A stretch of DNA of 64,000 bases. Source: Dehalococcoidia bacterium (GTDB lineage: Bacteria; Chloroflexota; Dehalococcoidia; Lucifugimonadales; UBA3495). The notes beneath the pieces are model-generated. The model was not told the DNA's origin. It did no database searches and saw only the letters and a list, made by a program, of their open reading frames with translations. Made by a program: the position numbers and the translations under genes. Shown one piece after another: positions 1-64,000 of the stretch (position 1 is the first letter of the stretch; the number at the start of each line of letters is the position of its first letter). The stretch is from positions 72,698 through 136,697 of the forward strand of contig OZ251531.1 of assembly GCA_965243185.1 (NCBI GenBank), in the 5' to 3' direction.

Positions 1-959
1 AAAACCGTGGCGACTATTGCCGTGAGATGGTAGTCCAGAAGGGACCAGGATTGGGCCCGGATAAAGGCGAGCAAGGCGGGGAAGTCGGACCAGTCGCCGG
101 TGTAGTAGTAGCCGGCTAAATAGCTGTCCGCGCCCTGGCCGCCGGCTTGCCATTGGTATTGGAGGGTAGTCCAGTAGCTGAGCCAACTGCCGGCGGCAAA
201 GCCCAAGGCGGGGAAGGTCAGCCAGAGGCGCGGCCGGAGCCAATGCCAGAGGGGGCGCAATCGGTTAAGAACAGATGCCGGCGGCGGGTTGGGTTCGGTT
301 ATGGGGTCAAGGCCGCGGCGCCGGGCGAGGAGGGCGGTCAGTAGTACGGCAAGGCTGAACAGAGCCAAGCCGTATTGGAGGAGGGGGGCGAGAAACAGGG
401 CGGCGCTGAGTAAAAGCAGGGCTTTTTTGCTGCCCTGCAAATGGCCGAGCAAGCCGGCAATCAGCAGGGTTGCGAGGAGGGCGTCGAGGGAGTATTCGCG
501 CACATCCCGGGCGTGCTGGACGGCGGCGACGGATACGGTGGAAAGCAGGGCGGCGAGGAAGGCCGCCGGCCGGGGGAAACCGCAGCGGGGGAGCAGAAAG
601 AGCAGGGCGGCTACGGTCAATAAACTGGCTGCCGCCGGCACAATCCGCAGGCTGAGGGCGGAGCTGTCCACCTTTTGTATGGCGTACAGGAACAGGGGAT
701 AGAGAATGGGGGAAGTGTTGCGCTCCCGGGTGTTGGCGAGGGCTTCGGCAAAGCCGCCGGCTACATTGTGGGCGGCGACGGCTTCGTCATACCACAGGGG
801 TTCCGCCGGCAGTTCGTAAAAGCGGAGGGCGGCGGCGATGACCAGCAGGATCAGGGCGGCGGCGTAGTACCAACGGCGGCCCCGGCTGCCGATACGCCAA
901 CAGCGTTCAGCCCAGGTTTTCAGGGGGTGGTCGGGGGCGGCTAGGCGGGATGCGGTCAT
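1..959 (-). CDS. GT-C fold (family 39/PMT-like) membrane glycosyltransferase, 3' end outside window
   Basis: Open frame from ATG at 959 to the window edge (hand-translated: MTASRL...WYYAAALILLVIAAALRFYELPAEPLWYDEA...NTSPILYP...REYSLD). It has the W-x-DE luminal motif and multiple TM stretches, and is a clear paralog of 3358..4002. Absent from the ORF track because it has no stop in the window. Confidence 0.75.
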   Translation of the reverse strand, partial: MTASRLAAPDHPLKTWAERCWRIGSRGRRWYYAAALILLVIAAALRFYELPAEPLWYDEAVAAHNVAGGFAEALANTRERNTSPILYPLFLYAIQKVDSSALSLRIVPAAASLLTVAALLFLLPRCGFPRPAAFLAALLSTVSVAAVQHARDVREYSLDALLATLLIAGLLGHLQGSKKALLLLSAALFLAPLLQYGLALFSLAVLLTALLARRRGLDPITEPNPPPASVLNRLRPLWHWLRPRLWLTFPALGFAAGSWLSYWTTLQYQWQAGGQGADSYLAGYYYTGDWSDFPALLAFIRAQSWSLLDYHLTAIVATV

Positions 960-1029
960 ACTTTTTGCGGCGATTATTGTAGCATAACCGGCTACCGCTA
1001 CGGGGAAAATTCCGCTGTCCACGCCGGTT

Positions 1030-2390
1030 CTTGACCGGGGATGAACTGGCCGGTGCGGAGGGCGGCGATGGGGTAATCGGGCAAGGGAACGGTGGCCAGA
1101 CACTTGCCGTCGAAAATGGCGCCGCGGAGGGGAAAGGCAAAGTCACGGTTAGCGATGCCGTACCGCTGCCGCTCCGGGGGCAAGTCGGACGGGTCGGACG
1201 GTATGATATGCAAGTAGAACCGGGCGGCGGTATCCGGCGGGGCGCAGTATTCCCGGACATAGTGCAGGTTGTTGTTCTGCAAGTAGAGGTCAAAGACGGC
1301 GCGGGCGGCCGGTTCAATGTCGGTCAGAGCGGCATAGGTGGCTTGGTGTTCGGCGGTGCGGTCGAGGGCAACGGTGGTTTCCCAGAGGCGGCCGGAGCCG
1401 GCGTCCTGGCCGGTGATTAAGCCGGCGATGGGGTAGTCGGGCAAGGGGATGGTGGCCAGGCATTTGCCGTCAAAAACGGCGCCGCGCCAGGGAAAGTCAA
1501 AGTCCCGGTTGTCCACGCCGTGCGGCCGCCGTTCCGGCGGCAAATCGGCCGGGTTGGCCGGGATGAGGTGTAGAAAGAAACGGGTTTCAGTATCGGTATC
1601 GGCACAGGATTCCCGGACATAGTGCAGGTTGTTGTTCTGTAAATAGAGGTCAAAGGTGGCTTGGGCGGCCGGTGCAATGCCGGTCAAGGCGGCATAAGTG
1701 GCTTGGTGTTCGGCGGTGCGGTCAAGGGGGAAAGCGGTTTGCCACAGCCGGTTGCCGGCGTCGGATTGGCCGGTGATTAGGCCGGCGATGGGGTAGTCGG
1801 GCATAGGCATCAAGGCTAAACACTTGCCGTCAAAATGCGCTCCTTGCCGGGCAAAGTCAAAATCCTGATTGTCCACCCCATAGGGCTGCTGCGCCGGGGG
1901 CAAGTCGGCGGGGTCGGCAGGCAGCAAGTGGAGAAAGAAGCGGGTTGCGGTGTCGGAGGGGGCGCACGGTTCTTTGACATAGTGGAGGGCGTGGTTGTGG
2001 AGGTAGAGGTCAAAGACGGCGGGGGCAACGGGTGCAGTGCCGGCCAAGGCTGCTGCGGCCGACCGGTAGAGGGCGGGGCGGTCAACCGGGATGGTAGTGG
2101 ACCAAGGGCGTCCCCCGTCTTGGGAGGACTGGCCGGTGCGGATGGCGGCGATGGGGTATTCGGGCAGGGTGATGGCCGCCAGACATTTGCCGTCGAACAG
2201 CTTATTGTATATGCCGAAGGTGAGGACGGAGCTTTCCCGCTCCCGCCCTTGAGACAAAGTGTCCGGGAAAGCGGGGATAATCTCCAGGAAAAACCCGGTT
2301 ACATTATCGCCCGGTAAGCACGGTTCCTTGAGGTAATACAAGGTGTTTTCCCGGCGGTACAAGTCGAGGTTGAGATAGAGGTCAAATTCG
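1030..2390 (-). repeat. four tandem ~360-bp (120-aa) intragenic domain repeats
   Basis: The cacttgccgtc(g/a)aa motif recurs at about 1101, 1461, 1821 and 2183. Protein unit: FDLYL..N.LHYV.E.C....T..RF.LH..P...DLP.....G..N.DF.F...GA.FDGKCLA..PLPDYPIA...TGQ. Confidence 0.9.
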
Positions 2391-3366
2391 CCGGGGGCGT
2401 CCGGTTCCCGGGCCCGGAGGGAGTGGTAGGTTGCCGGCAATTCCCGGGGGATTTGCGCGGAAAGCCGCCAGAGTTGGTGGCCGCCGCTGACCAGCTGCTC
2501 AATGTAACCGTGCCGGCTGGACTTCACTAATTGCCATAATGATACTTGGTAGGCCGCCGTGTTGTCGCCGCCGACTACGAGGTAAAGACGGCCGCCTTTT
2601 TGTCCCAAATCGGACAGCAGCGCCAGTAAGCCGTCCACGCTCGCGACATAGTCTTGGGTGCAGCCGTAGCGGTAATTATCCCGTTTCCCCTGATAAAACT
2701 CCATCGTCACCGATTCCCAGTGGGGGATGCACACCAAATCCGCAGCCTGCGCCTGCTGTTCCAGAAGGGCGATAATTTCCTTGATAGTAGAATAATCCGC
2801 ATAGGGGTTTTTCTGTTGCAGGGCTGCTATGCCACTTAAAGCGGCCAGGGCGGCCAAGCCAGTTAGCAAAGCGGGCCGCAGTTCCGGGCGGCGGGATAAG
2901 GCCGCCAGTCGGGACGCGGCCCAAGCCAGGGCCACGCCGGCGGTCAGGAACACGATCGGCCCCAAGTAAAGGGATTGGCGGCTGCCGCCCAAGGGGTACA
3001 GTTGGAGCAGGGCGGCGCCGGCGGCTAGAGCCAGGGCGGTCAGGAAAAGCAGAATTACCGGGTCAAGCCAGCGCCGCTGCCTTGCTGCCAATAGCAACAT
3101 TCCCAAAGTTATCAGGGTTAATAGCAGTACCGGGGCCGGCAGGTGGTAGTTCAGCATATACCAGATGCGGGTGGCGGCGAAAGAAAGGAGGGCAAGGGGG
3201 TCGAGGCCGCCGCTGTAGTATTGGGCGGCCAAGTAACTATCGGCGGCAAAGCCGCCGCCGGGAGACTGATGGCGCAGGGTCAGGAAGTAGCTGCTGAGGC
3301 TGCCGGTTAGAAACAAGGCTACCGGGCCAGCCAAATCCAACTGTCGTTTCAGCCAACCTAAAAGTC

Positions 3367-3386
3367 GGGGGGGGGGGGGGGGGGGG
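3367..3386 (+). repeat. G20 homopolymer (C20 on coding strand)
   Basis: 20 consecutive G, counted directly, at the frameshift point. Confidence 0.95.
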
Positions 3387-3998
3387 TATGATTGGAATGT
3401 CCGACCAGCAGCGCGGTCAGCAGGATGGCACTGCCGAACAAGACCAGTCCGTATTGGGTCAGTGGTGCCAGCAGTAAAGCTGCTCCCAACAAGGCTTTGC
3501 GTCCTGCCCGCAGATACCAGAGCAAGCCGGCAATCAGCAGTACCGCCACCAAGGTGTCAATGGAGTATTCCCGGGCGAATTGGGCGTACTCGACGGCGGC
3601 TGTGGAGAGGGTGGCTAATAGGGCCGCCAGCAAGACCGCCGGCCGGCTTACGCCCAGTCGCGGCAGCAGAAAGAGGATGGCCGCAACGGTGAGGACGCTG
3701 GCGGTGGCCGGCACAACGCGGATACTGAAGGCGGAGCTCTCCACTTGCTGAATAATCCAAGAGAGCAGCGGATACAGGAGGGGCGAGGCGTTGTTGCCGC
3801 GGGTGTTGCGGATAACTTCGGCAAGGGAGCCGCGGGAGTTAAAAGCAGCGTCCGCTTCGTCGGCGTAGATGGTGTTGCCCGCCAAGTCGTGAAAGCGCAG
3901 GGCGGCGGCGATGAGCAGCAGGATGGCGGCGGCCAAATAGTACCAGGGGATTTTGGCGGCTGGCGCGCGCAATGGGGATAGGGTTGGGATTAGGGAGT

Positions 3999-5120
3999 TC
4001 AAGACAACTCCCGCAGGGCGGCCATCAGGCGTTGGCAGTCGGGCATTGGGCGGATGCCGATGCGGAGGCAGTCGGGCAAGCCGAAGGAGGCGCAGTCCCG
4101 GAGGAATAAGCCTTGCCGCATTAGTTGTTCACAGAGGGCGGCGGCATTGCCTACGGATACCAGGAGGAAGTTGGCGGCGGCGGGGAATACGGTGTAGCCC
4201 AAGGCGGTCAGTTCAGCGGTCAGATAAGTTTTGGCGGCGGCAACGGCGGCGCGGGCTTGGGGGAGATAGTCGGGGTCGGCGAGGGCTACTTGGCCGGCAA
4301 CTTGGGCCAGGGCGTTGACGCTCCAGTCGGGCTGGAGAGTCGCTAAACGGGCAGTGATTTTCGGGGATGCCAGGGAATAGCCGAGGCGGAGGCCGGTTAA
4401 GGCGTAGTCTTTGGTCATCGAGCGGAGGATGACCAGAGAATCGGCTATCCCGCAATTTTCGTCAAGCAAAGGACAGGCATCCCAAGGGTCGGCAACAAAG
4501 CTGATATAGGCTTCATCCAGGACCAGGAGGCTGCCGGTTTGGGCGGCGGCTTGGGCTAGAGTTAGCACTTCCTTTTGGCTCAGGTAAATGCCGGTGGGGT
4601 TGTTGGGGTTGCAGAGGAAAATCAGGGCGGGCCGGCGGGCTTGGATGAGGGCGGCGGCTTGTTCCAAATCCCAGGAAAAGGCTTGGTCGCGCCGGGCGTC
4701 GTGGGTGAACAGTCCCGCGCCGGCTAAAGCGCACGCGCCGGCATATTCGCCATAGGTGGGAGTGAGGATAAGGGCGGCGCTGCGGACGCCGGGCCGGGGC
4801 GGCGACAGGTAAGCGCGGGTCAAGAGGTGAATCAGTTCGGTGGAGCCGTTGCCGACGCGGATGGATGCGAGGGGCGCGCCGGTGCGGCGGCGGAGGGCTT
4901 CGCGGAGTTCGAGACATTCCGGGTCGGGGTAGGCGGTCAAGTCAACGGCTTGCAGGGCGGGCCACAGGGCCGGCGGCGGGCCGAGGGGGCTGACGCTGGC
5001 GGAGAAATCCAGAGCGTCCGCCGGGTTCAAGCCCAAGGCGCGCAGTTGGGCCGGGCGGATGCCGCCGTGAATCGGGCGGGACGGCATTGCGGCGGTGGTA
5101 GGAGTATCTTGATTGCTCAC
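3999..5120 (-). CDS. cobD: L-threonine-O-3-phosphate decarboxylase (PLP class I/II)
   Basis: HGG N-terminal motif, GNGSTELI, LCNPNNPTG, DEAY and RSMTKDYALTGLRLGY (PLP Lys), in cob operon context. Start taken at GTG 5120 overlapping the cbiB stop (GTGA); ATG 5087 is an alternative. Confidence 0.85.
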   Translation of the reverse strand: MSNQDTPTTAAMPSRPIHGGIRPAQLRALGLNPADALDFSASVSPLGPPPALWPALQAVDLTAYPDPECLELREALRRRTGAPLASIRVGNGSTELIHLLTRAYLSPPRPGVRSAALILTPTYGEYAGACALAGAGLFTHDARRDQAFSWDLEQAAALIQARRPALIFLCNPNNPTGIYLSQKEVLTLAQAAAQTGSLLVLDEAYISFVADPWDACPLLDENCGIADSLVILRSMTKDYALTGLRLGYSLASPKITARLATLQPDWSVNALAQVAGQVALADPDYLPQARAAVAAAKTYLTAELTALGYTVFPAAANFLLVSVGNAAALCEQLMRQGLFLRDCASFGLPDCLRIGIRPMPDCQRLMAALRELS

Positions 5121-6082
5121 GGCATTATTCCGTAACGGAGGAAAGTTAGGGCCAAGGCGGCTATTAAGCCGAGGGCGGCGGCCAAGTACATTGCTTGGAT
5201 GGCGCGGGTGATGTCTTGGGTTGACAGGGGGCGGTTGGCGTCGCCCAGGATGTAGTGGCCGGTTTTTTCCAGTTGGATGCCTAACGCGCCGGCCATGGCG
5301 CTCATGGGCCAGCCGGCGTTGGGGCTGGCGGTGCGGGAATGGTCGCGGGACATTATACGCCAAGCACCGCGGAAATGCTGTCCCGGGAGGAGGGCGCTGC
5401 CCAACAGCAGGAAAAGCGCCGTCAAACGGGCGGGAATCAGGTTCAGCAGGTCGTCCAAGCGGGCGGACGCTTTGCCGAGGTATTCATATTCGCCGCGATA
5501 GCCAATCATACTATCCAGAGTATTGATGGCGCGGTAGGCGAAGGCGCCGGGCAAGCCAAAGAGGGCGAATGCCAACCAGGGGCCGATAAAGCTGTCGGAG
5601 CTGTTTTCGGCTACGGATTCGACGGTGGCGGCGATGGCTTGGGCCGGGGTCAGCGCAGCTGCGTCGCGACTGACTAGGGACCGCAGATTATCCCGCGCGC
5701 CGGCCAGGTCATCAGCGTTGAGGAGGGAGCGGATGCGGGCGGCGGCCCGGTGCAGCATCCCCAAGGCAAAGGTGGTTTTGAGCAATACCGCGCCGCCGAT
5801 AATGTATGCCAAATCCCCCCAAGGGTGCAAGGCGTCGAGGTAGCGCAGTCCCCAAGCGGCCAGGATGGCGGCGGCCGCCCAGAAAGCCGGGATGGACAAA
5901 GCCAGCAGTCCGCCGTAAGCCAGTTGCGGACGGCCGCGCCGCCGGGGGGCGAGGTTTTGCAGGAGGGTTATGGTCTTGCCCATCCAGACGGTGGGATGGA
6001 GGCGGGCCGGCAGTTCGCGGGCGGCCAGGTCGAGGAGGACGGCCAGCAGGAGGAGGAGGGCGTCGGGGGGGAACCCGGGCAT
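5117..6082 (-). CDS. cbiB: adenosylcobinamide-phosphate synthase
   Basis: HPTVWMG, LVSRD, ESVAENSSD, YRAINTLDSMIGY, ARLDDLLNLIPARL and SPNAGWP motifs. Confidence 0.95.
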   Translation of the reverse strand: MPGFPPDALLLLLAVLLDLAARELPARLHPTVWMGKTITLLQNLAPRRRGRPQLAYGGLLALSIPAFWAAAAILAAWGLRYLDALHPWGDLAYIIGGAVLLKTTFALGMLHRAAARIRSLLNADDLAGARDNLRSLVSRDAAALTPAQAIAATVESVAENSSDSFIGPWLAFALFGLPGAFAYRAINTLDSMIGYRGEYEYLGKASARLDDLLNLIPARLTALFLLLGSALLPGQHFRGAWRIMSRDHSRTASPNAGWPMSAMAGALGIQLEKTGHYILGDANRPLSTQDITRAIQAMYLAAALGLIAALALTFLRYGIMP

Positions 6083-6113
6083 AGTCGTAAATGTGGCGGC
6101 GTATGGGCGGGAG

Positions 6114-6521
6114 TTAGCCCGCGGCTTTCCGCTGATGGAACGTACTAATTAGTTTCTGTCCGGCCGGGATGTCAAAGACCTGAGTCAGCAGCATACTGGT
6201 GGCTTCGGCTTTGGTGAGCTTGCTGGGCATCCGGATACCCAGCGCGGTGCCAAGTTGACGGATGGAATCTACTTTAAGGGAACCCAACTCTGCTTCCGCT
6301 TCGCTACGCTCCAAGCTCGAGAAACGGGTGGACAAATCCTCAGACAGTTCCACCGTGGAGGGTTTCCCAGACTTTTCGGCGACTTTCTTATGGGGTTGAG
6401 CCTGCGCCAAGGTTTGGCTGAGTTCGAGCAAAGACAGCTCGGGAAAAGCGCGCAAAGCCTGGGCCGCGCTCTCCAAGGCTGCGGCCAACTCGTGGGAAGT
6501 TCGGATGTCGTTGGTAGCCAT
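6114..6521 (-). CDS. hypothetical protein; C-terminus resembles a Rho-N/HeH-like small helical domain
   Basis: 135-aa ORF from ATG 6521 with atypical codon usage. LKVDSIRQLGTALGIRMPSKLTKAE resembles the L+v.eLr.lak.lgi...sklkK.eL pattern (inference). Confidence 0.55.
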   Translation of the reverse strand: MATNDIRTSHELAAALESAAQALRAFPELSLLELSQTLAQAQPHKKVAEKSGKPSTVELSEDLSTRFSSLERSEAEAELGSLKVDSIRQLGTALGIRMPSKLTKAEATSMLLTQVFDIPAGQKLISTFHQRKAAG

Positions 6522-6531
6522 GCTCAAGCTC

Positions 6532-6918
6532 CTACTGGGACTGGATGACCTTGTCATCACTACACTCGCCCGACGCCAGACGACCAGCTAATCGCCGATA
6601 ATGGCTTTCAACGGCGCCCCAACTATTTGCCGCCTGATTCGCAGACAGTGCCGCATAATCCACTCCCTCCGCTTTCGGACGCGCCGTAGTATGCTGCAAC
6701 AGCCAAGCATCTGCCGCCGCTTTCCTCTCCGCCGAAAACTTCGCCGCCTCCTCCGGCCCATCTTGGGCCGCTATCTCTTTAACTTGGTCGATTTCCCATT
6801 GCAGGATGTAATCCCCCCACTTCGGATCCTCAGCGGCCGCTTGTGCTATAGGGGGTGGCGTTACACCGCCAATGCCACAGCCGAGTTCCTCTCGATTGTG
6901 GGGTGCGGTCTCACTCAT
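6532..6918 (-). CDS. hypothetical protein
   Basis: 128-aa ORF from ATG 6918 (MSETAPHNREE…) filling the gap between cobS and the next gene; no family recognised. Confidence 0.5.
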   Translation of the reverse strand: MSETAPHNREELGCGIGGVTPPPIAQAAAEDPKWGDYILQWEIDQVKEIAAQDGPEEAAKFSAERKAAADAWLLQHTTARPKAEGVDYAALSANQAANSWGAVESHYRRLAGRLASGECSDDKVIQSQ

Positions 6919-7010
6919 AACGGTTACTCCTTGAATCCCACGCTGGACAGGATAATAACCGATGGGGTTAAGAATAGCAATCGGCAGCGGTTGTTTCAAG
7001 GGCGTAAAGG

Positions 7011-7802
7011 TCAAAACCCGATAAGTCCGACATTGAAAGCCGCCGCCAACAACCCATACGGCAGCATTGCTACGGCGGCAATCAGGATGACTACTTCGGC
7101 GGTTTCGTTGGCGGCGCCGTAGCAGTCGCCGGTTAGGCCGTCGAGCAGACGGGATATTGCTTTGCCCATCAGCCAGGCCAAGGCCGATATGCCGGTTAGC
7201 AGGATTAGGCCGCCGTAGCCGCCGAGGATCAGGGCGGCGGTGGTTGCTATTATCGCCGCTACGGTGGTGGCTATCTTGCTACTACCTTGGTGGAAGGGGG
7301 CGCCTAGTCCCTGGCTGCGGGCGTAAGGGAAGGATGCCAGGAGCAGGGTCATGGTCCAGCGGGAAAGGGTCGGGAAAAGCAGCAAGACTATTTCCTTGCC
7401 GGGCGCATTCAGGGAGAGGAGGGATAACAAGGCGGCGTATTTGAGCAGCAGGATGCCGGCGGCGCCGGCTACGGCAAAAGCGCCGACATGGGAATCCCGC
7501 ATAATTTCCCGCCGCCGCTGGGGGGTGTAGCCGCCAAAGATGCCATCGCAGACATCCATAAATCCGTCGAGGTGGAGGCCGCGGGTAAGGGCAATGAGCA
7601 GGACGGTCAGCAGGGCGGCGGTGAGATAGACGGGAAAGATTTCCCGCACGCCGCGCTCGACGCCCAACAGCAACAAGCCCAACAGCAAGCCGACCAGGGG
7701 AAACCAGGCCCGGGAGGCGCTGAGGGCTTGCGGACTGAACCCGCCGGGCCAACGTGCCGGCAGAAAGGTTAAAAAACTGACGGCGGCCAGAAATGACGCC
7801 AA
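7011..7802 (-). CDS. cobS: adenosylcobinamide-GDP ribazoletransferase (cobalamin synthase)
   Basis: FLTFLP, WFPLVG, TRGLHLDGFMDVCDG, IMRDSHVGAFA and GLTGDCYGAANE motifs. Start placed at TTG 7802, which has AAGGA upstream. Confidence 0.93.
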   Translation of the reverse strand: MASFLAAVSFLTFLPARWPGGFSPQALSASRAWFPLVGLLLGLLLLGVERGVREIFPVYLTAALLTVLLIALTRGLHLDGFMDVCDGIFGGYTPQRRREIMRDSHVGAFAVAGAAGILLLKYAALLSLLSLNAPGKEIVLLLFPTLSRWTMTLLLASFPYARSQGLGAPFHQGSSKIATTVAAIIATTAALILGGYGGLILLTGISALAWLMGKAISRLLDGLTGDCYGAANETAEVVILIAAVAMLPYGLLAAAFNVGLIGF

Positions 7803-7842
7803 ATTTTCGTCCTTGATTACCGGAGGGAATCGGGGTTGGAGG

Positions 7843-8910
7843 CTAATCGTCCCGGTCGGAGACGCCGGCTTCGGCAAAGGTTGCCATTCCGGACAGGCAG
7901 CGGGCAGCGGCGTCAATCAGAGGCATGGCCAAGGCCGCGCCGGTGCCTTCACCGAGGCGCATTCCCAAGTCGAGGAGCGGGGTCAGTTCCATTGCAGCCA
8001 AGCCGATGCGATGGCCCGGTTCTGCCGATTGGTGGGCGGCGATGAAGTAATCCCGGGCGGCCGGGGCGATGCGCCAAGCGATGAGGGCGGCGGCTCCGGA
8101 GATGAAACCGTCCACTACCACCGGGCGGCGGGCGGCGGCGGTTCCCAACATTGCCCCGGCTAGTGCGCCGATTTCCAACCCGCCTACTTTGGTCAGCACA
8201 TCCAGTCCGTCATTGGGGTCGGGATTGTTGACGGACAAGGCCCGTTGGATTACCGCGATTTTGCGGGCCAAGCCGGGGTCGTCAAGGCCGGTGCCGCGGC
8301 CGGTAACGGCGGCCGGGTCGGTGCCGGTGATGGCGGCGGTGATGGCGCTGGCGGCGGTGGTGTTGCCGATGCCCATATCGCCGCAGGCAATGAGGTCGGC
8401 GCCGGCGGCGATCTGCTCTTGGGCGGCGGCGATGCCGATTTCCAAGCAGCGGGCGGCTTGCTCCCGGGTCATTGCGGGGCCGGCGGCCATATTTGCCGTG
8501 CCATAGGCTACTTTGACGGAGCGCAGCAAGGGATGGGGTGCCAAGTCGGCGGCGACGCCGGCGTCGAGGATGACGATTTCGGCGCCGGCGTGGCGGGACA
8601 GGACATTGATAGCAGCGCCGCCATTCAGGAAGTTGGCGACCATTTGGGGGGTAACTTCCTGGGGGTAGGCGCTGACGCCTTCGGCGACGACGCCGTGGTC
8701 GCCGGCGGCGAGGATGACGGCTTTGCGGCGGATTTGCGGGGTGGGTTCGCCAAAGATGCCGGCCAGCATTACCGACAAATCCTCGAGGCGGCCGAGACTG
8801 CCGGGGGGCTTGGTTAGAGTGTCCTGGCGGGCGCGGGCGGCGTCCATAGCCGCGGCATCGCGGGGGGCAATGCTTTGTACGGTGCGGTCAAGCAGGGGAG
8901 AGAGGGTCAT
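7843..8910 (-). CDS. cobT: nicotinate-nucleotide--dimethylbenzimidazole phosphoribosyltransferase
   Basis: LTKPPGSLGRLE, AGDHGV, VSAYPQEVT, GDMGIGNTT and LDLGMRLGEGTGA motifs. Confidence 0.96.
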   Translation of the reverse strand: MTLSPLLDRTVQSIAPRDAAAMDAARARQDTLTKPPGSLGRLEDLSVMLAGIFGEPTPQIRRKAVILAAGDHGVVAEGVSAYPQEVTPQMVANFLNGGAAINVLSRHAGAEIVILDAGVAADLAPHPLLRSVKVAYGTANMAAGPAMTREQAARCLEIGIAAAQEQIAAGADLIACGDMGIGNTTAASAITAAITGTDPAAVTGRGTGLDDPGLARKIAVIQRALSVNNPDPNDGLDVLTKVGGLEIGALAGAMLGTAAARRPVVVDGFISGAAALIAWRIAPAARDYFIAAHQSAEPGHRIGLAAMELTPLLDLGMRLGEGTGAALAMPLIDAAARCLSGMATFAEAGVSDRDD

Positions 8911-8933
8911 AATAGGGCCTCCGGTAATAATGG

Positions 8934-9443
8934 CTAATTGGTCGCTGGGCGTGCGGCCCGCAAGGCTTGTTGGTAGAGGCGGGCGCTGATGCGGAACTCG
9001 GCTTGTCGCAGATGGTCCAGGTCGGCTTGCAGGGTGTCTATTATGCCATCCCGGGCGGCTTGAGTCAGGATGCCGACAACGCCGGTCAGGGTAAGGTTAT
9101 ATTCCATAGCCCGGCGGCGGCCTTTCGCCTCGTCGATTATCAAAAGCGCCGCTTGATTGGACAAAGCCAGGGTAATGGCTTCGGCCTCGCCCGCTCCCAA
9201 GCCCGCTCCGGCCACGGCGACTAAATGCCGGTCGACGGTGTCAGCTACCCGGAGCCAACCGGCGGCGGCCGCAGCAGCTACTTCTGGAGAGCCGGCTTTG
9301 TCCGCCCCGCTTTCCACTACTTCCTGCCAAACTGCCGGGGGGATCCAAACTTCGCTGTAAAACTCGCGCAGCAGTTCCAGATGCCCCACGACGGAAAGGC
9401 CGACCAGCGGGGAAGCGTTGCTAACGACGGGGCCGGGCGGCAT
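8934..9443 (-). CDS. DUF3368 family PIN-like protein (putative toxin, COG2405)
   Basis: VVSNASPL, VWIPPAVWQE, LGAGEAEAITLA, LLIIDEAKGRRRA and TGVVGIL pattern. Confidence 0.85.
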   Translation of the reverse strand: MPPGPVVSNASPLVGLSVVGHLELLREFYSEVWIPPAVWQEVVESGADKAGSPEVAAAAAAGWLRVADTVDRHLVAVAGAGLGAGEAEAITLALSNQAALLIIDEAKGRRRAMEYNLTLTGVVGILTQAARDGIIDTLQADLDHLRQAEFRISARLYQQALRAARPATN

Positions 9444-9945
9444 TACGCATATCCTCCTCCAAGTCTGACACGGAGTATTGCAGGACGATGTCCCGTTCGC
9501 CCCGCAAATCGTGGAAATCCCACCAACTCCATCCGGCGAATTTGCGGAGGGGGCCGGAATTGAGAATCCACTGTTCGTACAAGTCCAGGGCCAGTTCCTG
9601 GCGGAGTTGCGGCAGTAGCTGCTCCGGGGGCAGGGCCAAGGCGGCTTGCACTTCCGCGGGGATTTTGAGGGAAAGGCTACCTTTGGGGTGGCACTGGCCG
9701 GATTGGCCGCCGGGTTCCCGGTCGAGGAATTCCTCGGTTTCCCGGACGCGGGTGCGTTCCTGGAGCAGGGCGTTGAATTCGGGCAAGGGCAAGCCGGCGA
9801 AGGATGCGGCTACGGCGCAGGAAAGGCGGCCCTGTTCGCACAGGGCGCAAGCCAGTTCCCGGCGCAGCAGTTCCTCAGCCTCGACCGGGGGCAAGCCCAA
9901 GTTGTAGAGGAGGTTCTCGGTTATTTCCAGTTCTACCGGCGTCAT
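9421..9945 (-). CDS. UPF0175 family protein with two tandem UPF0175 domains (putative antitoxin)
   Basis: Two repeats of LR.ELA..L.EQ..L....A...AG......F..L..ER; overlaps the DUF3368 gene. Confidence 0.75.
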   Translation of the reverse strand: MTPVELEITENLLYNLGLPPVEAEELLRRELACALCEQGRLSCAVAASFAGLPLPEFNALLQERTRVRETEEFLDREPGGQSGQCHPKGSLSLKIPAEVQAALALPPEQLLPQLRQELALDLYEQWILNSGPLRKFAGWSWWDFHDLRGERDIVLQYSVSDLEEDMRNAARPRR

Positions 9946-10017
9946 TGCTCACTCCTTTGCCGGGGATGGCTGGTTGGGGTTGGGCTACGGATAGATGGCG
10001 GCCGCCGGCTGTCCCCG

Positions 10018-10590
10018 CTAGAACTCGATACCGGGCTGGGCTTTGATGCCCTGCTGGTAGGGGTGTTTGACGACCTGCATTTCGGTTACGAGGTCGGCGT
10101 AGTCCACCAATTGCTGCGGGGCGTGGCGGCCGGTGATGATGATGTGCAGCATTTCGGGGCGGCTTTGCAGGGCGGCGATTACTTCGTCGACGGGAATCCA
10201 GCCGTAGTGCAGGGGGTAGGTGAACTCGTCGAGAACTACCAGGTCGTGGTCACCAGCGGCGATAACCTCTTTGGCGTCCTCCCACAGGGCGCGGGCGAGG
10301 TCGGCGCTCTGTTCCAAATCCCGGGAGCGCCAGGTAAAGCCGTCGCCCATAGCGCGCATAGTGACGCCGATTTTCTGGGCGGCGCGCTGTTCGCCGAAGT
10401 TGGCGGTGGTGTGCTTGATGAACTGGAGCATAATCACCCGGAGGTCGCGGCCCCAAGCGCGGAACAGGACGCCCATGGCGGCGGTGGTTTTGCCCTTGCC
10501 GTTGCCGGTGTTGACGATGACCAGTCCTTTGTTGATGCGGGGGCCTTTGACGGACTGCGGCCCCGCTTGGTCGGCTTGTTCGGTAGTCAT
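10018..10590 (-). CDS. cobO: cob(I)yrinic acid a,c-diamide adenosyltransferase
   Basis: VNTGNGKGKTTAAMG, QFIK, LVVLDE, ITGR and ADLVTEM..VKHP motifs. Confidence 0.96.
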   Translation of the reverse strand: MTTEQADQAGPQSVKGPRINKGLVIVNTGNGKGKTTAAMGVLFRAWGRDLRVIMLQFIKHTTANFGEQRAAQKIGVTMRAMGDGFTWRSRDLEQSADLARALWEDAKEVIAAGDHDLVVLDEFTYPLHYGWIPVDEVIAALQSRPEMLHIIITGRHAPQQLVDYADLVTEMQVVKHPYQQGIKAQPGIEF

Positions 10591-10640
10591 ACTGGCTTAC
10601 CCTCGAGCTGGATTGGGGAATTATCCCTTTTGGGATTTAA

Positions 10641-12002
10641 CTATAACACGGCGCAGGTGTCCACGAACTTTTGGGCCAAGCCGGGGGCGCTGCCGAGGTG
10701 GATGTGGATGTAGGATGCCCACAGGCTGCCGATGTGGAAACCCTCGGGGCGGTTATCTTGATTCACTACCCGGTAGAGGGCGGTTTCCGGGGTAGGCGGC
10801 TCCGCCAATACGGACCAGTGGAATTCGTGGCCGCGGACTTGCTGACCGGGCTGCAACAGCGGCGTGGCGTGGGCGGCGGCTACCTCGCGATAGCCCAGGG
10901 TCAGCCGGCGGTGGGACATTGAGGATACCACCGGCAAGGCGCCGACCATGGGATAGTTGTTGCCGTCCAGGTCGGAAAGGCTTTGGCCCAGATACATCAG
11001 GCCGCCGCATTCGGCATAGACCGGGATTTGGCGTTGGACGGCGGTGCGCAGGGATGCCAGCATGGGGCGGTTGGCGGCGAGTTCGGCGGCAAAGAGTTCG
11101 GGGAAGCCGCCGCCGATATAGACGCCGCCGGCAGCCGGGGGCAAAGCGGAGTCGGTCAAGGGGCTGAAAGGCAAAAGTTCCGCGCCCCAAGCTTGCAGCA
11201 AGTCGAGGGAATCCTGATAGTAGAAGCTGAAGGCTTTATCCTGGGCTACGGCGATGCGGGCGCGGGGGGACTGCGGTTCAGCCGGATAGACTTGGGGCTT
11301 TCCGGCCGGGGGATTGGCGGTGGCGGCTAGTTTCAGTATTTGATCCAGGTCAATAGTTTCCGCAACTTGGGCGGTCAAGTCATCGTACCACTGGCGTACT
11401 ACGGTGCCTTCGACGGTGGGAATCAAGCCGAGGTGCCGCTCCGGCTGGTTGAAAGCGTCTTTGCGGGGGAGGTAGCCCAAGACCGGCAAGCCGGTGGTGG
11501 TTTCAATCTGGGGTTGGCAAAAGTCGAGGTGGCGGGGGCCGCCGATGCCGTTGAGGATGACGCCGGCAATTCGCAGGGCGGGGTCGAATTTTTGGTAGCC
11601 AAGGATTTCGGCGGCGACGCTGCGGGCAACCTTGGCGGCGTCGGCGACCAGGATAACCGGGGCGTTGAGGAGTTTGGCTAACTGGGCGGTGGAGCCTTCC
11701 TCGGAGAGGGCGTCGTGGCCGTCATAGAGGCCCATCACGCCCTCGATGACGGCGATTTTTTCGGAGCCGACGGCGCGGCGGAACAGTTCGGTCACGGTGG
11801 GCGGCGGCAGCAGCCAGGTATCCAAGTTGCGGGAAGGGACGCCGCAAGCCAGTTGGTGATAGGAGGGGTCGATGTAGTCGGGGCCGGCCTTGAAGGGCTG
11901 GACGGCATAGCCGCGGCGGGTCAGCGCGCCCATTAGGCCGGTGGCGATGGTGGTTTTGCCGACGCCGCTGCGGACGCCGGCGATTACGATGGCGGCGGTC
12001 AT
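10641..12002 (-). CDS. cbiA: cobyrinate a,c-diamide synthase
   Basis: SGVGKTT, FKAGPDYIDP, NLD.W, EGVMGLYDG, ERHLGL, GGGFPE, AECGGLMYL and GHEFH (glutamine amidotransferase) motifs. Confidence 0.96.
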   Translation of the reverse strand: MTAAIVIAGVRSGVGKTTIATGLMGALTRRGYAVQPFKAGPDYIDPSYHQLACGVPSRNLDTWLLPPPTVTELFRRAVGSEKIAVIEGVMGLYDGHDALSEEGSTAQLAKLLNAPVILVADAAKVARSVAAEILGYQKFDPALRIAGVILNGIGGPRHLDFCQPQIETTTGLPVLGYLPRKDAFNQPERHLGLIPTVEGTVVRQWYDDLTAQVAETIDLDQILKLAATANPPAGKPQVYPAEPQSPRARIAVAQDKAFSFYYQDSLDLLQAWGAELLPFSPLTDSALPPAAGGVYIGGGFPELFAAELAANRPMLASLRTAVQRQIPVYAECGGLMYLGQSLSDLDGNNYPMVGALPVVSSMSHRRLTLGYREVAAAHATPLLQPGQQVRGHEFHWSVLAEPPTPETALYRVVNQDNRPEGFHIGSLWASYIHIHLGSAPGLAQKFVDTCAVL

Positions 12003-12127
12003 GGGGCGGCTCCGGGGATGGGCTGTAACATTTTGATTATTCCTCCGGGGTTTGCCGGCTTGGTCAGTCGGTTTGCTACTTATTATGCAACGGAGGGGCG
12101 GATAATGCTACCCGGTGCGGCTATTTC

Positions 12128-12197
12128 CGTCTTTCCTGTGAAAACGGGAATCCAGAGTCCCCGGTTTTCCTGGATTCCCACTTTCGTGGGAATGACG
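12128..12197. repeat. inverted doublet of CGTC-type REP palindromes
   Basis: CGTCTTTCCTGTGAAAACGGGAATCCAG (12128-12155) faces the reverse complement of CGTCATTCCCACGAAAGTGGGAATCCAG (12170-12197). The same unit occurs at 37235, 37356 (one mismatch) and 39063. Confidence 0.8.
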
Positions 12198-12452
12198 GTT
12201 GCGATATGCGATACCCTTCGCGGGAAAGACGGTTTCGATGCGATAGCCTTGGGTATGGGATGGATTGTGGGGATGAGCGAAAGAGGGCCGGGCGGGCTAC
12301 CCGCCGCAGCGGGCCGCGCCGTTCGGCAGCGCAGTGGAGGAGGTACTGCGCCGCCGGGAAAGCGCGGGCCGCCCGGCCGTCTCTCGGGAAGGAGTCCAAC
12401 GGCGGCTGCCATTGGACGGGATGATTGCGGACGGGGACGCGGCGGGAAGGGC

Positions 12453-12483
12453 AAAGAAAAAGCCTGACTTTCCCGGTCAGGCT
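12453..12483 (-). terminator. intrinsic terminator, probable riboswitch expression platform
   Basis: Minus strand AGCCTGAC-CGGGAAA-GTCAGGCT followed by TTTTCTTT, about 55 nt downstream of the aptamer. Confidence 0.75.
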
Positions 12484-12537
12484 GGATCCAGTCAAGAGAC
12501 TAATACACCTTGCCGCGAAGCGTATTCCGTCAAGTTC

Positions 12538-12750
12538 CCAGGCAGGTCTCCTGGCTTCTGGCTGCTGACGAACCCGCTCGGCCTTCCCGGCCCGGCAATT
12601 GTTGGGGCCAGTGGCTTGTTTCCGCACGGCGGAATTGAGGGGGTTCTCGCCAGTCACAGTGGCGCGACCACGCCGGATTTACACCGGCTTCCCTTTTCAG
12701 CCCCGGATTTCATTGCAGTGGATAATGCCGGGGCCACCTGGGGACTTTGG
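12538..12750 (-). promoter_or_regulatory. cobalamin (AdoCbl) riboswitch
   Basis: Minus strand AGGT…AAAAGGGAAGCCGGTGTAAATCCGGCGTGGTCGCGCCACTGTGA…GCCACTGG…GGGAAGG…AGCCAGGAGACCTGCC (B12 box), upstream of cbiA. Confidence 0.95.
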
Positions 12751-13049
12751 GCTATTCGGTTGTTAAGGGCGGCGGGTTATGGGATAGATTGTATAACGGG
12801 TTTGGGGATGGTGTCAAGGGGTAGTTTGGGCAGGTTCCGTTCTATTGTGGATGATTTTCAAGTGTACGATATTTGCGTACATTTCATATCATCCATAACA
12901 GAACGGAACCTTTGGGCAAAGACAAATCGGGGAGTTTTGCCCTTTCCCGGTTGGCTAAAATAGTATATACTTCGCTTATCCAGCTGGTAAAATGTAAGGA
13001 CAACCGGCGGTCTCAATACCGTGTAAATATAAATCGAGGAGACGATACT

Positions 13050-13445
13050 ATGGCCAAACCGAGCCTGACCGGCCTCAAGGACACGCTTATTTTTGAGGAT
13101 GCCGCCAGACAGGCTACTGCCTGGGGTTCTCTGGAGTATCTGGCCTACAGCGCGCATAGCTACTGGGGTCGGGAGTTTCAACATCGGATTATGGCGGAGA
13201 TGGAGCGGTGGCAATCGGAAGTTCGCGCCGACAACCGCCTGCTGAATTACTTGGGACGTTGCTCCGGTTTTGACTTGTCCCAAGCCCAAAAGTCCCTGCG
13301 GGAAGGCAACTACTACGATTTCCAGTGGTTTCTGGGCCGGCTGGCCGCCTATGCCCTGATGGCCAAGGCCGAGGAGGGCCGGCTGGAAGAGGAGGAAGGC
13401 AGCGCGGCGGCGGAGCCGGAGTCGGCCGGGGATGCCGATGAGTAG
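13050..13445 (+). CDS. hypothetical protein with acidic C-terminal tail
   Basis: ATG 13050 with AGGAGA RBS; 131 aa. Confidence 0.65.
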   Translation: MAKPSLTGLKDTLIFEDAARQATAWGSLEYLAYSAHSYWGREFQHRIMAEMERWQSEVRADNRLLNYLGRCSGFDLSQAQKSLREGNYYDFQWFLGRLAAYALMAKAEEGRLEEEEGSAAAEPESAGDADE

Positions 13446-13497
13446 CCGGCACGGGGGATTTTCGCTGCGTCCTTACCGTCGTTCCGGTGAAATGTGG

Positions 13498-13650
13498 TCA
13501 GCCGCCGCCGAGGATTTGGCCCAGGGTTTGTTGCAGTTCGACGAAGGCTGGGGCGCGGTTGCCCAGGAACAGCAGGGACGCCAGGGACAGGATGCTGGCG
13601 GCGACCAATAGGCAGCCCATTACGCCAAGAAGTAGCCGGCTGAGGCGCAT
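13498..13650 (-). CDS. small membrane protein
   Basis: MRLSRLLLGVMGCLLVAASILSLASLLFLG…: one hydrophobic helix, co-oriented with the moeA operon. Confidence 0.45.
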   Translation of the reverse strand: MRLSRLLLGVMGCLLVAASILSLASLLFLGNRAPAFVELQQTLGQILGGG

Positions 13651-13687
13651 AGTGTTTCTCTTGCCGGCTGCGGCGTTAGGCATCGGA

Positions 13688-13763
13688 GTTTCCCGGGCCG
13701 GCTCCGGGGTTAGGCGCCGGGGTTTCCCGGGCCGGCTGCGGGGTTAGGCACCGGGGATTTCCT
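13688..13763. repeat. 34-bp tandem repeat, about 2.2 copies
   Basis: gtttcccgggccggct(c/g)cggggttaggc(g/a)ccggg at 13688 and 13722, with a partial copy at 13756 overlapping the stop of 13744..14196. Confidence 0.8.
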
Positions 13764-14196
13764 GGCGGGCGAAGCCGTAGTAGGCGTCGTTGTCCAAGAT
13801 GAGCTGCAAGTTCCCGGGGGTGATGTTGATGGGACGGTCCGGCGTTGACCACCGCTCGGTGAGTTCGTGGCACAGTTCGTCGAGGGACATCGGCGAGTTG
13901 CTACGGGCCAGCAGGGTGCGGAACAGGATTTCCTGCACCGGCATATAGGAATTGATAAAATCCGTTTCCTGGGCGGAAAACTCGGCGATTTCCTCAAGCA
14001 AGGCTTGCGGGTCGTCGAGTTCGTGGGCCTCTTGCACCAGGGAAGGGGCGGAACGGCCGCGCCGCTCGGCCAACAGAGTTACCGCCGAGCGGTTCAGTTT
14101 CTGCTCCAAGCGGTCAAAGCTGATGCAGTAATAGGGGGGCGTTTCCCCTTGCTCCGTTTCCGGGTCTTGGGCTGCCTCCGGGGTCGGGATGGTCAT
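13744..14196 (-). CDS. conserved hypothetical protein, possible winged-helix C-terminus
   Basis: 150-aa ORF coupled to moeA (ATGA overlap) with native codon usage. Confidence 0.7.
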   Translation of the reverse strand: MTIPTPEAAQDPETEQGETPPYYCISFDRLEQKLNRSAVTLLAERRGRSAPSLVQEAHELDDPQALLEEIAEFSAQETDFINSYMPVQEILFRTLLARSNSPMSLDELCHELTERWSTPDRPINITPGNLQLILDNDAYYGFARQEIPGA

Positions 14197-15557
14197 AGCT
14201 CTACCTCCTCGTTCCAGTCGAGCATAATGATGGGTACGGTTTCGCCGGCGGCCTTGGCCGGCAAGTCCTCGGGGCAGACGGCAAGGCCGTTGGCCCGGGA
14301 CATTGAGGTCAGGATGTTGGAGCCTTGGGGGCCGGTGGGGTTGGCGTAGAATACCCCATCGCGGCGTTCCACTTCCACCCGGGCATAGACGCGGCGGCCG
14401 TCGTTGTTGTGGATGGGCGCGGTCAAGGTTCCGGTTACTACCGGGCGGGCTAGTTGGCGGCGGCCGAGCATGGCCCGGATGGCGGGGCGGGCGAACATCT
14501 CGAAGGCGACCAAGGCACTGACCGGATTGCCGGGCAAGCCGAGCATCGGCACGGCGCGGCCGGTCGCCGCGCCATCGGGCCGCAGCAAGCCGAAAGCCAG
14601 GGGCTTGGCGGGGCGCATCCGCACGGACCAGAAGTTCATATCGCCGCGCTCGGTCAGCACATCCTTAACCACATCATAATCGCCTTTGGAGACGCCGGCG
14701 GAACTGACCAGCAAATCGGCGCCGGCGGCCTGTTCCAATTTGGCGCGCAAATCCTCGAGGTTGTCGCGGGCGATGCCGAGGATGCGGGGGACGCCGCCAG
14801 CGGCGGCGACGCCGGCGGCAACACTGAAACCGTTGCTGTCGTAGATTTTGCCATCCTCCAGCGGCTGGCCGGGGTCGGCCAGTTCGTCGCCGGTGGAGAG
14901 GACGGCAACTATCGGGCGGCGGATGACCGGCACTTGCGCCATACCCAGGGCAGCCAATACGCCCACTTCCGAGGAACGAATGACCGTGCCGGCGTCGAGA
15001 ACCAGTTGCCCGGCGCGCACATCCTCGCCGTCCGGGCGGACATTGCAGCCGCGGGGCAAGTCGGAATGGATACCGATTTCCGAGAGGAGTTCCCCGGCGG
15101 CGCGGCGTTGCAGTTCGTCGGTTTCCTCGAAGGGAACTACGGTGTCGGCACCGCCGGGAATGGGCGCGCCGGTCATTATGCGGATGGCGGTGCCTTCCCG
15201 AACCCAAGTACGGGATACCTGGCCGGCGGCGACCAAGCCGATGACCCGGAGGCGGCGCGGCGTTTTTTCCGAGGCGCCGCTGATGTCCTCCCGCCGCACG
15301 GCGTAGCCGTCCATTCCCGAGTTAGGCAACGGCGGCAGGGACAAGGGGGAGTGAACCGGGACGGCCAAGGTTTGACCGAGGCAGTCGAGGATGGGCTTTT
15401 CCTCGGTTTCCAGGGGGCCGAAGCAAGCCATAATGCGGCGGTAGGCGGCCTCGACGGAGAGCATATCCTCGTCGATATGGCGGTGGCCGTGTTCGTGGGG
15501 GCTTTCCGGGTGCGCCGGGGCCGGTTGATGGTGTTGATGTTGATGATGGGATTGCAT
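14193..15557 (-). CDS. moeA: molybdopterin molybdotransferase with His-rich N-terminal extension
   Basis: SGMDGYAVR, RIMTGAPIPGGADTVVPFE, STGDEL, DSNG, SAGVSKGDYD, P.KPLAFG, GLPGNPVS and QGS..L.SMSRAN motifs. Confidence 0.95.
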   Translation of the reverse strand: MQSHHQHQHHQPAPAHPESPHEHGHRHIDEDMLSVEAAYRRIMACFGPLETEEKPILDCLGQTLAVPVHSPLSLPPLPNSGMDGYAVRREDISGASEKTPRRLRVIGLVAAGQVSRTWVREGTAIRIMTGAPIPGGADTVVPFEETDELQRRAAGELLSEIGIHSDLPRGCNVRPDGEDVRAGQLVLDAGTVIRSSEVGVLAALGMAQVPVIRRPIVAVLSTGDELADPGQPLEDGKIYDSNGFSVAAGVAAAGGVPRILGIARDNLEDLRAKLEQAAGADLLVSSAGVSKGDYDVVKDVLTERGDMNFWSVRMRPAKPLAFGLLRPDGAATGRAVPMLGLPGNPVSALVAFEMFARPAIRAMLGRRQLARPVVTGTLTAPIHNNDGRRVYARVEVERRDGVFYANPTGPQGSNILTSMSRANGLAVCPEDLPAKAAGETVPIIMLDWNEEVEL

Positions 15558-15558
15558 A

Positions 15559-18009
15559 TTACCCTCGCAAGACGGCGCCGGTTTCCTGTTCCAGATGGCG
15601 CAGAAGCCGCTGTTGGGCCTGGTTGACTTCCTCGGCGGTTAAGGTGCGTTCCGGGGATTGGAAATAGACCCGGAAGGCCAGGGAGCGGGTTCCGGGCGGG
15701 AGGTTGTCTCCGGTGTAGAGGTCGAACAGTTCGGCCCGCTCGACCAGACGATGGCGGGTCAGCAGGTCTTGAACCCGGCCGGCCGGCACTGCGGCGTCGA
15801 CCAGCAGCGCCATATCGCGGATGGCGGCCGGGAAGCGGGTCAAGGGGCGGAAGTTGCGGGTGGATTGGGCTGCCGGTTGAGCCAGCGGCAGCAGTTCGTC
15901 GAGATACAGCTCAAAGAGGGCGGCCGGGCGGTGTTTCAGGTCGAAACTTTCCAGCACGGCGGGATGGAGTTCGCCGAGGATACCGATTTGCCGGTCAGCG
16001 CAGTGGAGGGCGGCACAGCGTCCGGGATGAAATGCCGGGTCGTCCGCCGGCGCCCAAGCTACGGCCGCCGGCAGTCCCAACAAAGCCAAGGCGGCGGACA
16101 GGATACCTTTGGCGTCGAAAAAGTCCAGCGGCCCGTTGTCTCCTAACCAAGAAGGTTCAGAGCGCAAGCCGGAAATTACCCCGGCGGCGGTTTCCCGTTC
16201 CTCCGGCAAATCGTTGGGGCGGGGCAGAAAGACGCGCCCTTGCTCGAAGAGGCGGAACGGGCCTTCGTTATAGCCTTCGTTATAAGCCAGAGTTGCCAAC
16301 AGACTGGCGCGCAAAGTGGGGCGTAGGTATTCCTGGTCGGTGCTCATCGGGTTGGCGATTTTCAGCGGCGGGATTTCGTCGAGGGGGTAGTGCGCCTTGG
16401 CTAATTCGGCAAGGTTCAGCAGGGGGTAGCTGATGGTTTCCTGCAAGCCGACGGCGGCCAGGGATTCTTTGACGCGGCCGCGCAGTTCGGTCATTGGGGC
16501 CGGCTGGCGGTAGGGTATGGGCGTGGCCAGCATCGTGGTGGGGACGGTATCGTAGCCGATAATCCGTACCACTTCCTCGATCAAATCCTCCTCGAGGTTG
16601 ATGTCGTTGCGCCAGTAGGGAATGGATACGGACAAGGCGGCGTCACCCCGCCGTTCCCACTGAAAGCCCAGGGATTGGAAAACGGACTCGACCGATTCCA
16701 GAGGCAAATCCATCCCCAAAACCTGCCGCAGCCGTGGCAAGGTCAGCGGCACCGGCGGCTTGGGATTGGCGGCGTCCGGGTAAAGGTCAATGATGCCCTG
16801 GGCGATGACGCCGCCGGCGACTTGCTGAATGAGTTGGGTAGCGCGGCGGAGGGCAATGGGGGCCAATTCCGGGCGCAAGCCTTTCTCGAAACGCTGGGTA
16901 GCGTCGGTGCGGAGGCGGAAAGTTTCGGCGGTGCGGCGGTTGTTGTAGCTGTTAAAGGTAGCGGATTCCAGCAAAACGGCGGTGGTGTCGGGGCCGATTT
17001 CGCTGTTGGCGCCGCCGATAATGCCGCCGATGCCGATGGGGTCTTGGGCGTCGGCAATGACCAAGGTATCCGGGTTCAGCTGGCGCTCGACCCCATCCAA
17101 AGTTGCCAAAGTTTCCCCGGGCCGGGCGCGGCGCACAATGACCGTGCGGTCTTTTACCTTGTCGAGGTCGAAGGCGTGGAGCGGCTGGTTGAACTCCAGC
17201 ATTACATAGTTGGTAACATCCACCACATTGCTGATGGGGCGCAAGCCGGCTTTGGTCAGGCGGTCTTGCAACCATTGCGGCGAAGGGCCGATTTGCAAGC
17301 CCTGAATGAGGCTGGCGGTGTAGCGGTGGCACAAGTCCGGGTCGGCTACGGATACGGAGGCTTGTTCGGTGATGGGCGGGCCGTCCTCGATGTAGCTGAT
17401 TTCCGGTTCGCGGACGGTTTGGCCGGTGAGGGCGGCGATTTCGTGGGCTACGCCGAGGATGGAAAAGCAGTCGAGGCGGTTGGGGGTGACTTCCAAGTCG
17501 AGGACGGTATCGCCGAGGTAGTCGTCGAGGGGCATACCGACCGGGGCGTCGGCGGGCAAGACCAGGATGCCGTCGTGGTCGCCGCCGATGCCAAGTTCCA
17601 GTTCGGAGCAAATCATACCCTGGGAGACGACGCCGCGGATGCGGGCGGCTTTGAGGGTTTCATTGCGGCCGCTGTGAGCGTTGTAAAGGCGCGCGCCGAT
17701 TTGGGCAAAGCAGATTTTCTGGCCGGCGGCGACATTGGGCGCGCCGCAGACCACTTCCATAACGGCGGCGGTTGCTGTCCCGTCCGCCGATGCTGTACTG
17801 GAACCGAGGTTGACCTGGCAGAGGCGCAGGCTGTCGGCGTTGGGATGGGGGCGGACTTCCAGCACTTCGCCGACCACGCAGTTAGTCCAGCCGCCGGTAG
17901 CGATAACTTCGCCGACCTCGACGCCGGCCATAGTCAGCCGGTGGGCCAACTCTTGGGGCGGCCGGTTGAGGTCCACATAGTCTTTCAGCCAGCTTAAAGG
18001 GACGAGCAT
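15559..18009 (-). CDS. pheT: phenylalanine--tRNA ligase beta subunit
   Basis: MLVPLSWL, VVCGAPN, SQGMICS, TPNRLDCFS, QPLHAFD, LRASLL and the C-terminal FDX-ACB domain. Confidence 0.98.
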   Translation of the reverse strand: MLVPLSWLKDYVDLNRPPQELAHRLTMAGVEVGEVIATGGWTNCVVGEVLEVRPHPNADSLRLCQVNLGSSTASADGTATAAVMEVVCGAPNVAAGQKICFAQIGARLYNAHSGRNETLKAARIRGVVSQGMICSELELGIGGDHDGILVLPADAPVGMPLDDYLGDTVLDLEVTPNRLDCFSILGVAHEIAALTGQTVREPEISYIEDGPPITEQASVSVADPDLCHRYTASLIQGLQIGPSPQWLQDRLTKAGLRPISNVVDVTNYVMLEFNQPLHAFDLDKVKDRTVIVRRARPGETLATLDGVERQLNPDTLVIADAQDPIGIGGIIGGANSEIGPDTTAVLLESATFNSYNNRRTAETFRLRTDATQRFEKGLRPELAPIALRRATQLIQQVAGGVIAQGIIDLYPDAANPKPPVPLTLPRLRQVLGMDLPLESVESVFQSLGFQWERRGDAALSVSIPYWRNDINLEEDLIEEVVRIIGYDTVPTTMLATPIPYRQPAPMTELRGRVKESLAAVGLQETISYPLLNLAELAKAHYPLDEIPPLKIANPMSTDQEYLRPTLRASLLATLAYNEGYNEGPFRLFEQGRVFLPRPNDLPEERETAAGVISGLRSEPSWLGDNGPLDFFDAKGILSAALALLGLPAAVAWAPADDPAFHPGRCAALHCADRQIGILGELHPAVLESFDLKHRPAALFELYLDELLPLAQPAAQSTRNFRPLTRFPAAIRDMALLVDAAVPAGRVQDLLTRHRLVERAELFDLYTGDNLPPGTRSLAFRVYFQSPERTLTAEEVNQAQQRLLRHLEQETGAVLRG

Positions 18010-18056
18010 AGGCGTTGATTAGTTCTCCGGTTTTGGAGGATATATCGGAATGGCGG

Positions 18057-19133
18057 CTAGAACTGCCGCAGGAACCTTAAATCGTTGGAATAGAAGTGAC
18101 GGATGTCGTCGATGCCGTATTTGAGCATGGCGATGCGCTCCGGGCCGAGGCCGAAGGCAAAGCCGGTGTATTTTTCCGGGTCGTAGCCGACGCCGGCCAA
18201 GACTTGGGGATGTACCATTCCCGCGCCCATAATTTCAATCCAGCCGCTGTCCCGGCAGATGCGGCAACCGTTGCCGCTGCTCACATTACCGGCGCAGGAG
18301 AAGCAGTCAATGGACATATCCACGCCCGGCTCCACAAAGGGAAAGTAATCGCAGCGGAAACGCACCTGGCGGTCGGACCCGAACAGGCGGCGGGCGAATT
18401 CGTACAGGGTGCCTTTCAAGTCGGCGAAAGTAATGCCGGCGTCCACGGCCAAGCCCTCGACCTGGTAAAAATGCCATTCGTGGGTGGCATCGGTGGCTTC
18501 GTAGCGGTAGCACTTGCCCGGCACCACTACCCGCACCGGGGGCTGGGTATTTTCCATCACCCGGGCCTGCATTGGCGAGGTGTGAGTGCGGAGGAGCATC
18601 GGCTGGCGGCCGGCGGCGTCGGTATAGTCCACCCAGAGGGTGTTCCACATATCCCGGGCGGGATGTCCCGGCGGAATGTTCAACCGCTCAAAATTATAGT
18701 AGTCCCACTCCACTTCCGGGCCTTCGACGATGCTGAAACCCATGGCGACAAAGGCGTCGGTGATTTCCCGTACCACCCGGGTGGTCAGATGCAAGCCGCC
18801 GGCGGCAACGGGACGGCCGGGCAGGGTAACATCGATGCGGTCTTGGTTGGCGGCGGCGTCTAAAGCGGCTTGGCGGATTTCCTGGGCGCGGCGTTCCAGG
18901 CTTTGCTCGAGTTCGGTCTTGGCCCGGTTGCCCTGCGCGCCCAGTTCCCGCCGCTGGTCAATATCCAGTTGGGACAAGCCACGCAGGATGGCGGTCAGCT
19001 GACCGCGGCGGCCGAGGTAGGCAACCCGCCACTGCTCGAGGTCATCCGGGGCGGCCAGGGCGGCCAGTTCGGCAAGGGCGGCGCGGGTCAGTTGGTCGAT
19101 GGATTGAGCGGTAGGCACGGTGGTCTGCGTCAA
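18057..19133 (-). CDS. pheS: phenylalanine--tRNA ligase alpha subunit
   Basis: GPEVE, NFERLNIP..HPARDM, LLRTHTSPMQ, DATHEWHFYQVEG, YFPFVEP and GFAFGLG.ERIAML motifs. Start uncertain (TTG 19133 chosen). Confidence 0.97.
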   Translation of the reverse strand: MTQTTVPTAQSIDQLTRAALAELAALAAPDDLEQWRVAYLGRRGQLTAILRGLSQLDIDQRRELGAQGNRAKTELEQSLERRAQEIRQAALDAAANQDRIDVTLPGRPVAAGGLHLTTRVVREITDAFVAMGFSIVEGPEVEWDYYNFERLNIPPGHPARDMWNTLWVDYTDAAGRQPMLLRTHTSPMQARVMENTQPPVRVVVPGKCYRYEATDATHEWHFYQVEGLAVDAGITFADLKGTLYEFARRLFGSDRQVRFRCDYFPFVEPGVDMSIDCFSCAGNVSSGNGCRICRDSGWIEIMGAGMVHPQVLAGVGYDPEKYTGFAFGLGPERIAMLKYGIDDIRHFYSNDLRFLRQF

Positions 19134-19254
19134 GGTTAGATGCCTTTTGCCGGGCGGGCGGCGGATGGGGTTGATAACCGGGTCGGGAAACCGCCCCGCT
19201 ATTATAGAATTGGCGGCGGCGGCGGTCAAGTCAAGGCGGCAAGGCGGGAACGGT

Positions 19255-19290
19255 AAAAAAGTACGGGGCGGGTTAGCGGCCCGCCCCGTA
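19255..19290 (-). terminator. intrinsic terminator after rplT
   Basis: TACGGGGCGGG/CCCGCCCCGTA 11-bp stem with a T6 tract on the minus strand. Confidence 0.8.
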
Positions 19291-19315
19291 TGGATAACCG
19301 CTGCCGGCGTTGCGG

Positions 19316-19684
19316 CTAAGCGGCGCGGGCCGCGGCCGCCTCTCCGGAAATGCTGAGCAGTTTCTGAAACCCTTCCGGGTCATTGACCGCCAAGTCCGCC
19401 AGAACTTTGCGGTCAATTTCGACGCCGGCCAGTTTCAAGCCGTGCATAAACTGGCTGTAGGTGGTGCCGGACTGGCGGCAGGCGGCACCGATGCGGACAA
19501 TCCACAGGCGGCGAAAGTCGCCCTTGCGCTCCCGGCGGTGCCGGTAGGAATAGCTCCAGGCGTGGAGCAGGGCTTCCTTGGCCCACTTGTAGTTGCGGCC
19601 GGCGGAACCCTGGAAACCCTTGGCCGCCGCCAATACTTTCTTGTGCCGGTGGCGCTTGGTGACGCCGCGTTTCACTCTGGACAA
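19316..19684 (-). CDS. rplT: 50S ribosomal protein L20
   Basis: MSRVKRGV…AKGF…[16 protein letters not shown]…[25 protein letters not shown]. Confidence 0.99.
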
Positions 19685-19727
19685 GGCAAATCTCTCCGGG
19701 GATTGAGGATAACCGGGCGCGGCCCGG

Positions 19728-19925
19728 CTAGGCGTAGGGCATCAACCGACTCAGCCGTCCCACATCTTTGGGGCTGACCGGCAGTTTGTCGGCGAACTTG
19801 CGGGTCACTTTCTTGGGTTTTTTGCGCCGCAGATGGCTGCTCATCCGCTTGCGGCGCAGCATTTTGCCCGTGCCGGTGATATGGAAACGGGCTTTGGCCC
19901 CTTTGTGGGTTTTAAGTTTTGGCAT
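19728..19925 (-). CDS. rpmI: 50S ribosomal protein L35
   Basis: [21 protein letters not shown]…SHLRRKK. Confidence 0.99.
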
Positions 19926-20478
19926 CGGCTAGGTCATCCACCTTTTTGTTTTCGGTCTTTTCGCCCCGGGCGACGCTGGGAATCAGAATCATCGACAGGG
20001 CGCGGCCTTCCATGGCCGGCGGCTTTTCCAGCCGCACCTCCTCTTTCAGCTCGTCGGCTACCCGCTTCAGGAGGGACAGGCCCAACTGCTGGTGTACCGC
20101 TTCCCGGCCGCGGAAACGGACGGTCAGCTTGACTTTGGAGCCGTCCTCAATAAACTCCTTGACCTTGCGGAGCTTGGCGTCCAGGTCATGGTCGCCGATA
20201 TTGGGGCGGAAACGGACTTCCCGCAGTTCGGTGTTTTTTTGCGACTTCCGGGACTCCCGTTCCTTTTTGGAATACAGGTAGCGCAGTTTGCCATAGTCCA
20301 GCAGCCGGCAGACCGGCGGGTCGGCGTTGGGGGCCACTTCCACCAGGTCAACACCATTCTGGCGCGCCAACTGCAAGGCTTGGTCCACCGGCATCAAACC
20401 CAGCTGTTCGCCGTCGTCGCCGATAACCCGAATCCGGGGCGCCCGAATTTGCTCGTTGACTTTATACTGCCTTGCGAT
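19912..20478 (-). CDS. infC: translation initiation factor IF-3, probable non-canonical ATC start
   Basis: VNEQIRAPRIRVI, DLVEVAPNADPPVCRLLDYGK and KVKLTVRFRGRE motifs. GGAGG lies 8 nt before ATC 20478 but only 2 nt before GTG 20484. Confidence 0.97.
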   Translation of the reverse strand: MARQYKVNEQIRAPRIRVIGDDGEQLGLMPVDQALQLARQNGVDLVEVAPNADPPVCRLLDYGKLRYLYSKKERESRKSQKNTELREVRFRPNIGDHDLDAKLRKVKEFIEDGSKVKLTVRFRGREAVHQQLGLSLLKRVADELKEEVRLEKPPAMEGRALSMILIPSVARGEKTENKKVDDLADAKT

Positions 20479-20534
20479 GCTCACTACCTCCAGATAAACT
20501 TGGGAAAGCCGAGGCTTTCAGGAAGGGTTGCCCT

Positions 20535-20563
20535 AATTTATCACAAGGAAAAGGGTAAGTCAA
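20535..20563 (-). promoter_or_regulatory. sigma70-type promoter of infC-rpmI-rplT
   Basis: TTGACT-17 nt-TAAATT with TGn extended -10. Confidence 0.7.
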
Positions 20564-20700
20564 TGCGCCGCTGTCGGTGGGTTTCGTTTGCTTTTAGGGT
20601 ACAGGTTTCCAGTTTTATGCAAAATGCGTAAAACTGGACTGGCTATAAAAGCGCCGTACCCTAAAAGCCAACGGAACCATTGCAACGCTATCGCGTCCCC
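20562..20700 (+). ncRNA. candidate structured ncRNA (long irregular hairpin, 6S-like architecture)
   Basis: Stems GGTTTCGTT/AACGGAACC, GCTTTTAGGGTAC/GTACCCTAAAAGC and CCAGTTTTATGC/GCGTAAAACTGG around an asymmetric internal loop. G-U pairs favour the + strand. Confidence 0.4.
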
Positions 20701-20741
20701 AGCCGCCGCAAAACCGCCCAAATTCCCCAGATCCGCCCAAG

Positions 20742-20769
20742 TTGAAAATCCCGGCAATGCCTATATAAT
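20742..20769 (+). promoter_or_regulatory. sigma70-type promoter of fakA-degV-recG
   Basis: TTGAAA-16 nt-TATAAT, 50 nt upstream of ATG 20819. Confidence 0.55.
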
Positions 20770-20818
20770 AGCAGTAGTTACCCCCACCACTAACCCTTTC
20801 CGCAAGGTAACGGCAACA

Positions 20819-22483
20819 ATGGAAACCCTGTGCGGCGCTGACTTTGCCCACGCCCTGACCGCCGGCTTTCGCTGCCTCGAACGCTACCGGGACACCATCA
20901 ACGCCCTGAATGTGTACCCGGTTCCCGACGGCGACACCGGCACTAATATGCTGCTGACCATGCGCGCCGGCATCCCCCATGACGCCCCGGCTCCCGAGGC
21001 CGCCGTTGGCGATGTGGCCGCCCAACTTGCTGACGGCGCCTTTTGGGAAGCCCGCGGCAACAGCGGCGTCATCCTTTCCCAGTTTTTCAAGGGCATTGCC
21101 CAGGGCTTGGCCGGACGGGAAGTTTGCGCCCCGTCCGACTTGACCGCCGCCTTCCAGTCCGCTACTGACGCCGCCTATCGCGCCGTGGGCAACCCGGTCG
21201 AAGGGACAATGCTGACCGTCATCCGCTGCGCCGCCGCCGCTCTTGAAAAAGAACCGCAGACCGGCGCGGCCGCCGACATCACCGCCCACTGGAAAACCGC
21301 CCTCGCCGCCGCCCAAATCGCCCTCGACGACACCCCCAACTTACTGCCCCGGCTCAAAGAAGCCGGCGTAGTCGATGCCGGCGGTATGGGAATCGTTGCC
21401 ATCCTCGGCGGCGCTTATGCTCACCTCAGCGGGCAGGATGTTGACCAACTGGACTTGGGCTTTCCGGCTGTTGCCGGTGACCTTTCCCAATTGGCTACCG
21501 CCGCCGTAGAAAGCGATTTCCTCGACGCCTCCACCGAAGCCCAGTGGGGCTACTGCACCCAATTCCTGATTCAAGGGGAAAGTCTTGACCTGGAGCAAGT
21601 CCGCGCCGACTTGGCCCAAACCGCCGACTCCCTGGTTATTGTCGGCGATGAACGGGTTATCCGGGTGCATATTCATATTGCCGACCCCGGGGCGGCCCTG
21701 ACCTACGGCGTGGCCTTGGGCGAACTGTCCCAAATCAAAATCGACAATATGAACCTGCAAAATCAGGATTGGGCGGCCGGCCATCAAGCGGCCCGGCCGG
21801 AAAACGGCGGCCCGCCCCCGGCTGACTTGGCCCTGGTTGCCGTAGCTCCCGGGGACGGCTTGGCCCAACTGTTCCGGGATTCCGGCTGCGCCGCCGTAGT
21901 CAGCGGCGGGCAAACGATGAACCCCAGCGTGGCCCAGCTGGTCAACGCCGCCGCCGCCGCCAGCAGCCGCGAAGTCATCCTCCTCCCCAACAACAAAAAT
22001 GTCGCCATCACCGCAACCCAAGCGGCGGAACGGGAAAATGACGCCCAGCAACTTTATGTAGTACCCACCCGCACCGTGGCCCAAGGCGTCGCCGCCGCCC
22101 TGGCTTTCAACGCCCAACTCCCGGCCGCCGCCAACCTGCAAGCGATGCAAAACGCCGTTGCCGCCGTTGTTTCCATCGAAGTCACCCGCGCCGTCCGCGA
22201 CACTACCCTTGACGGCGTAGCAGTAGCGGAGGGCGATTATATGGGATTGGTCGAGGGCGATTTAGCCGTAGTTCAGGACACCCCGGAGGCCGCCCTTTTG
22301 TCCGCCCTGTCCGGCGTTGGCATTACCGACGACCATATCGTAACCCTCTACCGGGGCCTAGATACCGCCCCGGAGCAAGCCGAACTCATTGCCCGTCAAA
22401 TCGAGGAACAGACGCCTGGCATCCAGGTTGACCTGGTGTATGGCGGGCAGCCCCATTATCCCTATTTTGCCGCCGTGGAGTAA
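20819..22483 (+). CDS. fakA: DAK2 domain protein / fatty acid kinase catalytic subunit (FakA/YloV)
   Basis: INALNVYPVPDGDTGTNM, ARGNSGVILSQ, PVEGTMLTV, VVDAGG, GYCTQF, GGQTMNPS, ILLPNNKN and GGQPHYPY motifs. Confidence 0.93.
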   Translation: METLCGADFAHALTAGFRCLERYRDTINALNVYPVPDGDTGTNMLLTMRAGIPHDAPAPEAAVGDVAAQLADGAFWEARGNSGVILSQFFKGIAQGLAGREVCAPSDLTAAFQSATDAAYRAVGNPVEGTMLTVIRCAAAALEKEPQTGAAADITAHWKTALAAAQIALDDTPNLLPRLKEAGVVDAGGMGIVAILGGAYAHLSGQDVDQLDLGFPAVAGDLSQLATAAVESDFLDASTEAQWGYCTQFLIQGESLDLEQVRADLAQTADSLVIVGDERVIRVHIHIADPGAALTYGVALGELSQIKIDNMNLQNQDWAAGHQAARPENGGPPPADLALVAVAPGDGLAQLFRDSGCAAVVSGGQTMNPSVAQLVNAAAAASSREVILLPNNKNVAITATQAAERENDAQQLYVVPTRTVAQGVAAALAFNAQLPAAANLQAMQNAVAAVVSIEVTRAVRDTTLDGVAVAEGDYMGLVEGDLAVVQDTPEAALLSALSGVGITDDHIVTLYRGLDTAPEQAELIARQIEEQTPGIQVDLVYGGQPHYPYFAAVE

Positions 22484-22489
22484 CCGAAT

Positions 22490-23326
22490 ATGTCCATCCG
22501 CATCGTTACCGACAGCACCGCCGACCTGCCCGCCGACCTGGTCCAGGAACTGAACATCAGCATCGTCCCCAGCAATGTGGTCATCGACGATGTCAACTAC
22601 CGGGACGGCATCGACCTGACCCCGGATGAGTTCTACCAGCGGCTGACCGCCGGCCCCCGCTTGCCGACCACTTCCCAGCCCTCCGTCGGCGCTTTCCAAG
22701 CCGTCTATCAGGGCTTGCTGGAACAGGGCCACGACATCGTATCCCTCCATGTTTCCGGCAAACTCAGCGGCACCGTCAACTCGGCGGTGCAAGCCAAAGC
22801 CGCCCTCGGCGACCCCAACATTGCCGTCATCGATTCCAACTTGGCATCGATTGCCTTGGCTTTGGTGGTGGTCAAAGCGGCCCAAGCCGCCCGTCAGTCC
22901 GAATCCTACGAGGAAGTAGCCGAACAAGCCCGCTTGACCGTCGGCCAGACCGGCGTTTTCTTTTTCGTGGATACCCTGGAATACCTGCAAAAGGGCGGGC
23001 GTATCGGCAAAGCCCAGGCTTTTGTCGGCTCTCTGCTCCATGTCAAGCCCATCCTGACCTTGCAGGATGGCGAAGTCCATCCCCTGGAGCGGCAGCGCAA
23101 CCGGGAACGGGCCCTCCGCCGCCTGGTTGAACTGACCCGGGAGCGCGCCCCGGTGCAGCAGATTGCCGTATCCTACAGCACCGAACCGGCCGCGGCCGCC
23201 GACCTTCGCGGCCGCTTGAGCGACTTGCTGCCCCCGGAACAAATCATCACCAGCCGTTTCGGCCCGGCTATCGGAACTTATGTCGGCCCCGGCGCCCTCG
23301 GCTTGGCTTACACCGCCGCCGGCTAA
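22490..23326 (+). CDS. degV: DegV family fatty-acid-binding protein (FakB)
   Basis: IVTDSTADLP, PTTSQPS, SGKLSGT, VDTLEYLQKGGRIG and GTYVGPG motifs. Confidence 0.95.
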   Translation: MSIRIVTDSTADLPADLVQELNISIVPSNVVIDDVNYRDGIDLTPDEFYQRLTAGPRLPTTSQPSVGAFQAVYQGLLEQGHDIVSLHVSGKLSGTVNSAVQAKAALGDPNIAVIDSNLASIALALVVVKAAQAARQSESYEEVAEQARLTVGQTGVFFFVDTLEYLQKGGRIGKAQAFVGSLLHVKPILTLQDGEVHPLERQRNRERALRRLVELTRERAPVQQIAVSYSTEPAAAADLRGRLSDLLPPEQIITSRFGPAIGTYVGPGALGLAYTAAG

Positions 23327-23341
23327 ACCCGCTGGTAAGCT

Positions 23342-25840
23342 ATGCCCACTCCTGCCGTCAACACCGCCGCCTGGATTAAGCCTTTCCGCAGCATCCTGGA
23401 ACTGGAAAGGAGCAACCGGTTTGACAACCGCGCCGTAACCGGCGGCCTCGACCGTTTCCTCGAGCATTGGGCGGCGGACCTTGCCGCCTTCATCGCAAAC
23501 ACGCCGGATGCCCCGCCGTTGCCCCGTCCATCCTACGCCCAACTCTCCCTTGCGGCACGGGAACAGTGGGCCGAACCCTGGCTTGCCCTGCTAACCGCCG
23601 GCTCGACCGCCGCGCCCCGGGAAACCGCTAACCGGGAAACACCGCCGCCGGCCGCGCCTCAATCCCGGCAATCCCGCCGCCCAGCGGCCGCCGCATCCGG
23701 CCCGCCGCCAGGTCTAACCATCGACGCCCCGGTAACCAGTCTCAAACGGGTGGACGCTAAACTGTCCGACCGGTTGAACCGCTTGGCCGTGGCCACCGTC
23801 CGCGATTTGCTTTACCACTTTCCCCGCTATCACCAGGACTATTCCCGCGCTGCCAAAATCGCCGAACTGCAATTCGGACAGGAAGTAACCGTCACCGGCC
23901 GCCTTTCCCACATCCAGGTAGCGCCGCTAGGCCAAAGCGGCCGCCTCCAGGCTACCCAAGCCCTCCTGACCGATGACACCGGCAGCCTCCGGGTATCCTG
24001 GATTGGGCAAAGCTATATGGCACGCCGCCTCAAAGCCGATGCCCCGGTCAACCTCAGCGGCAAGGTTGACGCCTTTCAAGGCCGCCTGACTCTCGAAAAT
24101 CCGGAATACGAGGACATCAGCCGCGGCCAAATCCCCGTCCACACCGGCCGCCTGCTCCCGGTCTATCCCTTGACCGCCGGCTTGACCGGCCGCAATCTCC
24201 GCAGCCTTACTTGGCAAGCCCTCAACGAATGGCTCGGCGGCATTGCCGAATCCCTTCCCGAAAGTCTCTTATCCCGTACCGGCTTAATGCCCCTGCACCA
24301 AGCGATCCGTCAAGCCCATTACCCGGACAACTTCGGCGACTGGGCCCGAGCCCGCCGCCGTCTGGCTTTTGACGAACTGCTGACTTTGCAGCTTTCCGTC
24401 CTGGCCCGCCGCCACCGCAACGCTCAAGATGTAGCCGGCGTAACTATTCCCGCCGACCCCGCCTTGCTCGACCGCGTCATCCAGTCCTTGCCCTTTGCCC
24501 TGACCAACGCCCAGCGCCGCTGCCTTGACGAAATCCTGGCTGATTTGCAGCGCGGCGCTCCGCCCATGAGCCGCTTGCTCCAGGGAGAAGTAGGCAGCGG
24601 CAAAACGGTAGTGGTGTTGGTAGCCTTATTAGCCGTTATCGCCGCAGGTTGGCAAGGCGCCATTATGGTGCCTACCGAAGTCTTGGCCGAACAGCACTTC
24701 CAAACCGTCGCCAATCTCCTTGGCGGAATGGGGCAGATTGCCCGGGAAAACAACATCACCACCGCCTACTGCGATGCCCTGGGCCGCCCGGTAACCGTCG
24801 GCTTGCTAACCGGCAGTATCCGCGCCCGTCCCCGCCGCCAACTGACCGCCATGGCCGCTGAGGGCAGCCTTGACCTGCTTATCGGTACCCACGCCTTGAT
24901 TCAGAACGGCATAGAGATGCCTAACCTGGCTTTGGCGGTTATGGATGAACAGCATCGCTTCGGCGTAATGCAGCGTTCCGCCCTGCGCCAGAAAAGCCAA
25001 GAAAATCCCCATACCCTGGTTATGTCCGCCACCCCTATCCCCCGCACCCTGACCTTGACCCTTTACGGCGACCTCGACTTGTCCACCCTCGACGAACTTC
25101 CCCCCGGCCGTCAGGAAATCCTGACCCGCTGGTTCGACCCGGAACGGCGCGGCGCGGTTTATGGCTTTATCCAAAAGCATATCCGCGACGGCCGCCAAGC
25201 CTTTATCGTCCACCCTTTGATTGACGAATCCGATGCTGTCGCCGCCAAAGCCGCCACTGAGGAATATGAGCGGCTCTCCCGGGAAGTCTTTCCCCAACTG
25301 CGCTTGGCGCTCCTCCACGGCCGGATGAACGCCGCCGACAAGGACAAGACCATGCGCCGCTTCCGGGACGGGGAACTCGACATTCTGGTAACTACGGCGG
25401 TGGTGGAAGTAGGCATTGATGTCCCCAACGCCAATGTAATGCTGATTGAGGGCGCGGACCGCTTCGGCCTCTCCCAACTCCACCAGTTCCGCGGCCGCGT
25501 CGGCCGCGGCGAATACAAAAGCTACTGCATCCTGATGTCCGACGACCCTTCGGAAATCGCCCGGGAACGGTTGACCGCTCTGGAGCAGCATCAAGACGGG
25601 TTCCAGCTGGCTGAGATTGACCTGGAAATGCGCGGCCCCGGCGATTTCTTTGGCACCCGTCAAAGCGGCCTGCCCAGCCTGCGCATGGCCCAACTCTCCG
25701 ACCGGGAACTCCTCGACCAAGCCCGCCAGGAGGCCGCCCGCCTGATGCAAGCCGACCCGGAACTGTCCCATCCCGAACACGCCGAACTAGCCGCCCAAGT
25801 AGCCCGCTACACCGAAAAAATCAGCGCCGAGTTCACCTAA
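23342..25840 (+). CDS. recG: ATP-dependent DNA helicase RecG
   Basis: Wedge domain, RRLAFDE, LLQGEVGSGKT, PTEVLAEQH, DEQHRFG, MSATPIPRTL, QLHQFRGRVGRG and DLEMRGPGDFFGTRQSG motifs. Confidence 0.98.
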   Translation: MPTPAVNTAAWIKPFRSILELERSNRFDNRAVTGGLDRFLEHWAADLAAFIANTPDAPPLPRPSYAQLSLAAREQWAEPWLALLTAGSTAAPRETANRETPPPAAPQSRQSRRPAAAASGPPPGLTIDAPVTSLKRVDAKLSDRLNRLAVATVRDLLYHFPRYHQDYSRAAKIAELQFGQEVTVTGRLSHIQVAPLGQSGRLQATQALLTDDTGSLRVSWIGQSYMARRLKADAPVNLSGKVDAFQGRLTLENPEYEDISRGQIPVHTGRLLPVYPLTAGLTGRNLRSLTWQALNEWLGGIAESLPESLLSRTGLMPLHQAIRQAHYPDNFGDWARARRRLAFDELLTLQLSVLARRHRNAQDVAGVTIPADPALLDRVIQSLPFALTNAQRRCLDEILADLQRGAPPMSRLLQGEVGSGKTVVVLVALLAVIAAGWQGAIMVPTEVLAEQHFQTVANLLGGMGQIARENNITTAYCDALGRPVTVGLLTGSIRARPRRQLTAMAAEGSLDLLIGTHALIQNGIEMPNLALAVMDEQHRFGVMQRSALRQKSQENPHTLVMSATPIPRTLTLTLYGDLDLSTLDELPPGRQEILTRWFDPERRGAVYGFIQKHIRDGRQAFIVHPLIDESDAVAAKAATEEYERLSREVFPQLRLALLHGRMNAADKDKTMRRFRDGELDILVTTAVVEVGIDVPNANVMLIEGADRFGLSQLHQFRGRVGRGEYKSYCILMSDDPSEIARERLTALEQHQDGFQLAEIDLEMRGPGDFFGTRQSGLPSLRMAQLSDRELLDQARQEAARLMQADPELSHPEHAELAAQVARYTEKISAEFT

Positions 25841-25988
25841 CCCAACCTTTATCAGGTTCAGATCGATTGTAGATGATTTTCAACTTTACGATATTAGCGA
25901 AAAGTTCATTTCATCCACAATCAAACGGCGCCGGATTTCCCGGCGCCGTGACATTAAAAGTCTCTGAGCATAAAGCGGAACGGTATCC

Positions 25989-27059
25989 TTACCGCGCCCG
26001 GTACAGGTTTTTGATGCCCTGGACGGCGGCCAGCCGCTGCTCCGCTAGCCGGTCGGCGGCCTGCGCCGTAGGGATTTCCTCATCCCGGGCCGTGGCGATC
26101 ACCCGCTCCATAATTTCGTAAATCCGCTCCGTCTTTTCCCGGGCCAATTCCGGGTTATACACCATCCCCACCTCGGCGGACACATTGATGACGCCGCCGG
26201 CGTTGATTACATAGTCCGGGGCGTACAGGATACCCCGGCGGTGCAGTTCCGCCCCGTCGGCTTCCGTCAAAAGCTGATTGTTGGCCCCGCCGGCTACAAT
26301 GCGGCCGGTCAGCCGGGGAATGGTGTCTGCGTTCAGCGTCCCGCCCAGGGCGCAGGGCGAAAATATGTCGCTCGGCACATCATAAATCTCCTCCGGCGCC
26401 ACCGTCTTGATGCCCAAATCCCGGGCCTTGTCCAGAGCGGCGGGATAAACGTCGGTAGCCACGATTTGGGCATCCTCCTTCAGCAGGTGGTGCGCGGTAT
26501 GGAAAGCCACCTTGCCAAATCCCTGCATCGCCACCTTACGCCCCCGCAGGGAATCGCTGCCCCAAACCTCCCGCGCGCAAGCTTTCATCCCCATATAGAT
26601 GCCCAGCCCGGTCATAATGGAAGTGTCGCCGCTGCCGCCCCGGGACAATGGCAATCCCACCACATACTCCGTTTCCTGCCGCACATACTCCAAATCCCGC
26701 CCGGTGCTGCCTACATCAGTAGTGGTCAAATAGCGGCCGCCCAAGGCGTCCACGGACCGCCCGTAGGCGCGCAGCAGGGCTTCCGATTTCTGATGATGGG
26801 GGTCGGCGATGATAACGCCCTTGCCGCCGCCCAGCGGCAGGTCGGCAGTCGCCGATTTGTAGGTCATCGCCCGGCTCAAGCGTAGCGCGTCTTGCAGCGC
26901 CGCCGCTTCCGTGCCGTAAGGCCAGATGCGGACGCCGCCGCAAGCCGGACCCAAAGTAGTGTCGTGGATGGCCACGATGGCTTTCAACCCGGCCGCCGGG
27001 TCGGTGAACAACGCCAACTGCTCGTAGCCGCCCCGGTTCATTTCGTCAAAAATCTGCAT
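25989..27059 (-). CDS. Leu/Phe/Val (Glu/Leu/Phe/Val family) dehydrogenase
   Basis: AIHDTTLGPACGGVR, LSRAMTYK, GGGKGVI, QGFGKV, FSPCALG, GGANNQL and YAPDYVINAGG motifs; AAGGAGG RBS. Confidence 0.93.
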   Translation of the reverse strand: MQIFDEMNRGGYEQLALFTDPAAGLKAIVAIHDTTLGPACGGVRIWPYGTEAAALQDALRLSRAMTYKSATADLPLGGGKGVIIADPHHQKSEALLRAYGRSVDALGGRYLTTTDVGSTGRDLEYVRQETEYVVGLPLSRGGSGDTSIMTGLGIYMGMKACAREVWGSDSLRGRKVAMQGFGKVAFHTAHHLLKEDAQIVATDVYPAALDKARDLGIKTVAPEEIYDVPSDIFSPCALGGTLNADTIPRLTGRIVAGGANNQLLTEADGAELHRRGILYAPDYVINAGGVINVSAEVGMVYNPELAREKTERIYEIMERVIATARDEEIPTAQAADRLAEQRLAAVQGIKNLYRAR

Positions 27060-27265
27060 CACGGCAACCTCCTTCAGTAGAACGGAATGGGCGGACGGCA
27101 ACCGCAGTTGCCCGATACTATAATTATACTGGATAAACCCGGCGGGCAACATAGATTATCCCGCCCCAAATACCCGGGAAAATCCCCCGCAACCCGCCCG
27201 GAAGTGATATGATGTTTCCCAACCCGGCCCGGCGGCCGACATCCGGCGTCTCAGGAGAAGGAATA

Positions 27266-27568
27266 ATGTTCATACGAATGGTTTGGGGCAAGCTGCGCCC
27301 CGGCAGTTGGGATGAGTACGAGCGGCATTACCACGAGCGGCTGGCCGGTTCCGCCGGCAGCATCCCCGGCCTCAAGGAACGGCAGTTGCTCCGCAGCACC
27401 GAGGACGCCGACGAGGGCGTCAGCGTCTCCATCTGGGATACTCTGGAAAATATGCGCGCCTACGAGGTGGGCGAGTTTCGCCAGTCCGTCGCCAAGGAGA
27501 TGGAACACCTCTACCGGGGCGAGTACTGGGTCAAACACTTCGAGGTCATCAACTCCACCCAGGAGTAA
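27266..27568 (+). CDS. antibiotic biosynthesis monooxygenase (ABM)-like dimeric alpha/beta barrel protein
   Basis: MFIRMVWGKLRPG…PGL…LLRS…GVSVSIWDTLENMRAYE pattern. Confidence 0.75.
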   Translation: MFIRMVWGKLRPGSWDEYERHYHERLAGSAGSIPGLKERQLLRSTEDADEGVSVSIWDTLENMRAYEVGEFRQSVAKEMEHLYRGEYWVKHFEVINSTQE

Positions 27569-27612
27569 CCCGTAGCTCGCGCCCTTGGCTCCGACCCACT
27601 ACCGGTTTCCCG

Positions 27613-27650
27613 AAAAAAGCCCGGCCGGCTTGCGCCGGCCGGGTTGCTTT
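27613..27650. terminator. hairpin between convergent genes, probable bidirectional terminator
   Basis: A6, then GCCCGGCCGGC-TTGC-GCCGGCCGGGT, then TGCTTT. Confidence 0.65.
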
Positions 27651-27715
27651 CTGTATCCGCTCGATGCCCCCTTGCCAACACATTGACGCAGCAGGGAACT
27701 AAGCCTTCCCTTGGC

Positions 27716-28489
27716 CTATACTTCCTGCGGCTTCCGTCCCTTCCGTTCCAGAAAGTCCTTAAAACCTTCCTCGACGGACAGGCCGCGGAAACGCCCCTGC
27801 CGGGAGTTGACTTCGTTCCAGAACTGTTCCTCCATCGGCTTGCCGGTATGCTCAAAGAGCATCTGCTTGATGTTGGCTATCCCTTCGGCGCGGTTTTTGG
27901 CGATGCCGGCGGCTACTTCTACCGCCTTGTCCAGCAGCTCCGCTTGCGGCACCAGATGGTTCAGCAGGCCGATGCGGTAGGCTTCCTCGGCAAAGACTTC
28001 CCGCCCGCTGTAGAGCAGTTCCTTGGCCCGCGGCCAGCCAATCAAGTTGGGCAGGCTCCAGGTAGCGTTCATCTGCCCGTAGTTGACCGCCAAAAACCGA
28101 AAACTGCTCTTATCGCAGCCAATCAGGAAGTCCAGAGAAGTCGCCATTACGGTGCCGCCGCCGTAGCAGAGTCCGTTGACTGCGCCGATAATGGGCTTGG
28201 GACTGGCGGCCATGTGCCAAGTATATTCGGCGCGTTCGGCGGCGGCGGCGTCCCGCTCCTCCGGCGTGCGCTCCCGGTTTTCATGGATGTCGGCGCCGGC
28301 GGAAAAAGCCCGGTCGCCGGCTCCGGTGATGACAATGGCACCCACATCGTCATCGGCTTCCAGAGCGGTCAGGGCGGTATCCAACTCCCGCACCAGTTGC
28401 AGGTTCAGCGCGTTCAGCACCTCCGGCCGGTTCAGCGTAACGATGGCAACCCGCTGCTCCTGCTCGATTTTGATGGTTTCATAGCTCAT
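27716..28489 (-). CDS. enoyl-CoA hydratase/isomerase family protein
   Basis: VTLNRPEVLNALN, ITGAGDRAFSAGADI, KPIIGAVNGLCYGGG and LLNHLVP motifs. Confidence 0.92.
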   Translation of the reverse strand: MSYETIKIEQEQRVAIVTLNRPEVLNALNLQLVRELDTALTALEADDDVGAIVITGAGDRAFSAGADIHENRERTPEERDAAAAERAEYTWHMAASPKPIIGAVNGLCYGGGTVMATSLDFLIGCDKSSFRFLAVNYGQMNATWSLPNLIGWPRAKELLYSGREVFAEEAYRIGLLNHLVPQAELLDKAVEVAAGIAKNRAEGIANIKQMLFEHTGKPMEEQFWNEVNSRQGRFRGLSVEEGFKDFLERKGRKPQEV

Positions 28490-28732
28490 AGTGGCCTAAC
28501 TCTCCTGTCAATATCCGGCGGCCCTTGCCGCCGGCTGGCAAGGTGGGCACGGCGCGGGGGCCGCCGGGTTTAGTTGGGCTAATAATAAAGCACAGTTACG
28601 CGGAAAGTAAAGAAAGACTGCCCCGGCGGTGGCGTTCCACTTTGGGCCTCATCCTCTATAGTTTGTAGCGGTTAGTCCCCAAAGTGAAACGACGCCCTTG
28701 CCCATCCCGCCATCCCTTGCTACAATCAATCT

Positions 28733-29608
28733 ATGCATGAGGAAAACGGGCAAGCGAACCTAAACCCCACCGCAGAACCGACTGTCCAGTTGGGCAGCGG
28801 GATTTACGTTGATGTGGAGAATCTCCAGACGGCGGCGCAAGAAGTTGTCCAGACTTTGCTGCAATCTTGGCCCGATTCCGCCCCGGTGCCATCTCTGTTG
28901 TCTCTCCACGTCAGGGCAGATCAATCTGACCTCTGGAGTATGTGGGCGGAAAGTCAATTCCCCCACCTCTCAGTCAAAGCCAAAGGTATCCAGCACTTCA
29001 GTGCCAACCCTGCCAAGAACTCCGCAGACATTGCCATAGCTATCGACGCTATGACCGACTTCTTGATGCGGAGAATTGACTGCGTTGCGGTAGTCAGCGA
29101 CGACAGCGATTTTATCTCGCTGTATTCCAAGCTGAAGGACGAGCAAATTCGGATTGGATGTATGTCCAGTAAAGTCCCTTTCCTGTGGGTAGTAACCGAC
29201 CGCCCCAAAACCCGCTCCTTAAATATGCGGGACTACTTCCCCAACGACCACGTCTTTGTGGTGCCTTTTCCTAAAAAGGCTAACACTGATGCACCGAAAA
29301 CCGGTGCCAACGAATCGCACAGAAAAGGAGTGCCAGCAGAGGAGACCGATAGTATCTTCGAGAATATGGCTCAAGCCATCGTCCGAGAAACTGACGTTGG
29401 GCCGTTCAAAAGCACGGACACCCAAAGCATCATAAAGAGTCATTGGTCGAGTCATTCATTGGCAAAGGCCAGTAAGCAGACTTACGGTGAGGAGTTTAGG
29501 AAAAAGCTCCTGCCTCCCTTGCAGAAGTACGGTGTTACTGAACCCGATCCGAACAAGAAGCCCCGAGAATATAGGATGACTGATGAAGCCAAGAGCTCAG
29601 TATCCTGA
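28733..29608 (+). CDS. NYN domain (LabA/DUF88, PIN-like) protein with C-terminal extension
   Basis: IYVDVENL, KNSADIAIAIDAM and VVSDDSDF acidic motifs; lower GC than neighbours. Confidence 0.8.
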   Translation: MHEENGQANLNPTAEPTVQLGSGIYVDVENLQTAAQEVVQTLLQSWPDSAPVPSLLSLHVRADQSDLWSMWAESQFPHLSVKAKGIQHFSANPAKNSADIAIAIDAMTDFLMRRIDCVAVVSDDSDFISLYSKLKDEQIRIGCMSSKVPFLWVVTDRPKTRSLNMRDYFPNDHVFVVPFPKKANTDAPKTGANESHRKGVPAEETDSIFENMAQAIVRETDVGPFKSTDTQSIIKSHWSSHSLAKASKQTYGEEFRKKLLPPLQKYGVTEPDPNKKPREYRMTDEAKSSVS

Positions 29609-29632
29609 AAGTCCATCCTCGTACCCAGCCCC

Positions 29633-30316
29633 CTAACCCACCACCCTAAACCGATACCCTACATTCCAAATCGTTTCCACAAAGGAATGATCCGGGTCTT
29701 CGATTTTGGAGCGCAGCCGCCGCACATGAACATCCACCGTCCGCGTGCCGCCCAAGTAGTCATATCCCCAAATCTGGCTCAACAGCACATCCCGCGTATA
29801 AACCCGCCCCGGATTCGACGCCAGCATCACCAGCAGTTGAAACTCCTTGTAAGTCAGGGAAACCCGCCGGCCGGCCATCATCACATCGTACCGTTCCAGG
29901 TCAATTGCCAAGTCGCCGATTTTCAGCAACTGCCCCCCGACCGGCCCGTTGACCCGGTGTTTCGCCTGCCGGATACGGGCCAGCAACTCGCCCCGCTGCA
30001 CCGGGCTTAAAATGAACTCATCCGGGTTCAACGCCGGGTCATAACTCTCCACCGTCGCCCCCGGCACCACGGCCAGCACCGGCAGTTTCAACTCCCGGCA
30101 GCCCTCCACCAGCACCCGGCACTGGGACGCCTCAAAGGAATCCGTATCCAGCAGCGCCGCGTCCAGCCCCGCCGACTGCGCCGCTGCCTCCTCCACTTGC
30201 GCCAAATCCGAACCAAACCGGCAAGTCAACCCGGCTTGACTGACCGTTTCCAGCAAAGGACGCAAACCGTTGCCGTGACTTGCCAGGAGAAATATGCTAT
30301 ACACCGGCTTGCTCAA
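29633..30316 (-). CDS. orphan OmpR-family response regulator, GlnR-like, with atypical receiver domain
   Basis: LTYKEFQLL…PGRVYTR…IWGYDYLGGTRTVDVHVRRLRSKI. The receiver lacks the acidic pair and the conserved Thr and Lys; no kinase is adjacent. Confidence 0.85.
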   Translation of the reverse strand: MSKPVYSIFLLASHGNGLRPLLETVSQAGLTCRFGSDLAQVEEAAAQSAGLDAALLDTDSFEASQCRVLVEGCRELKLPVLAVVPGATVESYDPALNPDEFILSPVQRGELLARIRQAKHRVNGPVGGQLLKIGDLAIDLERYDVMMAGRRVSLTYKEFQLLVMLASNPGRVYTRDVLLSQIWGYDYLGGTRTVDVHVRRLRSKIEDPDHSFVETIWNVGYRFRVVG

Positions 30317-30463
30317 CTATGGCCCGGCCACCGCCGCGCCGATTTTCCGGTAAGTATATGCGATTTTCCCCCCTTTTAACAAATCCCGTCCCGCCATTGA
30401 ACCCAACCAAGCCATCCTGCTATCATAGTATCCACCGGCACCCCATCCAACGGCGGGAGAATT

Positions 30464-31258
30464 ATGCTGACGCAAACCTTGCCCCAAACCCCGGCGGAAA
30501 CCTGGGCTGAAATCCGCTCCGGCCACTGGCGCGGCGTAACCTCCGGCGTCGCCCCCGGCTATGTCCAGGCCAACTTGGCCATCCTGCCCCGGGAACTGGC
30601 CTTTGACTTTCTCCTTTTCTGCCAGCGCAATCCCAAACCTTGCCCCCTGCTGGAAGTAATCGAAGCCGGCCAAGTCGAGCCGGCCCTTACCGCCCCCGGC
30701 GCCGACCTCCGCACCGACCTCCCCGGCTACCGGGTGTACGAACAGGGGCAACTGACCGGGGAAACCGACAACCTGCTCGAACTCTGGCGGGACGACCTGG
30801 TTTCCTTCCTGTTGGGATGCAGCTTTTCCTTTGAGACCGCTATGGCTGACGCCGGCATCCCCCTGCGCCATCAGGAAATGCGCTGCAATGTCCCGATGTA
30901 TGTTACCAGCCTCCCTACCAACCCGGCCGGCGTCTTTTCCGGGCCGATGGTCGTCAGTATGCGCCCGGTACCCCAAGCCCAAATCGTCCGCGCCGTCCAG
31001 GTAACTTCCCGCTTTCCGGCCACCCACGGCGCGCCGCTGCATATCGGCAGCCCGGCCGCCATCGGCATCCGCGACCTCGACCGGCCCGACTTCGGCGACC
31101 CGGTGGAAATCCGCCCTGGCGAGGAACCGGTTTTCTGGGCTTGCGGCGTAACCCCCCAAGCCGTAGCCCTCAACTGCCAGCCCTCCCTGATGATTACCCA
31201 CGCCCCCGGCTATATGTTCGTAACCGCCCAACGGGACGCCGACTACGCTATCCTCTAA
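30464..31258 (+). CDS. putative hydro-lyase, DUF1445/YcsI family (D-glutamate cyclase N-half)
   Basis: TSG.APGYVQANL, FCQRNPKPCPLL, DLRTDLPGYRV, LGCSFSFE, NVPMY, FWACGVTPQ and ITHAPGYMF motifs. Confidence 0.92.
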   Translation: MLTQTLPQTPAETWAEIRSGHWRGVTSGVAPGYVQANLAILPRELAFDFLLFCQRNPKPCPLLEVIEAGQVEPALTAPGADLRTDLPGYRVYEQGQLTGETDNLLELWRDDLVSFLLGCSFSFETAMADAGIPLRHQEMRCNVPMYVTSLPTNPAGVFSGPMVVSMRPVPQAQIVRAVQVTSRFPATHGAPLHIGSPAAIGIRDLDRPDFGDPVEIRPGEEPVFWACGVTPQAVALNCQPSLMITHAPGYMFVTAQRDADYAIL

Positions 31259-31374
31259 CCGCCCTTGCTTTCCCGGTCAATCGCCGTCATCCCGAACCTT
31301 GCCCTTTCCTTGCCCGCCGATCCCCTTTAGAACCGGATAAGCAACCCCATCCTCTGAACTTTCTAGGAGCCGCC

Positions 31375-32238
31375 GTGAACCCTCCCGGCAACACCATCGA
31401 GGACATCATCCTGGCTCAAGACCAACGCGGCGTGTCCGAACTGCGCCCCTTTCTGCCGCCCGACTTCTGCCGCCAAGCCGCCCAATACATCCTGGCCCAT
31501 CCCGGCAAGACGGCTATCGCCACCGGCTTTTACATCCTGTCTGCCGGCCAGCCCGAAACCGACGGGCCGCCCGGCGCTGTCGCCATCGGCAACGCCCTGC
31601 AAACCCTCGGCCGCCCGGTCTGCTACATCACCGACCGCTACACCGCGCCCTTGCTGCGGAACTGGCTGGGCTGCCAAGCCGAAGTCATTGACTTCCCTAT
31701 AACCGGCATCCCGGAAAGCCAACAGGCCGCCGCCGACCTTATCGCCCAAACCCGCCCTGAGCTACTCATCTCCATTGAACGCTGCGGCCGCACTGCCCAA
31801 GATGTGTACCTCAATATGCTCTCCCGGGACATCACCGCCTACACCGCCCGGCTCGACTATCTCTTTGCAATGGGTATCCCATCCGTAGGCATCGGCGACG
31901 GCGGCAACGAAATCGGTATGGGCAACCTGGCCGCGCACATTCCCCCGGTCGCGCGGCTTCCCGATGAACCGGCCATCGCCACCGTGGACCGACTGGTCAT
32001 CGCCAGCGTATCCAACTGGGGCGGCTACGGCTTGGTCGCCGCCCTCTCCCAACTGACCGGCCGCAATCTCTTGCCATCGGTAGAGGACGATACCCGTTTC
32101 ATCCGCCAAATGGTCGACGCCGGCGCCGTGGATGGCGGCAGCGGCCAAAACCGTTACTATGTCGACAACTTCACCCTGGAGCAAAACGCCGCCATCCTGA
32201 CCGCCCTCCACCAACTGGCCGCCGAAGCGATACAATAA
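31375..32238 (+). CDS. DUF4392 / glutamate cyclase domain protein (D-glutamate cyclase C-half)
   Basis: DQRGV, TGF, ETDGPPGA, ISIERCG, YLNM, GIGDGGNEIGMG and ASVSNWGGYGL motifs; GTG start with AGGAG RBS. Confidence 0.88.
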   Translation: MNPPGNTIEDIILAQDQRGVSELRPFLPPDFCRQAAQYILAHPGKTAIATGFYILSAGQPETDGPPGAVAIGNALQTLGRPVCYITDRYTAPLLRNWLGCQAEVIDFPITGIPESQQAAADLIAQTRPELLISIERCGRTAQDVYLNMLSRDITAYTARLDYLFAMGIPSVGIGDGGNEIGMGNLAAHIPPVARLPDEPAIATVDRLVIASVSNWGGYGLVAALSQLTGRNLLPSVEDDTRFIRQMVDAGAVDGGSGQNRYYVDNFTLEQNAAILTALHQLAAEAIQ

Positions 32239-32256
32239 CCCAAAATAGGAGGAACA

Positions 32257-32520
32257 ATGACTACCCTCAAAGAACTCCACGACCTGGTGGACTGGTTGCC
32301 CGAGTGCGCCCACGCCGAAGCCCGCCAAACCCTGTTGCACCACCTCAAAAAACACGACCCCGTGCGCTACGCCCTTTTCACCGCCCCCCTGGACGACGAG
32401 CCGGAAACCGAAGCGGAACGCGACGCCGTAGCCGAAGCCTACGCTGCCATCGAACGGGGAGAAGTAATTTCCCACGAAGATCTGATGCGGGAGTTGGAAC
32501 TTGAGAGTCGATTGGACTGA
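32257..32520 (+). CDS. putative antitoxin of RelE/ParE module
   Basis: AGGAGG RBS; APLDDEPETEAE…A.AAIERGEVISHEDL pattern; overlaps the toxin gene. Confidence 0.75.
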   Translation: MTTLKELHDLVDWLPECAHAEARQTLLHHLKKHDPVRYALFTAPLDDEPETEAERDAVAEAYAAIERGEVISHEDLMRELELESRLD

Positions 32521-32749
32521 CCCCGCGACCAGAGACTTGCGAAGGTTAGACCGCACAACCTTTCGCCGCGTAACCCGGGCCGTCGTCTCCTTTGCCGAAA
32601 CCGGACACGGCGACGTAGTAAAACTACACGGCCGGGAACCGGAGTGGCGTCTGCGGGTAGGAGATTGGCGCGTAAGGTTCACCTTCACCGACAACGGCGA
32701 AACCCTAAGAGTCCTACGCGTCCTCAACCGCCGCGAAGCCTACCGCTAA
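32501..32749 (+). CDS. RelE/ParE family type II toxin
   Basis: WTDPATRDLRRLD…GDVVKL.G…WRLRVGDWRVRF…LRVLRVLNRREAYR. Confidence 0.9.
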   Translation: MRVDWTDPATRDLRRLDRTTFRRVTRAVVSFAETGHGDVVKLHGREPEWRLRVGDWRVRFTFTDNGETLRVLRVLNRREAYR

Positions 32750-32770
32750 CCCCAATCATCCTTTCCGGAG

Positions 32771-32810
32771 GGACAAACAATAACCACCCTCAAAGAACTC
32801 CACGACCTGA
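32771..32810 (+). repeat. degenerate second copy of the antitoxin RBS and first 10 codons
   Basis: accctcaaagaactccacgacctg at 32263-32286 and 32786-32809. In the second copy ATG is changed to ATA and the repeat is followed by TGA. Confidence 0.85.
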
Positions 32811-32817
32811 TTTTCCC

Positions 32818-33003
32818 TCAAGACCGCGGAATGCCCAAGTCTCTGTAAATTTTCCGCGGCAGTAAAACATCCAGCTCAGTATGCCGCGGCACCGCCGTGC
32901 GCCGTCCGTTAGCTGGATTTTCCCACCACGAATGTCTGGCTCCCTCGCGAATCAGCACACAGCCGTGCGCTCTGAGGTGCGCAATAAGCTCCCGCCGCCT
33001 CAC
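32818..33003 (-). CDS. hicA: HicA family toxin
   Basis: MRRRELIAHL..HGC..IREGARHSWW.NP…TAVPRH…IYRDLGI. Confidence 0.9.
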   Translation of the reverse strand: MRRRELIAHLRAHGCVLIREGARHSWWENPANGRRTAVPRHTELDVLLPRKIYRDLGIPRS

Positions 33004-33212
33004 ACCTCAATGCTCACTACTTCATACTCTCCGGTAGCCGCCGCCACGGCCTCCGCCTGGTTCATCTCCAGCGCCTCCTGCAACGCTGAACGCAGGTTCT
33101 CCAGCAACGCCTCCCGGGTCTCCCCTTGCGAATTCACCCCGGAAACCTCCTCAACCCAGCCCACCCACCACTTGCCGTTGGGCTGAATTATCGCCGTATA
33201 AGCGGTTTTCAT
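33000..33212 (-). CDS. hicB: short HicB family antitoxin (no DNA-binding domain)
   Basis: YTAII…WWVGWVEEVSGVNSQGETREALLENLRSAL; GTGA overlap with hicA. Confidence 0.88.
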   Translation of the reverse strand: MKTAYTAIIQPNGKWWVGWVEEVSGVNSQGETREALLENLRSALQEALEMNQAEAVAAATGEYEVVSIEV

Positions 33213-33267
33213 CGACCAACTCCCTCCTGCCTTCCAGACTTTCCCACGCCCCCTCCCCCAAAAAAAC

Positions 33268-35265
33268 CTACCCCGACAGCGTCCGCTCCTCCAACGACAG
33301 CACCCGCCGCAACTCAAAAATCTCATCCCGCACCTGCGCCGCCTTCTCAAACTCCAAGTTCCGGGCCGCATCCTTCATCTGCACCTCCAAATCCTTAATC
33401 ACCCGGAACATATCCTCCCGCGACATCTCCTGCCGCGCCGTGCGGTAACTCCCCCGGCTCTCCCCAATCCCCTTAATCCCCTCCGTTATGTCATGCACCG
33501 CCTTATGGATGCTCTGCGGCTCAATCCCGTGTTCCCGGTTATACACATCCTGGATACTCCGCCGCCGATAAGTCTCGTCAATCGCCCGCTTCATCGAATC
33601 AGTAACCCGGTCGGCGTACATTATCACATGACCCTCCGCATGACGGGCCGCCCGGCCGACGGTCTGTATCAGCGCGGTAGTCGAGCGCAGATACCCCTCC
33701 TTATCCGCATCCAGAATCGCTACCAAACTCACCTCCGGCAAGTCCAGCCCTTCCCGCAGCAGGTTAATCCCCACAATCACGTCGTACACGCCCAACCGCA
33801 AATCCCGCAGGATTTCCACCCGCTCCAAAGTGTGAATATCCGAGTGCAGGTAATGATTGCGGATACCCATTTCCGACAGAAAATCCGCCAGTTCCTCCGC
33901 CATCCGCTTGGTCAACGTAGTTACCAGACACCGCTGCCCCAAGTCCACCCGAACCTTGATTTGATACAGCAGATCGTCAATCTGCCCCTCCGACGGCTTT
34001 ACCTCAATGGTCGGGTCCAGCAAGCCGGTCGGTCGAATCACCTGTTCCACCACCGCCGCGCTATGCTCCATTTCGTAAGGCCCCGGCGTTGCCGACACAA
34101 AAACCACCTGGTTGATATGCCGCTCAAACTCCCCGAAATTCAACGGCCGGTTGTCCAACGCCGACGGCAGCCGAAACCCGAAATCCACCAGCGTTTGCTT
34201 CCGGGAACGATCCCCGTGATACATCCCCCGAATCTGTGGCAAAGTCATGTGCGACTCGTCCACCAGCATCAGGTAATCCTCCGGGAAATAGTCCAGCAGC
34301 GTCCACGGCGCCGACCCGGCTTCCCGCCGCGACAAATGCCGGGCGTAATTCTCCACCCCGGCGCAAAACCCCGTTTCCTGCAACATCTCCAAATCGTAGT
34401 GCGTGCGACTCTCCAGTCGTGCCGCCTCCAGCACCTTATCCTCCGCCCGCAGCTCCCGCAGCCGCTCCTCTAACTCCACCTCAATATCGGCGCACGCCAA
34501 CGCCAGCCGCTCCTTGCTGGTAACAAAATGTTTAGCCGGATAGATGGCCGCCTCCTCCTGCTGCGCCAACACCTCCCCGGTCAGCGGATCCAGCGACACA
34601 ATCCGCTCCACCTCATCCCCGAAAAACTGAATCCGCATTGCCACTTCCTCATACGCCGGCACAATCTCCAGCGTATCCCCCCGCACCCGAAACTTCCCCC
34701 GGGCCAGCTCCAGATCATTCCGCTCGTACTGCATCTCAATCAACTGCCGCAGCAGCCGCCCCCGGTCCCGGATTTCCCCCACCTTCACCTGCGCCACCAG
34801 GTTAAAGTAATCCTGCGGATCCCCCAGCCCGTAAATGCACGACACCGACGCCACAATCAGCACATCCCGCCGCGTCAGTAGCGAAGTAGTCGCCGACAGC
34901 CGCAGCTTGTCCAACTCCTCATTGATACTGGCGTCCTTCTCCACATAGGTATCCGTCTGTGGCACATACGCCTCCGGCTGGTAGTAATCGTAATAGGAAA
35001 CGAAATACTCCACCGCATTGTTGGGGAAAAACTCCCTGAACTCCGTAGCCAACTGCGCCGCCAGCGTCTTGTTATGGGCAATGACCAAAGTCGGCCGCTG
35101 CACTTCCTGGACGATGTTCGCCATCGTAAAAGTCTTGCCGCTGCCGGTAACCCCCAGCAGCGCCTGCTGCACCACCCCCTCCGTAACCCCGGCCGCCAGC
35201 CGCGCCACCGCCTGCGGCTGATCTCCGGTCATCTGAAAATCCGAAGCAATCGTAAAGTCCGGCAT
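33268..35265 (-). CDS. uvrB: excinuclease ABC subunit B
   Basis: [59 protein letters not shown] and the UVR coiled coil. Confidence 0.99.
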
Positions 35266-35301
35266 CCCTGGAACCCTCTACTCCCTCAAAATCATCCCCG
35301 A

Positions 35302-35991
35302 TTATGCCTCCAAAAACCGGGCATCCCCCCGCACCCAAGCCAAGTAAAGGTCAATCCCGTCCTTATCCCCCACATAAGTAACGGAGTTGGGGGTGGCATC
35401 CTCTCCATCACAGCCAAGCAAATCGAGGAAATCCTGATAATCCTCAAAATGCTCATCTTCCTGGCTGAACGAATGAACCAGCATCACCGCCCACCGGGCA
35501 TTAAACCGTTCCGCCTCAATCAAAGCCGCCGCCGTGCGATGCAGCAACTGATAACGGATTTTGCCAACATCGCACTCCTCGACCTGCAACTTTTGCTTCA
35601 GGAAACTGAGCCGGCGTTCTTGACCAGGAGTCGGCGCATCACCAAGCCAATCCTCGACCAATTTGTCGAAGTCCTCACTAACCTTCCCCTCGACGCCAAT
35701 GACCACCAAATCGCCCGCGCCTTCGGCAAGGACAAAAAGGTCAGTCTGCGACGACCGCCTTCCCCCCGGTAGCGGAGTCTGGTACTCCGGGAAAGCCATC
35801 AACAATTCGACATTGCCGAATTGAGAATCCCTAAAAACTTCCCTGACCTCTTCAGGAAAACCGTTGGCGCTTTCCCAAGAGTATGCCAACGCTTTGGCCG
35901 AATAACCGGTCTTCCAATGCCTTTCCGGGTGTAGAACCTTCCAATCCTCCGGCCCGGTAGTCTCCTCCCCGTCCACAAAAAACTTCCCCAT
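35302..35991 (-). CDS. DUF6946 family protein (putative PD-(D/E)xK nuclease)
   Basis: HWKTGYSAKALAYSW, SQTDL…VIGVEGKV and IRYQLLHRTAAA motifs. Confidence 0.7.
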   Translation of the reverse strand: MGKFFVDGEETTGPEDWKVLHPERHWKTGYSAKALAYSWESANGFPEEVREVFRDSQFGNVELLMAFPEYQTPLPGGRRSSQTDLFVLAEGAGDLVVIGVEGKVSEDFDKLVEDWLGDAPTPGQERRLSFLKQKLQVEECDVGKIRYQLLHRTAAALIEAERFNARWAVMLVHSFSQEDEHFEDYQDFLDLLGCDGEDATPNSVTYVGDKDGIDLYLAWVRGDARFLEA

Positions 35992-36036
35992 AGAATTCCC
36001 TCCCGTGCCGCTATAACCCGAATTGCCGACCGCAGC

Positions 36037-36630
36037 CTACCCTCCCCCCATCCCCCGCAACGCCAGCCGTATCCGCTCCTCCAGCGTCTGCCCCGGCCCC
36101 CGCTCCAAACCCCCAATCGCCCGCCGCGCCTCCGCCGTCGAATACCCCAACGCCGTCAACGCCGCCACCAACTCCCCATCGCCCTCCGCCGCATAACCGC
36201 CGCCGCCCGCCGCCGCATCCCCCTCGGCCAACTCCAGCTTCCCCTTCAACTCCAGCACCAAGCGGCTCGCCGTCCGCCGCCCGATACCGCTAACCCCGCT
36301 CAACGCCGCCACATCCCCCTCAGTAATCGCCTGCTGCAAACCGGCCGCCCCCAGTCCCGACAGCAACGCCAACCCCAAGCGCGGCCCCACTCCGGACACA
36401 CCAATAATCGCCTGAAACAGCTCCAGCGCCGCCGCGCTGCCAAAGCCGTACAAAACCGGCTGGTCATTAACCATCCGCAAATGGGTAAAAAACTGCACCG
36501 TACCGCCGGTCGGCCCCAAGTTGGCAATATCCGCCGTCGGCGCATAAACCAGCAACGTAACCCCGCCCACCGTCAAATGCACCCAATCGCCGCCTACCGC
36601 CGCCAATTGCCCCCGCAGCCCTACAATCAC
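36037..36630 (-). CDS. ruvA: Holliday junction branch migration protein RuvA
   Basis: VGGVTL, THLRM…LYGF, FQAIIGVSGVGPRLGL, SGIGRRTASRLVLELKGK and ALTALGYS motifs; GTG start overlaps the ruvC stop. Confidence 0.95.
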   Translation of the reverse strand: MIVGLRGQLAAVGGDWVHLTVGGVTLLVYAPTADIANLGPTGGTVQFFTHLRMVNDQPVLYGFGSAAALELFQAIIGVSGVGPRLGLALLSGLGAAGLQQAITEGDVAALSGVSGIGRRTASRLVLELKGKLELAEGDAAAGGGGYAAEGDGELVAALTALGYSTAEARRAIGGLERGPGQTLEERIRLALRGMGGG

Positions 36631-37154
36631 CGCCGCAACTCCCGCCCCGGCGCAATCTCCCGCGCCAACGCCGACCGCGCCCCGCTCTGGATCAAATGAC
36701 ACAACCCCACCGACAGCGCATCAGCGGCGTCCGCCTCCGGCAAAGTCGGCAGACCCAAAGTCGCCGCCAACGCCTGCTGCATCTGCTCCTTCGTCGCCGC
36801 CCCATAATCCGCCACCGCCCGTTTCACCTCCGCCGGCGCATACCGATACACCGGCAGTCCCGCGCTGGCCGCCCCAATCAAAACCACCGCTTGCGCCTGC
36901 CCCACCGCAATGGCCGGCCCGATAAACTGCCGTTCCCCCCGGCCCACAAACGGCTCCTCCACCGCCACCGCCTCCGGCTGAAACACGCTAATCATATTGC
37001 CGACATGGGTAAAAAGCTGATACAACCGCTTCTCCAGCGGCATCCCCTTGGGCAAAGCCACCACCCCATAATCCGCCGCCGCCGGATGCGGCTCGCTCTC
37101 CAGCACCCCATACCCCATCCGCACCGTCCCCGGATCAATCGCCAATACGCGCAT
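36627..37154 (-). CDS. ruvC: crossover junction endodeoxyribonuclease RuvC
   Basis: VLAIDPGT..MGYG, AVEEPF, VGQAQAV, EVKRAV.DYG.ATKEQMQ and DAADAL motifs. Confidence 0.96.
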   Translation of the reverse strand: MRVLAIDPGTVRMGYGVLESEPHPAAADYGVVALPKGMPLEKRLYQLFTHVGNMISVFQPEAVAVEEPFVGRGERQFIGPAIAVGQAQAVVLIGAASAGLPVYRYAPAEVKRAVADYGAATKEQMQQALAATLGLPTLPEADAADALSVGLCHLIQSGARSALAREIAPGRELRR

Positions 37155-37190
37155 CCCGTCCCCCTCAATCTAGCCATCATCCCCACCATC

Positions 37191-37395
37191 ATACCGTCAT
37201 CCCTCCACCCCCACCGTCATTCCCACCACCACACCGTCATTCCCACGAAAGTGGGAATCCAGAACCACCCTCAAATTCCATCATCCCCACCGTCATTCCC
37301 GTGCCAAAGGGAATCCACAGCCACCCTCAAATGCCATCATTCCCCCCACCCCCACCGTCATTCCCACGAAAGTGGGAACCCAGAACCCTCAAATG
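37191..37395 (+). repeat. tandem cluster of CGTC-type REP units
   Basis: CGTCATTCCC-N8-GGGAA(T/C)CC at 37235, 37291 and 37356, each followed by a (c)accctcaaat-like linker, plus truncated units at 37194 and 37215. Confidence 0.85.
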
Positions 37396-37434
37396 CAACC
37401 AGCCCGGCTCCATCCCAGCCGGGCTGCCTTCTCC

Positions 37435-37899
37435 CTACCGCACCGGCGCGCCCCCCGGCCCACCGCCCCAACCATCATCCTCTCCCGGCCGTGGCGGCTG
37501 CCCGCCCTCCGCCAAAATCCGGTAATAATCCGCCGCATCGGCAAACCCCTGCGCCTGCCGCTCCGCCGCCTGCGCCCGTTCCAACGCAATCTGCGACAAA
37601 TACGGCACCAAGCGCGGGTCATCCACCTTCCGCCCCAGCGTCTCCGCCAACTGCCGATTCTTCCGCAGCGCCGGCGCCAACCGCGGATCTTCCGTCCACT
37701 TCAGAATATCCAAAGCCTCCCGGCCCCGATCCACGTGTTCCCGCGCCTTCTCCAACGCCGCCCGCGCCGCCGCCTCCGCCCCCCGGGCCGCCGCAATCTC
37801 CCGCAGCGTCCGCGCCTGCTCCGCCGTCAACCCCGGAAACGGACTCGGCGGCCCCTCCTCCGGCTTTTCCCGCTTGCCAAACAATCCCCAGAACTTCAT
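37435..37899 (-). CDS. hypothetical helical protein
   Basis: ATG 37899 with GAGGGG RBS; internal repeat (E/D)DPRL(A/V)P(A/Y)L. Confidence 0.55.
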   Translation of the reverse strand: MKFWGLFGKREKPEEGPPSPFPGLTAEQARTLREIAAARGAEAAARAALEKAREHVDRGREALDILKWTEDPRLAPALRKNRQLAETLGRKVDDPRLVPYLSQIALERAQAAERQAQGFADAADYYRILAEGGQPPRPGEDDGWGGGPGGAPVR

Positions 37900-37997
37900 T
37901 ATCCCCTCCATCAACAAATGGAACCACCCACCAATTTCAGACCCTAGGGCGTATTCCCCCTAATTATTGACGCCCGGATAACCGACCCTATACCTAT

Positions 37998-38064
37998 GTC
38001 ATTCCGACCAAAGGGAGGAATCTAAAATGCCCGCCCTTGATTCTTTGCTATCCCTCGGAATGAC
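37998..38064. repeat. second CGTC/GTCA-type REP doublet
   Basis: GTCATTCCGACCAAAGGGAGGAATCT…GATTCTTTGCTATCCCTCGGAATGAC; a related single unit is at 39114-39141. Confidence 0.7.
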
Positions 38065-38123
38065 CTGACTGACCGACTGCGCTACCCAATCGTTAGCGTG
38101 AACACACTCCAACCGCCCCCACC

Positions 38124-38891
38124 CTACGCCGTCAGCTGATACTGCTCCAAAACCTCCGCCGGAAAATCGGCGTTAGTATAAGCCTTCTGCACATCCGCCA
38201 AATCCTCCAGCAAATCCAGCAGCCGCAGCGTCTGCTCCGCCGCCCGATTATCCAAAGCAATGGTGGACTTCGGCGCCATAACAATATCCGCCGCCTCCGG
38301 CGTCACCCCCTCCGCCGCCAACGCCCCCTGCACCGCTTGCAGCGTATCCGGCGCCGTATAAATCTCCAGCGTCCCCTCCTCAATTTTCACATCCTCCGCC
38401 CCGGCGTCAATCGCCAGCAAACCCAGCTCCTCGGCCCGCTCATCGTCAGCAATGGCGACCGTCAACGCCCCCTTGACCTCAAAGTTCCACGCCACGCATC
38501 CCGACTCCCCCAAACTGCCGCCGCCCTTGTTAAACGCCGACCGCACCTCCGCCGCCGTCCGATTGCGGTTATCCGTCAACGCTTGCAGCAGAATCGCCCC
38601 CCCGCCCGGGCCATAGCCCTCATAAGTAATCTCCACCAGGCTGTCCGCCGCATCGCCGCCCTCCCCCGCACCCCGTTTCACCGCCCGTGCGATGCTGTCC
38701 TGCGGCATATTATTGGCCTTCGCCTTGTCAATCGCCAGCCGCAGCCGAAAGTTCATATCCGGATCCCCGCCACCGCCCTGACTCGCCGCCAGCGTAATAT
38801 CCCGGGCCAACTTAGTGAACAGCGCGCCCCGCTTGGCGTCCGCCGCCCCCTTGGCCCGCTTAATCGTCGACCACTTGGAATGTCCCGACAT
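38124..38891 (-). CDS. yebC: YebC/PmpR family protein
   Basis: MSGHSKWSTIKRAKG, YEGYGPGG, TDNRNRT, GESGCVAWNF and DVQKAYTN motifs. Confidence 0.98.
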   Translation of the reverse strand: MSGHSKWSTIKRAKGAADAKRGALFTKLARDITLAASQGGGGDPDMNFRLRLAIDKAKANNMPQDSIARAVKRGAGEGGDAADSLVEITYEGYGPGGGAILLQALTDNRNRTAAEVRSAFNKGGGSLGESGCVAWNFEVKGALTVAIADDERAEELGLLAIDAGAEDVKIEEGTLEIYTAPDTLQAVQGALAAEGVTPEAADIVMAPKSTIALDNRAAEQTLRLLDLLEDLADVQKAYTNADFPAEVLEQYQLTA

Positions 38892-39022
38892 AAGAGTGCC
38901 TCCCTATGCCTTGCCTACCCTTTCCCCCTGCTTTCCCGCCCCGAATTGTACCACCACCCCAACCCCAGGTCAAAGGGCTTTCCGCCGTCCTATCCCCCAT
39001 CGCAACCGCCATTCCCACACCA

Positions 39023-39141
39023 ACCGTCATTCCACCCTCCCCCCGTCATCCCCACCCTCGACCGTCATTCCCACGAAAGTGGGAATCCAGAACCCCCGCC
39101 CTTATAGCATTATGTCATTCCGAGGCGCAGCCGAGGAATCT
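39023..39141 (+). repeat. REP cluster between yebC and the MmeI-like gene
   Basis: Full CGTCATTCCCACGAAAGTGGGAATCCAG at 39063-39090, partial units at 39023 and 39043, and a GTCATTCCGAG unit at 39114. Confidence 0.8.
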
Positions 39142-39181
39142 CGACGCCCCCACCGGAGCCAAACCCGGCCACCGCAAACCC

Positions 39182-41917
39182 TCACCCCGCCCGCTCCAAA
39201 TTCAACGCCAGCAAACGCCCCAAAATCACCTGCTCCTCCAAATCCACCGCCCACCCATAAGCCGCCGCCACCGCCGCATCCAACTCCCGATGCGCATTGA
39301 CCAGCCAAGTCGGACTCTGGTTATACAAGTTCGTCAAAGTCCGCCCTTTCCGTTCCGCCTCCGTCAACCCCGGCTTGCCCTCCTCGTCCACCGGCTTTAA
39401 CCAATTCCCCCGCAACTCATCCAAATTAACCGCCGCCTCGGCGATAGCCGCCCTTTGCCCCTCAGTAGGTTCCGGGAACGGAAAAGTCCAAAAGCAGGCA
39501 GTGGGAATATAGCGCGATGCCGATTCCTTATCCCGCAGTTGCGGCCCCATCGCCCGGGCCCACAAATTGTGAATGCGGGAATGCAGTACGCCGAAAAAAT
39601 AATCATCGTCCCGGGCAAATACATTGGTGGCATTGTTGCAAATAGTGCCAGCCTCGACCCAAACAAAGGTCAAATGCTTGGCCGTAACCGAATGGGCTAT
39701 GTATCGGGGCAAGCCGGCAAGAGCCGCCGTCATATTCCTTGCCGGCTGGCGGGATTGCCAATAATTCCCGGCCAAATCCAGCCCGGCTTGCTCCGCCGCT
39801 TGTTTTGCCAACTCAAAAGGCGCTTCGTACGCTGCCGCTTCGGCCAAAGACCTATCGCCAAAGGCAATAGTGTAATACCCCCGGGGACGCCCGGATAGGT
39901 CTTGCCCGTTTCTTACCGGAACCAAGACATCCGAATTAGGCTTCCGATTCGGATTGCCACCAGCTGCCAAAAGTTTTGCGGCTACATCCCCGGGAATGTC
40001 AAAAGGCGAAGTGCTCGGACCGCGGAACGCAATGCCGGCATTAGCCGGCAATTTTCGGGCCGCAACCAAATCGACCTGCGGCTCGAGATTCGCAAAGATA
40101 TGTTCCACCGGCTCGCCGTCAATCGTCTTACTGGTTTGCGAACCGTCGTCAAATCCAATGATTGAAACATGGACGCTGGCCCCGTCCAGCAGCCAATCCC
40201 GGTCCGGGTAGGCCATAAATATGCCGCCCGACTCAGTTATCCGCTCCAACACTCCCCGGCTATACACCGAGCGGATATTCTGCGTAGCCAGCAAACCGGC
40301 GCGCTTGGCCTTGCCGTTAGCTATTTGCTGCCGGGCAAGCTCAAACCAATAGCAGCACAAGTCCGATGACCGTTTTATCGCAGATTTATACGCCGTGTCA
40401 ACGTCGTCGATGTATGCCCGCTCAAAGTTTTTATTCCAACTCCGGCGGCCCAAAAACGGCGGATTGCCAATGACAAAATCCGCCGCCGGCCACTCCGCTT
40501 CCCTCGGATTATCCGGATCCGCCAAATCCAGAATGGCATCCCCCTGCCGCACCGTATCCAGCGGCGTCAAAATCGGCTCCTGGACATACTCAAACCCGTT
40601 AGCCTGATGCCACTGAATATAGCCAATCCACAACGCCGTCCGCGCCAACTCCGCGGCGTAAGAGTTAATTTCCAGCCCCTGCATCTGATTCGGCTTCACC
40701 AACGGCGTCAAATCCTCCCAGCCCTGTACCGCCGCAAAGTCAATCGCCTGCCGCTCCAAATCCAGCAGGGAACGCAGCGCAATGTAAAGAAAGTTGCCGC
40801 TGCCGCAAGCCGGATCCAGCACCTTCACCCCGGCCAAACGCCGCCGGTAATCCTCCAACCGCTGCCGCGCCTTTTCCCCGTCCCCGTCCGCCAGATAATC
40901 CCCCATCTCCCCCTTGGCCGCCTCCCACTCCCGCCGCAGCGGCTCCAGCACCACCGGCTCCACCACCAGCATTATGTCCTCCGCCCCGGTGTAATGCGCC
41001 CCCAGCTGCGACCGCTTCGACGCATCCAACGCCCGCTCAAACAGCGTCCCGAATATCGACGGTTCAATGCCGTTCCAGTTCTTTTTAACCGCCTCCCCCA
41101 ACCGTTGCAGCGCCGCCGGACTCAGCTCCACCGTATCCGCCGCCTCAAACAAATCCCCGTTGAACCACGGAATTTCCGCTGCCCCGAACATCCCGCCCAC
41201 CGCCATCTGCTCAAACAACCCGCCCATCGCCCGGTTGAACGCCGTCGGATCCCGATACTCCCGGCTCACAATCTGCGTAAAGAGCTTGTCCGGCAGCAGC
41301 CCGGCATCCTCGGCGTACAGGCAGAACACGATCTGATTCAAATACCGCGCCAACCGCTCCGGATCCTCGTTATGCGCCTCCATATCCGCCACAATATCCC
41401 GGAACAAATCCGCCGTTTCCCGGGTAACCTCCTCCACCGACCGCTCCGGCCGCAAATCCCCCGGCGCAAAAAATGCGCTGCGGAGCAATTGCAGCTTTTC
41501 CGGTTCCGCCAGTTCCGGCAGCGCAATATCGTGCCGCGTCGTCACCATCCCCGGAAAGTTCGTCTGTATCCGTATCGACCGAAAAGAGGAAACAATCAGC
41601 AGCGGCGGCGTCTTGAGATGCACCTGATAGCGCAGCAGCTGGGTCATCGCCCCGTCCAAATCCCCATCGCTCCCCTTGAACTCCCACCCGAACCGCTCCT
41701 CCAGGTAAGCATCCGCAAACCCGCCCGGCACCCATTTCTCAAAAGTGAACGCCGCCGGATTGCCATACTCCCCCGGCGTAGCGTGTCCCACCATCCGGCA
41801 AATATCCAGGAACATTTCCTGCGCCGCCTGCTTTTCCCCGAACTGAACCGACATCCACTTGTTGATGAACCGTTCCGGCCGCAAACTCGGCTGCCGCGCC
41901 TCGCTAAAAAGCGTCAT
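39182..41917 (-). CDS. MmeI-like type IIL/IIG fused restriction endonuclease / N6-adenine methyltransferase
   Basis: N-terminal D…EFK (ADAYLEERFGWEFKG), FNGDLF, IEPSIFGTLFE, LGAHYT, LDPACGSGNFL and GNPPFLG motifs, TRD with LHSRIH, ~911 aa. Confidence 0.9.
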   Translation of the reverse strand: MTLFSEARQPSLRPERFINKWMSVQFGEKQAAQEMFLDICRMVGHATPGEYGNPAAFTFEKWVPGGFADAYLEERFGWEFKGSDGDLDGAMTQLLRYQVHLKTPPLLIVSSFRSIRIQTNFPGMVTTRHDIALPELAEPEKLQLLRSAFFAPGDLRPERSVEEVTRETADLFRDIVADMEAHNEDPERLARYLNQIVFCLYAEDAGLLPDKLFTQIVSREYRDPTAFNRAMGGLFEQMAVGGMFGAAEIPWFNGDLFEAADTVELSPAALQRLGEAVKKNWNGIEPSIFGTLFERALDASKRSQLGAHYTGAEDIMLVVEPVVLEPLRREWEAAKGEMGDYLADGDGEKARQRLEDYRRRLAGVKVLDPACGSGNFLYIALRSLLDLERQAIDFAAVQGWEDLTPLVKPNQMQGLEINSYAAELARTALWIGYIQWHQANGFEYVQEPILTPLDTVRQGDAILDLADPDNPREAEWPAADFVIGNPPFLGRRSWNKNFERAYIDDVDTAYKSAIKRSSDLCCYWFELARQQIANGKAKRAGLLATQNIRSVYSRGVLERITESGGIFMAYPDRDWLLDGASVHVSIIGFDDGSQTSKTIDGEPVEHIFANLEPQVDLVAARKLPANAGIAFRGPSTSPFDIPGDVAAKLLAAGGNPNRKPNSDVLVPVRNGQDLSGRPRGYYTIAFGDRSLAEAAAYEAPFELAKQAAEQAGLDLAGNYWQSRQPARNMTAALAGLPRYIAHSVTAKHLTFVWVEAGTICNNATNVFARDDDYFFGVLHSRIHNLWARAMGPQLRDKESASRYIPTACFWTFPFPEPTEGQRAAIAEAAVNLDELRGNWLKPVDEEGKPGLTEAERKGRTLTNLYNQSPTWLVNAHRELDAAVAAAYGWAVDLEEQVILGRLLALNLERAG

Positions 41918-41957
41918 AACTCCCTCCAACTTTCCCCGGTAACCCCTTGGGCAATGC

Positions 41958-42560
41958 CTACCCCATCCCCCCCATCAACCGAACCCGCATCACCCCCAAC
42001 TCCAAATCCACCCCCAACACCACCTGCCGCACCGCCGGCAGCAAAACCTCCCCCTCCGGCCCCGCCACCACATAAACATCATTGCTGCCCGTAACGATAA
42101 CCTCCCGAATACGCCCCAACTCCGCCCCCTCCTCCGTCATCACCCGCAGCCCCAGCAGTTGAAAGTGATAATACTCCCCCGCCGGCAAAACCGGCGCGCT
42201 CGTCGCCGCCACCGTAACCTCCACCCCCGCCAAAGCCCGCGCCGCCGCCCGCGTCCTCACCTCGTCCAACTTCAGAATCACCTGCTCCGGCGGCCGCAAA
42301 ACCGACCGTACCACCCGGTACGGTCGGCCGCGCAAAAACAAATCCCGACCCGCATCAAACCGCTGCGGAACATCACTCAGGCTCTTCACCCGCAGCGCTC
42401 CATCCGTGCCGTGCGGCCCCAAAACCAGCCCCACGACCACCTGCTCGCCGCCGGCCGCCCCCTCCTGGCATCCTGCGTCGCTCAAACTCTCGCTCAAAAT
42501 CGGCCCAAACCTGTTCCAAGTTGAACTAGCGACGCCGCAACGCCCCCAAATCAGCCCCAA
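41958..42560 (-). CDS. rimM: ribosome maturation factor RimM (true start probably downstream of 42560)
   Basis: VVGLVLGPHG..G.LRV, LPAGEYYHFQLLGL and TGSNDVYVV…LLPAV motifs. Confidence 0.92.
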   Translation of the reverse strand: MGLIWGRCGVASSTWNRFGPILSESLSDAGCQEGAAGGEQVVVGLVLGPHGTDGALRVKSLSDVPQRFDAGRDLFLRGRPYRVVRSVLRPPEQVILKLDEVRTRAAARALAGVEVTVAATSAPVLPAGEYYHFQLLGLRVMTEEGAELGRIREVIVTGSNDVYVVAGPEGEVLLPAVRQVVLGVDLELGVMRVRLMGGMG

Positions 42561-42575
42561 GGTATAGGGAAAGGA

Positions 42576-42803
42576 CTACACAATCTCCAGCACGGCCCGC
42601 GTCCCGTCCTTCACCGCCGCCACCCGCAGCAGCACCCGCATCGCCTGCGCCACCCGCCCCTGCCGACCGATAACCTTCCCCTTATCCTCCGGGGCCACTT
42701 CCAACCGCAGCACCACCTGGCCGTCCTCGATCGTCTCCGTAACTTGCACCGCCTCCGGATTCGTCACCAAGGAGCGGGCAATGTACTCAATCAGCTCTTT
42801 CAT
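42576..42803 (-). CDS. khpA: KH domain RNA-binding protein KhpA
   Basis: MKELIEYIARSLV.NPEAV…DKGKVIGRQGRVAQAMR; located between rpsP and rimM. Confidence 0.93.
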   Translation of the reverse strand: MKELIEYIARSLVTNPEAVQVTETIEDGQVVLRLEVAPEDKGKVIGRQGRVAQAMRVLLRVAAVKDGTRAVLEIV

Positions 42804-43072
42804 TCCGCGGCCCCCTCCGGCGACCGCATCCGCTCATAGATGCCGTCCCGCTCCAGAATCCGCTTCACCGCCGCCGACGGCTGCGCCCCCTTTTCCAACC
42901 ACGCAATGGCCCGTTCCGCCTTCAGCGTCACCGCCGGCGGATCCACCATCGGGTCATACTGACCAATCCACTCCACATAGGCACCATCCCGCGGCGCCGC
43001 CGCCTCCGCCACCACTACCCGATAGGCGGGATACTTCTTCTTCCCCACCCTTCGCAACCGAATTCGCAGCAT
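42800..43072 (-). CDS. rpsP: 30S ribosomal protein S16
   Basis: IRLRRVGKKK.PAYRVVV…PRDG.Y.E.IG.YDP…WLEKGAQPS. Confidence 0.98.
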   Translation of the reverse strand: MLRIRLRRVGKKKYPAYRVVVAEAAAPRDGAYVEWIGQYDPMVDPPAVTLKAERAIAWLEKGAQPSAAVKRILERDGIYERMRSPEGAAE

Positions 43073-43192
43073 ACCAACTCCCCCGACCGGCCACGCGCCG
43101 GCCGCAACTTGTTGCCGCCATTCTAATCCAATTCCCCCGCCCTGTCAATCGCGCCCCACGCCAAGTATTCCCTTCTTATTTTTAGTAAAAGT

Positions 43193-43274
43193 GAGGGTTC
43201 CCTTCGATTGTGGTTGATTTTCTGAATCCTCGGTTGCGCCTGGAAATCAGCTCAACCCCAATCGAAAGGAACCC
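43193..43274. other. 82-nt imperfect hairpin
   Basis: GGGTTCC-C-TTCGATTG-T-GGTTGA pairs with TCAACC-C-CAATCGAA-A-GGAACCC. Confidence 0.75.
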
Positions 43275-43369
43275 AATGTAGGGAGGGTCAAAAGGGTCAC
43301 TAATTTGGATAAGGGCAGGAGGGACTAATCCCTCCCGCTCTTTCTGGCCCGCCGGCAGTCGGGGCCGGG

Positions 43370-44128
43370 CTACTTGATGTACCGGATGGAGTGAATAGCC
43401 AACGGCGGGGCCTTTATGTATGCGCCGGGAATATCCGAACCCCACACCAGCAAATCAACCGGCTCGGTCAGATTGCCCACCGGCACTTTTATGGAGAAAG
43501 ACCGGTCGCTCACATCCCAAAGGGTTGCCTCGGCAGTCCCGGGCGTGTTCGGGTAGGATGCGCCCGGAGGGGCGGGACGGAGGATAATCAACGCGTCGCG
43601 GTCGGTGTTCCGGTATTTGATGACAAAGGTAGCGACCGACGGAGAGTTCAAGAGGGTGCGACCGCCCAATACGGTTCCCGCAGCCCGCAGTATGCCGTTC
43701 TCAATGACGGGACACTCCGACCACCGAATGGCGTCGTGTTCCTGGAAAAGGTGGGCCCCATCAGCAAAGCGGAAACAGGTAGAAGTTTCCGCCAGGGTCG
43801 GCGTGGGCCTAAGGGTAGCGGGCGGACGGGGGGTATGGGGGTAGTAGGCGGGCGTGGGCGTCGGTGGCGCAGGCGTGGCGGTCGGGTTCGGTGTGGCGGT
43901 GGGACGGGGGGTAAAGGTAGGCATAAGGGTAGCCCAAGGGGTTGGCGTGGGCGGAAGCGTGATGGCCGATTGGGACGTGGGGCGCGGCGTGGCGGTGGGG
44001 ACGGGAGTAGCGGTAGGAGACGGGGTAGCGGTGGGAGACGAGGGAACGGCCGGGGCGGCGGTAGCGCAGGCCACGGCGGTGAGCAACAAGATAGCCCCAA
44101 AGGTAAGGATGGGCCGGATTTTCAGCAT
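43370..44128 (-). CDS. lipoprotein with Pro/Thr-rich linker
   Basis: AAGGAGG RBS; LLTAVA-C lipobox; PTATP repeats; globular C-terminus. Confidence 0.8.
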   Translation of the reverse strand: MLKIRPILTFGAILLLTAVACATAAPAVPSSPTATPSPTATPVPTATPRPTSQSAITLPPTPTPWATLMPTFTPRPTATPNPTATPAPPTPTPAYYPHTPRPPATLRPTPTLAETSTCFRFADGAHLFQEHDAIRWSECPVIENGILRAAGTVLGGRTLLNSPSVATFVIKYRNTDRDALIILRPAPPGASYPNTPGTAEATLWDVSDRSFSIKVPVGNLTEPVDLLVWGSDIPGAYIKAPPLAIHSIRYIK

Positions 44129-44189
44129 AAAACCTCCTTGAGTTCCGGGTTAGGCTGTTGTGGGAGCGCAGCCGGGGCAACCATCTGCT

Positions 44190-44235
44190 GCGCGCCCGGC
44201 GGAGCCAAACAGTTTGCCGGCTCCGCCGGGCGCGC
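44190..44235. terminator. 17-bp perfect GC-rich hairpin between the two lipoprotein genes
   Basis: GCGCGCCCGGCGGAGCC (44190-44206) / GGCTCCGCCGGGCGCGC (44219-44235); no U-tract. Confidence 0.5.
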
Positions 44236-44238
44236 TGA

Positions 44239-45069
44239 TTACCGCCGCTGGTTCGTGTAGATGAGGCTGTCAAAAACCCGCTCGACGAAAGCGTCGTCAT
44301 ACTGGCCTGTCCAGTCGGCGCACACGTCCATCGTGATGACGAAAAGACGCACGGACTGAAAAATGTATAACCCGTAACTCTCTTGGTCATCGCAATAGCC
44401 AATGTTCCGCGAATACCGATACCGCGAACGCTGGATAGTTGGCGAAACTTCGTAAAAGGCATCCAGCTCAAAGCCGGGTTCTTTTTTCCTGAGGCCCAAG
44501 AAGCCATCAGCGAAGCCCGCAAGGGTAAGGTCCTTGTCCATACGCTCGCCCCGGGTTCCAGAAAAGACCATCAGGGTAGCCCGATACCAAGGGGCGTTAA
44601 AGGAAACAATGCTGTGGTGGTCGGACTCTGCCGCCCAATCCTCCGGCAAATCAACACTGAAATAAGACTTGGGGCTAAACCTTTGCCAAGGAACCGTCGG
44701 CACTGGAGTGGCCGTCGGTTGCGGCGTAGCGGTCGGTGTCGGCGTCGGCTCTAGAGTAGCGGTCGGCTCCTGGGTGGCTGTGGGTCGCGGCGTAGCGGTG
44801 GGCGTAGGAGTAGCGGTAGGCGTGGGTTCGGGCGTGGCTGTGGGTCGCGGTGTGGCAGTAGGAGTGGGGGAAGGGGTAGGGGTAGCCGTCGGTAACGGCG
44901 TGGCGGTGGGCGCAGGGGTGGGAGTAGAGGTAGCCAACGGAGTAGAGGTAGGAGTGGGCTGAGGCGTGGCCGTGGGAAGCGGGGTAGCGGTAGGGGCAGC
45001 GGTAGCGCAGGCAACGGCGGTCAGGGCAAGGACCAAGAGATAGATAAGGACGGGCAGGACTTTCCGCAT
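44239..45069 (-). CDS. lipoprotein with long PTATP linker and PsbP-like C-terminal domain
   Basis: LALTAVA-C lipobox; more than 10 PT(A/P)T repeats; WQRF…FSVDLPEDW opening typical of PsbP-like folds (inference). Confidence 0.8.
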
Positions 45070-45103
45070 CAGGAACCCCCTTGCGTTCAGGATTAGGCTA
45101 CTG

Positions 45104-45216
45104 TGCGAGAGTCGCCGGGTTCCCGTGCAAAGCGCACACAAGGGGGCAAACAAGTTGCCCAACCCTGCAACAGGGCTTTGCACCAAGGGATACCGTTACT
45201 AACCGGGACTCTCGCA
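45104..45216. other. multibranched structured element upstream of the lipoprotein pair
   Basis: Nested helices TGCGAGAGTC/GACTCTCGCA, CCGG/CCGG, GGTTCCC/GGGATACC, GTGCAAAGC/GCTTTGCAC, GGGCAA/TTGCCC and CCTG/CAGG. Confidence 0.55.
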
Positions 45217-45274
45217 AGGGGGAATATACGCTCTTGCGTCGGCAGTGTCAATAGCGCCAACGGCGGCCGCCGGG

Positions 45275-46396
45275 CTAAGTCACTTTCCGCACCATCCAGC
45301 GCATATCGTCAAACTGGCCGGCCTGCAATTTGACCAACACCGTAGCCAGATAGCTCAAGGTCGACAGCAAAGCGTGGAGGGTGATTGATTTCAACCCGCG
45401 CCGGTAGTGTCGATCCAAGCTTCGGCTCTCCTTCATGGACTTGAAAATTTGCTCGATTTGCCAGCGTTTGCCGTACCACTCCTTCGATTGCCGGCTCTGG
45501 CGGCGTATCACGCCAAAAAGCCGGATGTCCTCGGCCGGGTCTTGCCAATACTCGGTATCGCAGTGGCGGATGCCCCCTCGGGTCGAATCCCGCCGGTGGC
45601 AGCCCTCCCGCCGACAGCGGTAAAGGTGCTGCCCGGCCGCATTGGTCGTCACATACTCCATCGGGACTTGCCCCAAGCCGGTGGGAACGCCCTCCGCGGT
45701 GTATATATCCTGATACAGACCGGTTTTATTGCCCGGGCGGCGGATGTGGATAACCGGGGCAATGCCTTGCCGGTAGAGATACTGGTGATTGCCGGCGGCG
45801 GCATAGCCCCGGTCGGCAATGGCGACAGCCGGCTGGAACCATTGGTATTGGTCTTTGGCCGGCGCGACCAACGGCGGCAATTCCGGGGAATCGTTGCGGC
45901 TGCCGGTAGTGATGTGTTGCGCCAGCGGGATGCCGTAATGGGCGTCGGCTATCGTGTGCATTTTGTAGCCGAAAAACCACTCCGTCCCGTCTTTCCCGGA
46001 TTTGACCGAATGCTTGACGCTCCAGGAGGCTTCCGGGTCGCTGACCGGCTTGCGGTTGGGATTGCAGTGGGAGTGGATGGCGGTGGAGTCGATGGCTACC
46101 AATTCCCCCAAGTCGGGCAGGAAGTCCTTAATCCGCTCGGCAATGCCGGCGATGACGGGCTTCAGCAAATCCGAGCGGCCCTCCAGCCGCTTGATAAAGC
46201 GGTTGAACGTCCGGCGGACGGGAAACGGGTCGCCAAAGCCGCAAAGCTCCCGCAGTTGCGGATGGTCCTGGAGCTGCCGGATAAGGGCATTGGCGCTGGG
46301 CAAGCCCAGTTGGCAGCTGACCAGGCAGGCGCGCAACAAAGGCCGGAGCGGGTATCCCGGTCGGCCATTGGCACGATATAGCGCCAGGCGCGCCAG
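45275..46396 (-). pseudogene. IS1182/IS5-like DDE transposase, N-terminally truncated
   Basis: GRPGYP, AIDST, FFGYKMH, IADRGY and YGKRWQIEQIF motifs. The frame runs up to an in-frame TAG at the neighbouring IS boundary. Confidence 0.85.
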
Positions 46397-46416
46397 CTAG
46401 GGCCTGTTGACAAACC

Positions 46417-46896
46417 TTAAAGTGCCAGCTGGCGATTGACCGCCGGCCAGCCCCCGGGGTTCTGGCCGGTTTCCTTTTCCCGCATTGCTACTACCGTGGC
46501 CGCCAAGCAAAGGGTTGCCGCGTACATTTCGCCCAACTTGCAGTAGCGCGTCGCAATTCCCCGATACTCCTTGAGGGCCGCAAAGCGGTTTTCAATCAAA
46601 TGACGCAACCCATATACCGCCGGGTCGGGCCAAGCCGGCGGTCGCCGCCGGGCCCGGGAAGGTATCACCGGCCGGATGTCCGCCGCGGCCAACCAGCTAC
46701 GGATCAGGTCCGTATCATAGGCTTTGTCGGCAATCAGTTCTTGGGTGGCAACCGCACCAATCAAATCTGGCAGCACCACGCATTCCGCCGCATTGCCCGG
46801 GCGCAGGACAAACTTGACCAGTCGCCCCATAGCGTCGGCCAAGGCCACCACCTTGGTATTCAGCCCGCCGCGACTCCGCCCGATGGCTTGGGCCAA
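46417..46896 (-). CDS. IS5/IS427 transposase OrfB (reached by frameshift)
   Basis: GRSRGGLNTK, LIADKAYD and RHLIENRFAALKEYRGIATRYCK motifs. Confidence 0.88.
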   Translation of the reverse strand: MAQAIGRSRGGLNTKVVALADAMGRLVKFVLRPGNAAECVVLPDLIGAVATQELIADKAYDTDLIRSWLAAADIRPVIPSRARRRPPAWPDPAVYGLRHLIENRFAALKEYRGIATRYCKLGEMYAATLCLAATVVAMREKETGQNPGGWPAVNRQLAL

Positions 46897-47252
46897 CCGG
46901 GATTGGTCGCGGGAGCGTCCCCTTTTGGGGCGCCAGTCCCGTGCTGATGCCCTTTGACAAAAGTCCCATCCACCATTACGGTGTCCAACTGAAGCTCGCC
47001 GGCCAAGCTGTTGAACAGCTGCTCAAAGACGCCGGCTTTAGTCCAGCGGCGGAACCGTTGATACACCGAGTTCCATTTCCCAAACTCCGGGGGCAAGTCG
47101 CGCCAAGGATCTCCAGTGCGGGCAATCCACAGGATGCCCTCAACCGTGTTCCGATTTGCTTGCAGCGGTGGCCGGCCGCCTTTCTTGGGGTCGCCCCGCA
47201 AAGCCGGCTCCAGCCGCGCCCACTGCCGGTCGGATAACATCTTACGCGCCAA
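46860..47252 (-). CDS. IS5/IS427 transposase OrfA (DUF4096)
   Basis: LSDRQW, GRPP, ILWIARTG.PWRDLPPEFGKWNSVYQRFRRW and MVDGT motifs; CCAAAAGGGG slippery run near the end. Confidence 0.9.
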   Translation of the reverse strand: MARKMLSDRQWARLEPALRGDPKKGGRPPLQANRNTVEGILWIARTGDPWRDLPPEFGKWNSVYQRFRRWTKAGVFEQLFNSLAGELQLDTVMVDGTFVKGHQHGTGAPKGDAPATNPGWPKPSGGVAAG

Positions 47253-47545
47253 GCTATTCCCTCCTGATTAAGTTGCTGGTAATCTAATCAGGAGAAACGG
47301 GTTTGTCACAGGCCCTAGGAAATCACGCGTTTTCGGTGTCTTATCCAGATACAAAACTGCATCCAATTGTGTAACTCCTATGACAATGCTATCCTGCTTC
47401 CAGGTACGTTTAGAAGCAATAATGCGCTGATAATGATGAACTGCACTACGCGTTAAGCAGCCGCAATGCCCCAATTTAGGAGATTTGACGTTGCATCTGG
47501 CGGCTGGAAATGCTACAGTGTCACAAATGTTAGGAGGGTGTAGCA

Positions 47546-47806
47546 ATGACACAGATGTCTACGAGGAAGAAGCCCCGGGTAGTTGACGGTGTCTGTATGG
47601 GGATGCCTGAAGATGAAGGAGAACCGTGCGGCCACTACCCGGTAGCCGCTGTGGACGGCTCCCAATACGGGGTGAAACAAGACGTCGACCTGTGTGAAGT
47701 TTGTCTGTCCCGGCACGCATCGGGTAACCTGCGAAGGGCGTCCCCGGCGCGGCGAATTGGCGGCATCAGGATACACTCCACCAGCCCATTGTTTGAATCC
47801 CCGTGA
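47546..47806 (+). CDS. small hypothetical protein with Cys/His pairs (possible zinc finger)
   Basis: AGGAGG RBS; C…CGH…CEVC pattern. Confidence 0.45.
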   Translation: MTQMSTRKKPRVVDGVCMGMPEDEGEPCGHYPVAAVDGSQYGVKQDVDLCEVCLSRHASGNLRRASPARRIGGIRIHSTSPLFESP

Positions 47807-47904
47807 AACACGGTGGGCAATCCCGGCCGCGCCCTCACTAGAAACGAAACCGCTACCCAGCTAATGCCACCGGGAGCGGACATCTAACGCAGAGGACTGG
47901 AACG

Positions 47905-48606
47905 ATGAAAACCAAGAGGACGATTGCACCGCGTTTGCCTAAACATGGCAAGCAGTCGGCGGATGACCGCCGCAAAATCAGCAAGCGGTTCATCATCCAC
48001 GCCCGGAAAGAACTCAAAGCGGGCAATCGGCTACAGGCGGGGGAAAAAGTGTGGGGTGCCGGCTCGCAATACCTCAAAGTCATCGGCGAGCAACGGGGTT
48101 GGCCTCATTCCAGCCACGCAAACTTGCGCGACATCGGCTACCAAATAGTAGCCGAATACAACGGGGAACCGGGCGTTTCCGAAGTTGGCGAGGCTTTGAG
48201 CAAAGCCTACTTTACCGGCCACAACAACTTCTATGAAAACCTGTATCCTGTAGAGGATATTGCCGTCGCTATTGATGTCATGGAAGAGGCATTACCTCAC
48301 CTTGACAAGATAACGGCGTCCCCGCCGCGCCCCTTCACCATTGATTCCAACACGAAACTCAAGCGGTTGGAACGCCTTACCGGGCGCAATGACCTGCGTC
48401 TGGAAATGACCGATGACAATGGGTTCTCCTTAAAGGAACCCGCACCAGTCACGTCCCCTAAAATCGAGTTACGCAACGGCAAAAATGTTAATTCGCGGGC
48501 CTGCGCTTCGGCGGATGAGCCAGAGAGCCGGGCTTCAAGCCGTCGTCGAGGTAAAAAGGGCGGCAAAGAAGGCAAGCCTCCCAAAGTCAATGTGATTCTA
48601 GGGTAA
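47905..48606 (+). CDS. PaREP1-like (HEPN superfamily) protein with basic C-terminal tail
   Basis: A..EL.AG..LQAGEKVWGA…RGWPHSSH…HNNFYEN pattern. Confidence 0.7.
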   Translation: MKTKRTIAPRLPKHGKQSADDRRKISKRFIIHARKELKAGNRLQAGEKVWGAGSQYLKVIGEQRGWPHSSHANLRDIGYQIVAEYNGEPGVSEVGEALSKAYFTGHNNFYENLYPVEDIAVAIDVMEEALPHLDKITASPPRPFTIDSNTKLKRLERLTGRNDLRLEMTDDNGFSLKEPAPVTSPKIELRNGKNVNSRACASADEPESRASSRRRGKKGGKEGKPPKVNVILG

Positions 48607-48782
48607 TTCCAGCGTAATCGTACACCGCGTCAACAAGGGGCGGGAGGGCTAATCCCTCCCGCCTTTTTCCAAATCAGTGACCCTTTTGACCCTCCCTACC
48701 CAATGAAAGGCGGGGTGACAGGGGAAGGGGGGTGTGGTATAGTTGGGGCGGTATCCGATTTTTCCGATGGAGGGGTTTAGTC

Positions 48783-49148
48783 GTGAAGGTTATTAAAATC
48801 AGCAATGCGCCTAAAGAGGTGGCGACGAGCGCGCTGTTCACCGGGAATGTGGTGACGCGGCAGGCGCCCTTTGGGCCGGAGGACAGCAACAATTTTAACT
48901 TCGGGGTGGTGAGTTTCAGCGCGGGTTCCCGGAACAAGTTCCATAAGCATAGCGGGGACCAGATGCTCATCGTTACCGAAGGCACCGGGACGGTGGCGAC
49001 GGACGATGAGGAAGTGGAAATTACGGTGGGGGATGTGGTGATTATCCCGGCGGGGGAAAATCACTGGCACGGGGCGCCGGGGGATACGGCGATGGCGCAT
49101 ATTACGGTGACGGTGAAGGGGAGTCAGACGGAGCAGACGGAGCCGTAG
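48783..49148 (+). CDS. cupin domain protein
   Basis: FSAGSRNKFHKHSGDQMLIVTEG and GDVVIIPAGENHWHGA cupin motifs. Confidence 0.9.
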   Translation: MKVIKISNAPKEVATSALFTGNVVTRQAPFGPEDSNNFNFGVVSFSAGSRNKFHKHSGDQMLIVTEGTGTVATDDEEVEITVGDVVIIPAGENHWHGAPGDTAMAHITVTVKGSQTEQTEP

Positions 49149-49259
49149 TTTGGGCTAGTTAGCCTGGGTTTGCCGGGCGGATGGCAATGCCCCGCTGCCG
49201 GGATACGGCGGCGGGGTTTTTCTGTATGGGAGGTTAGAGCAGGGCAAGCTGGTATAAGG

Positions 49260-50057
49260 TCAGTAGTCTTTGGCGGCGTTGAGACGCTGGGCAAAGGCGG
49301 ATTGGTAGGCGGGGGCGATGTCGTTGAGATAGTAGGGGTAGCCGAGTTGGGCGGCGGCGATGCCGATGGTGCCGCTGCCGGCGAAGGGGTCGAGGACGGG
49401 GCCGTCGATGGTTTTGACCATGCGTTCCGCCAGTTCGAGGGGGAAGGGGGCGGGATGGGGATTGCCCATCTCAAAGCGGATGTTCCAGACATCGCCCCAT
49501 TTCCGCATTTCGGAGAGCCATTTTTGCGGCAAACGCCACTGGCGGCCGGCAATGAGATAGACGAATTCGTAGATGGGGGGAAAGATGGTGGGGACTTTGC
49601 CGCCCTGGTTGTTGCTGGAGCCGCGGTTCCAGATGATGGTTTGGCGGACGGGGAAGTCGGCGATGATTTCCTGGCGGCGGGTTTCGCCGAGGTTGGCAAT
49701 CTGGCGGCCGATGTTGTAGAGGATGACGCCGTCGGGGCCGACGAGGCGCAGGGCTTCGGCAAGGAAAGCGCGCTGCCAATGGATATATTCGTCCGGAGGC
49801 AGGTCGTCATCGTAGCCGGCGTAGTTGTTCGCCATCAGCTTGCTGTTGGGCCAGTTGGACTTGTGGCCGCCGCGGTTGCGGAAGGCTTTGTTGTAGGGGG
49901 GCGAGGTGGCGATGCCGGCAAGGCTTCCGTCGGGGAAGGATTGCATATATTGGAGGGCGTCGCCGATGTTGTAGGTGTTGGGCCGGGGCGGGGACGGGGC
50001 ATCGGGACAGCGCCGTCCGTTGGGGATAGCGGGCCGGATTTCGGTTTCGAGTAGCAT
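49260..50057 (-). CDS. beta-class amino (N4-C/N6-A) DNA methyltransferase, solitary
   Basis: Motif IV TSPPY precedes HPAPFP and motif I VLDPFAGSGT. Confidence 0.9.
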   Translation of the reverse strand: MLLETEIRPAIPNGRRCPDAPSPPRPNTYNIGDALQYMQSFPDGSLAGIATSPPYNKAFRNRGGHKSNWPNSKLMANNYAGYDDDLPPDEYIHWQRAFLAEALRLVGPDGVILYNIGRQIANLGETRRQEIIADFPVRQTIIWNRGSSNNQGGKVPTIFPPIYEFVYLIAGRQWRLPQKWLSEMRKWGDVWNIRFEMGNPHPAPFPLELAERMVKTIDGPVLDPFAGSGTIGIAAAQLGYPYYLNDIAPAYQSAFAQRLNAAKDY

Positions 50058-50141
50058 CGGGTTTGGCGGCTCCTGGGAGTGGGTTTAGCACTTTTGGGCT
50101 ATTTTACTTTCACAGGATAAGGTTGTCAAATGGAGACAGGG

Positions 50142-51017
50142 TTAGCCGACCTCAAAAATTTGGTCGGAGGGATTGCCGTTGCTGGCCCAGGATTCCAGTT
50201 GGTCGAACCAATCGCGGTCAACGGCGATTACTTCTTTGACCCCGAGTTTGAGTTCGCGAAGGTTTTCGGCCAAGGCGTTGCCATCGACCAAGTCGATGGG
50301 CGGCACGCCATCGCGCGCGACTTCTTTACGGGCTTCGGTGGTGAAAGTTCCGGTGCTGATTATCAGTCCCCGGTCGGCGCGGCCGGACATTGCGCCGCGA
50401 AATTCTCGTACTACCGACGCGCCAACGGAGCCTTGCCAGCGTTTGCACTGGAACAAGACCGGGAAACTGATGAGCCGCGCCATCTGCAACAGTCCATTCC
50501 CGTCAATGCCCCCGTCTCCGGCACGCCCGGTGACCTGGACTTGCACAAAGCCGCTTTCCCGGAGCAACCGCTGGCACAGACGCTCGAAGGTGCCGGGGGA
50601 GAGTTGGAGGATTCGGTTAATCAAATCCTCTTTCCATTCCTCGCCGGTGATGGGTGAGTCGTCATCGGCGTCAGCCGCGGGCGGGGTGTCCGGCGTGGAT
50701 TGAGGAGCGGCAGAGTCGCTGACTTGGCTGGTAATTTGGTTGACCCCAGCGATGCCGGCATCGGTCAAGGCCCAGACAGAGCGTTGGGGATTGTCGAGGA
50801 GGCCGGCGGTTTTCAGATGGGAAAGGGCAAAGGCAATCCGATGGTCTAGGACCTTTCGGCTGCTACCCGGATATAGCTGGTCGGCTACAGCATCGGGCAA
50901 GTTCAACATTTGCCGGACTTGCTCCTGGATTTCCTGAAGGTGGCCGCTACCGCCGAGCCGGTGGATGGCAAGGAGCGTCCAGTTCTGCATTGCGGTGCGG
51001 GCGGGGATTTCCTGCAT
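50142..51017 (-). CDS. mrr: Mrr restriction system protein (type IV; wHTH + PD-(D/E)xK)
   Basis: Mrr_N (RIAFALSHLKTAGLL…WALT), FERLCQRLL, GDGGIDG, FQCKRW, VREFRGA, ISTGTFT and IDLVDG motifs. Confidence 0.93.
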   Translation of the reverse strand: MQEIPARTAMQNWTLLAIHRLGGSGHLQEIQEQVRQMLNLPDAVADQLYPGSSRKVLDHRIAFALSHLKTAGLLDNPQRSVWALTDAGIAGVNQITSQVSDSAAPQSTPDTPPAADADDDSPITGEEWKEDLINRILQLSPGTFERLCQRLLRESGFVQVQVTGRAGDGGIDGNGLLQMARLISFPVLFQCKRWQGSVGASVVREFRGAMSGRADRGLIISTGTFTTEARKEVARDGVPPIDLVDGNALAENLRELKLGVKEVIAVDRDWFDQLESWASNGNPSDQIFEVG

Positions 51018-51045
51018 AGGTGAACCTCCCGGTTAGTTAGGTTGC

Positions 51046-51939
51046 TTATTTGGAGTCGTGGGGTTCTAGGGATTGGGCGAGCTGCTGGATGGTTTGGGTG
51101 AGGGTGCGCTGCTGGTCGCGGGTTTCGGGGAATTCGTCGGCCAAGGGGGTGCTGCCGATGAAGCGGTAGGTGTCGGCGACGCCCTGGAAAAGGTCGGGGG
51201 AGAGGCCGAGGTGGGCGAAGGTGTCGCGGATTTCCTCCATTTCGCTGACCCAGCGGCGGGAACGGGGCGGGACGGTGGGGAGGCCGCGGGACATTCGGTC
51301 GAGGATGGCGGATTGGCCGTCCTGGAATTCGGCGAGGAGGGGTTCGGTCAGGCCCATCAGTTCGGCGGCGGTAAGGAGTTGGGCGTAGAGGGCGGAGGAG
51401 CCTTTGGTCATGGCGGCGTAGCACATTTTGATGCCGGAGGCTTGGCCGAGGTCGCCGGGAAGGGGGCGGATGTCAAGGCCGAAGTCGCTGAGTTGGGCGA
51501 AGTCGGGGGCGTATTGGCCGGAGGTGTAGAAGTGGGGGCTGTAGCCGGGTTTGGGCGGGCCGCCGATGATGGATACATCGACGAAGCGGCCGCCGGCGTC
51601 GGTAATGACGGGGGCCAGCTGGCGGGTGAGTTGGGGCGAGATGGCGTTGCATTCGGCAAAGAGGGTGTCAGCGCCGGTATTGCGAAGGGCGGCGGCGATG
51701 TCCGAGCAAAGGCCGGGGACGGCGGCGGAGACGGTCATCGACATAATGAGGTCGGCTTGCCGGACGAGGGCGTCGAGGGTGGGGACATCCTGGATGCCGG
51801 CTTTCTGGGCTAAAGCGCGGGTGCGGTCGGAGCGGCCGGTCAGGCAGGTGATGACTTGGAGTTCGTGTTCGCGGAGGCGTTGGCCGACAGCGTGGCCCAT
51901 ATCGCCGGGGCTGAGGATGGCGACGGTGTTGATGGTCAT
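51046..51939 (-). CDS. NAD(P)-dependent oxidoreductase (6-phosphogluconate DH-like, DUF1932)
   Basis: AILSPGDMG, ECNAISP, DVSIIGGPP, ASGIKMCYAAMTKG and RWVSEMEEI motifs. Confidence 0.88.
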   Translation of the reverse strand: MTINTVAILSPGDMGHAVGQRLREHELQVITCLTGRSDRTRALAQKAGIQDVPTLDALVRQADLIMSMTVSAAVPGLCSDIAAALRNTGADTLFAECNAISPQLTRQLAPVITDAGGRFVDVSIIGGPPKPGYSPHFYTSGQYAPDFAQLSDFGLDIRPLPGDLGQASGIKMCYAAMTKGSSALYAQLLTAAELMGLTEPLLAEFQDGQSAILDRMSRGLPTVPPRSRRWVSEMEEIRDTFAHLGLSPDLFQGVADTYRFIGSTPLADEFPETRDQQRTLTQTIQQLAQSLEPHDSK

Positions 51940-52037
51940 TGGGATTGTTCTCCTGATGGCGGCAATAGTGTAATTTGGGGGATTATAGCATAGGGATGCG
52001 CTATAATGGGCGGGCGTTGAGCAAAGGGGGAAGCAAG

Positions 52038-52643
52038 TTGGTTAGCCAAGGCGGGGGCGACAGTTTTACGGGACGGGTGGGGGAGGTTACGGAGGGGGAT
52101 TCGGCGGTTTTTGCGGCGCAGTGTTATGGGCTGTATGGGGCGCCGCCGTTGGGGGCGTTGGTGCTGGCCGGGACGCCGGCGATTTACGGGGTGGTGCAAC
52201 GGGTGTGGACGGAGCCGTTGGATCCGAGTCGGCCGGTGCTGGCGCGGGGGCAGGATGCGGAGTCGGTGGAGGAGGTGTATCGGGAGCATCCGCAGTTGGA
52301 GCGGCTGCTGACGACGCGACTGGCGGCGTTGATTGTGGGGTATGAGGAGGATGGAGAAGTACGGCAGGGGCTGCCGCCGTGGCCGCCGCGGATACATAGC
52401 TTTGTGTATGGCTGCGGGCCGGAGGAAGGGGCGCGGTTTATGGAGCGGCTGGATTTTTTGCGGCTGCTGCTGAATTCGGGGTCGCCGTTGGCCGAGGAAG
52501 TAACTGCGGCGTGTTTGCGGCGGGCGGCCGGGATGGCGGCGGATCATGACGGGTTTATGCGGCGGGCCGGGCGGGCGTTGGCGGCGGAATTGGCGGGAGA
52601 GGCAAGCCGGTTGAGCGCGATTATGCGGAGGGTTACGGGATGA
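52038..52643 (+). CDS. stand-alone HAS-barrel domain protein (HerA partner)
   Basis: GEVTE…F.AQCY…PPLGALV…IYGVV…L..LL…ALIVGY…Q.LPP.PPRIH; ATGA overlap with the HerA gene. Start uncertain. Confidence 0.75.
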   Translation: MVSQGGGDSFTGRVGEVTEGDSAVFAAQCYGLYGAPPLGALVLAGTPAIYGVVQRVWTEPLDPSRPVLARGQDAESVEEVYREHPQLERLLTTRLAALIVGYEEDGEVRQGLPPWPPRIHSFVYGCGPEEGARFMERLDFLRLLLNSGSPLAEEVTAACLRRAAGMAADHDGFMRRAGRALAAELAGEASRLSAIMRRVTG

Positions 52644-54430
52644 CCGAGGGTTTGCAGTTTAATCCGTTCAGTCCGCTGGGTGCGGTGAATGGGCGGGAGG
52701 GGGACGGGTACCGACCGGCGGCAAGCGGGCCGTTGGGATTGGTGGTAGGCGGGTCTTTGGCGCAGGGGGTGGAGATACGGCTGAGTCCGGCGGGGGAGCG
52801 GGTGATTGAGGATGTGAAGGTGGGGACTTTTCTGACGATTGAGGGGCAGCGGTATCGGTTTTTTGCGGTGGTGACGGATTTGGAGTTGGGAAGCGCGGAT
52901 CCGCGGCTGCGGCACAGTCCGCCGGAGGGGGGCGATCCGTTGTTGGCGGCGGCGTTGGCCGGGCCGGTGGCATACGGGGTGGTGTCGGCATTGCCTAATT
53001 TGACGCTGCCGTTGGGGGCGGGCAACGATACGGGGACGGCTACCGGGCCGGCGCCGGGGCCGGCGGCAGCCAAGACGATACCGGCGCATTTTGCGCCGGC
53101 GTGGCCGGCGGCGGCGGCAGATGTGGAGTTGGTTTTCGGGCGGGATGATGCGCGGCACTTCTGGATTGGCAGTCCTTTGGATATGGATACGAAGGTTTGC
53201 CTGGATTTGGAGGAATTAGTCAAGCGTTCCATCGGGGTGTTCGGGAAAAGCGGGACGGGTAAGACTTTTTTGACGCGGCTGCTGCTGGTGGGGATTTTGC
53301 AGGGCGGCGGGGCGTCGTCGCTGGTGTTTGATATGCACAGCGAATATGGGTGGAGCGGGCAGGATGCGGATAATACGCGGCAGGTGAAGGGGTTGAAGCA
53401 GTTGTTTCCGGCGCAGGTCTCGACTTTTACGCTGGATGCGGAGAGTTCGCGGCGGCGGGGGGCAATGCCGGATGATGTAGTGCGGATTGGGTATGGGGAG
53501 ATTGAACCGGAGGATGTGGAGCTGCTACGGGATACCCTTAACTTGTCGGAAGTGGCGGCTTCCGCGGCGTATAACTTGCAGCGGCATTTTGCGGGGGATT
53601 GGGTGAGTCAGTTTTTGGAGGTTCAGGGGCGGGACATCAACGAGTTGGCTAAAGACCTTAATGTGAATGGGGCGGCGTTGGCGGCTTTGCATAACCGGCT
53701 GAGTCGGCTGAAGCGGTTTTCCTTTTTGGAGTCGGGGGAGCGGCCTAATGCGGCGGCGCGGATTATTGAGCATTTGGAGCGGGGGCAACACGTGGTGCTG
53801 GAGTTCGGGCGGTACGGGAGCGATTTGACGGCGTATATTCTGGTGAGCAATTTGCTGTCGCGGCGGATTCATGACCGCTATGTGGAGTTGAAGGAGGCGG
53901 CGGAAGGGAATCAGGGGAAGGAGCCACGGCCGTTGGTGATTGTGATTGAGGAGGCGCACAAGTTTTTGAGTCCGGCGGTGGCGCCGCAGACGATATTCGG
54001 GGTTATTGCGCGGGAGTTGCGGAAGTATAATGTGACGCTGATGGTGATTGACCAGCGGCCGAGCGGGATTGACGGGGAGGTGATGAGTCAGCTGGGGACG
54101 CGGTTGACTTGCCTGCTGGATAATGACCGGGACATTGATGCGGTTTTGTCGGGGACGGCGGGGAGTCGGCAGCTGCGGGGGGTGCTGGCGCGGTTGGAGG
54201 CGAAGCAGCAGGCGTTGATTTTCGGCCATGCAGTGCCAATGCCGGTGGTGGTGCAGACGCGGGAGTATGGAAGCGCGGAGTCCTATGGGCTGCTGACGGC
54301 GGGGGCGCGGCGGTGGGCGGGGGCGGCACGGTCGGGAGGTGATGGGATGGATTCCGGGGATGCCGTCGGGCCGGTGGTGGAGACGGATAAGGAGCGGTTG
54401 GAGCGGGAGCTCGAGGAGTTGTTTGGGTAG
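52640..54430 (+). CDS. herA: HerA/FtsK-like ATPase (DUF87) with N-terminal HAS barrel
   Basis: Walker A FGKSGTGKT, VFDMHSEYG, Walker B VIEEAH, IARELRKY, IDQRPS and VMSQLGT motifs. Confidence 0.88.
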   Translation: MTEGLQFNPFSPLGAVNGREGDGYRPAASGPLGLVVGGSLAQGVEIRLSPAGERVIEDVKVGTFLTIEGQRYRFFAVVTDLELGSADPRLRHSPPEGGDPLLAAALAGPVAYGVVSALPNLTLPLGAGNDTGTATGPAPGPAAAKTIPAHFAPAWPAAAADVELVFGRDDARHFWIGSPLDMDTKVCLDLEELVKRSIGVFGKSGTGKTFLTRLLLVGILQGGGASSLVFDMHSEYGWSGQDADNTRQVKGLKQLFPAQVSTFTLDAESSRRRGAMPDDVVRIGYGEIEPEDVELLRDTLNLSEVAASAAYNLQRHFAGDWVSQFLEVQGRDINELAKDLNVNGAALAALHNRLSRLKRFSFLESGERPNAAARIIEHLERGQHVVLEFGRYGSDLTAYILVSNLLSRRIHDRYVELKEAAEGNQGKEPRPLVIVIEEAHKFLSPAVAPQTIFGVIARELRKYNVTLMVIDQRPSGIDGEVMSQLGTRLTCLLDNDRDIDAVLSGTAGSRQLRGVLARLEAKQQALIFGHAVPMPVVVQTREYGSAESYGLLTAGARRWAGAARSGGDGMDSGDAVGPVVETDKERLERELEELFG

Positions 54431-54445
54431 GGATGCGGTAGGCAA

Positions 54446-54469
54446 GGCAACCACGAGGATTGCCCCTAC
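54446..54469 (-). repeat. GTAG-type REP half unit
   Basis: Minus strand GTAGGGGCAATCCTCGTGGTTGCC. Confidence 0.55.
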
Positions 54470-54523
54470 ATAGAACGCTGTCGGTAGGCAGTAAATCAGG
54501 GATTTTAGAGGAGGGACGGAGTT

Positions 54524-55381
54524 ATGCAGAACCGGTATGTGGGTGATGTGGGGGACTTTGGGAACAATGGGCTACTGCGGTGGCTGTGCGGGATGTCGGA
54601 GACTACGGCAGCTGACGGGTTGGGGAGGTTGAATCTAGGGGTAGTGTGGTGTCTCACTCATCCTACCAAGAAAGAATTGAAAAACCAAGACGGTAACCTC
54701 AGGAAGTACCTTGAGGGCGATTCTGACGAGTTCAGTAAGTGCGACTCTGCTCTTTACGAAGCCCTGAAGCCCACCTTGGAGGACAAGGAGAAGCGCTGCA
54801 TATCCTATATGTCTGACCATTTTGGAAAACCTGACGGGATCTTGCCCGATACGGTTTTCTATCGGAAATGCCTGAACCCCGAGGAGCAGAATAAGATCCC
54901 TAAAGAGAAAAGGGAGAAATGCCTTTGTACCCAACCCGGGTACATTAAGGAATCAAGGAAGGAGTGGCTGGAAGGGGCTGTCTGCAAAGTAGCAGATACC
55001 CGGATAGTGTTTGTCAATCCAGACAACGGTATCGCACCAAAGAATGCGAGAGGCGATAAGCCTAAGCATATCTATATGGAGGAGTTGGGCAAACTTTTCA
55101 ACGAGCATAAGAAAAGTTTGGTCATCTACAACCATTCGAACCGTAGTATTCCGGCATCAGAGCAGATCCAGCGGCTTTCCGGACGCTTGGAGTCCGAGCT
55201 TCGTGTGCCTGCCGACTATATCCGCGCCTTGTGGTATCACCGGGGAACGGCACGATTTCACTTTATCGTAGCCCACCCCGAGGATAAGTGTATCAAGAGT
55301 ATCATTAACAGCCGCCTGGAATCTTTCGGGAAAAGTCTATGGTGTACCATTCCTCGCTTTACTCTAGTTCCGAGGCCGTAG
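54524..55381 (+). CDS. conserved hypothetical protein, possible RlmJ-like SAM-dependent methyltransferase fold
   Basis: GAGGAGG RBS; MQNRYVGDVGDFG..GLLR.L and IVFVNPDNG motifs; lower GC. Confidence 0.6.
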   Translation: MQNRYVGDVGDFGNNGLLRWLCGMSETTAADGLGRLNLGVVWCLTHPTKKELKNQDGNLRKYLEGDSDEFSKCDSALYEALKPTLEDKEKRCISYMSDHFGKPDGILPDTVFYRKCLNPEEQNKIPKEKREKCLCTQPGYIKESRKEWLEGAVCKVADTRIVFVNPDNGIAPKNARGDKPKHIYMEELGKLFNEHKKSLVIYNHSNRSIPASEQIQRLSGRLESELRVPADYIRALWYHRGTARFHFIVAHPEDKCIKSIINSRLESFGKSLWCTIPRFTLVPRP

Positions 55382-55388
55382 TCTTGCT

Positions 55389-56225
55389 ATGCGAATCCTA
55401 AAGACTTGCCGGGAGATGGCGGCGGCTTGCCGGGAAAGCCCCCGGCCTTTGGGGTTGGTGGCTACTATGGGGGCGTTGCATCGGGGGCATTTGGAGTTGG
55501 TGCGGCGGGCGCGGGGGGAGTGCGCGGCGGTGGCGGCGTCGGTTTTTGTTAATCCGGCGCAGTTTGGGGCGGGGGAGGATTTGGCGCAGTATCCCCGGGA
55601 TTTGGGGCGGGATTTGGCGTTGCTGGAAGCGGAAGGGGTGGATTTGGTGTTTGTGCCGGCGGAGGCGGAGATTTATCCGCCGGGGTTTGATACTTGGATT
55701 GAGCCGGGGGCGGTGGCAAGCCGGTTGGAGGGGGCGGCGCGGCCGGGGCATTTTCGGGGCGTGGCCACGGTGGTAGCCAAGCTGTTTAACATTGTCGGGC
55801 CGGAGCGGGCGTATTTCGGGCAGAAGGATGGGCAGCAGATAGCGGTTATCAGTCAGTTGGTACGGGACTTGAACTTGGGGGTGGAGTTGGCGGTGGTGCC
55901 GACGGTGCGGGATGAGGATGGGTTGGCGTTGAGCAGCCGCAATGCTTATTTGACCGGGGAGCAACGGGCGGCGGCGCCGGTGTTGTATCGGGCTTTGCAG
56001 GCGGCGGAGGAGTTGCTGGCGATGGGTGTTAGAGACGGGGCGCGGCTGCGGGCGGAGGTACGGCGGGTTTTGGACGAGGAGCGGCTGGTGGACGGGATTG
56101 CCTATGTGAGTGTGGCGGACGCCGAGACCCTAGAGGAGACGGAATGGGTAGCGGGCCGGGTGATGGTGTCGGCGGCGGTTTGGTTCGGGGGGACGCGGCT
56201 GATTGATTGTGTGGTGGTGGGGTAG
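55389..56225 (+). CDS. panC: pantoate--beta-alanine ligase
   Basis: TMGALHRGH, SVFVNPAQF, RPGHFRGVATVV, FGQKDGQQ, GLALSSRN and TRLID motifs. Confidence 0.97.
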   Translation: MRILKTCREMAAACRESPRPLGLVATMGALHRGHLELVRRARGECAAVAASVFVNPAQFGAGEDLAQYPRDLGRDLALLEAEGVDLVFVPAEAEIYPPGFDTWIEPGAVASRLEGAARPGHFRGVATVVAKLFNIVGPERAYFGQKDGQQIAVISQLVRDLNLGVELAVVPTVRDEDGLALSSRNAYLTGEQRAAAPVLYRALQAAEELLAMGVRDGARLRAEVRRVLDEERLVDGIAYVSVADAETLEETEWVAGRVMVSAAVWFGGTRLIDCVVVG

Positions 56226-56253
56226 CAGTTTGCCATCCCCACCACCGGCACTG

Positions 56254-57933
56254 TTAGTGTTTCCAGACCTGCACGGCCAGTTTCGCCAACTCCTCACCCC
56301 GCTGGCGAATGGAGTCCTCGTTCCAGACGGTGAAGTTCTGGATAGACGCGCTCATGGCGAAGTTGGAGTCAGCCAAGTCCCTTTTCTTTTCGGAGAAAGG
56401 CTTGTTACCCAAGGGGGCATTGTACCCGGTGAGGGTGAGATTGCCGACGGTGTGAAGCCAATTATCGGGGTGATGGACTTCCTGCCAGTTCGGCCCCAGT
56501 TCTTTTTTCCAGGTTTCGGTCAAGGTTTGTGGCATGATGTGTTCGACGGTGATTTTGTCGGTTTGGGCGGGAGACTCCTTATGCCCAAAAGCCTGCTCTA
56601 GAGTCCAAAGGATCAGGTTCAAGTGGCGTGCCCGGACTCCCGATGAGGCGTATAAACGGAAACGGACAAAATCACGGACGAAGTCCGTATCGTTGGGCCA
56701 CCGGTTATCCAACAGGTGTGTTCGGGTCTTTTGGTACAAGTCAGTGGTGAAAAAATCGTCTTGCCCCGACATTTGAGCGAAAATGCCGCGCAACTGGTTG
56801 GTGGGAATAGCGCATACGGTCCGGCGAATGACGTAGGATTCGATCAACTGAACGACCTCGACCAAATCGCTCTGGCTGACTTCACCTTTTGCTGCGGCTT
56901 CCATAGCCCGCATAAGAAACGGATAGGCAACGGTGACTTCCCATTGGTTGAGACGCTCGAACCCTTTCGCAAGAGGTTCGGACAAGCCTTCCTTGGTCAA
57001 CCCGGAAATCTGGGCATAATAGTTGGAGAACTTGGCAAAGTTCTGCAACGCCGCCAACGCGGCTTCAGGAGTTTCTGGGGTGTTCTCTTTGATTTGCTCG
57101 TAGGTTTCGTCCTTGCGAGGACGGTTACCTGACATCATGCAGTACCGCCAGAAAAAATCTCCGGCAGTGTCTTTGGGGCCGTCGGCAAGGGTTTGTTCCA
57201 TCGGGTACCAATGGTCACGGTAGGCCCGTTCTTGCTGCTCCAAGTCCAGGATGTTCATAAGAAGGTAGTTCCGAACCAAGTCGGCTACACTCAAGTGCAT
57301 CCCGGTATTGTTCAGGCTCTCAAAAATCCGGTTAGGGCTGTCATCACTCTCCAAGTGAATGCTAACCATATCGAGATGGTTGACAACGCGACTGTGCAAC
57401 TTGCGGAGGTCGAACTCGTTGTCGTCGTTATCTCCTGCCCGCAACATCTTGGCAAAGTAGTCCCGCGCCCTCGCGATTTGAGAACTGTTCGGCAGGGTTT
57501 CTCCCGCGACTACCTTGGCGAAAGGTTCCCAGTCGCTTTGAGTAGGCAGCAGTTTAAGGGCCTGATCTCCAGGGCTAAACCTGTTGATCAAGCACATATC
57601 CTTAATCTCGTCGGCCAACTCAACCCAAGTGGCCCGCTCCGCCTCAGCGTGTTCCTTGATGACGCTGAGCAGGATCAAAAGAGTGGTCATCCGCTGCTGC
57701 CCGTCAATAAGCGTGTAGCGGTCAACGGTTTCGGGGGAGTTGGGAACTTGCTGGGTCACGATGGACCCAATAAAGTGGTTTCGGGGAACGGACAGGGCAT
57801 AGATTTCCAAGAGGTCGTCCCAGAGCTGTTCCCACTGTTCCTCGCCCCAATTGTAGGTGCGCTGGTACAGGGGAACGACATACTGGATTTTGCCATCCAG
57901 CAACTTTTGGAAAACCACTTCGCCCGCTTTCAT
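56254..57933 (-). CDS. GmrSD-like type IV restriction endonuclease (DUF262 + DUF1524 HNH)
   Basis: VPLYQRTYNW, LIDGQQRMTT, IFESLNNTG, VEHIMPQ and GNLTL..YN motifs. Confidence 0.9.
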   Translation of the reverse strand: MKAGEVVFQKLLDGKIQYVVPLYQRTYNWGEEQWEQLWDDLLEIYALSVPRNHFIGSIVTQQVPNSPETVDRYTLIDGQQRMTTLLILLSVIKEHAEAERATWVELADEIKDMCLINRFSPGDQALKLLPTQSDWEPFAKVVAGETLPNSSQIARARDYFAKMLRAGDNDDNEFDLRKLHSRVVNHLDMVSIHLESDDSPNRIFESLNNTGMHLSVADLVRNYLLMNILDLEQQERAYRDHWYPMEQTLADGPKDTAGDFFWRYCMMSGNRPRKDETYEQIKENTPETPEAALAALQNFAKFSNYYAQISGLTKEGLSEPLAKGFERLNQWEVTVAYPFLMRAMEAAAKGEVSQSDLVEVVQLIESYVIRRTVCAIPTNQLRGIFAQMSGQDDFFTTDLYQKTRTHLLDNRWPNDTDFVRDFVRFRLYASSGVRARHLNLILWTLEQAFGHKESPAQTDKITVEHIMPQTLTETWKKELGPNWQEVHHPDNWLHTVGNLTLTGYNAPLGNKPFSEKKRDLADSNFAMSASIQNFTVWNEDSIRQRGEELAKLAVQVWKH

Positions 57934-57970
57934 AACGACCTCCTTAGATTTGGCTTACTTTAGCACACCT

Positions 57971-58969
57971 CTAATCCTGGGTCAACTCCCGGATGGTTTC
58001 GGCGAAGGCGGTTAGGACGGTTTCCCAGTCGCCGATTACGCCGTAGCGGGCTTCTTTAAAGATGTTGGCGTCGGGGTCTTTGTTGATGGCGACGATGGCT
58101 TTGGCGCCGGAGCAGCCGGCGAGGTGCTGGCTGGCGCCGGAGATGGCGACGGTGATGTAGAGGTCGGGGGTGATGGTTTTGCCGGTTAAGCCGACCTGGT
58201 AGCTGGCGGGAACCCAGCCGGAGTCGACGGCGGCCCGGGAGGCGCCGACGGCCCCGCCTAGCAGTTTAGCCAGCGCCTCGAGGTTTGCGAAGGGTTCGGG
58301 GCCGCCGAGGCCGCGGCCGCCGGCCACTACGATATTGGCATCCTCGAGTTTGACGCCGGCGGCTTCCTCTTTGACGGTGTCGAGGATTTGGCTTTGGGCC
58401 AGGGCGGCGTCCAAGTCCACCGGGAAGGAAATGATATTGCCTTGACGGGCGGCGTCCGGCTGGCGGGGTTCGTAGGCTTTGGGGCGGAGGGCGGCGACTT
58501 GGGGGGTGTAGTTGCAGCTGACTACGGCCACGGCGCTGCCACCATAGACCGGGCGGTTGGCGAGGAGTTTGCCGGTGGCCGGGTCGGCGGAAACTTCGAG
58601 GCAGTCCTGGGCCAAGCCGACGCCCAAGCGAAAAGCGAGACGGGGGGCGATTTCGCGGCCTTCGTTGGTGCGGCCGATAAGGATGACGGCGGGGTTGACT
58701 TCCCGGCACAGGGTTTCCATCGCGGAAAGGTAGAGTTCGGCTTGGTAGTCGGCCAGGGCGGGATGGGTTACGGAATAGACGCGGTCGGCGCCGTGGGCGA
58801 TGGCTTGGGGGGCGGCGTCCGCCAGTTCGCTGCCGAACAAGCCGATGGATAGTTCTTGGGCCAAAGTGTCGGCGACCTGGCGGCCGGCGTTCAGCACTTC
58901 CAGGGTGGTCAAGCTGAGTTGGCCGGCGGGGGCTTCGCCGATAATCAATACTCCGGTTCCGTCTGCCAT
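57971..58969 (-). CDS. etfA: electron transfer flavoprotein alpha subunit
   Basis: [44 protein letters not shown] and [11 protein letters not shown] motifs. Confidence 0.97.
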
Positions 58970-59020
58970 TGATGGGCCTCCGTGGGATAGGGATTGGTGG
59001 GCGGGATGGGGAGTTGCGGG

Positions 59021-59821
59021 TTAGATGAACTTGTCCTCGCGCAGGCGGAGGGCCAGTTTGCGGCCGGCGTCGGCGGGGTCATCGCCCTCGATGATTTCAC
59101 ATTCGGCATTGCTGACCGGGACAAAGAGGTCATGGAGGGTGAGGCGCGGTTCGAGTTGGGCGGCGTCGATGCCGAGGTCGGCTTTGCTCCAGATGGTGGG
59201 GCGTTTGCGGGTGGCGGCCATAATGCCGCGGAGGGTGGGATAGCGGGGTTGGCCGAGTTCGTTGCTGACGGTGACCAGGGCGGGACGGGGGACGGCGACC
59301 ACTTCGTAGCCATCGGGGATGAGGCGCTCGACGATGACTTGGTCGGCGGTGATGTCCACTTTTTTGCCCAAGGCGACGCAGGAAATGCCGAGGAGTTCGG
59401 CGATGCCTAGCGGCACTTGGGCGTTATCCCAATCGGAAGACTGCCGGCCGCAGATGATGAGGTCGAAGCCGTCGAGTTTGCGGAGGGCGGCGGCGAGGAG
59501 TTGGGCGGTAAAGAAGCTGTCGACGGTGTTGGCGAAGGCGTCATCCTGAAGGAGTACCAGTTCGTCGGCGCCCATGGAGAGGGGCTTTTTCATCACATCG
59601 AGGGCGAAGGCGGGGCCGGCAGAGATGACGGTGACGGCGGCGTCCTGGGCGTCTTTGATGCGGAGGGCGGCTTCGACAGCATTTTCGTCGAAGCCGTTGA
59701 CGACCGGGGGGATGTTGGCCGGAGGGACAACCTGCTTGGCGTTGGGGTCGATGTGAAAGGCGGCGGCGGGCATTTCAGGGTCGATGACCTGCTTGGCCAG
59801 GACGGCGATTTTAACGGGCAT
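59021..59821 (-). CDS. etfB: electron transfer flavoprotein beta subunit
   Basis: KQVIDP, NGFDENAVEAALR, LSMGAD, GRQSSD and NELGQPRYPTLRGIM motifs. Confidence 0.97.
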   Translation of the reverse strand: MPVKIAVLAKQVIDPEMPAAAFHIDPNAKQVVPPANIPPVVNGFDENAVEAALRIKDAQDAAVTVISAGPAFALDVMKKPLSMGADELVLLQDDAFANTVDSFFTAQLLAAALRKLDGFDLIICGRQSSDWDNAQVPLGIAELLGISCVALGKKVDITADQVIVERLIPDGYEVVAVPRPALVTVSNELGQPRYPTLRGIMAATRKRPTIWSKADLGIDAAQLEPRLTLHDLFVPVSNAECEIIEGDDPADAGRKLALRLREDKFI

Positions 59822-59867
59822 TGTGCAGTTCCTTTTGGCGGGGATGGACAGGTGATTTGCTTTGTGA

Positions 59868-59897
59868 AATATAGCACCAACCGGCTTGGGGTGTCAA
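59868..59897 (-). promoter_or_regulatory. sigma70-type promoter of etfBA
   Basis: TTGACA-18 nt-TATATT with TGn extension. Confidence 0.65.
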
Positions 59898-59909
59898 TGT
59901 GATGGAGGC

Positions 59910-60985
59910 GATAGCGTTGCATTTTAGGTGGTTTGGTTGAGCAAGCCCCGGGTTTGCAGCAAAGCCAGCAGGTTATGCTCTGACCAGACCGTCCCCAATC
60001 GCTCCCGCCGGCGCAACTCCCGATTGTAGCGTTCCAGGCGGGAAGTAGTCCGGTAGGCAACCTCTCCCGTAGTCCAATACTGCCGGCCGGCGGTCAATGC
60101 CTTGTCCAGCCAGTAAGCGGCGGCGCCCTCGGTCAACTCCATTATTTGACCGGCGTAGCTCTGGGCCGCCGCCGCGCTGTCAGTCAACAGCAGTTGCCGG
60201 GCGGCGGCCAAGCCGGCCTTCCCGATATTCCGTCCATATTCCCGCAGCAGGTGAAAGATACACAGCTGATGCGGCGCCGCCCGGCCGTACACCCACTGGA
60301 TGCCGGCCGCAATGGCCCGGTCGCCGTCGCTGACCAGATGTCGGGGTGGCGCGGCTCCGGACTGCTCGGCCAACTCCAGGGCCGCCGCCCAAGGCCCGAA
60401 AGTCGCCAAGACCGCCCCGGTTTCGTCCCGGATTACCTTCAATTCCTGAGGGCCCTGCCGGGTGCGCGTCCATAAACCATCCAGTTCCCACACTGCCCCC
60501 GGCAACCGGGGCCGGGTCAAGGCCAACCGCCGCAGCCAGCGACACAAGGTGCTTTTGACACAACCCACCCACTGCCCCGCTTGGGCGTAACTCAAACCCT
60601 GGGCCGCCAGGCTCAAAGCCCGGTCCCGAGTTTTTTTGAGAACCGTTGGTAACGAACCTCCGGCCCCAGCAGCGCCGCGCCGCCCGCCAGTTGGCGACAT
60701 TGCCCACAACGAAACACCGGAACCGCTATCCGGATGGGACCATAGGACGTGACAATGGTGCGCTCATAGCGATGGTGGCGGTGCATCGCCAGAGCGCACT
60801 GAGCACATCGGGGCTGATAATGATCCAGGGCTTGTTGCAGCTTCGCCTGCAACTGGAGCGGAATTTCCTGCTCCAGTTGGGTCTCCAAATCGTCCAGCAA
60901 TCCCATGACAGCGCACCTCCCGTCAACCAGCAAGGCCGGCCCTTTCCCCATTCTACAACTAAACCACCTAAATCGGAACGCTATC
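59910..60985 (-). mobile_element. IS256-superfamily insertion sequence, copy 1 (1076 bp)
   Basis: 30-bp imperfect TIRs GATAGCGTTGCATTTTAGGTGGTTTGGTTG / CAACTAAACCACCTAAATCGGAACGCTATC; left TSD GATGGAGGC at 59901-59909. Confidence 0.88.
59924..60906 (-). CDS. transposase (Zn-finger OrfA fused by -1 frameshift to DDE OrfB), copy 1
   Basis: OrfA CAQC…CGQC; A7 slip site at 60631-60637; OrfB ELDG, VSDG, QLCIFH and RTTSRLERYNRE motifs. Confidence 0.8.
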
Positions 60986-61006
60986 GATGGAGGATAGCGT
61001 TGCATT

Positions 61007-61989
61007 TTAGGTGGTTTGGTTGAGCAAGCCCCGGGTTTGCAGCAAAGCCAGCAGGTTATGCTCTGACCAGACCGTCCCCAATCGCTCCCGCCGGCGCAAC
61101 TCCCGATTGTAGCGTTCCAGGCGGGAAGTAGTCCGGTAGGCAACCTCTCCCGTAGTCCAATACTGCCGGCCGGCGGTCAATGCCTTGTCCAGCCAGTAAG
61201 CGGCGGCGCCCTCGGTCAACTCCATTATTTGACCGGCGTAGCTCTGGGCCGCCGCCGCGCTGTCAGTCAACAGCAGTTGCCGGGCGGCGGCCAAGCCGGC
61301 CTTCCCGATATTCCGTCCATATTCCCGCAGCAGGTGAAAGATACACAGCTGATGCGGCGCCGCCCGGCCGTACACCCACTGGATGCCGGCCGCAATGGCC
61401 CGGTCGCCGTCGCTGACCAGATGTCGGGGTGGCGCGGCTCCGGACTGCTCGGCCAACTCCAGGGCCGCCGCCCAAGGCCCGAAAGTCGCCAAGACCGCCC
61501 CGGTTTCGTCCCGGATTACCTTCAATTCCTGAGGGCCCTGCCGGGTGCGCGTCCATAAACCATCCAGTTCCCACACTGCCCCCGGCAACCGGGGCCGGGT
61601 CAAGGCCAACCGCCGCAGCCAGCGACACAAGGTGCTTTTGACACAACCCACCCACTGCCCCGCTTGGGCGTAACTCAAACCCTGGGCCGCCAGGCTCAAA
61701 GCCCGGTCCCGAGTTTTTTTGAGAACCGTTGGTAACGAACCTCCGGCCCCAGCAGCGCCGCGCCGCCCGCCAGTTGGCGACATTGCCCACAACGAAACAC
61801 CGGAACCGCTATCCGGATGGGACCATAGGACGTGACAATGGTGCGCTCATAGCGATGGTGGCGGTGCATCGCCAGAGCGCACTGAGCACATCGGGGCTGA
61901 TAATGATCCAGGGCTTGTTGCAGCTTCGCCTGCAACTGGAGCGGAATTTCCTGCTCCAGTTGGGTCTCCAAATCGTCCAGCAATCCCAT
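61007..61989 (-). CDS. transposase (Zn-finger OrfA fused by -1 frameshift to DDE OrfB), copy 2
   Basis: As copy 1; A7 at 61714-61720; OrfA 61696..61989. Confidence 0.8.
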
Positions 61990-62032
61990 GACAGCGCACC
62001 TCCCGTCAACCAGCAAGGCCGGCCCTTTCCCC

Positions 62033-62061
62033 ATTCTACAACTAAACCACCTAAATCGGAA
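62033..62061 (-). promoter_or_regulatory. putative transposase promoter overlapping the IS terminal repeat
   Basis: TTCCGA-17 nt-TAGAAT on the minus strand, upstream of OrfA ATG 61989 (same in copy 1). Confidence 0.5.
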
Positions 62062-62084
62062 CGCTATCGATGGAGGCGGGATAA

Positions 62085-62113
62085 TTGACACCCCTTAACC
62101 GACCGGCTAACCT
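62085..62113 (+). promoter_or_regulatory. sigma70-type promoter of the downstream lipoprotein gene
   Basis: TTGACA-17 nt-TAACCT. Confidence 0.65.
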
Positions 62114-62151
62114 TGCCACGGACTAACTGCCGCCTGACTTGGAGGGAAGAA

Positions 62152-63171
62152 ATGCTGACCGCCCGCTCTTTGCCTCAACCCCTGTTGCTGACCGCCTTGT
62201 TCCTGCTGCTAACTGCCGCCGCTACGATGCTGGCTTGCGGGCCGGCGGAACCTACCGCTACCCCGCGCCCTACCAACAGCTATCCCAATCTGGCCGCCAG
62301 CCTTCAGGATGTGGTTCGGAAATACGAATCCGGCGAACTCTCTGAAAATCAAGCCGCGGCTTTAATCTTGGCCCATCACGGCGCAATGGTGCTGGTGCAG
62401 GTTGACCTGTCCGCCAACATTGACGCCGTGGATACCTGGATGGCGGAACAGGAAATTTCCCCGCGCCACAAGAACGCCAGTTATGCCCCGCCCCACATCT
62501 ATGCCTATGTGAAAGTATCCTTGCTGGGGGCTTTGTCCCAGCGAGATGGCGTCAGCATGGTCAAATCGCTCAGCGATCAATTTGGTCCGAACGTGCTTTT
62601 GCCGAATCCGCTCGGCGGTGAGATTGGCAACGGAGCCAGCGGACAATCTGACCTCGGAGACCCTATATTGCCGCTCTGGCTCAAAGGCTACCCCTACCCT
62701 CGTTTAGACAGTAAGCTCGAGTATGTAGTATACCGTTATGAGAACGGGAAGTTAACCGAAGCCGAGGCCGCCGCCGAATTTGACGACTATCAGGGAACAG
62801 CAGTGCTGGTGATAGTCGAGCTACTGGCTGACGGCGATACCGATGCCGTTGTTGCTTGGCTGAAAGGCAAGGGCATTACCCCTACCCACGTATATAAAGG
62901 CGAGGAGTTTCCCGACCAAATTACCGCCTATGTGCCATTATCCCTAATGGGTGTATTATCCCAGCAACCTGGAGTCCATGACGTATATTCCCCGCTACCT
63001 TTCCGTCCCCTCATCGAGTCGCCCACCGGCAAAGCTAGTAACGCTGGCAGAGTAGCCCAATCCACTACCGGACAAGGAGTAGCAAAACGCGAAGCTGACC
63101 ATTGGCATACATCTACCCTTGGCGGCTACGTCGGCAACGGTATCGAGATTGGGATAATCGACACCCTCTAA
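62152..63171 (+). CDS. lipoprotein with two propeptide-like repeats ending at the start of a subtilase (S8) domain; probably truncated
   Basis: GGAGG RBS; MLA-CG lipobox; two ~95-aa repeats; ends ADHWH…G.GIEIGIIDTL-stop. Confidence 0.7.
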   Translation: MLTARSLPQPLLLTALFLLLTAAATMLACGPAEPTATPRPTNSYPNLAASLQDVVRKYESGELSENQAAALILAHHGAMVLVQVDLSANIDAVDTWMAEQEISPRHKNASYAPPHIYAYVKVSLLGALSQRDGVSMVKSLSDQFGPNVLLPNPLGGEIGNGASGQSDLGDPILPLWLKGYPYPRLDSKLEYVVYRYENGKLTEAEAAAEFDDYQGTAVLVIVELLADGDTDAVVAWLKGKGITPTHVYKGEEFPDQITAYVPLSLMGVLSQQPGVHDVYSPLPFRPLIESPTGKASNAGRVAQSTTGQGVAKREADHWHTSTLGGYVGNGIEIGIIDTL

Positions 63172-63350
63172 CCAGCCGGCTAACCCTATCCCTGATAACT
63201 GACCCGATTATGCCACCAGTCAATAACGATTAAAGGGCCTTGGGCAGTTTGGGGCGGGCGGCAAGGGTTGGCGTTGTATAATTCGGGGGTGGAAATCGCC
63301 GGCAATTTGACCATCCGGCAATAAGTTCAGGATGAGCGGGAATTAGGGTA

Positions 63351-64000
63351 ATGCTGCTTTCCATAGTGCGCGCGTTGGCGGCCCTGATTTTGGGGTTGGC
63401 GGTGTTTGCCGGGTTTCTGGTTTGGGCGGTTTTGAATCAGGCGGTGGGGAAGGTTTTTGACGCCGGGGTTTATGCGGATGCGCTGGCGGGGGTGAATGCG
63501 TACGAGCGGATTTATGGGGAGGTTCTGGCGGGAGAGGAAGGGGAGCTTTGGATGAGGGAGCTGCTGGGGGAAAATCTGCCGGTGGATTATGGGGATTTGA
63601 CGGGGATAGTGCGGGAAGCGGCGCCGCCGGAGTATCTGCAAGGGCAGGTGGAGGGGAACTTGAGTCGGGCGGCGGCGTATTTTCAGGGGGAAACCGAGCG
63701 GTTGGAGCTTTATCTGGAGTTGGGGGAGCCGTTGGCGCGGCTGGGGTCGGCGGCGCTGGATTATGTGGAGGAGCGGATTGACCGGCTGGAAGTGGTGGAG
63801 CCGGGGATGCTGTTTAATCCGCTGGCGGGCGGGGAGTACGTGCGGGCGTTGGGGGAGTCGCTGGAGGGGCTGATTTTCCGGGAGGAATTGCCGGAGACGA
63901 TACCGTCCATCGCAATTCTGCCGGAGCTGGTGCGGCCGGCGGTTTTTGAGTTGGCGGTGGCGCAGCTGCCGGAATATCTGGAGCTGCCGGCGGCGGCGCG
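63351..64000 (+). CDS. membrane-anchored hypothetical protein, runs off window
   Basis: Open frame from ATG 63351 (MLLSIVRALAALILGLAVFAGFLVWAVLNQ…YERIYGEVL…) with native G-ending codons. Confidence 0.7.
   Translation, partial: MLLSIVRALAALILGLAVFAGFLVWAVLNQAVGKVFDAGVYADALAGVNAYERIYGEVLAGEEGELWMRELLGENLPVDYGDLTGIVREAAPPEYLQGQVEGNLSRAAAYFQGETERLELYLELGEPLARLGSAALDYVEERIDRLEVVEPGMLFNPLAGGEYVRALGESLEGLIFREELPETIPSIAILPELVRPAVFELAVAQLPEYLELPAAA

Follow-up and report, generated by a model that had tools for sequence, protein, structure and literature searches.

In a handful of host-adapted pathogens, it is textbook knowledge that repeats drive the ON/OFF switching of surface structures. Campylobacter jejuni carries poly-G contingency genes, with tracts of 8–13 nt, in its LOS, capsule and flagellar-glycosylation loci, while Helicobacter pylori has poly-C tracts in futA, futB and futC, and lgtA, lgtC, lgtG and the pgl genes are phase-variable in Neisseria. 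To our knowledge, the genera with poly-G contingency genes of the C. jejuni type are devoid of MutS/MutL mismatch repair. Among GT-C enzymes, GtrC belongs to the gtrABC system of Salmonella and its phages, which modifies the O-antigen. Finally, 29 tract-associated coding regions have been listed for Helicobacter canadensis (PMC2823697), and phase-variable DNA methyltransferases are the basis of “phasevarions” (PMC5909438, PMC7383803).

The gene studied here lies in a window of 64 kb (the whole stretch of DNA that was analysed) from a metagenome-assembled genome (MAG) of Dehalococcoidia, which agrees with the Chloroflexota host judged probable in a preliminary description of the sequence. The likeness to C. 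jejuni is extensive: G/C homopolymers lying within genes would toggle glycosyltransferases and other surface-modification genes by slippage, there are tens of tracts per genome, most copies of the family would be OFF at any time, and some tracts are found at the 3′ ends of genes, where they alter the C-terminus. However, the tracts are longer here (12–28 nt, and at least 31 and at least 37 nt in relatives), both MutS and MutL are present in this lineage, and the enzymes are of the GT-C class in uncultured sponge-associated Dehalococcoidia, whereas those of C. jejuni are GT-A/GT-B enzymes of animal pathogens. With fut of H. pylori and lgt and pgl of Neisseria, the gene has in common that a homopolymer of C or G within the ORF of a glycosyltransferase sets the frame, with a variable surface glycan as the outcome (here a presumed one), but those enzymes are soluble or peripheral and use nucleotide sugars, phylum, ecology and tract length differ, and their switching was measured experimentally, while ours is proposed from sequence data. 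As for gtrABC, it also combines a polytopic GT-C enzyme decorating a surface polymer with phase-variable expression, yet it is switched epigenetically, by Dam/OxyR acting at the promoter, and not through a repeat tract, and neither gtrA nor gtrB adjoins our gene.

A GT-C gene split at a run of 20 cytosines

On the forward strand, the run reads AAAAGTC-G20-TATGATT and is the sole G/C run of at least 10 nt in the window (Table 1). As the preliminary description had stated, it parts two ORFs; these measure 214 and 780 aa. The first one stops 9 nt beyond the tract (protein end ...GHSNHTPPPPPPDF), while the second one (998..3340, minus strand) belongs to a different frame, which is open back across the tract as ...YPPPPPPRLLGWLKRQLDLAG and extends over 795 codons without a stop. 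Adding one C or removing two yields a single GT-C glycosyltransferase of 1001/1002 codons (about 1001 aa), as had been claimed for C21 and C18. Only C18, C21 or C24 (the in-frame or ON lengths) join the two ORFs, the stop-free frame then covering 1042–1044 codons vs. 805–852 at other lengths, and the junction peptide of the fused product across the tract is …HSNHTPPPPPPPRLLGWLK….

A tandem paralogue starts 39 nt beyond the stop of the split gene. The fused protein aligns with it from end to end, over both halves (42% identity over 790 aa, E 9e-135), so that the two ORFs do jointly match an intact gene, and at the position of the tract this paralogue has, again as first described, a proline linker (...DPITEPNPPPAS...) in a loop without homopolymer. 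The genome carries eight paralogues of the split gene. Its upstream neighbours resemble cobalamin-salvage genes (sequence resemblance and Pfam labels), and a sugar-donor pathway, sought as an operon partner, was not found among its neighbours. A consensus scan for a promoter at G20-TATGAT on the forward strand detected nothing there.

Table 1. Features of the split gene in the window (first six rows) and genes with long tracts elsewhere in the genome.
Feature	Position	Strand	Description
Poly-C tract	3367..3386	−	C20 on the coding strand, G20 on the forward strand; encodes a poly-Pro stretch and sets the frame
N-terminal ORF, 214 aa, TTG start	3358..4002	−	TM1, first loop and about 5 further helices
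C-terminal reading frame	998..3366	−	First start codon 3340, stop 998–1000; remaining TM helices and soluble part
Asp48-Glu49 (YADEAD)	3856..3861	−	First loop after TM1; candidate catalytic acidic motif of GT-C enzymes
Four tandem repeats, about 120 aa each	1001..2386	−	Predicted beta-rich modules
Tandem paralogue, intact, start part	1..959	−	858-codon frame, ATG at 959; continues past the window start
GT-C paralogue 1859114			C21 tract
PMT_2 protein 3237510			C20 tract, likewise split
Four-member envelope family			C15, C19, C26, C21
Polysacc_synt_3 flippase			C23 upstream of the gene
Other long-tract genes: N6_N4 methylase, N6 methylase, DndB-like gene, substrate-binding protein, SulP			

We propose, with a probability of roughly 0.7, that the split gene is a slipped-strand contingency locus, i.e., a random ON/OFF switch of a GT-C gene, the assembled C20 being read as OFF. 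Briefly, the run would act as a hypermutable homopolymer inside a coding sequence, within a disordered loop tolerating any number of prolines, and slipped-strand mispairing at replication would make it grow or shrink by one base or a few. The complete enzyme of about 1000 aa would result from 18, 21 or 24 cytosines, whereas at all other lengths translation would stop 9 nt past the run and leave a stump of 214 aa, without most of the membrane domain and without the soluble repeats. The gene would be one of about 20 such switches in the genome, and the cells of one population would therefore differ randomly in which enzymes modify their surface and in which envelope proteins and DNA methylases they produce. 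Both a useful rate of slippage and selection on the resulting variation, e.g., through phages or the sponge host, are presumed.

Predicted enzyme and relatives of the split gene

The models point to a polytopic GT-C glycosyltransferase of the ArnT/PMT type. Against the Pfam family PMT_2 (PF13231), the N-terminal fragment scores 24.1 bits, just under the cut-off of 26.1 bits, which is passed by the tandem paralogue (27.7 bits) and by the second split glycosyltransferase of the genome (3237510; 32.3 bits), and PF13231 is present on several homologue clusters. Within the motif of the first loop, all of 61 homologues share E49, and D48 is kept in at least 90% of them. The AlphaFold model of an 85%-identical orthologue (P0003) has a pLDDT of 86.4; the loop (residues 200–218), with a pLDDT <57, is predicted to be disordered. 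The best Foldseek matches in the PDB are ArnT, Pmt4, STT3, EmbA/B, ALG12, PglB and DPY19 (each with a probability of 1.00), while a PDB sequence search with the family profile matched no chain, so that only the fold search gave matches. What is common to ArnT, PMT and other GT-C enzymes (PDB 5F15, 9I5K, 6S7T, 6GXC) is the fold of the membrane domain (Foldseek E-values of 1e-6 to 1e-5 and a target-normalised TM-score of 0.5), along with the acidic motif of the first loop and the weak PMT_2 match. In contrast to known GT-C enzymes, the protein ends in a unique array of beta-rich repeats (consensus FDLYL...YV.E.C...FFLH..P...DLP...G..N.DF.F...G..FDGKC.A..PLPDYPIA...TGQ), for which no Pfam family was matched. 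Judging from the fold, the enzyme would modify a surface molecule, and its donor would be a polyprenyl-phosphate-linked sugar on the outer side of the membrane.

No tract is present in six of eight close orthologues that were compared: they are full-length (72–85% identity) and in frame, with a loop of 22 aa devoid of homopolymer, which implies that the switch is dispensable for the function of the gene. The orthologue of the same-genus genome G001 is near-identical to one of these six. Long tracts of varying length are nevertheless found in other relatives, whereas the preliminary description had named a single invariant length without long tracts as an argument against its own proposal. Thus, an 86%-identical orthologue on an ENA metagenome scaffold, located in the same gene order as the split gene (cobD–aminotransferase–GT–GT), has at least C37 at the same site, followed by an assembly gap, and distant homologues show C10–C21 in the same loop: C13–C21 in five other genomes, one of which is labelled Entotheonella (2 in frame vs. 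4 out), and frameshifts at C10 and C12 on contigs with hifiasm-style names. Moreover, at least four prolines are found at the end of 19 of 48 N-terminal fragment ORFs, vs. 7 of 106 full-length homologues at that place. At the family level, both the ON state (two in-frame tracts, seven full-length proteins) and the OFF state (four out-of-frame tracts, 19 fragments, C10 and C12) are therefore represented. The tree of nine orthologues is an unsupported star, from which a single and a repeated origin of the tract allele cannot be told apart.

These comparisons bear on whether the gene is simply dying, the frameshift being a fixed loss of function that struck one paralogue among at least eight redundant ones, with the tract merely as the place of the mutation. 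The eight paralogues in the genome fit such a decay, and so do the lengths of the split gene itself, which are all out of frame among the data examined: only 19 and 20 in runs from at least four samples, without any in-frame length (18/21/24) in the five runs and the relatives. Yet, the 795 downstream codons have remained free of stops, and dN/dS with respect to the G001 orthologue amounts to 0.26 for the N-terminal part and 0.36 for the C-terminal part (dS about 0.3), values at which both halves are under purifying selection. Furthermore, a frameshift in a homopolymer of 20 nt is inherently reversible, and the same loop has tracts in many genomes, in both states. We thus hold a dying gene to be very unlikely.

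The same comparisons weigh on recoding, by which the DNA would stay out of frame and RNA-polymerase slippage or ribosomal frameshifting on the CCC run would yield a steady fraction of full-length enzyme, as a dimmer does. Documented cases of transcriptional slippage mostly concern A/T runs, which does not favour this explanation. A recoding site should also be conserved out of frame, but the six orthologues above are in frame without a tract, the tract-bearing members of the family occur in all frames, and the wide variation in tract length fits mutation and not a tuned recoding signal. On the other hand, bacterial transcription is known to slip on long homopolymers, by which genes with a frameshift can be rescued (see PMC5009743 for a review and PMC4256274 for a poly-A example). 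In addition, a run of 20 nt exceeds the RNA–DNA hybrid, so that realignment should be physically possible. Taken together, recoding strikes us as quite improbable; it can coexist with switching at the DNA level.

Length of the tract and long G/C runs across the genome

Homopolymers of 20 nt are a classic site of indel errors, and their length calls are the least reliable ones for both long and short reads. If the true length were C21 or C18, the frameshift would be an artefact of assembly or consensus without regulatory meaning, in a gene that is intact and has a poly-proline linker. On the read side, the evidence consists of assembler contigs (Logan k-mer assemblies) of five public runs (X1–X5) from at least four samples, the runs that contain the window including ones labelled as sponge metagenome. 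The tract is G20 in X1 and G19 in X2, which comes from the same sample, whereas the contigs of X3, X4 and X5 terminate inside the tract; in the stretch of 111 nt around it, many 31-mers pile up in the tract. Uniform C18 or C21, announced beforehand as the sign of an assembly error, is thus not what the runs give. The difference between 20 and 19 within one sample could be due to library slippage. Two explanations were rejected. First, the reference is not error-ridden: in 20 kb of the window, no indel separates it from four runs, and another 8.6 kb contain a single private insertion of 2 nt against all four (L017:1729). Second, X2 is not systematically one base short, as it equals the reference at two other tracts (C20, C18).

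The tract itself is real, while its exact length carries an uncertainty of about one base, and the OFF call could be off by one. A miscall would be in line with the private insertion just mentioned, with the one-base difference between X1 and X2, and with the 2:1 excess of out-of-frame lengths, which is also expected from random miscalls. Nonetheless, two separate k-mer assemblies are both out of frame, the second split GT-C gene (3237510) has C20 in both X1 and X2, six of the seven intragenic long tracts of the genome are out of frame, and homologues show frameshifts at C10 and C12, lengths at which a consensus is seldom wrong. The lengths of orthologous tracts in this genome and in G001 are 23/16, 18/31, 28/17, 21/12, 15/13 and 14/14; differences of 7–13 nt between species indicate that length changes in nature, and that a run of 20 nt is mutable whatever its present length. 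Hence, an error in the called length still has to be reckoned with, but the equal weight given to it in the preliminary description is not upheld by runs at 20 and 19 and by relatives of varying length, and we rate a miscall as unlikely.

Across the 3.37-Mb genome, there are 56 G/C runs of at least 9 nt, of which 21 measure 12–28 nt, while all A/T runs stay within 8 nt. The distribution of run lengths breaks at 8 (155 C7 and 7 C8, then a separate tail up to 28). A multi-copy element carries C9–C11; its interpretation as an IS was dropped. Long runs lie in or before three more GT-C genes, an envelope family, a flippase gene, DNA methylases and transporters (Table 1), and the set is enriched in envelope and DNA-methylase genes, which supports the interpretation as a contingency locus already put forward in the preliminary description. 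The long tracts at three methylase genes recall phasevarions and fit the usual composition of a phasome, but this likeness concerns other members of the set, not the split gene, and these tracts are located upstream or at the 3′ end instead of within the 5′ part of a mod or hsdS coding region.

MutS_I was detected in 40 and MutL_C in 41 of 41 relatives, the host genome included, and its MutS and MutL are intact, which rules out the loss of mismatch repair as a cause. An intact MutS/MutL pair should damp slippage, and this counts against a switch.

A probable switch in Dehalococcoidia and its possible spread

Regarding the contingency locus that we favour, the split gene displays a repeat within its reading frame, a product that would toggle between full length and truncation with changes that are not multiples of three, length variation between conserved flanks and an otherwise intact coding sequence. 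Full-text literature searches returned no report of such switching for Chloroflexota, Dehalococcoidia or sponge symbionts. The design known from pathogens would now extend to uncultured, mismatch-repair-proficient Dehalococcoidia, with tracts two to three times the usual length. If the switching is real, symbiont cells vary randomly in DNA methylation as well as in their envelope proteins and surface glycans, which bears on how they might evade phages and phagocytosis by the host. From the viewpoint of annotation, such genes get called as two ORFs or as pseudogenes, and since MAGs built from short reads are interrupted at the tracts, long-read assemblies are needed to see most of the phenomenon.

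The tracts might even represent a transferable or actively generated switch element common to the symbiont community of the sponge, though we find this doubtful. In the same loop of the GT-C family, the arrangement TA-C(n)-GACT(Y)TT is observed in Dehalococcoidia of several genera and in the MAG labelled Entotheonella, and in the split gene the ancestral loop of 22 aa has given way to a tract whose left flank is AT-rich. Non-coding tracts at unrelated genes likewise have GACTTT(T) as their right flank, and the base after the tract is a G in about 87% of the cases, across families. Were this true, switch cassettes would spread by gene conversion or horizontally, or else C runs would be seeded and extended in a sequence-directed manner. 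According to record titles, the GT-C family occurs in MAGs labelled as many phyla.

The split gene, its product and its neighbourhood

The sole G/C run of at least 10 nt in the 64-kb window is a G20 on the plus strand (3367-3386), i.e., a C20 on the coding strand of a glycosyltransferase (GT) gene, which is thereby split into two ORFs. One additional C or two fewer would give a single product of 1001-1002 codons, and a scan of lengths 16-24 recovers a stop-free frame of 1042-1044 codons at 18, 21 and 24 only. Both halves of the fused protein align with the tandem paralogue (42% identity over 790 aa, E 9e-135). The G20, the two ORFs, the frame logic and the paralogue alignment had all been correctly read in the preliminary description. 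The best-supported interpretation, to which we assign a probability of about 0.7, is a slipped-strand contingency switch: replication would change the run length, one length in three would yield the full enzyme (ON), and the present allele would be OFF. The ON form, with at least seven consecutive prolines, would probably depend on EF-P, while the 2.3 kb of mRNA left untranslated in the OFF state could exert polarity on the tandem paralogue and so lower its expression.

Features of the window, of the source genome and of GT homologues
Feature	Position	Strand	Remarks
N-terminal ORF, 214 aa	window 3358..4002	-	ends ...LLVGHSNHTPPPPPPDF*, stop 9 nt beyond the run
C-terminal ORF, 780 aa	window 998..3340	-	other frame, which stays open across the run: ...YPPPPPPRLLGWLKRQLDLAG...
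Tandem paralogue (intact)	window 959, continuing beyond the window		DPITEPNPPPAS at the position of the tract
Cobalamin-salvage-like row	window 3999-12002	-	directly upstream of the GT pair
Second PMT_2-type GT	genome 3237510		split at C20, ON at 19 or 22; carries the ~120-aa module
GT-C paralogue	genome 1859114		C21, eight codons after an ATG; carries the ~120-aa module
Unannotated envelope family, four members	genome 1516475, 1518254, 1523600, 1925292		share the GT C-terminal repeat; ~120-aa module in genes at 1518254, 1523600, 1925292
Polysacc_synt_3 flippase	genome 2692238		C23 in 5' leader
Periplasmic (substrate-)binding protein	genome 402314		C18 tract
SulP transporter	genome 1467103		C14 tract
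Methylase-associated long tracts	genome 484154, 2101220, 2147222		
DndB-like gene	genome 944099		long tract
Distant homologues with upstream poly-G	L082, L083, L085, L091, L092, L095, L112, L113, L127, L133 (GT homologue loci)		poly-G ~15-85 nt 5' of the GT match

Against the PMT_2 profile, the N-terminal fragment scores 24.1 bits, below the cut-off of 26.1, and the tandem paralogue 27.7 bits, above it. Across 61 aligned homologues, the first helix is followed by a loop in which Glu49 is invariant and Asp48 nearly so. The best solved-structure matches of the AlphaFold model of P0003, an 85%-identical orthologue (mean pLDDT 86.4), are all GT-C enzymes (ArnT, Pmt4, STT3, PglB, EmbA/B, ALG9/12, DPY19), while no PDB chain was matched by sequence with the family profile. 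The sole internal low-confidence segment of the model is the loop matching the tract, residues 200-218, with helices 184-199 and 219-229 on either side; a poly-proline insert of variable length should be tolerated there. The C-terminal half is made up of a beta-rich ~120-aa repeat in four copies, with two conserved Cys and no Pfam family. This module, of predicted beta-rich fold, lies at window 1001-2386 on the minus strand (…YV.E.C…FFLH..P…DLP…G..N.DF.F…FDGKC.A..PLPDYPIA..TGQ) and, in one to four copies, is present at the C-terminal end of nearly every envelope gene with a tract in the source genome.

The genes upstream resemble those of cobalamin salvage, by resemblance and Pfam labels (ORFs like threonine-phosphate decarboxylase-type aminotransferase, CobD/CbiB, CobS, CobT, CobO and CobB/CbiA), so the neighbourhood does not point to a pathway for the sugar donor. 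An ENA scaffold with an 86%-identical orthologue keeps the order of the source genome (CobD_Cbib, Aminotran_1_2, GT, GT). Beyond this row, contig depth at window 12007-12673 is 30-fold that of the flanks in all runs (1368 vs. ~45 in run X1), and the G-rich variable repeats found there connect by k-mers to the G20 tract; the segment looks like a multi-copy G-rich repeat element.

Tract length in public runs and orthologues

Parts of the stretch are present in 13 public sequencing runs, four of them labelled sponge metagenome, which were examined as Logan contigs. The X1 contig spans the tract with G20, the X2 contig, from the same sample, has G19, and those of X3, X4 and X5 stop inside the run; a length of 18 or 21 occurs in none of these five data sets. 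X2 is also one base short of the reference at one C19 tract; that it is systematically short was rejected, as its lengths equal those of the reference at two other tracts, the C20 in the second split GT and a C18. Comparison of four runs with the reference across 20 kb of the window gave no indel, so the assembly is not error-ridden. The tract is real, about 19-20 nt long in these samples, its exact state being uncertain by about one base because the contigs give no tract-length distribution. A length miscall concealing a linker that is constitutively in frame is conceivable, yet unlikely.

A separate 8.6-kb stretch holds one private 2-nt insertion in the reference (ctgCGaacg, position 1517528 of the source contig, L017:1729), which frameshifts the C-terminus of envelope-family paralogue A. 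It is absent at full depth from all four runs compared (X1, X2, X3, X5), and without it the frame agrees with that of the paralogues; the insertion either stems from an error in assembly or is a mutation peculiar to the assembled strain. In X3 and X5, a minority GG insertion that closely follows the C18 tract in the leader of the binding-protein gene (402338, L023:439) is identical to the allele of the same-genus genome G001 (gacttttggGGtctgg), so these samples contain more than one strain variant.

The G001 orthologue (83% identity) is a single intact frame of 1051 codons with the homopolymer-free loop TGRDGDSGPTTAQSKQPAAYPT, and six full-length metagenome orthologues (72-85% identity, one near-identical to that of G001) have a loop of the same kind. 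In the ENA-scaffold orthologue, ...SRQSSNT is followed, exactly at the tract site, by at least 37 C and then an assembly gap, with a left flank (CAGTCCAGTAATA) related to that of the source genome (CATTCCAATCATA). Taken together, these alleles indicate that the tract displaced an ancestral 22-aa loop and is common to at least two lineages, at very different lengths; the protein tree of the orthologues does not separate a single from a repeated origin. Comparison of the source genome with G001 gives dN/dS values of 0.26 for the part before the tract and 0.36 for the part after it (dS ~0.3), hence the out-of-frame part has not drifted for long. A fixed pseudogene among redundant paralogues is accordingly the least probable explanation considered. 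Expression of the gene by transcriptional or ribosomal slippage, the tract then being a dimmer rather than a switch (PMC5009743, PMC4256274), is also rather improbable; it could coexist with switching at the DNA level.

Tracts in the source genome and its relatives

In the single 3.37-Mb contig of the source genome (61% G+C), where the window occupies 72698-136697, run-length counts drop steeply up to 8 (155 C7, 7 C8) and are followed by a separate tail: 56 G/C runs reach at least 9 nt (21 of 12-28 nt, ~35 of 9-11 nt), while no A/T run exceeds 8. The envelope family has one tract in frame (C15) and three out of frame (C19, C26, C21); of the seven tracts located inside envelope genes, six are out of frame. 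Of two N6_N4 DNA methylases, one has a C28 upstream and the other a C17 at its 3' end; an N6 methylase has a C14 at its own 3' end.

Phasomes of pathogens usually hold surface-modifying genes and DNA methylases, and homopolymer-controlled glycosyltransferase genes are found in Campylobacter, Helicobacter and Neisseria. The tract set shows the same mix as these phasomes (PMC2823697, PMC5909438), and the split gene would work in the same way as the glycosyltransferase genes (PMC2823697, PMC3315296), but its enzyme belongs to another class (GT-C), its tract has another length (20 here, 28-37 across the set), mismatch repair is intact, and the host lineage and its ecology are different. Full-text literature searches for such loci yielded no description from Chloroflexota, Dehalococcoidia or sponge symbionts.

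Runs of at least C12 occur in 28/41 genomes of the set of relatives, in the same family and order, and both same-genus genomes have tract loads similar to the source genome. The genomes devoid of such runs mostly have >30 contigs, whereas nearly all assemblies of at most 20 contigs have tracts, so that 28/41 is technically biased and a minimum. C runs probably interrupt short-read MAGs, and surveys built on such MAGs would miss the phenomenon. Nineteen G001 tracts were placed on the source genome; orthologous tracts have flanks 92-97% identical and lengths (source genome/G001) of 23/16, 18/31, 28/17, 21/12, 15/13 and 14/14. Since MutS and MutL are intact throughout the relatives, mismatch-repair loss does not explain the tracts and was rejected as their cause.

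The base after the C tract is G in 29/33 cases (source genome and G001, L027-L045) and 17/20 (G025, G032 and G035, L047-L066). In the genus, GAC follows the tract in 12/33 (control 1.2%), unrelated loci share a GACTTT(T) right flank, and the 7 nt preceding the tract are rich in A and T and often resemble TATAGT.

The wider glycosyltransferase family

Family members occur in MAGs whose record titles name Dehalococcoidia, Caldilineaceae, Latescibacteria, Entotheonella, Gammaproteobacteria, Nitrospirales, Gemmatimonadota and others. Five of these genomes carry C13-C21 directly after the same QYGLxLF helix (two copies in frame, four out). The 214-aa fragment retrieved 60 ORFs from other assemblies that are likewise N-terminal fragments. 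The helix motif is present in 48 of them, which end in at least three prolines in 29/48 and at least four in 19/48; at that site, 7/106 full-length homologues have at least four. Two fragments inspected are frameshifted at C12 and C10, on contigs with hifiasm-style names, and consensus errors are rare at these lengths. The OFF excess (~2.7:1) is near the 2:1 expected of random tract length and is not decisive alone, because random miscalls would give the same ratio.

Finally, in about 10 further, distant homologues the DNA shortly before the gene holds G9-G13 followed directly by a TAT-rich element (...CAGAACAT..GTAC-G(9-13)-TAT(T/A)TC...), the poly-G abutting a -10-like element, which suggests a possible second type of switch in the same family, acting at the promoter spacer.

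Follow-up and report, generated by a model that had tools for sequence, protein, structure and literature searches.

Inversions that have not yet re-equilibrated are visible as local reversals of GC skew, as described in the Grigoriev/Lobry analysis and with SkewIT (Lu & Salzberg 2020), as cited in PMC12863080. In Wolbachia the GC skew has been obscured by rearrangements and transposable elements, and the genes were re-ordered by the order of a relative (Comandatore et al. 2015, PMC4703054), an idea that we also used for the genome described here. An IS-burst strain of Riemerella anatipestifer falls into 91 blocks and carries 118 IS982 genes (PMC12863080). Rearrangement that preserves polarity, including symmetric inversions and replication-directed translocation, has been treated by Eisen (2000), Tillier & Collins (2000) and Mackiewicz (2001), again as cited in PMC12863080.

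The locus analysed here shows this known type of phenomenon in extreme form. It is a 22.6-kb block running from fakA to rpsP within a window of 64,000 nucleotides (the whole stretch of DNA analysed) of G000, an uncultured Dehalococcoidia (Chloroflexota) MAG that is IS-rich and consists of a single contig of 3.37 Mb. As in known skew-reversal inversions, the sign changes sharply at the breakpoints, both strands share the sign, and gene order is reversed (in the right-hand neighbour, segment C). Unlike in those cases, the piece that looks inverted appears to be un-inverted, the genome has about 100 domains instead of one or two, and the usual origin/terminus reference pattern is missing in G000. 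The resemblance to Wolbachia lies in IS-rich, symbiont-type genomes without a genome-wide skew, next to a stable, IS-poor relative in which skew is regular. However, the skew of scrambled Wolbachia is weak, whereas in the present case local skew is strongest in the scrambled lineage and weakest in the stable relatives, and re-ordering recovered no pattern. With the R. anatipestifer strain G000 shares a high IS load, many small synteny blocks and confirmation of the structure by independent assemblies, but scrambling there affects one strain and here a whole clade, with smaller blocks. Finally, as in polarity-preserving rearrangement, most pieces exchanged between G000 and its closest relative stay on the G-rich or the C-rich strand, although the left flank of the block (S1) and segment C both break polarity and there is no single origin/terminus axis of symmetry. 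A literature search did not find the pattern reported for Dehalococcoidia or sponge Chloroflexi.

G001 is the closest genome to G000 (93-96% identity), and G007 is a complete, IS-poor relative with smooth skew whose whole genome was used for order comparisons. L110 and L320 are independent assemblies, each from a different sample than G000. Ancestral order was read from G002, G007 and 13 or more loci in marine metagenomes; scanning metagenomes with EtfB yielded relatives of at most 82% identity only, which are informative on ancestral order and not on strain-level junctions.

Strand skew and gene content of the window

Calculated over all sites in steps of 2 kb, GC skew lies between +0.09 and +0.25 over 1-20 kb, between -0.07 and -0.43 over 20-43 kb and between +0.15 and +0.40 over 43-59 kb. 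AT skew is opposite in direction to GC skew in the window, so that the G-rich strand is also T-rich; leading strands are G-rich and T-rich. The window contains the following features.

1 to 20,573, minus strand: left flank S1, extending 7.7 kb past the window start, nearly all genes on the minus strand
20,574 to 20,698: left junction-specific DNA, a palindromic element of about 110 nt (hairpin 20,579-20,689)
20,699 to 25,853, plus strand: fakA, degV and recG, GC3 skew about -0.4
25,854 to 28,692: mosaic insertion with a Glu/Leu/Phe/Val dehydrogenase, an ABM monooxygenase and an enoyl-CoA hydratase, skew about 0
28,693 to 32,809: NYN protein (plus), OmpR-type regulator (minus), D-glutamate cyclase pair (plus)
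32,977 to 43,150, minus strand: uvrB, DUF6946, ruvA, ruvC, orf160, yebC, MmeI-type restriction-modification gene, rimM, KH protein and rpsP
39,182 to 41,929, minus strand: the MmeI-family type IIL restriction-modification gene, between yebC and rimM
43,151 to 43,278: right junction-specific DNA, a palindromic element of about 90 nt (hairpin 43,193-43,274)
43,279 to 48,697: transposon of 5.4 kb with 61-bp terminal inverted repeats (43,278-43,338 and 48,640-48,699)
46,400 to 47,670, minus strand: nested IS5-family element inside the transposon (DUF4096 and DDE ORFs, 46,417-47,252)
48,698 to 64,000, and on to window coordinate 65,689 (genome 138,386): segment C, GC3 skew +0.35 to +0.82
59,901 to 62,081, minus strand: tandem pair of a 1,083-bp IS-like element (HTH and a weak Mutator-type transposase match)

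GC skew at third codon positions (GC3 skew) was calculated per gene and read on the plus strand. The 17 minus-strand genes between 1 and 19.7 kb have values of +0.02 to +0.55, reaching at least +0.18 in 15 of them, and infC lies near 0. The plus-strand genes fakA, degV and recG stand at -0.43, -0.39 and -0.39, respectively. Values near 0 (-0.18 to +0.06) extend over 25,989-29,608, and between 28,693 and 32,809 the skew is -0.42 to -0.53 save for the NYN protein (-0.10). Over 29.6-43.1 kb it ranges from -0.30 to -0.82 on plus and minus genes alike, the plus-strand D-glutamate cyclase pair (-0.42 and -0.53) sharing its sign with uvrB, ruvA, ruvC, yebC, the MmeI gene, rimM, the KH gene and rpsP on the minus strand. 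It is again about 0 over 43.3-48.6 kb, and +0.35 to +0.77 on both strands over 48.7-59.8 kb, with the exception of GmrSD (+0.14). Because plus and minus genes of the same stretch share their sign, the sign of the skew follows the DNA strand and not the gene.

An earlier sequence-only reading of the window, whose gene names are confirmed by Pfam, had claimed that third-codon preference follows strand, with which the computed GC3 skew on both strands agrees, and had placed sign changes at about 20.6 and 43.2 kb, both of which appear in the computed skew. The steps at these edges amount to about 0.75 to 1.4 against gene-to-gene noise with an SD of about 0.155, and homology with relatives locates the edges at 20,574-20,698 and 43,151-43,278. 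The stretch at 26-28.5 kb that it had described as intermediate is real, and corresponds to the 2.8-kb mosaic insertion of three genes. This insertion is not present between recG and NYN/TransRegC in L109, G001, G002 or G007, and the orthologues of its genes lie in three different places in G001 and in G007.

We consider it probable that the flips at 20.6 and 43.2 kb are rearrangement junctions at which the block stayed and its neighbours moved, the block being one of roughly 100 such domains. One strand would have become very G+T-rich, presumably through replication-linked mutational asymmetry. A piece that was inverted, or re-inserted with opposite polarity, would keep the skew that it had built up, so that each such rearrangement would show as a sharp sign change. 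On this view the adjacent 17-kb segment C was inverted in place, with its left breakpoint at the right flip, where a transposon landed later; at the left flip a 28-kb composite segment (cob genes to pheST-infC), brought in from elsewhere, would adjoin the block. IS or MITE activity may have driven these rearrangements.

Skew and synteny in the whole genome

The 3.37 Mb of G000 are divided into about 99 alternating skew domains, with 120 skew steps of at least 0.4 (65 up, 55 down) against one in G007, and repeats of at least 500 bp make up 9.7% of G000 versus 1.2% of G007. Of 193 novel adjacencies 38 show a sign flip, versus 3 of 451 conserved ones (p = 3.6e-18), and flips are about 30 times more frequent at synteny breakpoints; 13 strong flips overlap repeats, where 5.2 were expected. 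GC3 skew reaches 0.8 in G000, far above sister lineages, and skew of this strength is specific to G000's clade. Both the 16S gene and the ribosomal-protein cluster are encoded by whichever strand is G-rich in their respective domains.

Comparison with G001 resolves 140 kb into 28 colinear blocks with a median length of about 3 kb at 93-96% identity. G000, G001, L109 and L318-L322 all differ in arrangement, and the window locus exists in at least four arrangements among strains that are at least 90% identical. The exchanged pieces match the polarity of their context in 25 of 28 cases in G000 and 23 of 28 in G001. Orthologues in G001 that lie in different contexts have the same coding-sense skew as in G000, indicating that skew travels with the DNA. 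An exceptionally strong strand bias goes together in this clade with extreme structural turnover, and since strong skew labels pieces with their former polarity, the clade is a natural system for inversion studies, useful for ordering and dating inversions, for the rate of skew re-equilibration and for the limits of departure from a two-replichore layout.

The best origin/terminus fit to G000 agrees with 65% of bins, with no recognisable two-replichore pattern, and re-ordering the genes of G000 by G007 order did not recover a two-replichore layout; the skew sign is the same across 80% of novel adjacencies in G000's own order versus 71% in G007's. Since G000 has no two-replichore pattern, native fork direction at the locus is taken from the local background only. 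The earlier argument that the two edges are not origin and terminus is borne out by the location of dnaA, which is found at 498 kb in the genome and some 380 kb away from the window, by the numbers of up- and down-steps, and by the coincidence of 43.2 kb with an inversion breakpoint. Alternatively, the domains could be real replication-polarity domains in which skew is made in place, with several initiation sites and diffuse termination replacing a single dnaA-linked origin, up-steps such as that at 43.2 kb being origin-like, down-steps terminus-like, and rearrangements being selected to keep polarity. Archaeal multi-origin chromosomes and eukaryotic N-domains are models for an organization of this kind. 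The missing two-replichore fit and the preservation of local polarity in G000/G001 rearrangements accord with it, as do localized minus-then-plus skew features that G007 has at a distance from dnaA (near 538, 1160 and 2570 kb), and skew ramps within domains, with a slight excess of negative slopes (42 versus 24) and of up-steps (26 versus 16). We nevertheless regard multiple origins as very improbable, given that the 43.2-kb step is an exact inversion breakpoint and vanishes once C is un-inverted, that G001 orthologues keep their coding-sense skew in any context, that flips are so strongly enriched at synteny breakpoints, that up- and down-steps are near equal in number at the 0.4 threshold, and that the substitution asymmetry in C (below) differs between inverted and non-inverted lineages.

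Orientation of the block and its neighbours

In G002 and G007 the ancestral order is region A (3.22-3.29 Mb in G000), the fakA..rpsP block, the segment etfBA..panC..herA..cupin, and region D (142-146 kb), and the order rpsP|g137442..etfB..cupin|g142067 is found at no fewer than 13 marine metagenome loci. Segment C comprises the genes for a cupin, N4/N6 methylase, Mrr, DUF1932, orf222, herA, panC, GmrSD, etfA, etfB and others, and in G000 it is reversed between unchanged rpsP and g142067. Judged by gene order, C (48,698-65,689, 17 kb) is inverted exactly in place when compared with G002, G007 and these marine relatives. In G000 the GC3 skew of A, of the block (B) and of D is negative and only that of C is positive, so that un-inverting C gives one continuous negative domain.

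The block, by comparison, is a conserved syntenic unit that still faces its ancestral outer neighbours in the original orientation. The order uvrB..rpsP is kept in G002, G007 and the marine relatives, and 28,693-32,809 is colinear with the remaining block in G002, G007 and L109. The MmeI-family gene is variable cargo, being missing in G007, replaced in G002 and 68% identical in G001. The true start of fakA lies at about 20,819 (554 aa in relatives). The skew of the block agrees with that of its surroundings, a 430-kb background of negative sign that extends from 3.09 Mb through the contig start to 146 kb, and the block's ancestral left neighbour, ruvB/NIPSNAP, is now at genome position 3.29 Mb, 175 kb off. 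The absence of rpmB near fakA and of ffh before rpsP, once taken as a sign of breakage, loses that meaning: relatives within the family have ruvB/NIPSNAP before fakA, and a conserved gene and etfB before rpsP.

A recent in-place inversion of the 22.6-kb block between correctly oriented flanks would also give it a skew sign opposite to both immediate flanks, and the junctions alone cannot tell such an event from inversions of the neighbours; block and segment C alike have a sign reversal at both ends that is shared by both strands. Against the outgroups, however, with A and D unchanged, the gene order is reversed in C and not in the block, the block shares its orientation and negative skew with A, D and the 430-kb background, and its left flank is not its ancestral neighbour either way round. 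We therefore find an inversion of the block very improbable. Of the proposed unameliorated inversion it remains true that the flips are junctions of un-equilibrated rearrangement, but the block is not the inverted piece and no single event accounts for the pattern; the synteny check proposed with it did uncover a reversal of order, which lies in segment C, the block's orientation being unchanged in G002 and G007. Local skew reversals are risky to interpret without an outgroup, the moved DNA here being the neighbours and not the block.

S1, which carries the cobalamin genes cobD, cobT and a cobQ-like gene together with moeA, pheT, pheS, rplT, rpmI and infC, is composite. Its pieces map to at least four separate places in G007 (orthologues at 104 kb, 1029 kb, 346-351 kb and 1386-1394 kb), and in G001 its orthologues lie at C5:328-331 kb and 437-445 kb. 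It is not an ancestral neighbour of the fakA..rpsP block in whichever orientation.

IS copies occupy the whole of the far breakpoint of C (genome 138.4-142.0 kb), whereas the near breakpoint is clean in L320, and a search for a repeat shared by the two breakpoints found none. The 1,083-bp IS-like element has about 25 copies in G000, with a third local copy at the far breakpoint of C; its tandem pair is inserted, together with orf352, within C, after etfB and ahead of the conserved gene that follows. L320, which is 7% diverged, shares the inversion of C, yet the skew of C is barely eroded, so that 'recent' is a relative term here. Among singleton substitutions in C (152 and 203), the G>A:C>T ratio is 63:15 in inverted lineages versus 70:38 in those that keep C in its ancestral orientation (p = 0.02), replication polarity being assumed for strains known from short contigs. 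This asymmetry is as expected if substitution depends on orientation and re-equilibration has begun.

The two junctions and their mobile elements

The infC|fakA junction and its hairpin lie inside one continuous 7.1-kb alignment with an L110 scaffold at 94.8% identity, and the rpsP|cupin junction is present in L320 at 92-93% identity with the transposon site empty. Because both recur in these independent assemblies, the junctions appear to be genuine and not misjoins. A chimeric assembly, with a misjoin at one or both edges, had been the other suggestion for this locus, and G000 is indeed a MAG that is extremely rearranged relative to G001. It is highly unlikely, since the two junctions recur in a second BioSample and a third sample, respectively, the target duplication in G000 is a clean 7 bp, and the polarity coherence of the exchanged pieces is not expected of random misjoins.

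The interval 43,279-48,697 has the terminal inverted repeats, target duplication (CCCAATG, flanking it in G000), transposase and empty site in L320 of a DDE transposon, which entered the inversion junction later than the inversion itself. Its ORFs encode a Pro/Thr-rich protein, one unknown protein, an IS4-family DDE transposase (45,275-46,339; DDE_Tnp_1) and a PaREP1-family protein. Copies of the transposon lie at two places in G001, and the nested IS5-family element is missing from the G001 transposon copy.

The long hairpins seen earlier at both edges are real (z -4.6 to -8.3) and lie exactly on junction-specific DNA, each palindromic element being single-copy in G000. The left element is confined to genomes with the infC|fakA junction (G000, L110); at least five diverged copies (71-80% identity) lie elsewhere in G001, and arm fragments with 23-27-bp matches occur in G005 and G008, so that it may be a MITE (miniature inverted-repeat element). 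Among the sequences compared, the right element is found only in G000 and L320, both of which carry the inverted right segment, with one 71% copy in G001. A search for a repeat common to both edges of the block found none, in agreement with the earlier reading. The sole Rfam match in the window is a cobalamin riboswitch, neither edge hairpin matching a known RNA family. As a junction-specific signature the hairpins are not significant, strong intergenic folding being common in G000, where strongly folding 110-nt windows abound in intergenic gaps (49% at -44 kcal/mol or below).

Horizontal acquisition of the block or its flanks as DNA of foreign composition, which the defence genes (MmeI, methylase, Mrr, GmrSD, HerA) and IS elements might suggest, is scarcely credible for a window of uniform G+C content made up mainly of core genes (pheST, infC, recG, uvrB, ruvAC, rpsP, panC, etfAB) in an order conserved family-wide, in which cargo-like behaviour is confined to the 5.4-kb transposon, the IS copies, the MmeI gene and the mosaic insert of 2.8 kb.

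Exact-protein look-ups with RpsP, KH, cupin, EtfB, DUF1932 and YebC gave no match, and the 90% cluster of DUF1932 was the look-up route that did yield matches. Marine metagenomes contain relatives of the clade, and the sponge Geodia barretti is the name under which one homologue is filed.

Skew sign follows the DNA strand and changes at both edges of the block

All-site GC skew along the window is positive at 1-20 kb, negative at 20-43 kb and positive from 43 kb. GC skew at third codon positions (GC3 skew) was calculated for genes called with our own codon model, the calls being checked against Pfam inside the window.

GC3 skew per gene along the window, read on the + strand
1-19.7 kb, minus-strand genes cob, moeA, pheT, pheS and rplT: +0.2 to +0.55
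fakA, degV and recG, plus strand: -0.39 to -0.43
25,989-29,608: about 0
29.6-43.1 kb, both strands (plus: D-glutamate cyclase pair; minus: uvrB, DUF6946, ruvA, ruvC, yebC, MmeI, rimM, KH and rpsP): -0.30 to -0.82
43.3-48.6 kb: about 0
48.7-59.8 kb, both strands: +0.35 to +0.77

A first reading of the sequence alone had proposed that skew sign tracks the DNA strand and not the gene. The all-site and per-gene values, which change sign at both edges of the fakA-rpsP block (block B, window ~20.6-43.25 kb), show this observation to be correct. AT skew in the window is opposite to GC skew, and the G-rich strand is therefore also T-rich.

The right-hand flip belongs to the neighbouring segment

A UvrB search matched solely uncultured Dehalococcoidia, Chloroflexota and SAR202 metagenome-assembled genomes, many of which are closed assemblies from long reads. 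One window protein has a homologue recorded under the sponge Geodia barretti. We compared the window genome (G000) with two members of the same genus, G001 (93-96% nucleotide identity) and G002 (about 80%), and with one of the same family, G007 (one contig of 2.64 Mb). The fakA-rpsP block is compact and colinear in G002 and G007. These two genomes share the order A-B-C, with C oriented opposite to G000.

Neighbours of block B
A, 3.20-3.2926 Mb in G000: ends with ruvB/NIPSNAP
C, window 48,698-65,689: in ancestral orientation g137442, g136048, etfB, etfA, panC, herA, DUF1932, Mrr, methylase, cupin
D, from 142 kb onward in G000: seen after C only in G002 and marine loci

At least 13 marine metagenome loci (EtfB identity 66-82%) read rimM- KH- rpsP- / g137442+ (g136048-) etfB+ etfA+ panC-, and those reaching further continue herA- o222- DUF1932+ cupin- / g142067- g142562-. 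The order in G000 is rpsP- / cupin+ ... etfA- etfB- ... g136048+ g137442- / g142067-. Judged by gene order, C in G000 is an exact in-place inversion with its flanks unchanged. Segments A, B and D have negative skew in G000 and C alone is positive; un-inverting C yields one continuous negative domain, down to -0.8. Since only C is reversed and A, B and D are all negative, it is the neighbour, not the block, that accounts for the right-hand flip. The earlier suggestion that the block is itself the inverted piece thus fails against synteny with G002, G007 and the marine loci, relative to which C in G000 is reversed and the block unmoved. On a larger scale, the local background is negative from 3.09 Mb, over the contig start, to 146 kb, and contains two positive islands (64.9-93.2 kb and 121.4-138.4 kb, genome coordinates), which the block separates as a negative stretch.

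Among singleton substitutions in C, the ratio of G>A to C>T (G000 + strand sense) is 63:15 in the inverted lineages (G000 and the independent scaffold L320) vs 70:38 in four ancestral-orientation lineages (Fisher p = 0.02). Such a shift would be expected from an orientation-dependent asymmetry with re-equilibration under way, although the counts are low and the polarity of replication in the short contigs is assumed.

The left flank is composite

Apart from those with this same junction, no relative examined has infC adjoining fakA. The neighbour of fakA in G007, G002 and contig L109 is ruvB/NIPSNAP, which in G000 lies 175 kb from the block, over the contig start, with the orientation and skew sign of the block. 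The present left flank (S1, the cob genes to pheST-infC) is a composite, its orthologues being spread over at least four sites in G007, and over two in G001. The infC-rpmI-rplT and pheS-pheT genes (window 18057-20484) are co-directional in G000, G001 and scaffold L110, and convergent in G002 (C5:306-315 kb) and G007 (1386-1394 kb); a small inversion made or broke this classical operon order. The cob cluster of the left flank also contains a cobalamin riboswitch (Rfam RF00174, 106 bits; window 12524-12756, minus strand) upstream of a cobQ/cobB-like gene at 10641-12002.

Skew domains and rearrangement across the genome

G000 is a single contig of 3,374,202 bp with 61% G+C, of which the window covers positions 72,698-136,697. 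Change-point segmentation of per-gene skew divides it into 99 alternating segments of 2-153 kb each, and skew steps of at least 0.4 number 65 up and 55 down. The dnaA gene is at 498 kb. No two-domain (ori/ter) model fits G000, the best agreeing with only 65% of 5-kb bins, and coding-sense skew is symmetrically distributed around 0. For the same orthologues, |GC3 skew| is 0.4-0.8 in G000/G001 vs 0-0.25 in G002/G007; this intensification is specific to the G000/G001 clade, and its cause is unexplained. The single 16S gene (genome 2449015-2450528, minus strand) and the ribosomal-protein cluster (L14, genome 244962-245327, plus strand) are each encoded on the strand that is G-rich in the surrounding skew domain; forks leaving a dnaA-linked origin at 498 kb would, however, meet the latter head-on.

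Repeats of at least 500 bp make up 9.7% of the length of G000 vs 1.2% of G007, in which skew is weak and smooth with one step of at least 0.4. Across 1,650 orthologue pairs between these genomes, skew sign differs at 3 of 451 conserved adjacencies vs 38 of 193 that are novel in G000 (Fisher p = 3.6e-18). Thirteen strong flips overlap a repeat copy, vs 5.2 expected (p about 0.001). A 140-kb stretch of G001 (C4:550-690 kb) corresponds to 28 colinear blocks in G000, of median length 2.9 kb and scattered genome-wide. Pieces exchanged between G000 and G001 match the sign of their ±10-kb context in 25/28 and 23/28 cases, and the coding-sense skew of orthologues is the same in both genomes. Skew therefore moves together with its DNA. 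Polarity is kept in most exchanges, S1 and C being exceptions.

It is improbable that these patterns instead reflect a replication polarity organised in many domains. Such an organisation would accommodate the lack of a global pattern in G000, a slight sawtooth asymmetry within domains, and localized minus-then-plus skew features of G007 away from dnaA, but at this locus the 43.2-kb step coincides exactly with the demonstrated inversion breakpoint. The skew of G007, which is IS-poor, is near zero over most of the genome; the localized features, at about 512-575, 1126-1240 and 2550-2625 kb, reach GC3 skews of -0.5 and +0.5 and fade over 25-60 kb. No skew switch was seen at the G007 dnaA orthologue (908 kb).

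Local skew reversals are an established mark of inversions. Scrambled skew is established in IS-rich symbionts (PMC4703054), as are IS-burst genomes broken into many blocks (PMC12863080). Read as rearrangement, the G000 case is an extreme member of this known kind of skew-marked inversions and scrambled IS-rich genomes.

Both junctions recur in other samples

A chimeric assembly, the other origin proposed for the block, is contradicted by recurrence of the left junction in L110 and the right junction in L320, each from another sample. L110 and L109, two independent assemblies, share their DegV protein with the window. The alignment of L110 (9.5-kb scaffold, other BioSample, 94.8% identical) runs unbroken through pheT, infC, the hairpin, fakA and recG. 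L109 (92-94% identical) has a third arrangement, with uvrB to MmeI inverted and upstream of ruvB/NIPSNAP-fakA. The right junction was traced via the 90% cluster of the DUF1932 protein. L320 (8.5-kb scaffold, third sample, 92-93% identical) carries herA, DUF1932, a methylase fusion and cupin, then directly rpsP, KH and rimM, reproducing the right junction of G000 including the right hairpin and the same skew flip. Scaffolds L318, L321 and L322 show yet another arrangement near panC and cupin.

Junction DNA and mobile elements

Homology with relatives leaves 20,574-20,698 and 43,151-43,278 as junction-specific sequence. Each is mostly one long imperfect palindrome, bearing out the long hairpins described at the edges, and comparison of the two edges likewise found no common repeat. 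Diverged copies of the left element number at least five in G001, where their dispersal points to a mobile palindromic element, and parts of its arms occur in two other genera; the right element has one diverged copy in G001. Both resemble MITEs. Strong folding is a common property of G000 intergenic DNA, and we do not count the hairpins as evidence of mechanism for that reason. The 631-residue fakA reading frame is over-extended (window 20588-20818): FakA of relatives has 554 residues and aligns from about residue 70-78, placing the true start near 20819 and the left hairpin in intergenic DNA. The fakA of G001 has in-frame stops, suggesting an unpolished long-read assembly.

Window 43,279-48,697 is missing from L320, which presents an empty site; in G000 it is flanked on both sides by CCCAATG (7 bp) and bounded by terminal inverted repeats of 61 bp. 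These features mark it as a 5.4-kb transposon, inserted at the junction once the inversion had taken place. Besides an IS4-family transposase and a nested IS5, it has passenger reading frames for a PaREP1-family protein and for a Pro/Thr-rich protein that looks secreted; other copies lie in G001 at C4:665.9-670.0 kb and C5:2011-2012.4 kb.

Further repeats and a variable gene were seen in the window. A 1,083-bp IS-like element, encoding a 261-residue reading frame with an HTH and a weak Mutator-type match, forms a head-to-tail tandem pair at 59901-62081; one of its ~25 G000 copies (genome 138958-140033) lies at the far breakpoint of C. Short intergenic repeats of ~55-100 nt (12127-12218, 37173-37385, 37943-38110 and 38982-39150) match G000 60-340 times by BLAST, and G001 and G002 dozens of times; they are abundant MITE/REP-like families. 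An MmeI-family type IIL restriction-modification gene (39182-41929, minus strand) lies between yebC and rimM, interrupting in G000 the usual rimM-trmD neighbourhood; its position is empty in G007, holds something else in G002 and holds a 68% homologue in G001.

Follow-up and report, generated by a model that had tools for sequence, protein, structure and literature searches.

An apparently decayed, cargo-carrying insertion sequence with its own distantly IS1182-like transposase in a Dehalococcoidia genome

The element at positions 43279-48698 of the window, the 64,000-nucleotide stretch of the genome of a sponge-associated Dehalococcoidia bacterium that we analysed, is in our view one copy of an insertion sequence that carries cargo genes (a transporter IS, or a small unit transposon) with its own DDE transposase of about 400 amino acids, and we would give this reading a probability of roughly 90%. 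It is a decayed member of an apparently uncatalogued, order-restricted clade of such elements. A preliminary description of the same DNA had recognised a transposable element, delimited by inverted repeats at its termini and by a target duplication, whose cargo comprises two Pro/Thr lipoproteins and a PaREP1/HEPN protein, and our analysis bears this out. It had also held that no cognate transposase was present, and this has to be reversed, since the gene at 45275-46396 is a member of a clade of transposases of which all those examined lie between ends with the motif of the window element's own outer ends. Features of the element, in window coordinates:

43272-43278, no strand: left target-site duplication CCCAATG, identical to 48699-48705.
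43279-43301, plus strand: left terminal inverted repeat TAGGGAGGGTCAAAAGGGTCACT, with AGGGTCA twice, delimited by arm comparison and by the start of homology to the same-genus copy.
43307-43345, minus strand: left subterminal hairpin, -26.4 kcal/mol, z = -3.2.
43370-44128, minus strand: passenger gene 1, for a 252-aa secreted or lipoprotein-like protein, 41% identical to the sibling lipoprotein (E = 3e-33).
44239-45069, minus strand: passenger gene 2, for a second Pro/Thr-linker lipoprotein-like protein, 96% identical to that of the same-genus copy.
45275-46396, minus strand: gene assigned as the element's own DDE transposase, DUF772 plus DDE_Tnp_1 by Pfam, 54% amino acid identity to the sibling transposase by alignment.
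46400-47315, minus strand: later IS5-family insertion, two ORFs connected through a frameshift, with ends GGGCCTGT(T)GACAAACC.
47319-47670, no strand: 350-bp segment of low GC content (47%), unique to the window copy, replacing 158 bp of the same-genus copy.
47905-48606, plus strand: passenger gene 3, for a 233-aa PaREP1/HEPN-like protein, which scores 30.3 bits with Pfam PF05942 (cutoff 24.4).
48635-48667, plus strand: right subterminal hairpin, stem of 14 bp and T5 run, -27.8 kcal/mol, z = -4.1.
48676-48698, minus strand: right terminal inverted repeat, delimited by arm comparison.
48699-48705, no strand: right target-site duplication CCCAATG, identical to the left copy.

The inverted arms (43278-43351 and 48626-48699) extend over 74 nt with 78% complementarity, and the outer 24-mer is the same at the two ends (two matches, with none expected in shuffled sequences). 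CCAAT is found on both flanks, and the boundaries had been set at 43273-48704, with a 5-bp duplication and a terminus reading GTAG. The duplication is real; its length and the terminus need correction. The outer G/C pair is not conserved among copies, the same-genus copy having A-TAGGG and CCCTA-A and a solo copy T-TAGGG, so that the duplication is the 7-mer CCCAATG, in agreement with all relatives. Comparison with these relatives fixes the terminus at the T of 43279 and the A of 48698, the first letters being TAGGG, and homology to the same-genus copy begins exactly at 43279. With a duplication of 7 bp, the comparison to Tn3, Tn7 and Mu that had been drawn does not apply. The window-type terminus also stands alone at genome position 739,175; no tRNA was found beside this solo end and no integrase appeared when the ORFs of the element were scanned with Pfam, so a tRNA-linked integration was rejected.

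The frame of the transposase gene is open. Its start codon and about 35 first codons are missing, and five residues invariant in the family alignment are changed. The D, D, E motifs (VAIDSTA, IADRGY and KRWxIEQ) are conserved in the transposase alignment. As judged from its sequence, this is the element's own transposase, truncated at the 5' end and decaying. The window copy is now probably non-autonomous and presumably inactive; the preliminary description had called it non-autonomous as well, with the mobiliser located elsewhere or deleted, and here the cause is a different one, namely a transposase that is in its place and broken rather than absent.

Two later IS insertions had been proposed inside the element, and one of them, at 46400-47315, is indeed such an insertion; the other is the transposase gene just discussed. 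The IS5-family insertion has CTAG as its target, with TA duplicated at 46398-46399 and 47316-47317, exists in at least 11 genome copies of 88-99.7% identity, and is absent from the same-genus copy; both its ORFs exceed the cutoff of the NCBIfam model transpos_IS5_3. In the same-genus copy, the 158 bp that the adjacent unique segment replaces code for the N-terminus of the transposase. A 'Cys-rich ORF', previously counted as cargo, does exist, lies partly within this unique segment and gave no match in a search against protein families.

Two related elements serve for comparison. The first, which we call the sibling, is 3188 bp long and has five identical copies in the source genome, all flanked by perfect 7-bp duplications. 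Its ends, TAGGCGAGTGCAAAAGG, are homologous to those of the window element and subterminal hairpins are present; its transposase of 409 aa is 54-57% identical to the window and same-genus proteins, and it carries a Pro/Thr lipoprotein related to window passenger 1. For one sibling copy an uninterrupted empty site exists in a same-genus genome, G001 (500 bp at 95% identity). The second is the same-genus copy of the window element, 4154 bp long, which occupies another genomic site with the same gene order and a full-length transposase, and sits at a rearrangement junction without a target duplication.

Beyond these, the end motif xAGRGxRGKKCAAAA recurs in at least nine further elements, which reside in other genomes belonging to this order. 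Duplications in the relatives measure 6-9 bp, mostly 7, and the clade elements are 3.1-5.6 kb long (3141-5571 bp), with 2-7 ORFs besides the transposase, which is the sole gene common to all elements of the clade that were examined. Every examined member of the transposase clade lies between ends of the motif found at the outer ends of the window element, and end-sequence similarity follows transposase similarity. For ten further homologues, with 39-54% identity to the transposase of the sibling, the motif search revealed no paired ends, so the end motif is established for part of the clade only; a looser scan showed candidate ends, flanked by 6-bp repeats, for two of the ten. Another Dehalococcoidia genome, L037, has a homologue of 43% identity that lies within a nest of ISs, where no clean ends were found. 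Of 251 genomes sampled from one Dehalococcoidia order, 28 contained the clade; it was absent from all 300 other genomes sampled across the phylum.

Could the window copy still be mobile, moved in trans by the sibling transposase, and so be a cross-mobilised element rather than a dead relic? Its duplication and its ends (23/24 between the arms) are intact, the sibling was recently active in the same cell, as its identical copies indicate, and 13 of the terminal 17 nt are common to the ends of both. The remaining 4 of 17 positions differ, however, the two transposases share just 54-57% of their residues, and the window type, with one full copy and one solo end, displays no recent amplification. 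We consider such mobilisation unlikely.

The idea of a non-autonomous cargo transposon or MITE-pair composite, with its mobiliser elsewhere or deleted and both internal transposases later IS arrivals, fares considerably worse. It would agree with the single-copy state of the window element, with the 5' truncation of the internal transposase and with the fact that one internal IS is truly later. Yet the gene at 45275-46396 is located at the equal place in the same-genus copy and has no inverted ends of its own, no end-like motif having been found around it inside the window element; its homologues are directly bounded by same-motif ends in at least ten other elements; and no further transposase homologue was found in the genome apart from the five sibling copies. 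The truncated cognate gene within the element contradicts a MITE-pair composite and, more generally, places the element outside the MITE or transposase-less class, and we regard this explanation as very improbable. That the arms are dispersed REP or terminator copies facing each other by accident, with the CCAAT/CCCAATG repeat due to chance, can practically be dismissed in spite of a strong intrinsic-terminator hairpin in each arm and the one solo copy, since the terminus occurs only three times in 3.37 Mb, two of these paired around the element, rather than as the many unpaired dispersed copies of such a family (a hairpin-only terminator family was rejected on the same count), the whole 4-5 kb between the arms is found as a unit at a different same-genus site, and exact duplications flank most family members examined.

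The cargo-carrying IS of the window stands in the interval that separates two divergent promoters, that of the rpsP-KH-rimM operon and that of a cupin gene. When its flanks were located in two genomes of the same genus and two of the same family, they were never adjacent; the reciprocal comparison, made from the site of the same-genus copy, led to the rearrangement junction mentioned above and gave no empty site either. In the Logan assemblies of four public runs that include the strain, every contig of the site was occupied and no joint skipping the element was seen, and the exact empty-junction 21-mer had no match in JGI metagenome contigs. The terminal 19-mer gave eight single matches (six distinct) in the JGI contigs, about the number expected by chance on a rough estimate; none were paired and no transposase was seen in the available sequence (5-6 kb of interior in three).

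The passenger proteins are of several kinds. Passenger 1 has a signal peptide ending in Cys, followed by a Pro/Thr-rich linker and a C-terminal domain homologous to the lipoprotein of the sibling element; it is 85% identical to its same-genus counterpart and matched no family in Pfam or NCBIfam. The C-terminal domain of passenger 2 differs from that of passenger 1. It probably starts with the Met at 45069 (as listed, the ORF reaches 45186), and a promoter-like site with 11 of 12 matches is found in this region on the minus strand, at 45251-45223. Passenger 3 is 95% identical to that of the same-genus copy and has paralogues elsewhere in the genome. Across the clade, genes on either side of the transposase code for Pro/Thr-linker lipoproteins, PaREP1/HEPN, CAP and NUDIX proteins and an upstream protein of about 150 aa.

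Outward-facing terminator hairpins within both ends had been proposed earlier, and both do fold strongly. The right one has the form of a canonical intrinsic terminator and would serve the outward-reading PaREP1-like gene. The left one probably terminates the outward-reading lipoprotein gene; its T-run is weak in the window, and TTTTTT follows the stem in the same-genus copy. It is terminator-like also on the plus strand (43318-43335), against incoming transcription.

As to the place of these elements among known systems, the best NCBIfam match is the IS1182 model NF033551 (E = 2e-49), with 168.8 bits for the sibling and 144.4 for the same-genus copy, far under the curated cutoff of 270. The Pfam architecture is the same as in IS1182, DUF772 plus DDE_Tnp_1 with a weak DDE_Tnp_1_6 tail, and among the annotated plasmid homologues listed, the closest are almost all named 'IS1182 family transposase', at about 23-25% identity. 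By these sequence comparisons the transposase, which measures about 400-425 aa across the clade, is only distantly IS1182-like. The IS1182 family likewise has inverted ends and a target duplication; its members, by the ISfinder description, are about 1.3-2 kb long with a single ORF, a compactness that the clade elements do not share. ISPse1 is 1653 bp long with 16-bp inverted repeats and a 4-bp duplication (PMC3281130), whereas the clade elements reach 3.1-5.6 kb with passenger genes and a duplication of mostly 7 bp.

IS5 models come second in NCBIfam, all below cutoff (the best, NF033581, with 102 bits against 140). IS5-group elements are about 1.2 kb long and make 4-bp duplications. Several clade members have GAGGGAAGTGCAAAAC ends that are similar to those of IS5 (GGAAGGTGCGAA...), and this may be followed as a lead only; the insertion nested at 46400-47315, a genuine IS5-family element, is clearly different. 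With Tn3, Tn7/Tn5053 and Mu the window element has cargo and terminal inverted repeats in common, but it differs in its 7-bp rather than 5-bp duplication and in unrelated ends, and the Pfam and NCBIfam scans found no Tn3-type, TnsABC-type or MuA-type proteins.

The concept of a transporter IS reportedly comes from Siguier, Chandler and colleagues, and in most IS families such elements are occasional derivatives. Here, likewise, a target duplication surrounds a single pair of inverted ends that encloses one IS-type transposase and passengers without a role in transposition; passengers occur in every examined element, in sets that differ between lineages. The term, as used in ISsaga, denotes an IS with passenger genes (PMC3129680). 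Every examined element has 2-4.4 kb of extra DNA, and the cargo varies between lineages. One may propose that the clade is an uncatalogued IS family or subfamily, distant from IS1182, confined to one Dehalococcoidia order that includes sponge symbionts, and that its members are obligate cargo carriers; we put this forward tentatively, as less probable than not.

From what is seen across the family we would suggest the following history. The transposase would bind the inverted ends of about 17-24 nt (TAGGGAGGGTCAAAAGG...) and move the whole block, cutting the target in a staggered manner, repair of which would leave the 7-bp duplication. The block entered between the rpsP-KH-rimM and cupin promoters, carrying its passengers. 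At the hairpins inside the ends, transcription of the passenger genes that read outward would stop, and the hairpins probably protect the neighbours, as well as the transposase, from read-through. In the transposase gene, an IS5-family element landed some 35 codons from the start, unrelated DNA took the place of the upstream 158 bp, and the remaining frame has begun to change at invariant positions.

For genome annotation, the case means that an apparent 'orphan cargo transposon' turns out to be a normal IS that has decayed and that encodes a transposase of its own. No general principle of transposition is changed by these findings. What emerges is an IS1182-like clade, apparently undescribed, that is marked by its xAGRGxRGKKCAAAA ends, a duplication of about 7 bp, a length of 3-5.6 kb and passengers in all the elements examined. 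Its copies are found at synteny breakpoints, in one genome as two inverted copies with swapped flanks, and the clade thereby helps to explain the poor gene-order conservation of these uncultured, partly sponge-associated bacteria. If its members are obligate carriers, the terminators inside their ends would be a built-in insulation, and the clade would be a dedicated vehicle that shuffles surface-protein and defence-like genes and drives large inversions.

The 5.4-kb block, which the preliminary description took for a cargo transposon, is a decayed copy of a cargo-carrying insertion sequence into whose own transposase gene an IS5-family element later inserted. The map below was drawn from Pfam and NCBIfam scans, together with self-comparison against the genome that holds it (3,374,202 bp in one contig, 61% G+C).

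Features of the element and its neighbours (window positions)
Outside the element, minus strand: rpsP-KH-rimM, promoter-like site at 43148-43120
43370-44128, minus: Pro/Thr-linker lipoprotein-like gene 1
44239-45069/45186, minus: Pro/Thr-linker lipoprotein-like gene 2, immediately preceded by a strong promoter-like site
45275-46396, minus: open frame with DUF772 and DDE_Tnp_1
46400-47315: IS5-family element, two frames requiring a frameshift, both above the NF033580 cutoff
47319-47670: 350-bp segment, 47% G+C, no match anywhere else
47905-48606, plus: PaREP1/HEPN-like gene
Outside the element, plus strand: cupin gene, promoter-like site at 48715-48743

The two outer promoter-like sites diverge around the element, and the insertion thus lies between two divergent promoters. 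A gene for an MmeI-like type IIL restriction-modification enzyme of 915 aa (39182-41929, minus; MmeI_Mtase, MmeI_hel, MmeI_TRD and MmeI_C domains) follows rimM directly on its downstream side and closes the rpsP-KH-rimM row at the distal end.

Terminal inverted repeats with a flanking direct repeat are present as first described. Read directly, with slashes marking junctions, the left end is ...GGAACCCAATG/TAGGGAGGGTCAAAAGGGTCACT... and the right end ...AGTGACCCTTTTGACCCTCCCTA/CCCAATGAAAGG...; a repeat finder returns 74-nt inverted arms (43278-43351 and 48626-48699) that are 78% complementary, and the window has exactly two occurrences of the outer 24-mer, where 100 shuffles gave none. A family of many unpaired, dispersed repeats is not what the genome holds, since a search at up to 5 mismatches found the window-type terminus only three times in all, namely at both ends and as a solo end at 739,175. 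This solo end (739132-739197; about 1454-1520 of locus L007), with terminal repeat and hairpin and with the rest of the element absent beside it, is what remains of a second insertion. The G at 43278 and the C at 48699 may be counted as one extra inverted-repeat pair or, equally, assigned to the direct repeat, which they would lengthen. Other copies differ at this pair: the copy in G001, a genome of the same genus, sits at another locus with junctions CCCCA/TAGGGAAGG... and ...CCCTCCCTA/AATCG, homology to the unoccupied sequence of our genome ending exactly before TAGGG at its left junction, and the solo copy reads GAGAC/TTAGGG. This comparison places the element at 43279-48698 (5420 bp), and the target duplication, proposed earlier as the 5-bp CCAAT, is the 7-mer CCCAATG at 43272-43278 and 48699-48705. 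Seven matching bases at precisely these ends would arise by chance about once in 16,000 and fit the family rule, and for these reasons we regard the insertion as established.

The element had been said to lack a cognate transposase and to carry two later IS insertions. One of these stands: 46400-47315 has at least 11 further copies in the genome (88-99.7% identity), with CTAG as target and TA duplicated. The other, the frame 45275-46396, is the element's own transposase. It has no other high-identity match in the genome and shares 68% DNA identity with five identical loci, which are copies of a 3188-bp sibling element lying outside the window (771059-774246, 1338659-1341846, 1707986-1711173, 1714937-1718124 and 1837656-1840843). 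The sibling ends are TAGGCGAGTGCAAAAGG..., as against TAGGGAGGGTCAAAAGG... in the window element, with a hairpin and T-run just inside both, and all five copies are flanked by perfect 7-bp duplications (GGGGAGT, TCATACC, CGGGTTT, GGCAAGA, ATTGGTG). Its three genes encode a 152-aa ORF, a 409-aa transposase that shares 54-57% identity with the proteins of the window and of G001, and a 217-aa Pro/Thr lipoprotein, whose C-terminal domain is 41% identical to window passenger 1. For the copy at 771,059, the target is uninterrupted in G001, where the joined flanks align over 500 bp at 95% as a single stretch; the family thus has a direct empty site. Judged from its five identical copies, the sibling looks recently active; a solo left end of it lies at 3203182. 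Next to sibling copy 2 lies a repeat of about 140 bp, which is present dozens of times in G001 and is matched in G002, a second genome of the same genus, by short partial stretches of about 40-60 bp. Family ends and duplications, the shared transposase, end similarity that tracks transposase similarity across elements, and a search within the window element that found no end-like motif together show that the outer ends belong to the internal transposase, and the reading as an orphan element is rejected.

The G001 copy (L020, 2886-7039, 4154 bp) aligns to window positions 43279-46397 and 47671-48698 at 90-96% identity, and this span takes in both lipoprotein genes, the PaREP1-like gene and, in an unchanged position, the transposase gene, but no IS5-family element. 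Homology ends at 46397, on the edge of the IS5 insertion, and restarts at 47671; where G001 has 158 bp coding for the N-terminus of the transposase, the window has the IS and the unique 350 bp, and a four-Cys ORF (47546-47806) begins within this unique segment. The transposase frame, complete in G001, begins in the window as '...ARLALYRANGRPGYPL', at about sibling residue 38, with a stop codon at the IS junction and its first possible in-frame start past the invariant GRPGYPLR motif. In an alignment of 11 clade members the window protein deviates at 5 of 74 otherwise invariant columns; among the residues affected are a Trp, the D of DRGYD and one Cys from the conserved C...C..C..C cluster. A single private change at such columns is seen in the G001 protein. 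Truncation and these changes make it most likely that the window gene is dead and drifting, and the element is now probably non-autonomous. G001 also has a truncated window-type copy (L023, 1972-3435), interrupted by another IS.

At three loci (1561036-1562624 and 3059722-3061309 of the genome, 46400-48410 of the window), a PaREP1/HEPN-like paralogue is separated by 0.2-0.65 kb from a copy of the same IS5-family element. Two of these loci belong to a duplicated IS-rich segment of about 8 kb, which also contains a D12 methyltransferase and transposases of IS1595 and rve type; the genome has a fourth paralogue at about 1600.4-1600.9 kb.

No empty site for the window copy itself was found: in G001 the two flanks fall on separate contigs, in G002 they are inverted with 17 kb between them, all contigs from runs holding the strain are occupied, and JGI metagenome contigs gave no hit to the empty-junction 21-mer. 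Several synteny breakpoints between our genome (2665878-2665910) and G001 (L021, about 2075-2110; L022, about 2130-2165) carry a short palindromic repeat, CCGTCATTCCCACGAAAGTGGGAATCCAGA.

The inner hairpins, which had been noticed after the outward-pointing genes, fold strongly (left -26.4, right -27.8 kcal/mol; z = -3.2 and -4.1). The right one, directly after the PaREP1-like gene, has a 14-bp stem followed by T5; the left, after the lipoprotein gene, has a poor T-run in the window and T6 in G001, and also scores as terminator-like against incoming transcription. Hairpins of other sequence hold the same positions in the sibling, in a related element of genome G007 (L044-L046) and at one end of L047, and none was found inside the ends of the L048 element. 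They are predicted terminators of the outermost genes that may also insulate the element, and appear common in the clade and outside the recombination site proper.

A search of 5.8 billion proteins gave 749 transposase homologues at E <= 1e-10, over 100 of them of about 400 aa and 51-94% identity; almost all are unnamed metagenome-assembly proteins, 'transposase [Chloroflexota bacterium]' being the sole informative name. The organism belongs to a Dehalococcoidia lineage of MAGs. The sequence is present in sponge metagenomes, and the clade in 28 of 251 representative genomes of the same order, at 1-6 copies each, with no match in 300 other genomes sampled across the phylum. Elements of other genomes end in TAGGGAGGGGCAAAAC, TAGAGAGGGGCAAAAC, GAGGGAAGTGCAAAAC, GAGAGAAGTGCAAAAG and AAGAGTTGTGCAAAAC, with duplications of 7 bp (n=7), 6 bp (n=3) or 9 bp (n=1). 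Lengths in the clade range over 3141-5571 bp; the transposase is the sole protein common to all examined elements, and passengers vary (lipoproteins, an upstream ORF of about 150 aa in some, CAP, NUDIX and others). In G007, two identical, inverted copies of a 3141-bp element (L044 and L045, about 0.55 and 1.13 Mb) have exchanged their 8- and 7-bp target duplications, TCCTGCAA and TTGCCTT, which implies that homologous recombination between them has inverted about 580 kb. In another Dehalococcoidia genome, a transposase homologue of 43% identity has downstream of it clusters of the 12-mer GATTTTGGGTCA (L037, 7100-7165 and 10540-10600; 5 matches against 0.04 expected), which may mark the termini of a more distantly related element or else represent an unrelated repeat.

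The best NCBIfam model for the clade transposase is IS1182, with 168.8 bits where the cutoff is 270, followed by IS5 models, all below their own cutoffs. In a set of 72,556 plasmids, most of the closest annotated proteins bear the name 'IS1182 family transposase', with about 23-25% identity over 80-88% of length among the matches listed. The likeness to IS1182 is one of fold and domain order; in sequence the clade stays under the family threshold, and it departs from the family in size, cargo and the length of the duplication; the characterised member ISPse1 has 1653 bp and a 4-bp duplication (PMC3281130). Judged against NCBIfam models and plasmid annotations, the clade seems undescribed, and it is of modest interest to mobile-DNA specialists.

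Follow-up and report, generated by a model that had tools for sequence, protein, structure and literature searches.

The window, by which we mean the whole 64,000-nucleotide stretch of DNA that we analyzed, contains two copies of a 1076-bp insertion sequence (IS) in direct orientation, with their ends abutted across a short spacer (Table 1). There are no mismatches between the two copies over their 1076 bp. From left to right, the locus reads CAATGT GATGGAGGC / GATAGCG...CGCTATC / GATGGAG / GATAGCG...CGCTATC / GATGGAGGC GGGATAA TTGACA. The initial annotation of this DNA had reported two apparently identical copies separated by a 7-bp spacer that repeats the beginning of the right flank, and all of this is exact: the copies are identical, and GATGGAG matches the start of GATGGAGGC at 62069. 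The identity with a period of 1083 extends from 59910, precisely the first base of copy 1, to 60993. Since the eighth base of the flank (62076) is a G, like the base at 60993, the spacer can be read as either 7 or 8 bases.

Table 1. Features of the tandem IS pair and its surroundings (positions in the window).
Feature	Position	Strand	Remarks
Divergent promoter of an etfB-like gene (59021-59821)	59868-59897	-	TTGACA-18-TATATT; 13 nt separate the -35 box and the left IS end
Left 9-bp target-site duplication, GATGGAGGC	59901-59909	.	A single uninterrupted stretch in congener G001
IS copy 1 (1076 bp)	59910-60985	-	Ends GATAGCG...CGCTATC; imperfect inverted repeats of ~30 bp
orfB, copy 1	59924-60637	-	Helix-turn-helix and DDE catalytic domain (from Pfam and the fold of a relative)
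orfA, copy 1 (97 aa)	60613-60906	-	CxxC...CxxC zinc-finger-like motifs; GGAGG 8 nt before the ATG (60906); aligns to the N-terminal part of fused relatives
Slippery site, A AAA AAA	60631-60637	-	T7 on the + strand; a -1 shift joins orfA to orfB
Abutted-ends junction	60956-61022	.	Near-palindrome: 30-nt end, 7 nt, 30-nt end
Junction spacer, GATGGAG (7 bp)	60986-60992	.	Equals the first 7 flank bases at the window-right (transposase-start) end
IS copy 2 (1076 bp)	60993-62068	-	Same sequence as copy 1
Right 9-bp target-site duplication, GATGGAGGC	62069-62077	.	
-35 box (TTGACA) of the targeted promoter	62085-62090	+	16 nt from the IS end; predicted to drive the gene starting near 62113

A single target-site duplication encloses the whole pair, with GATGGAGGC on both outer sides. 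In the genus-mate G001, which is ~90% identical in this region, the site is empty and reads GTGTCAATGTGATGGGTGTTGGGATAATTGACACC. Because this site is empty in the congener, and because the duplications elsewhere in our genome are 9 or 8 bp but never 7 bp, we consider the outer 9-mers to be one target-site duplication and the 7-bp spacer to be abnormal. (An exact-protein look-up of the neighboring etfB-like gene across assemblies returned no record.)

As single-stranded DNA, the junction (60956-61022) has a hairpin energy of -25 kcal/mol. Promoters that span the joint are frequent in end-to-end junctions of this kind, but they are not universal. A search for a promoter across this joint, with the -35 box in one end and the -10 box in the other, gave no candidate scoring at least 8/12. 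The sole promoter-like match near the joint, TTCCGA-17-TAGAAT, resides inside one end.

The transposase appears to be encoded in two parts. The conceptual -1 fusion of orfA and orfB has 327 amino acids and is colinear with the single-ORF relative P0002 (329 amino acids, 61% identity) through the RFSKKT slip site. Similarly, relatives from genome G135 have open frames of 338 amino acids. The putative catalytic residues, in the numbering of the fusion, are D143, D194/D196, a CxxH motif, and E292/E297. Metagenome assemblies contain about 136 relatives, all unnamed.

Pfam's Transposase_mut matches with 28.9 bits (7e-7), above the curated cut-off of 21, which is evidence at the level of the superfamily; HTH_23 is also matched in orfB. 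None of the three NCBIfam models reaches its cut-off: the best match is to ISH6 (p-MULT 2), with 60.8 bits against a cut-off of 240, followed by IS256 (p-MULT 1; 41 bits against 150) and ISKra4 (p-MULT 4; 25.6 bits against 205, across the N-terminus only). A search of PDB sequences with the family profile found no transposase. The AlphaFold model of P0002 (mean pLDDT of 75, and 80-98 across most of the catalytic core) predicts an RNase-H-like DDE core into which a helical domain is inserted, the arrangement of the ISCth4 transposase, and the model's five best fold matches in the PDB are all to that IS256-family protein (E = 3e-6 to 9e-5). The element also ends in a 3'-terminal C.

IS256-family elements typically have a single ORF, a length of ~1.2-1.5 kb, and duplications of 8-9 bp. 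The duplication length of our element fits this description, but its size (1076 bp) and its two ORFs with an A7 frameshift do not. We also considered the IS1 family, which was suggested by the 9-bp duplication, the frameshift in a run of A's, and the zinc finger; there was no match to an IS1 family in Pfam, and the signal was for Mutator/ISCth4 instead. The match to Transposase_mut, the ISCth4 fold, the duplications, and the 3'-terminal C together place the element, which is compact and frameshifted, in the IS256/Mutator (p-MULT) superfamily. Its NCBIfam scores are all below threshold, so none of the models for named families fits it.

The genome is a single contig of 3,374,202 bp, and it contains 25 full-length copies of the IS (97-100% mutual identity), one internally deleted copy, and several 100-bp derivatives that consist only of the ends. 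The termini GATAGCG...CGCTATC agree in the 23 other full-length copies, 18 of which are flanked by a 9-bp duplication (one of these reads as 10 bp because of a chance extra match). Among the remaining full-length copies, one has a 9-bp duplication bearing one mismatch and two have duplications of 8 bp. If the full-length copies and the 100-bp derivatives are taken together, then there are about 23 informative sites: about 20 with 9 bp, 3 with 8 bp, and none with 7 bp. Identity to the dimer copy reaches 99% or more in about 14 copies, and there are two dispersed pairs whose members are identical. The closest copy outside of the dimer has 3 differences from the dimer copies, and all others have at least 3. 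The two dimer copies, which are identical to each other, are therefore sisters.

Apart from the pair at this locus, the genome has no tandem duplication on the kilobase scale. In particular, there is no tandem of the IS with a 9-bp spacer in the genome, and we did not see tandem pairs among the IS copies of the relatives. When we scanned public genome and metagenome collections for the two ends separated by 0-20 nucleotides, the 11 matches were all chance palindromes without an IS around them.

To describe the target sites, we oriented all of the insertion sites by the element and compared the flanks at the transposase-start end. The consensus is N9 (the duplication), N7, TTGACA, N17, TATAAT, and it is valid for most of the 24 sites. 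A T is present at position 17 in 23 of the 24 sites, and 10 of the 24 match TTGACA at 5 or more of its 6 positions, as compared to a background of 0.4% (P ~ 1e-18). The same spacing to TTGAC is seen for two of the 100-bp derivatives. The IS thus lands upstream of sigma-70 promoters in a fixed orientation, 16 bp from the -35 box. Just one of the 8-bp duplications has a clear -35 box, and there the boundary on the promoter side is fixed while the far boundary has shifted.

How was the joint between the two copies formed? In copy-out/paste-in transposition, one 3' end of the element is nicked and then attached a few bases beyond the other end, on the same strand, leaving a spacer copied from the flank (PMC7780238, PMC3299598). 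Such end-spacer-end junctions are well known for the IS256/Mutator superfamily. For ISCth4, whose duplications are 8 bp, the junction spacers are 6-8 bp, with 6 bp working best; for IS256, the duplications are also 8 bp and the spacers are 5, 6, 7, or 19 bp; and either end of IS256 or ISCth4 can be the donor (PMC7780238). The circles of p-MULT elements with duplications of 8-9 bp have flank-derived spacers of 6-10 bp (PMC3942029). The initial annotation had invoked the end-to-end junctions of IS256 and other families, with a few bases of flank-derived spacer. This background holds for the superfamily to which our element belongs, in which the spacers range from 5 to 10 bp (PMC7780238, PMC3942029).

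Our preferred explanation, which we hold with modest confidence, is that the joint was made by the element's own transposase and was then fixed as an (IS)2 dimer, either through an attack on the sister chromosome or through recombination of a circle with its parent copy. First, a single copy would have landed upstream of the promoter, 16 bp from its -35 box, and created the 9-bp duplication GATGGAGGC. The transposase would then have nicked the 3' end at the window-left end of the element, which is the end distal to the start of the transposase. The nicked end would have been attached 7 nt beyond the opposite end on the same strand, in the kind of asymmetric strand transfer with which copy-out/paste-in begins. 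The product would be an end, 7 bp, and another end, with the spacer copied from the flank. The window-left end would be the donor because the spacer derives from the flank of the transposase-start end. If the attack were on the sister chromosome, then replication could fix the dimer. Alternatively, a free circle of 1083 bp could recombine homologously into the identical parent copy. Both routes have been described for IS30, IS911, and IS256 (PMC9333248; Prudhomme 2002 as cited in PMC7780238), and IS256 is known to form tandem dimers (Prudhomme 2002, again as cited in PMC7780238). The two routes give the same sequence, and both end in an (IS)2 dimer. In the case of IS30, dimers in the chromosome are able to persist (PMC9333248).

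The exact boundaries are consistent with our proposal. The duplicated unit starts exactly at the first base of the IS and ends 7 (or 8) bases past its last base, which points to the chemistry of the transposase rather than to a random duplication. Also, a 7-bp spacer in an element with 9-bp duplications fits the pattern that the spacer is about 2 bp shorter than the duplication. The identity of the two copies and the single 9-bp duplication around them, at a site that is empty in the congener, favor this proposal as well. What speaks against it is that no promoter spans the joint, that neither the public collections nor the copies in relatives gave a similar junction or tandem pair, and that no Logan contig contains the junction (see below). 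If we are correct, then the end-to-end junction of the dimer is potentially reactive.

The initial annotation had likewise read the pair as a captured transposition intermediate, formed when one end attacked 7 bp outside the other end on the sister chromosome. The anatomy of the locus and the chemistry of the superfamily agree with that reading, but it overlooked the fixed target site at promoters, which makes a second insertion a real alternative. In this scenario, another copy of the IS inserted independently at the same promoter hot spot, and GATGGAG is its atypical 7-bp duplication. The promoter and the 16 bases upstream of it survive the first insertion, so a second copy would land at the same coordinate and in the same orientation. 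The target rule (N9-N7-TTGACA-N17-TATAAT in most of the 24 sites, with P ~ 1e-18, and also in the 100-bp derivatives) thus predicts the orientation that we see, as well as the boundary that faces away from the promoter. Duplication lengths do vary in this genome, between 8 and 9 bp, and the identical dispersed pairs are evidence of very recent hops. However, the spacer predicted by a second insertion is 9 bp, and the genome has no tandem with this spacing, nor any 7-bp duplication among the ~23 informative sites. In the 8-bp case with a clear -35 box, it was the far boundary that moved, which is the opposite of what is needed here. Furthermore, the source of the second copy would have to be the neighboring copy itself, which is one of ~13 young copies. 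Overall, we think that a second insertion is unlikely, although it is the main rival to our explanation.

We also considered that the dimer might be an artefact of the assembly or its consensus, or a minor variant. The locus might really contain one copy, with the second arising from a mis-join, or it might contain two copies with a 9-bp spacer and a 2-base error. To look for the junction in sequencing data, we aligned the cleaned k-mer contigs from Logan for 8 runs (with 80-97% likeness) to the locus and the junction. (The labels of the runs that bear the locus point to sponge metagenomes.) None of the Logan contigs from the 8 runs contained the dimer junction with any spacer, although such contigs also lose real junctions, and a query of the run index with the junction alone matched no run. 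In every run that bears the locus, the Logan contigs lack the 31-mers of the junction, as does the index, and in run X1, both outer junctions are present at 12-14x depth without the inner one. But in runs X3 and X4, which serve as a control, the left outer junction is missing too, even though the IS is clearly inserted, and an allele with the empty site competes with it. Because the Logan contigs of X3 and X4 drop a real outer junction, the absence of the inner junction from Logan contigs is uninformative; contigs of this type demonstrably lose real short junction paths beside this high-copy repeat. Nor can the copies be counted from k-mer depth, because the dimer copies share every 31-mer within the IS with other copies.

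Other considerations argue against an artefact. The assembly resolves 25 near-identical 1-kb repeats within a single contig of 3.37 Mb, which implies long reads that could span 2.2 kb. A new junction sequence is not something that assemblers invent. As noted above, there is no second kilobase-scale tandem duplication, and the locus is distant from the ends of the contig. We consider an artefact to be distinctly unlikely.

Finally, a tandem duplication that arose without the transposase, by replication slippage or by unequal exchange at the shared G or at the 9-bp duplications, is very improbable: the boundary of the duplication does have 1 base of microhomology (the G at 60993 and 62076), but random end points would not fall exactly at the first base of the IS and 7 nt past its last base, and this genome has no other kilobase-scale tandem duplication. 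Unequal crossing-over between the 9-bp duplications is excluded, since it would leave a spacer of 9 bp instead of the 7 bp that is observed.

Whatever the origin of the pair, recent activity of this IS family is well supported. The genome contains near-identical copies with intact duplications, as well as 100-bp derivatives that have been mobilized; and in the congener, the site is empty and there is just one partial copy of the IS. The initial annotation had taken the dimer as a sign of current activity, and the young copies, the intact duplications, and the congener's empty site support recent activity independently of the dimer.

If the dimer is real, then it is a natural chromosomal record of asymmetric strand transfer in a copy-out/paste-in element. 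From it one could read, without any experiment, how far from the end the attack occurred (7 nt) and which end was the donor in an uncharacterized, compact, Mutator-like IS. It would also mark this element as one that is probably still moving in an uncultured symbiont. More generally, when head-to-tail pairs of an IS are found, we suggest comparing the spacer to the length of the element's own duplications before calling the pairs intermediates. The target rule may be useful more broadly, too: a transposase this small, inserting its element at a set distance upstream of sigma-70 promoters, is a handy model for promoter-directed insertion.

A bolder scenario can be imagined. The dimer would be a heritable (IS)2 junction, present at the level of the population in an uncultured sponge-associated bacterium, and it would be the hyperactive donor behind the burst of 25 copies. 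The 327-amino-acid transposase would perform both the formation of the junction and the docking at promoters, and the element would represent a new, compact p-MULT group that unites the frameshift of ISMich2 with the targeting of ISKra4 and TnGBS. We would be surprised if all of this turned out to be correct.

Among characterized elements, our IS resembles IS256 and ISCth4 (PMC7780238) in having a Mutator-like DDE transposase, with the fold of ISCth4 (predicted here). The duplications of 8-9 bp, and flank-derived spacers of 5-8 bp that are ~2 bp shorter than the duplications, are another similarity. Also, tandem dimers and circles have both been documented for IS256 (Prudhomme 2002 and Loessner 2002, via PMC7780238). 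But at 1076 bp, our element is much shorter than IS256 and ISCth4 (1.3-1.5 kb), it has two ORFs with a -1 frameshift instead of one ORF, and it has a Cys-rich region at the N-terminus. Furthermore, it targets promoters strictly, while the insertion of IS256 is reported to be random. And unlike for IS911, IS30, IS256, and ISCth4, we found no junction promoter in this dimer.

The arrangement of the dimer, as a head-to-tail pair with a short spacer, is like that of (IS30)2, (IS911)2, (IS21)2, and (IS2)2, whose junctions are reactive (PMC9333248, PMC3299598). These dimers can form when a sister replicon is attacked, or when a circle re-enters beside or into the parent copy, and chromosomal dimers of this type can last for generations (PMC9333248, PMC3299598). 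However, their transposases are unrelated to ours, their spacers are just 1-3 bp, and they have junction promoters.

The closest parallels to the target sites are in p-MULT 3 and 4 (the group of TnGBS, ISLre2, and ISKra4), in which insertion is directed to promoters and is oriented (PMC3942029). According to that study, these elements insert 13-17 bp upstream of the -35 box, and like our element, they have duplications of 8-9 bp and a 3'-terminal C, along with circles whose flank-derived spacers were described above. The available portion of the study makes no mention of tandem dimers for p-MULT 3 and 4 or for ISMich2. There is also a difference in polarity: in p-MULT 3, IRr lies beside the promoter, whereas in our element, the promoter adjoins the end with the start of the transposase. 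Like the ISMich2 group (p-MULT 4), our element has a -1 frameshift, and its A7 site is supported by the fused relatives. In PMC3942029, promoter targeting and frameshifting occur in separate p-MULT groups, whereas our element has both. What stands out more in this IS is that a single element combines minimal size, a frameshift, and promoter targeting.

The 1076-bp IS is inserted in a fixed orientation, 16 bp upstream of a -35 box of the sigma-70 type, a pattern drawn from the dimer (window positions 62069-62115) and all of the other copies in G000, the genome that holds the window. Across the G000 sites, the flank consensus is N9-N7-TTGACA-N17-TATAAT, and 23 of the 24 have T at flank position 17 (P about 1e-18). 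A pair of divergent -35 regions makes up the 11-nt inverted repeat (GGGGTGTCAAT ... ATTGACACCCC) that encloses the target site of the dimer. A repeat of the right-hand promoter block (GGGATAATTGACACCCC..CCGGCTAACC) lies 1073 bp downstream, with 86% identity. (This downstream block precedes an apparent paralog, a putative secreted-protein gene.)

Locations of IS copies, IS derivatives, and target-site features (C1 is the single contig of G000)
Feature	Location
Example sites with promoter-upstream placement	C1:1823316, 1596648, 2141616
Arms of the 11-nt inverted repeat	window 59888-59898 and 62082-62094
Right-hand promoter block and its repeat	window 62078-62112 and 63151-63185
MITE-like derivatives, 100-bp	C1:333727-333827, 2576115-2576214, 2603117-2603216, 2622268-2622367
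Copy with internal deletion, 453-bp (n=1)	C1:321761-322213
Identical dispersed pair 1	C1:195347 and 1754818
Identical dispersed pair 2	C1:983385 and 2439074
Inverted copies without their own duplication	C1:1539635-1540710 (+); C1:1681372-1682447 (-)

G000 also contains 100-bp, MITE-like derivatives that retain only the ends of the IS, as well as a copy with an internal deletion. Duplications of 8 or 9 bp flank two of the small derivatives, and TTGAC stands at flank position 17 in two, so the transposase that moves the full IS also mobilises the derivatives.

The identity within each of two dispersed pairs of copies indicates very recent transposition. The copy in the dimer is a mosaic of alleles that all recur elsewhere among the copies, and it therefore has no private 31-mer. 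The sole indel across the 25 full-length copies is in the slippery run, which is T6 instead of T7 at C1:1469530-1470604; the missing base is due either to a genuine inactivating mutation or to a consensus error in the homopolymer.

An empty-site allele of the dimer locus, at a loose end at window position 59905, is present beside the insertion in the same metagenomes (runs X3 and X4). It matches the window through 59905 and continues with GTGTTGGGATAATTGACACCCCCTAGCC, as in the congener G001. Its depth is 16x in X3 and 68x in X4, where the flanks reach about 50x and 400x, respectively. Strains that carry the insertion therefore coexist with close relatives that lack it.

Two inverted copies lack duplications of their own. 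TTTTGCCAC occurs to the right of one copy and to the left of the other; GATGGCGCG and AGTGGCGCG make up the other two flanks. Together, these features suggest an inversion of roughly 142 kb by recombination between IS copies. However, a contig from another run (X20) has the second of these arrangements around an apparently single-copy IS, which leaves the inversion a tentative reading.

The IS resembles ISKra4/TnGBS in its targeting and ISMich2 in its frameshift, and it unites both features in one 1.08-kb element.
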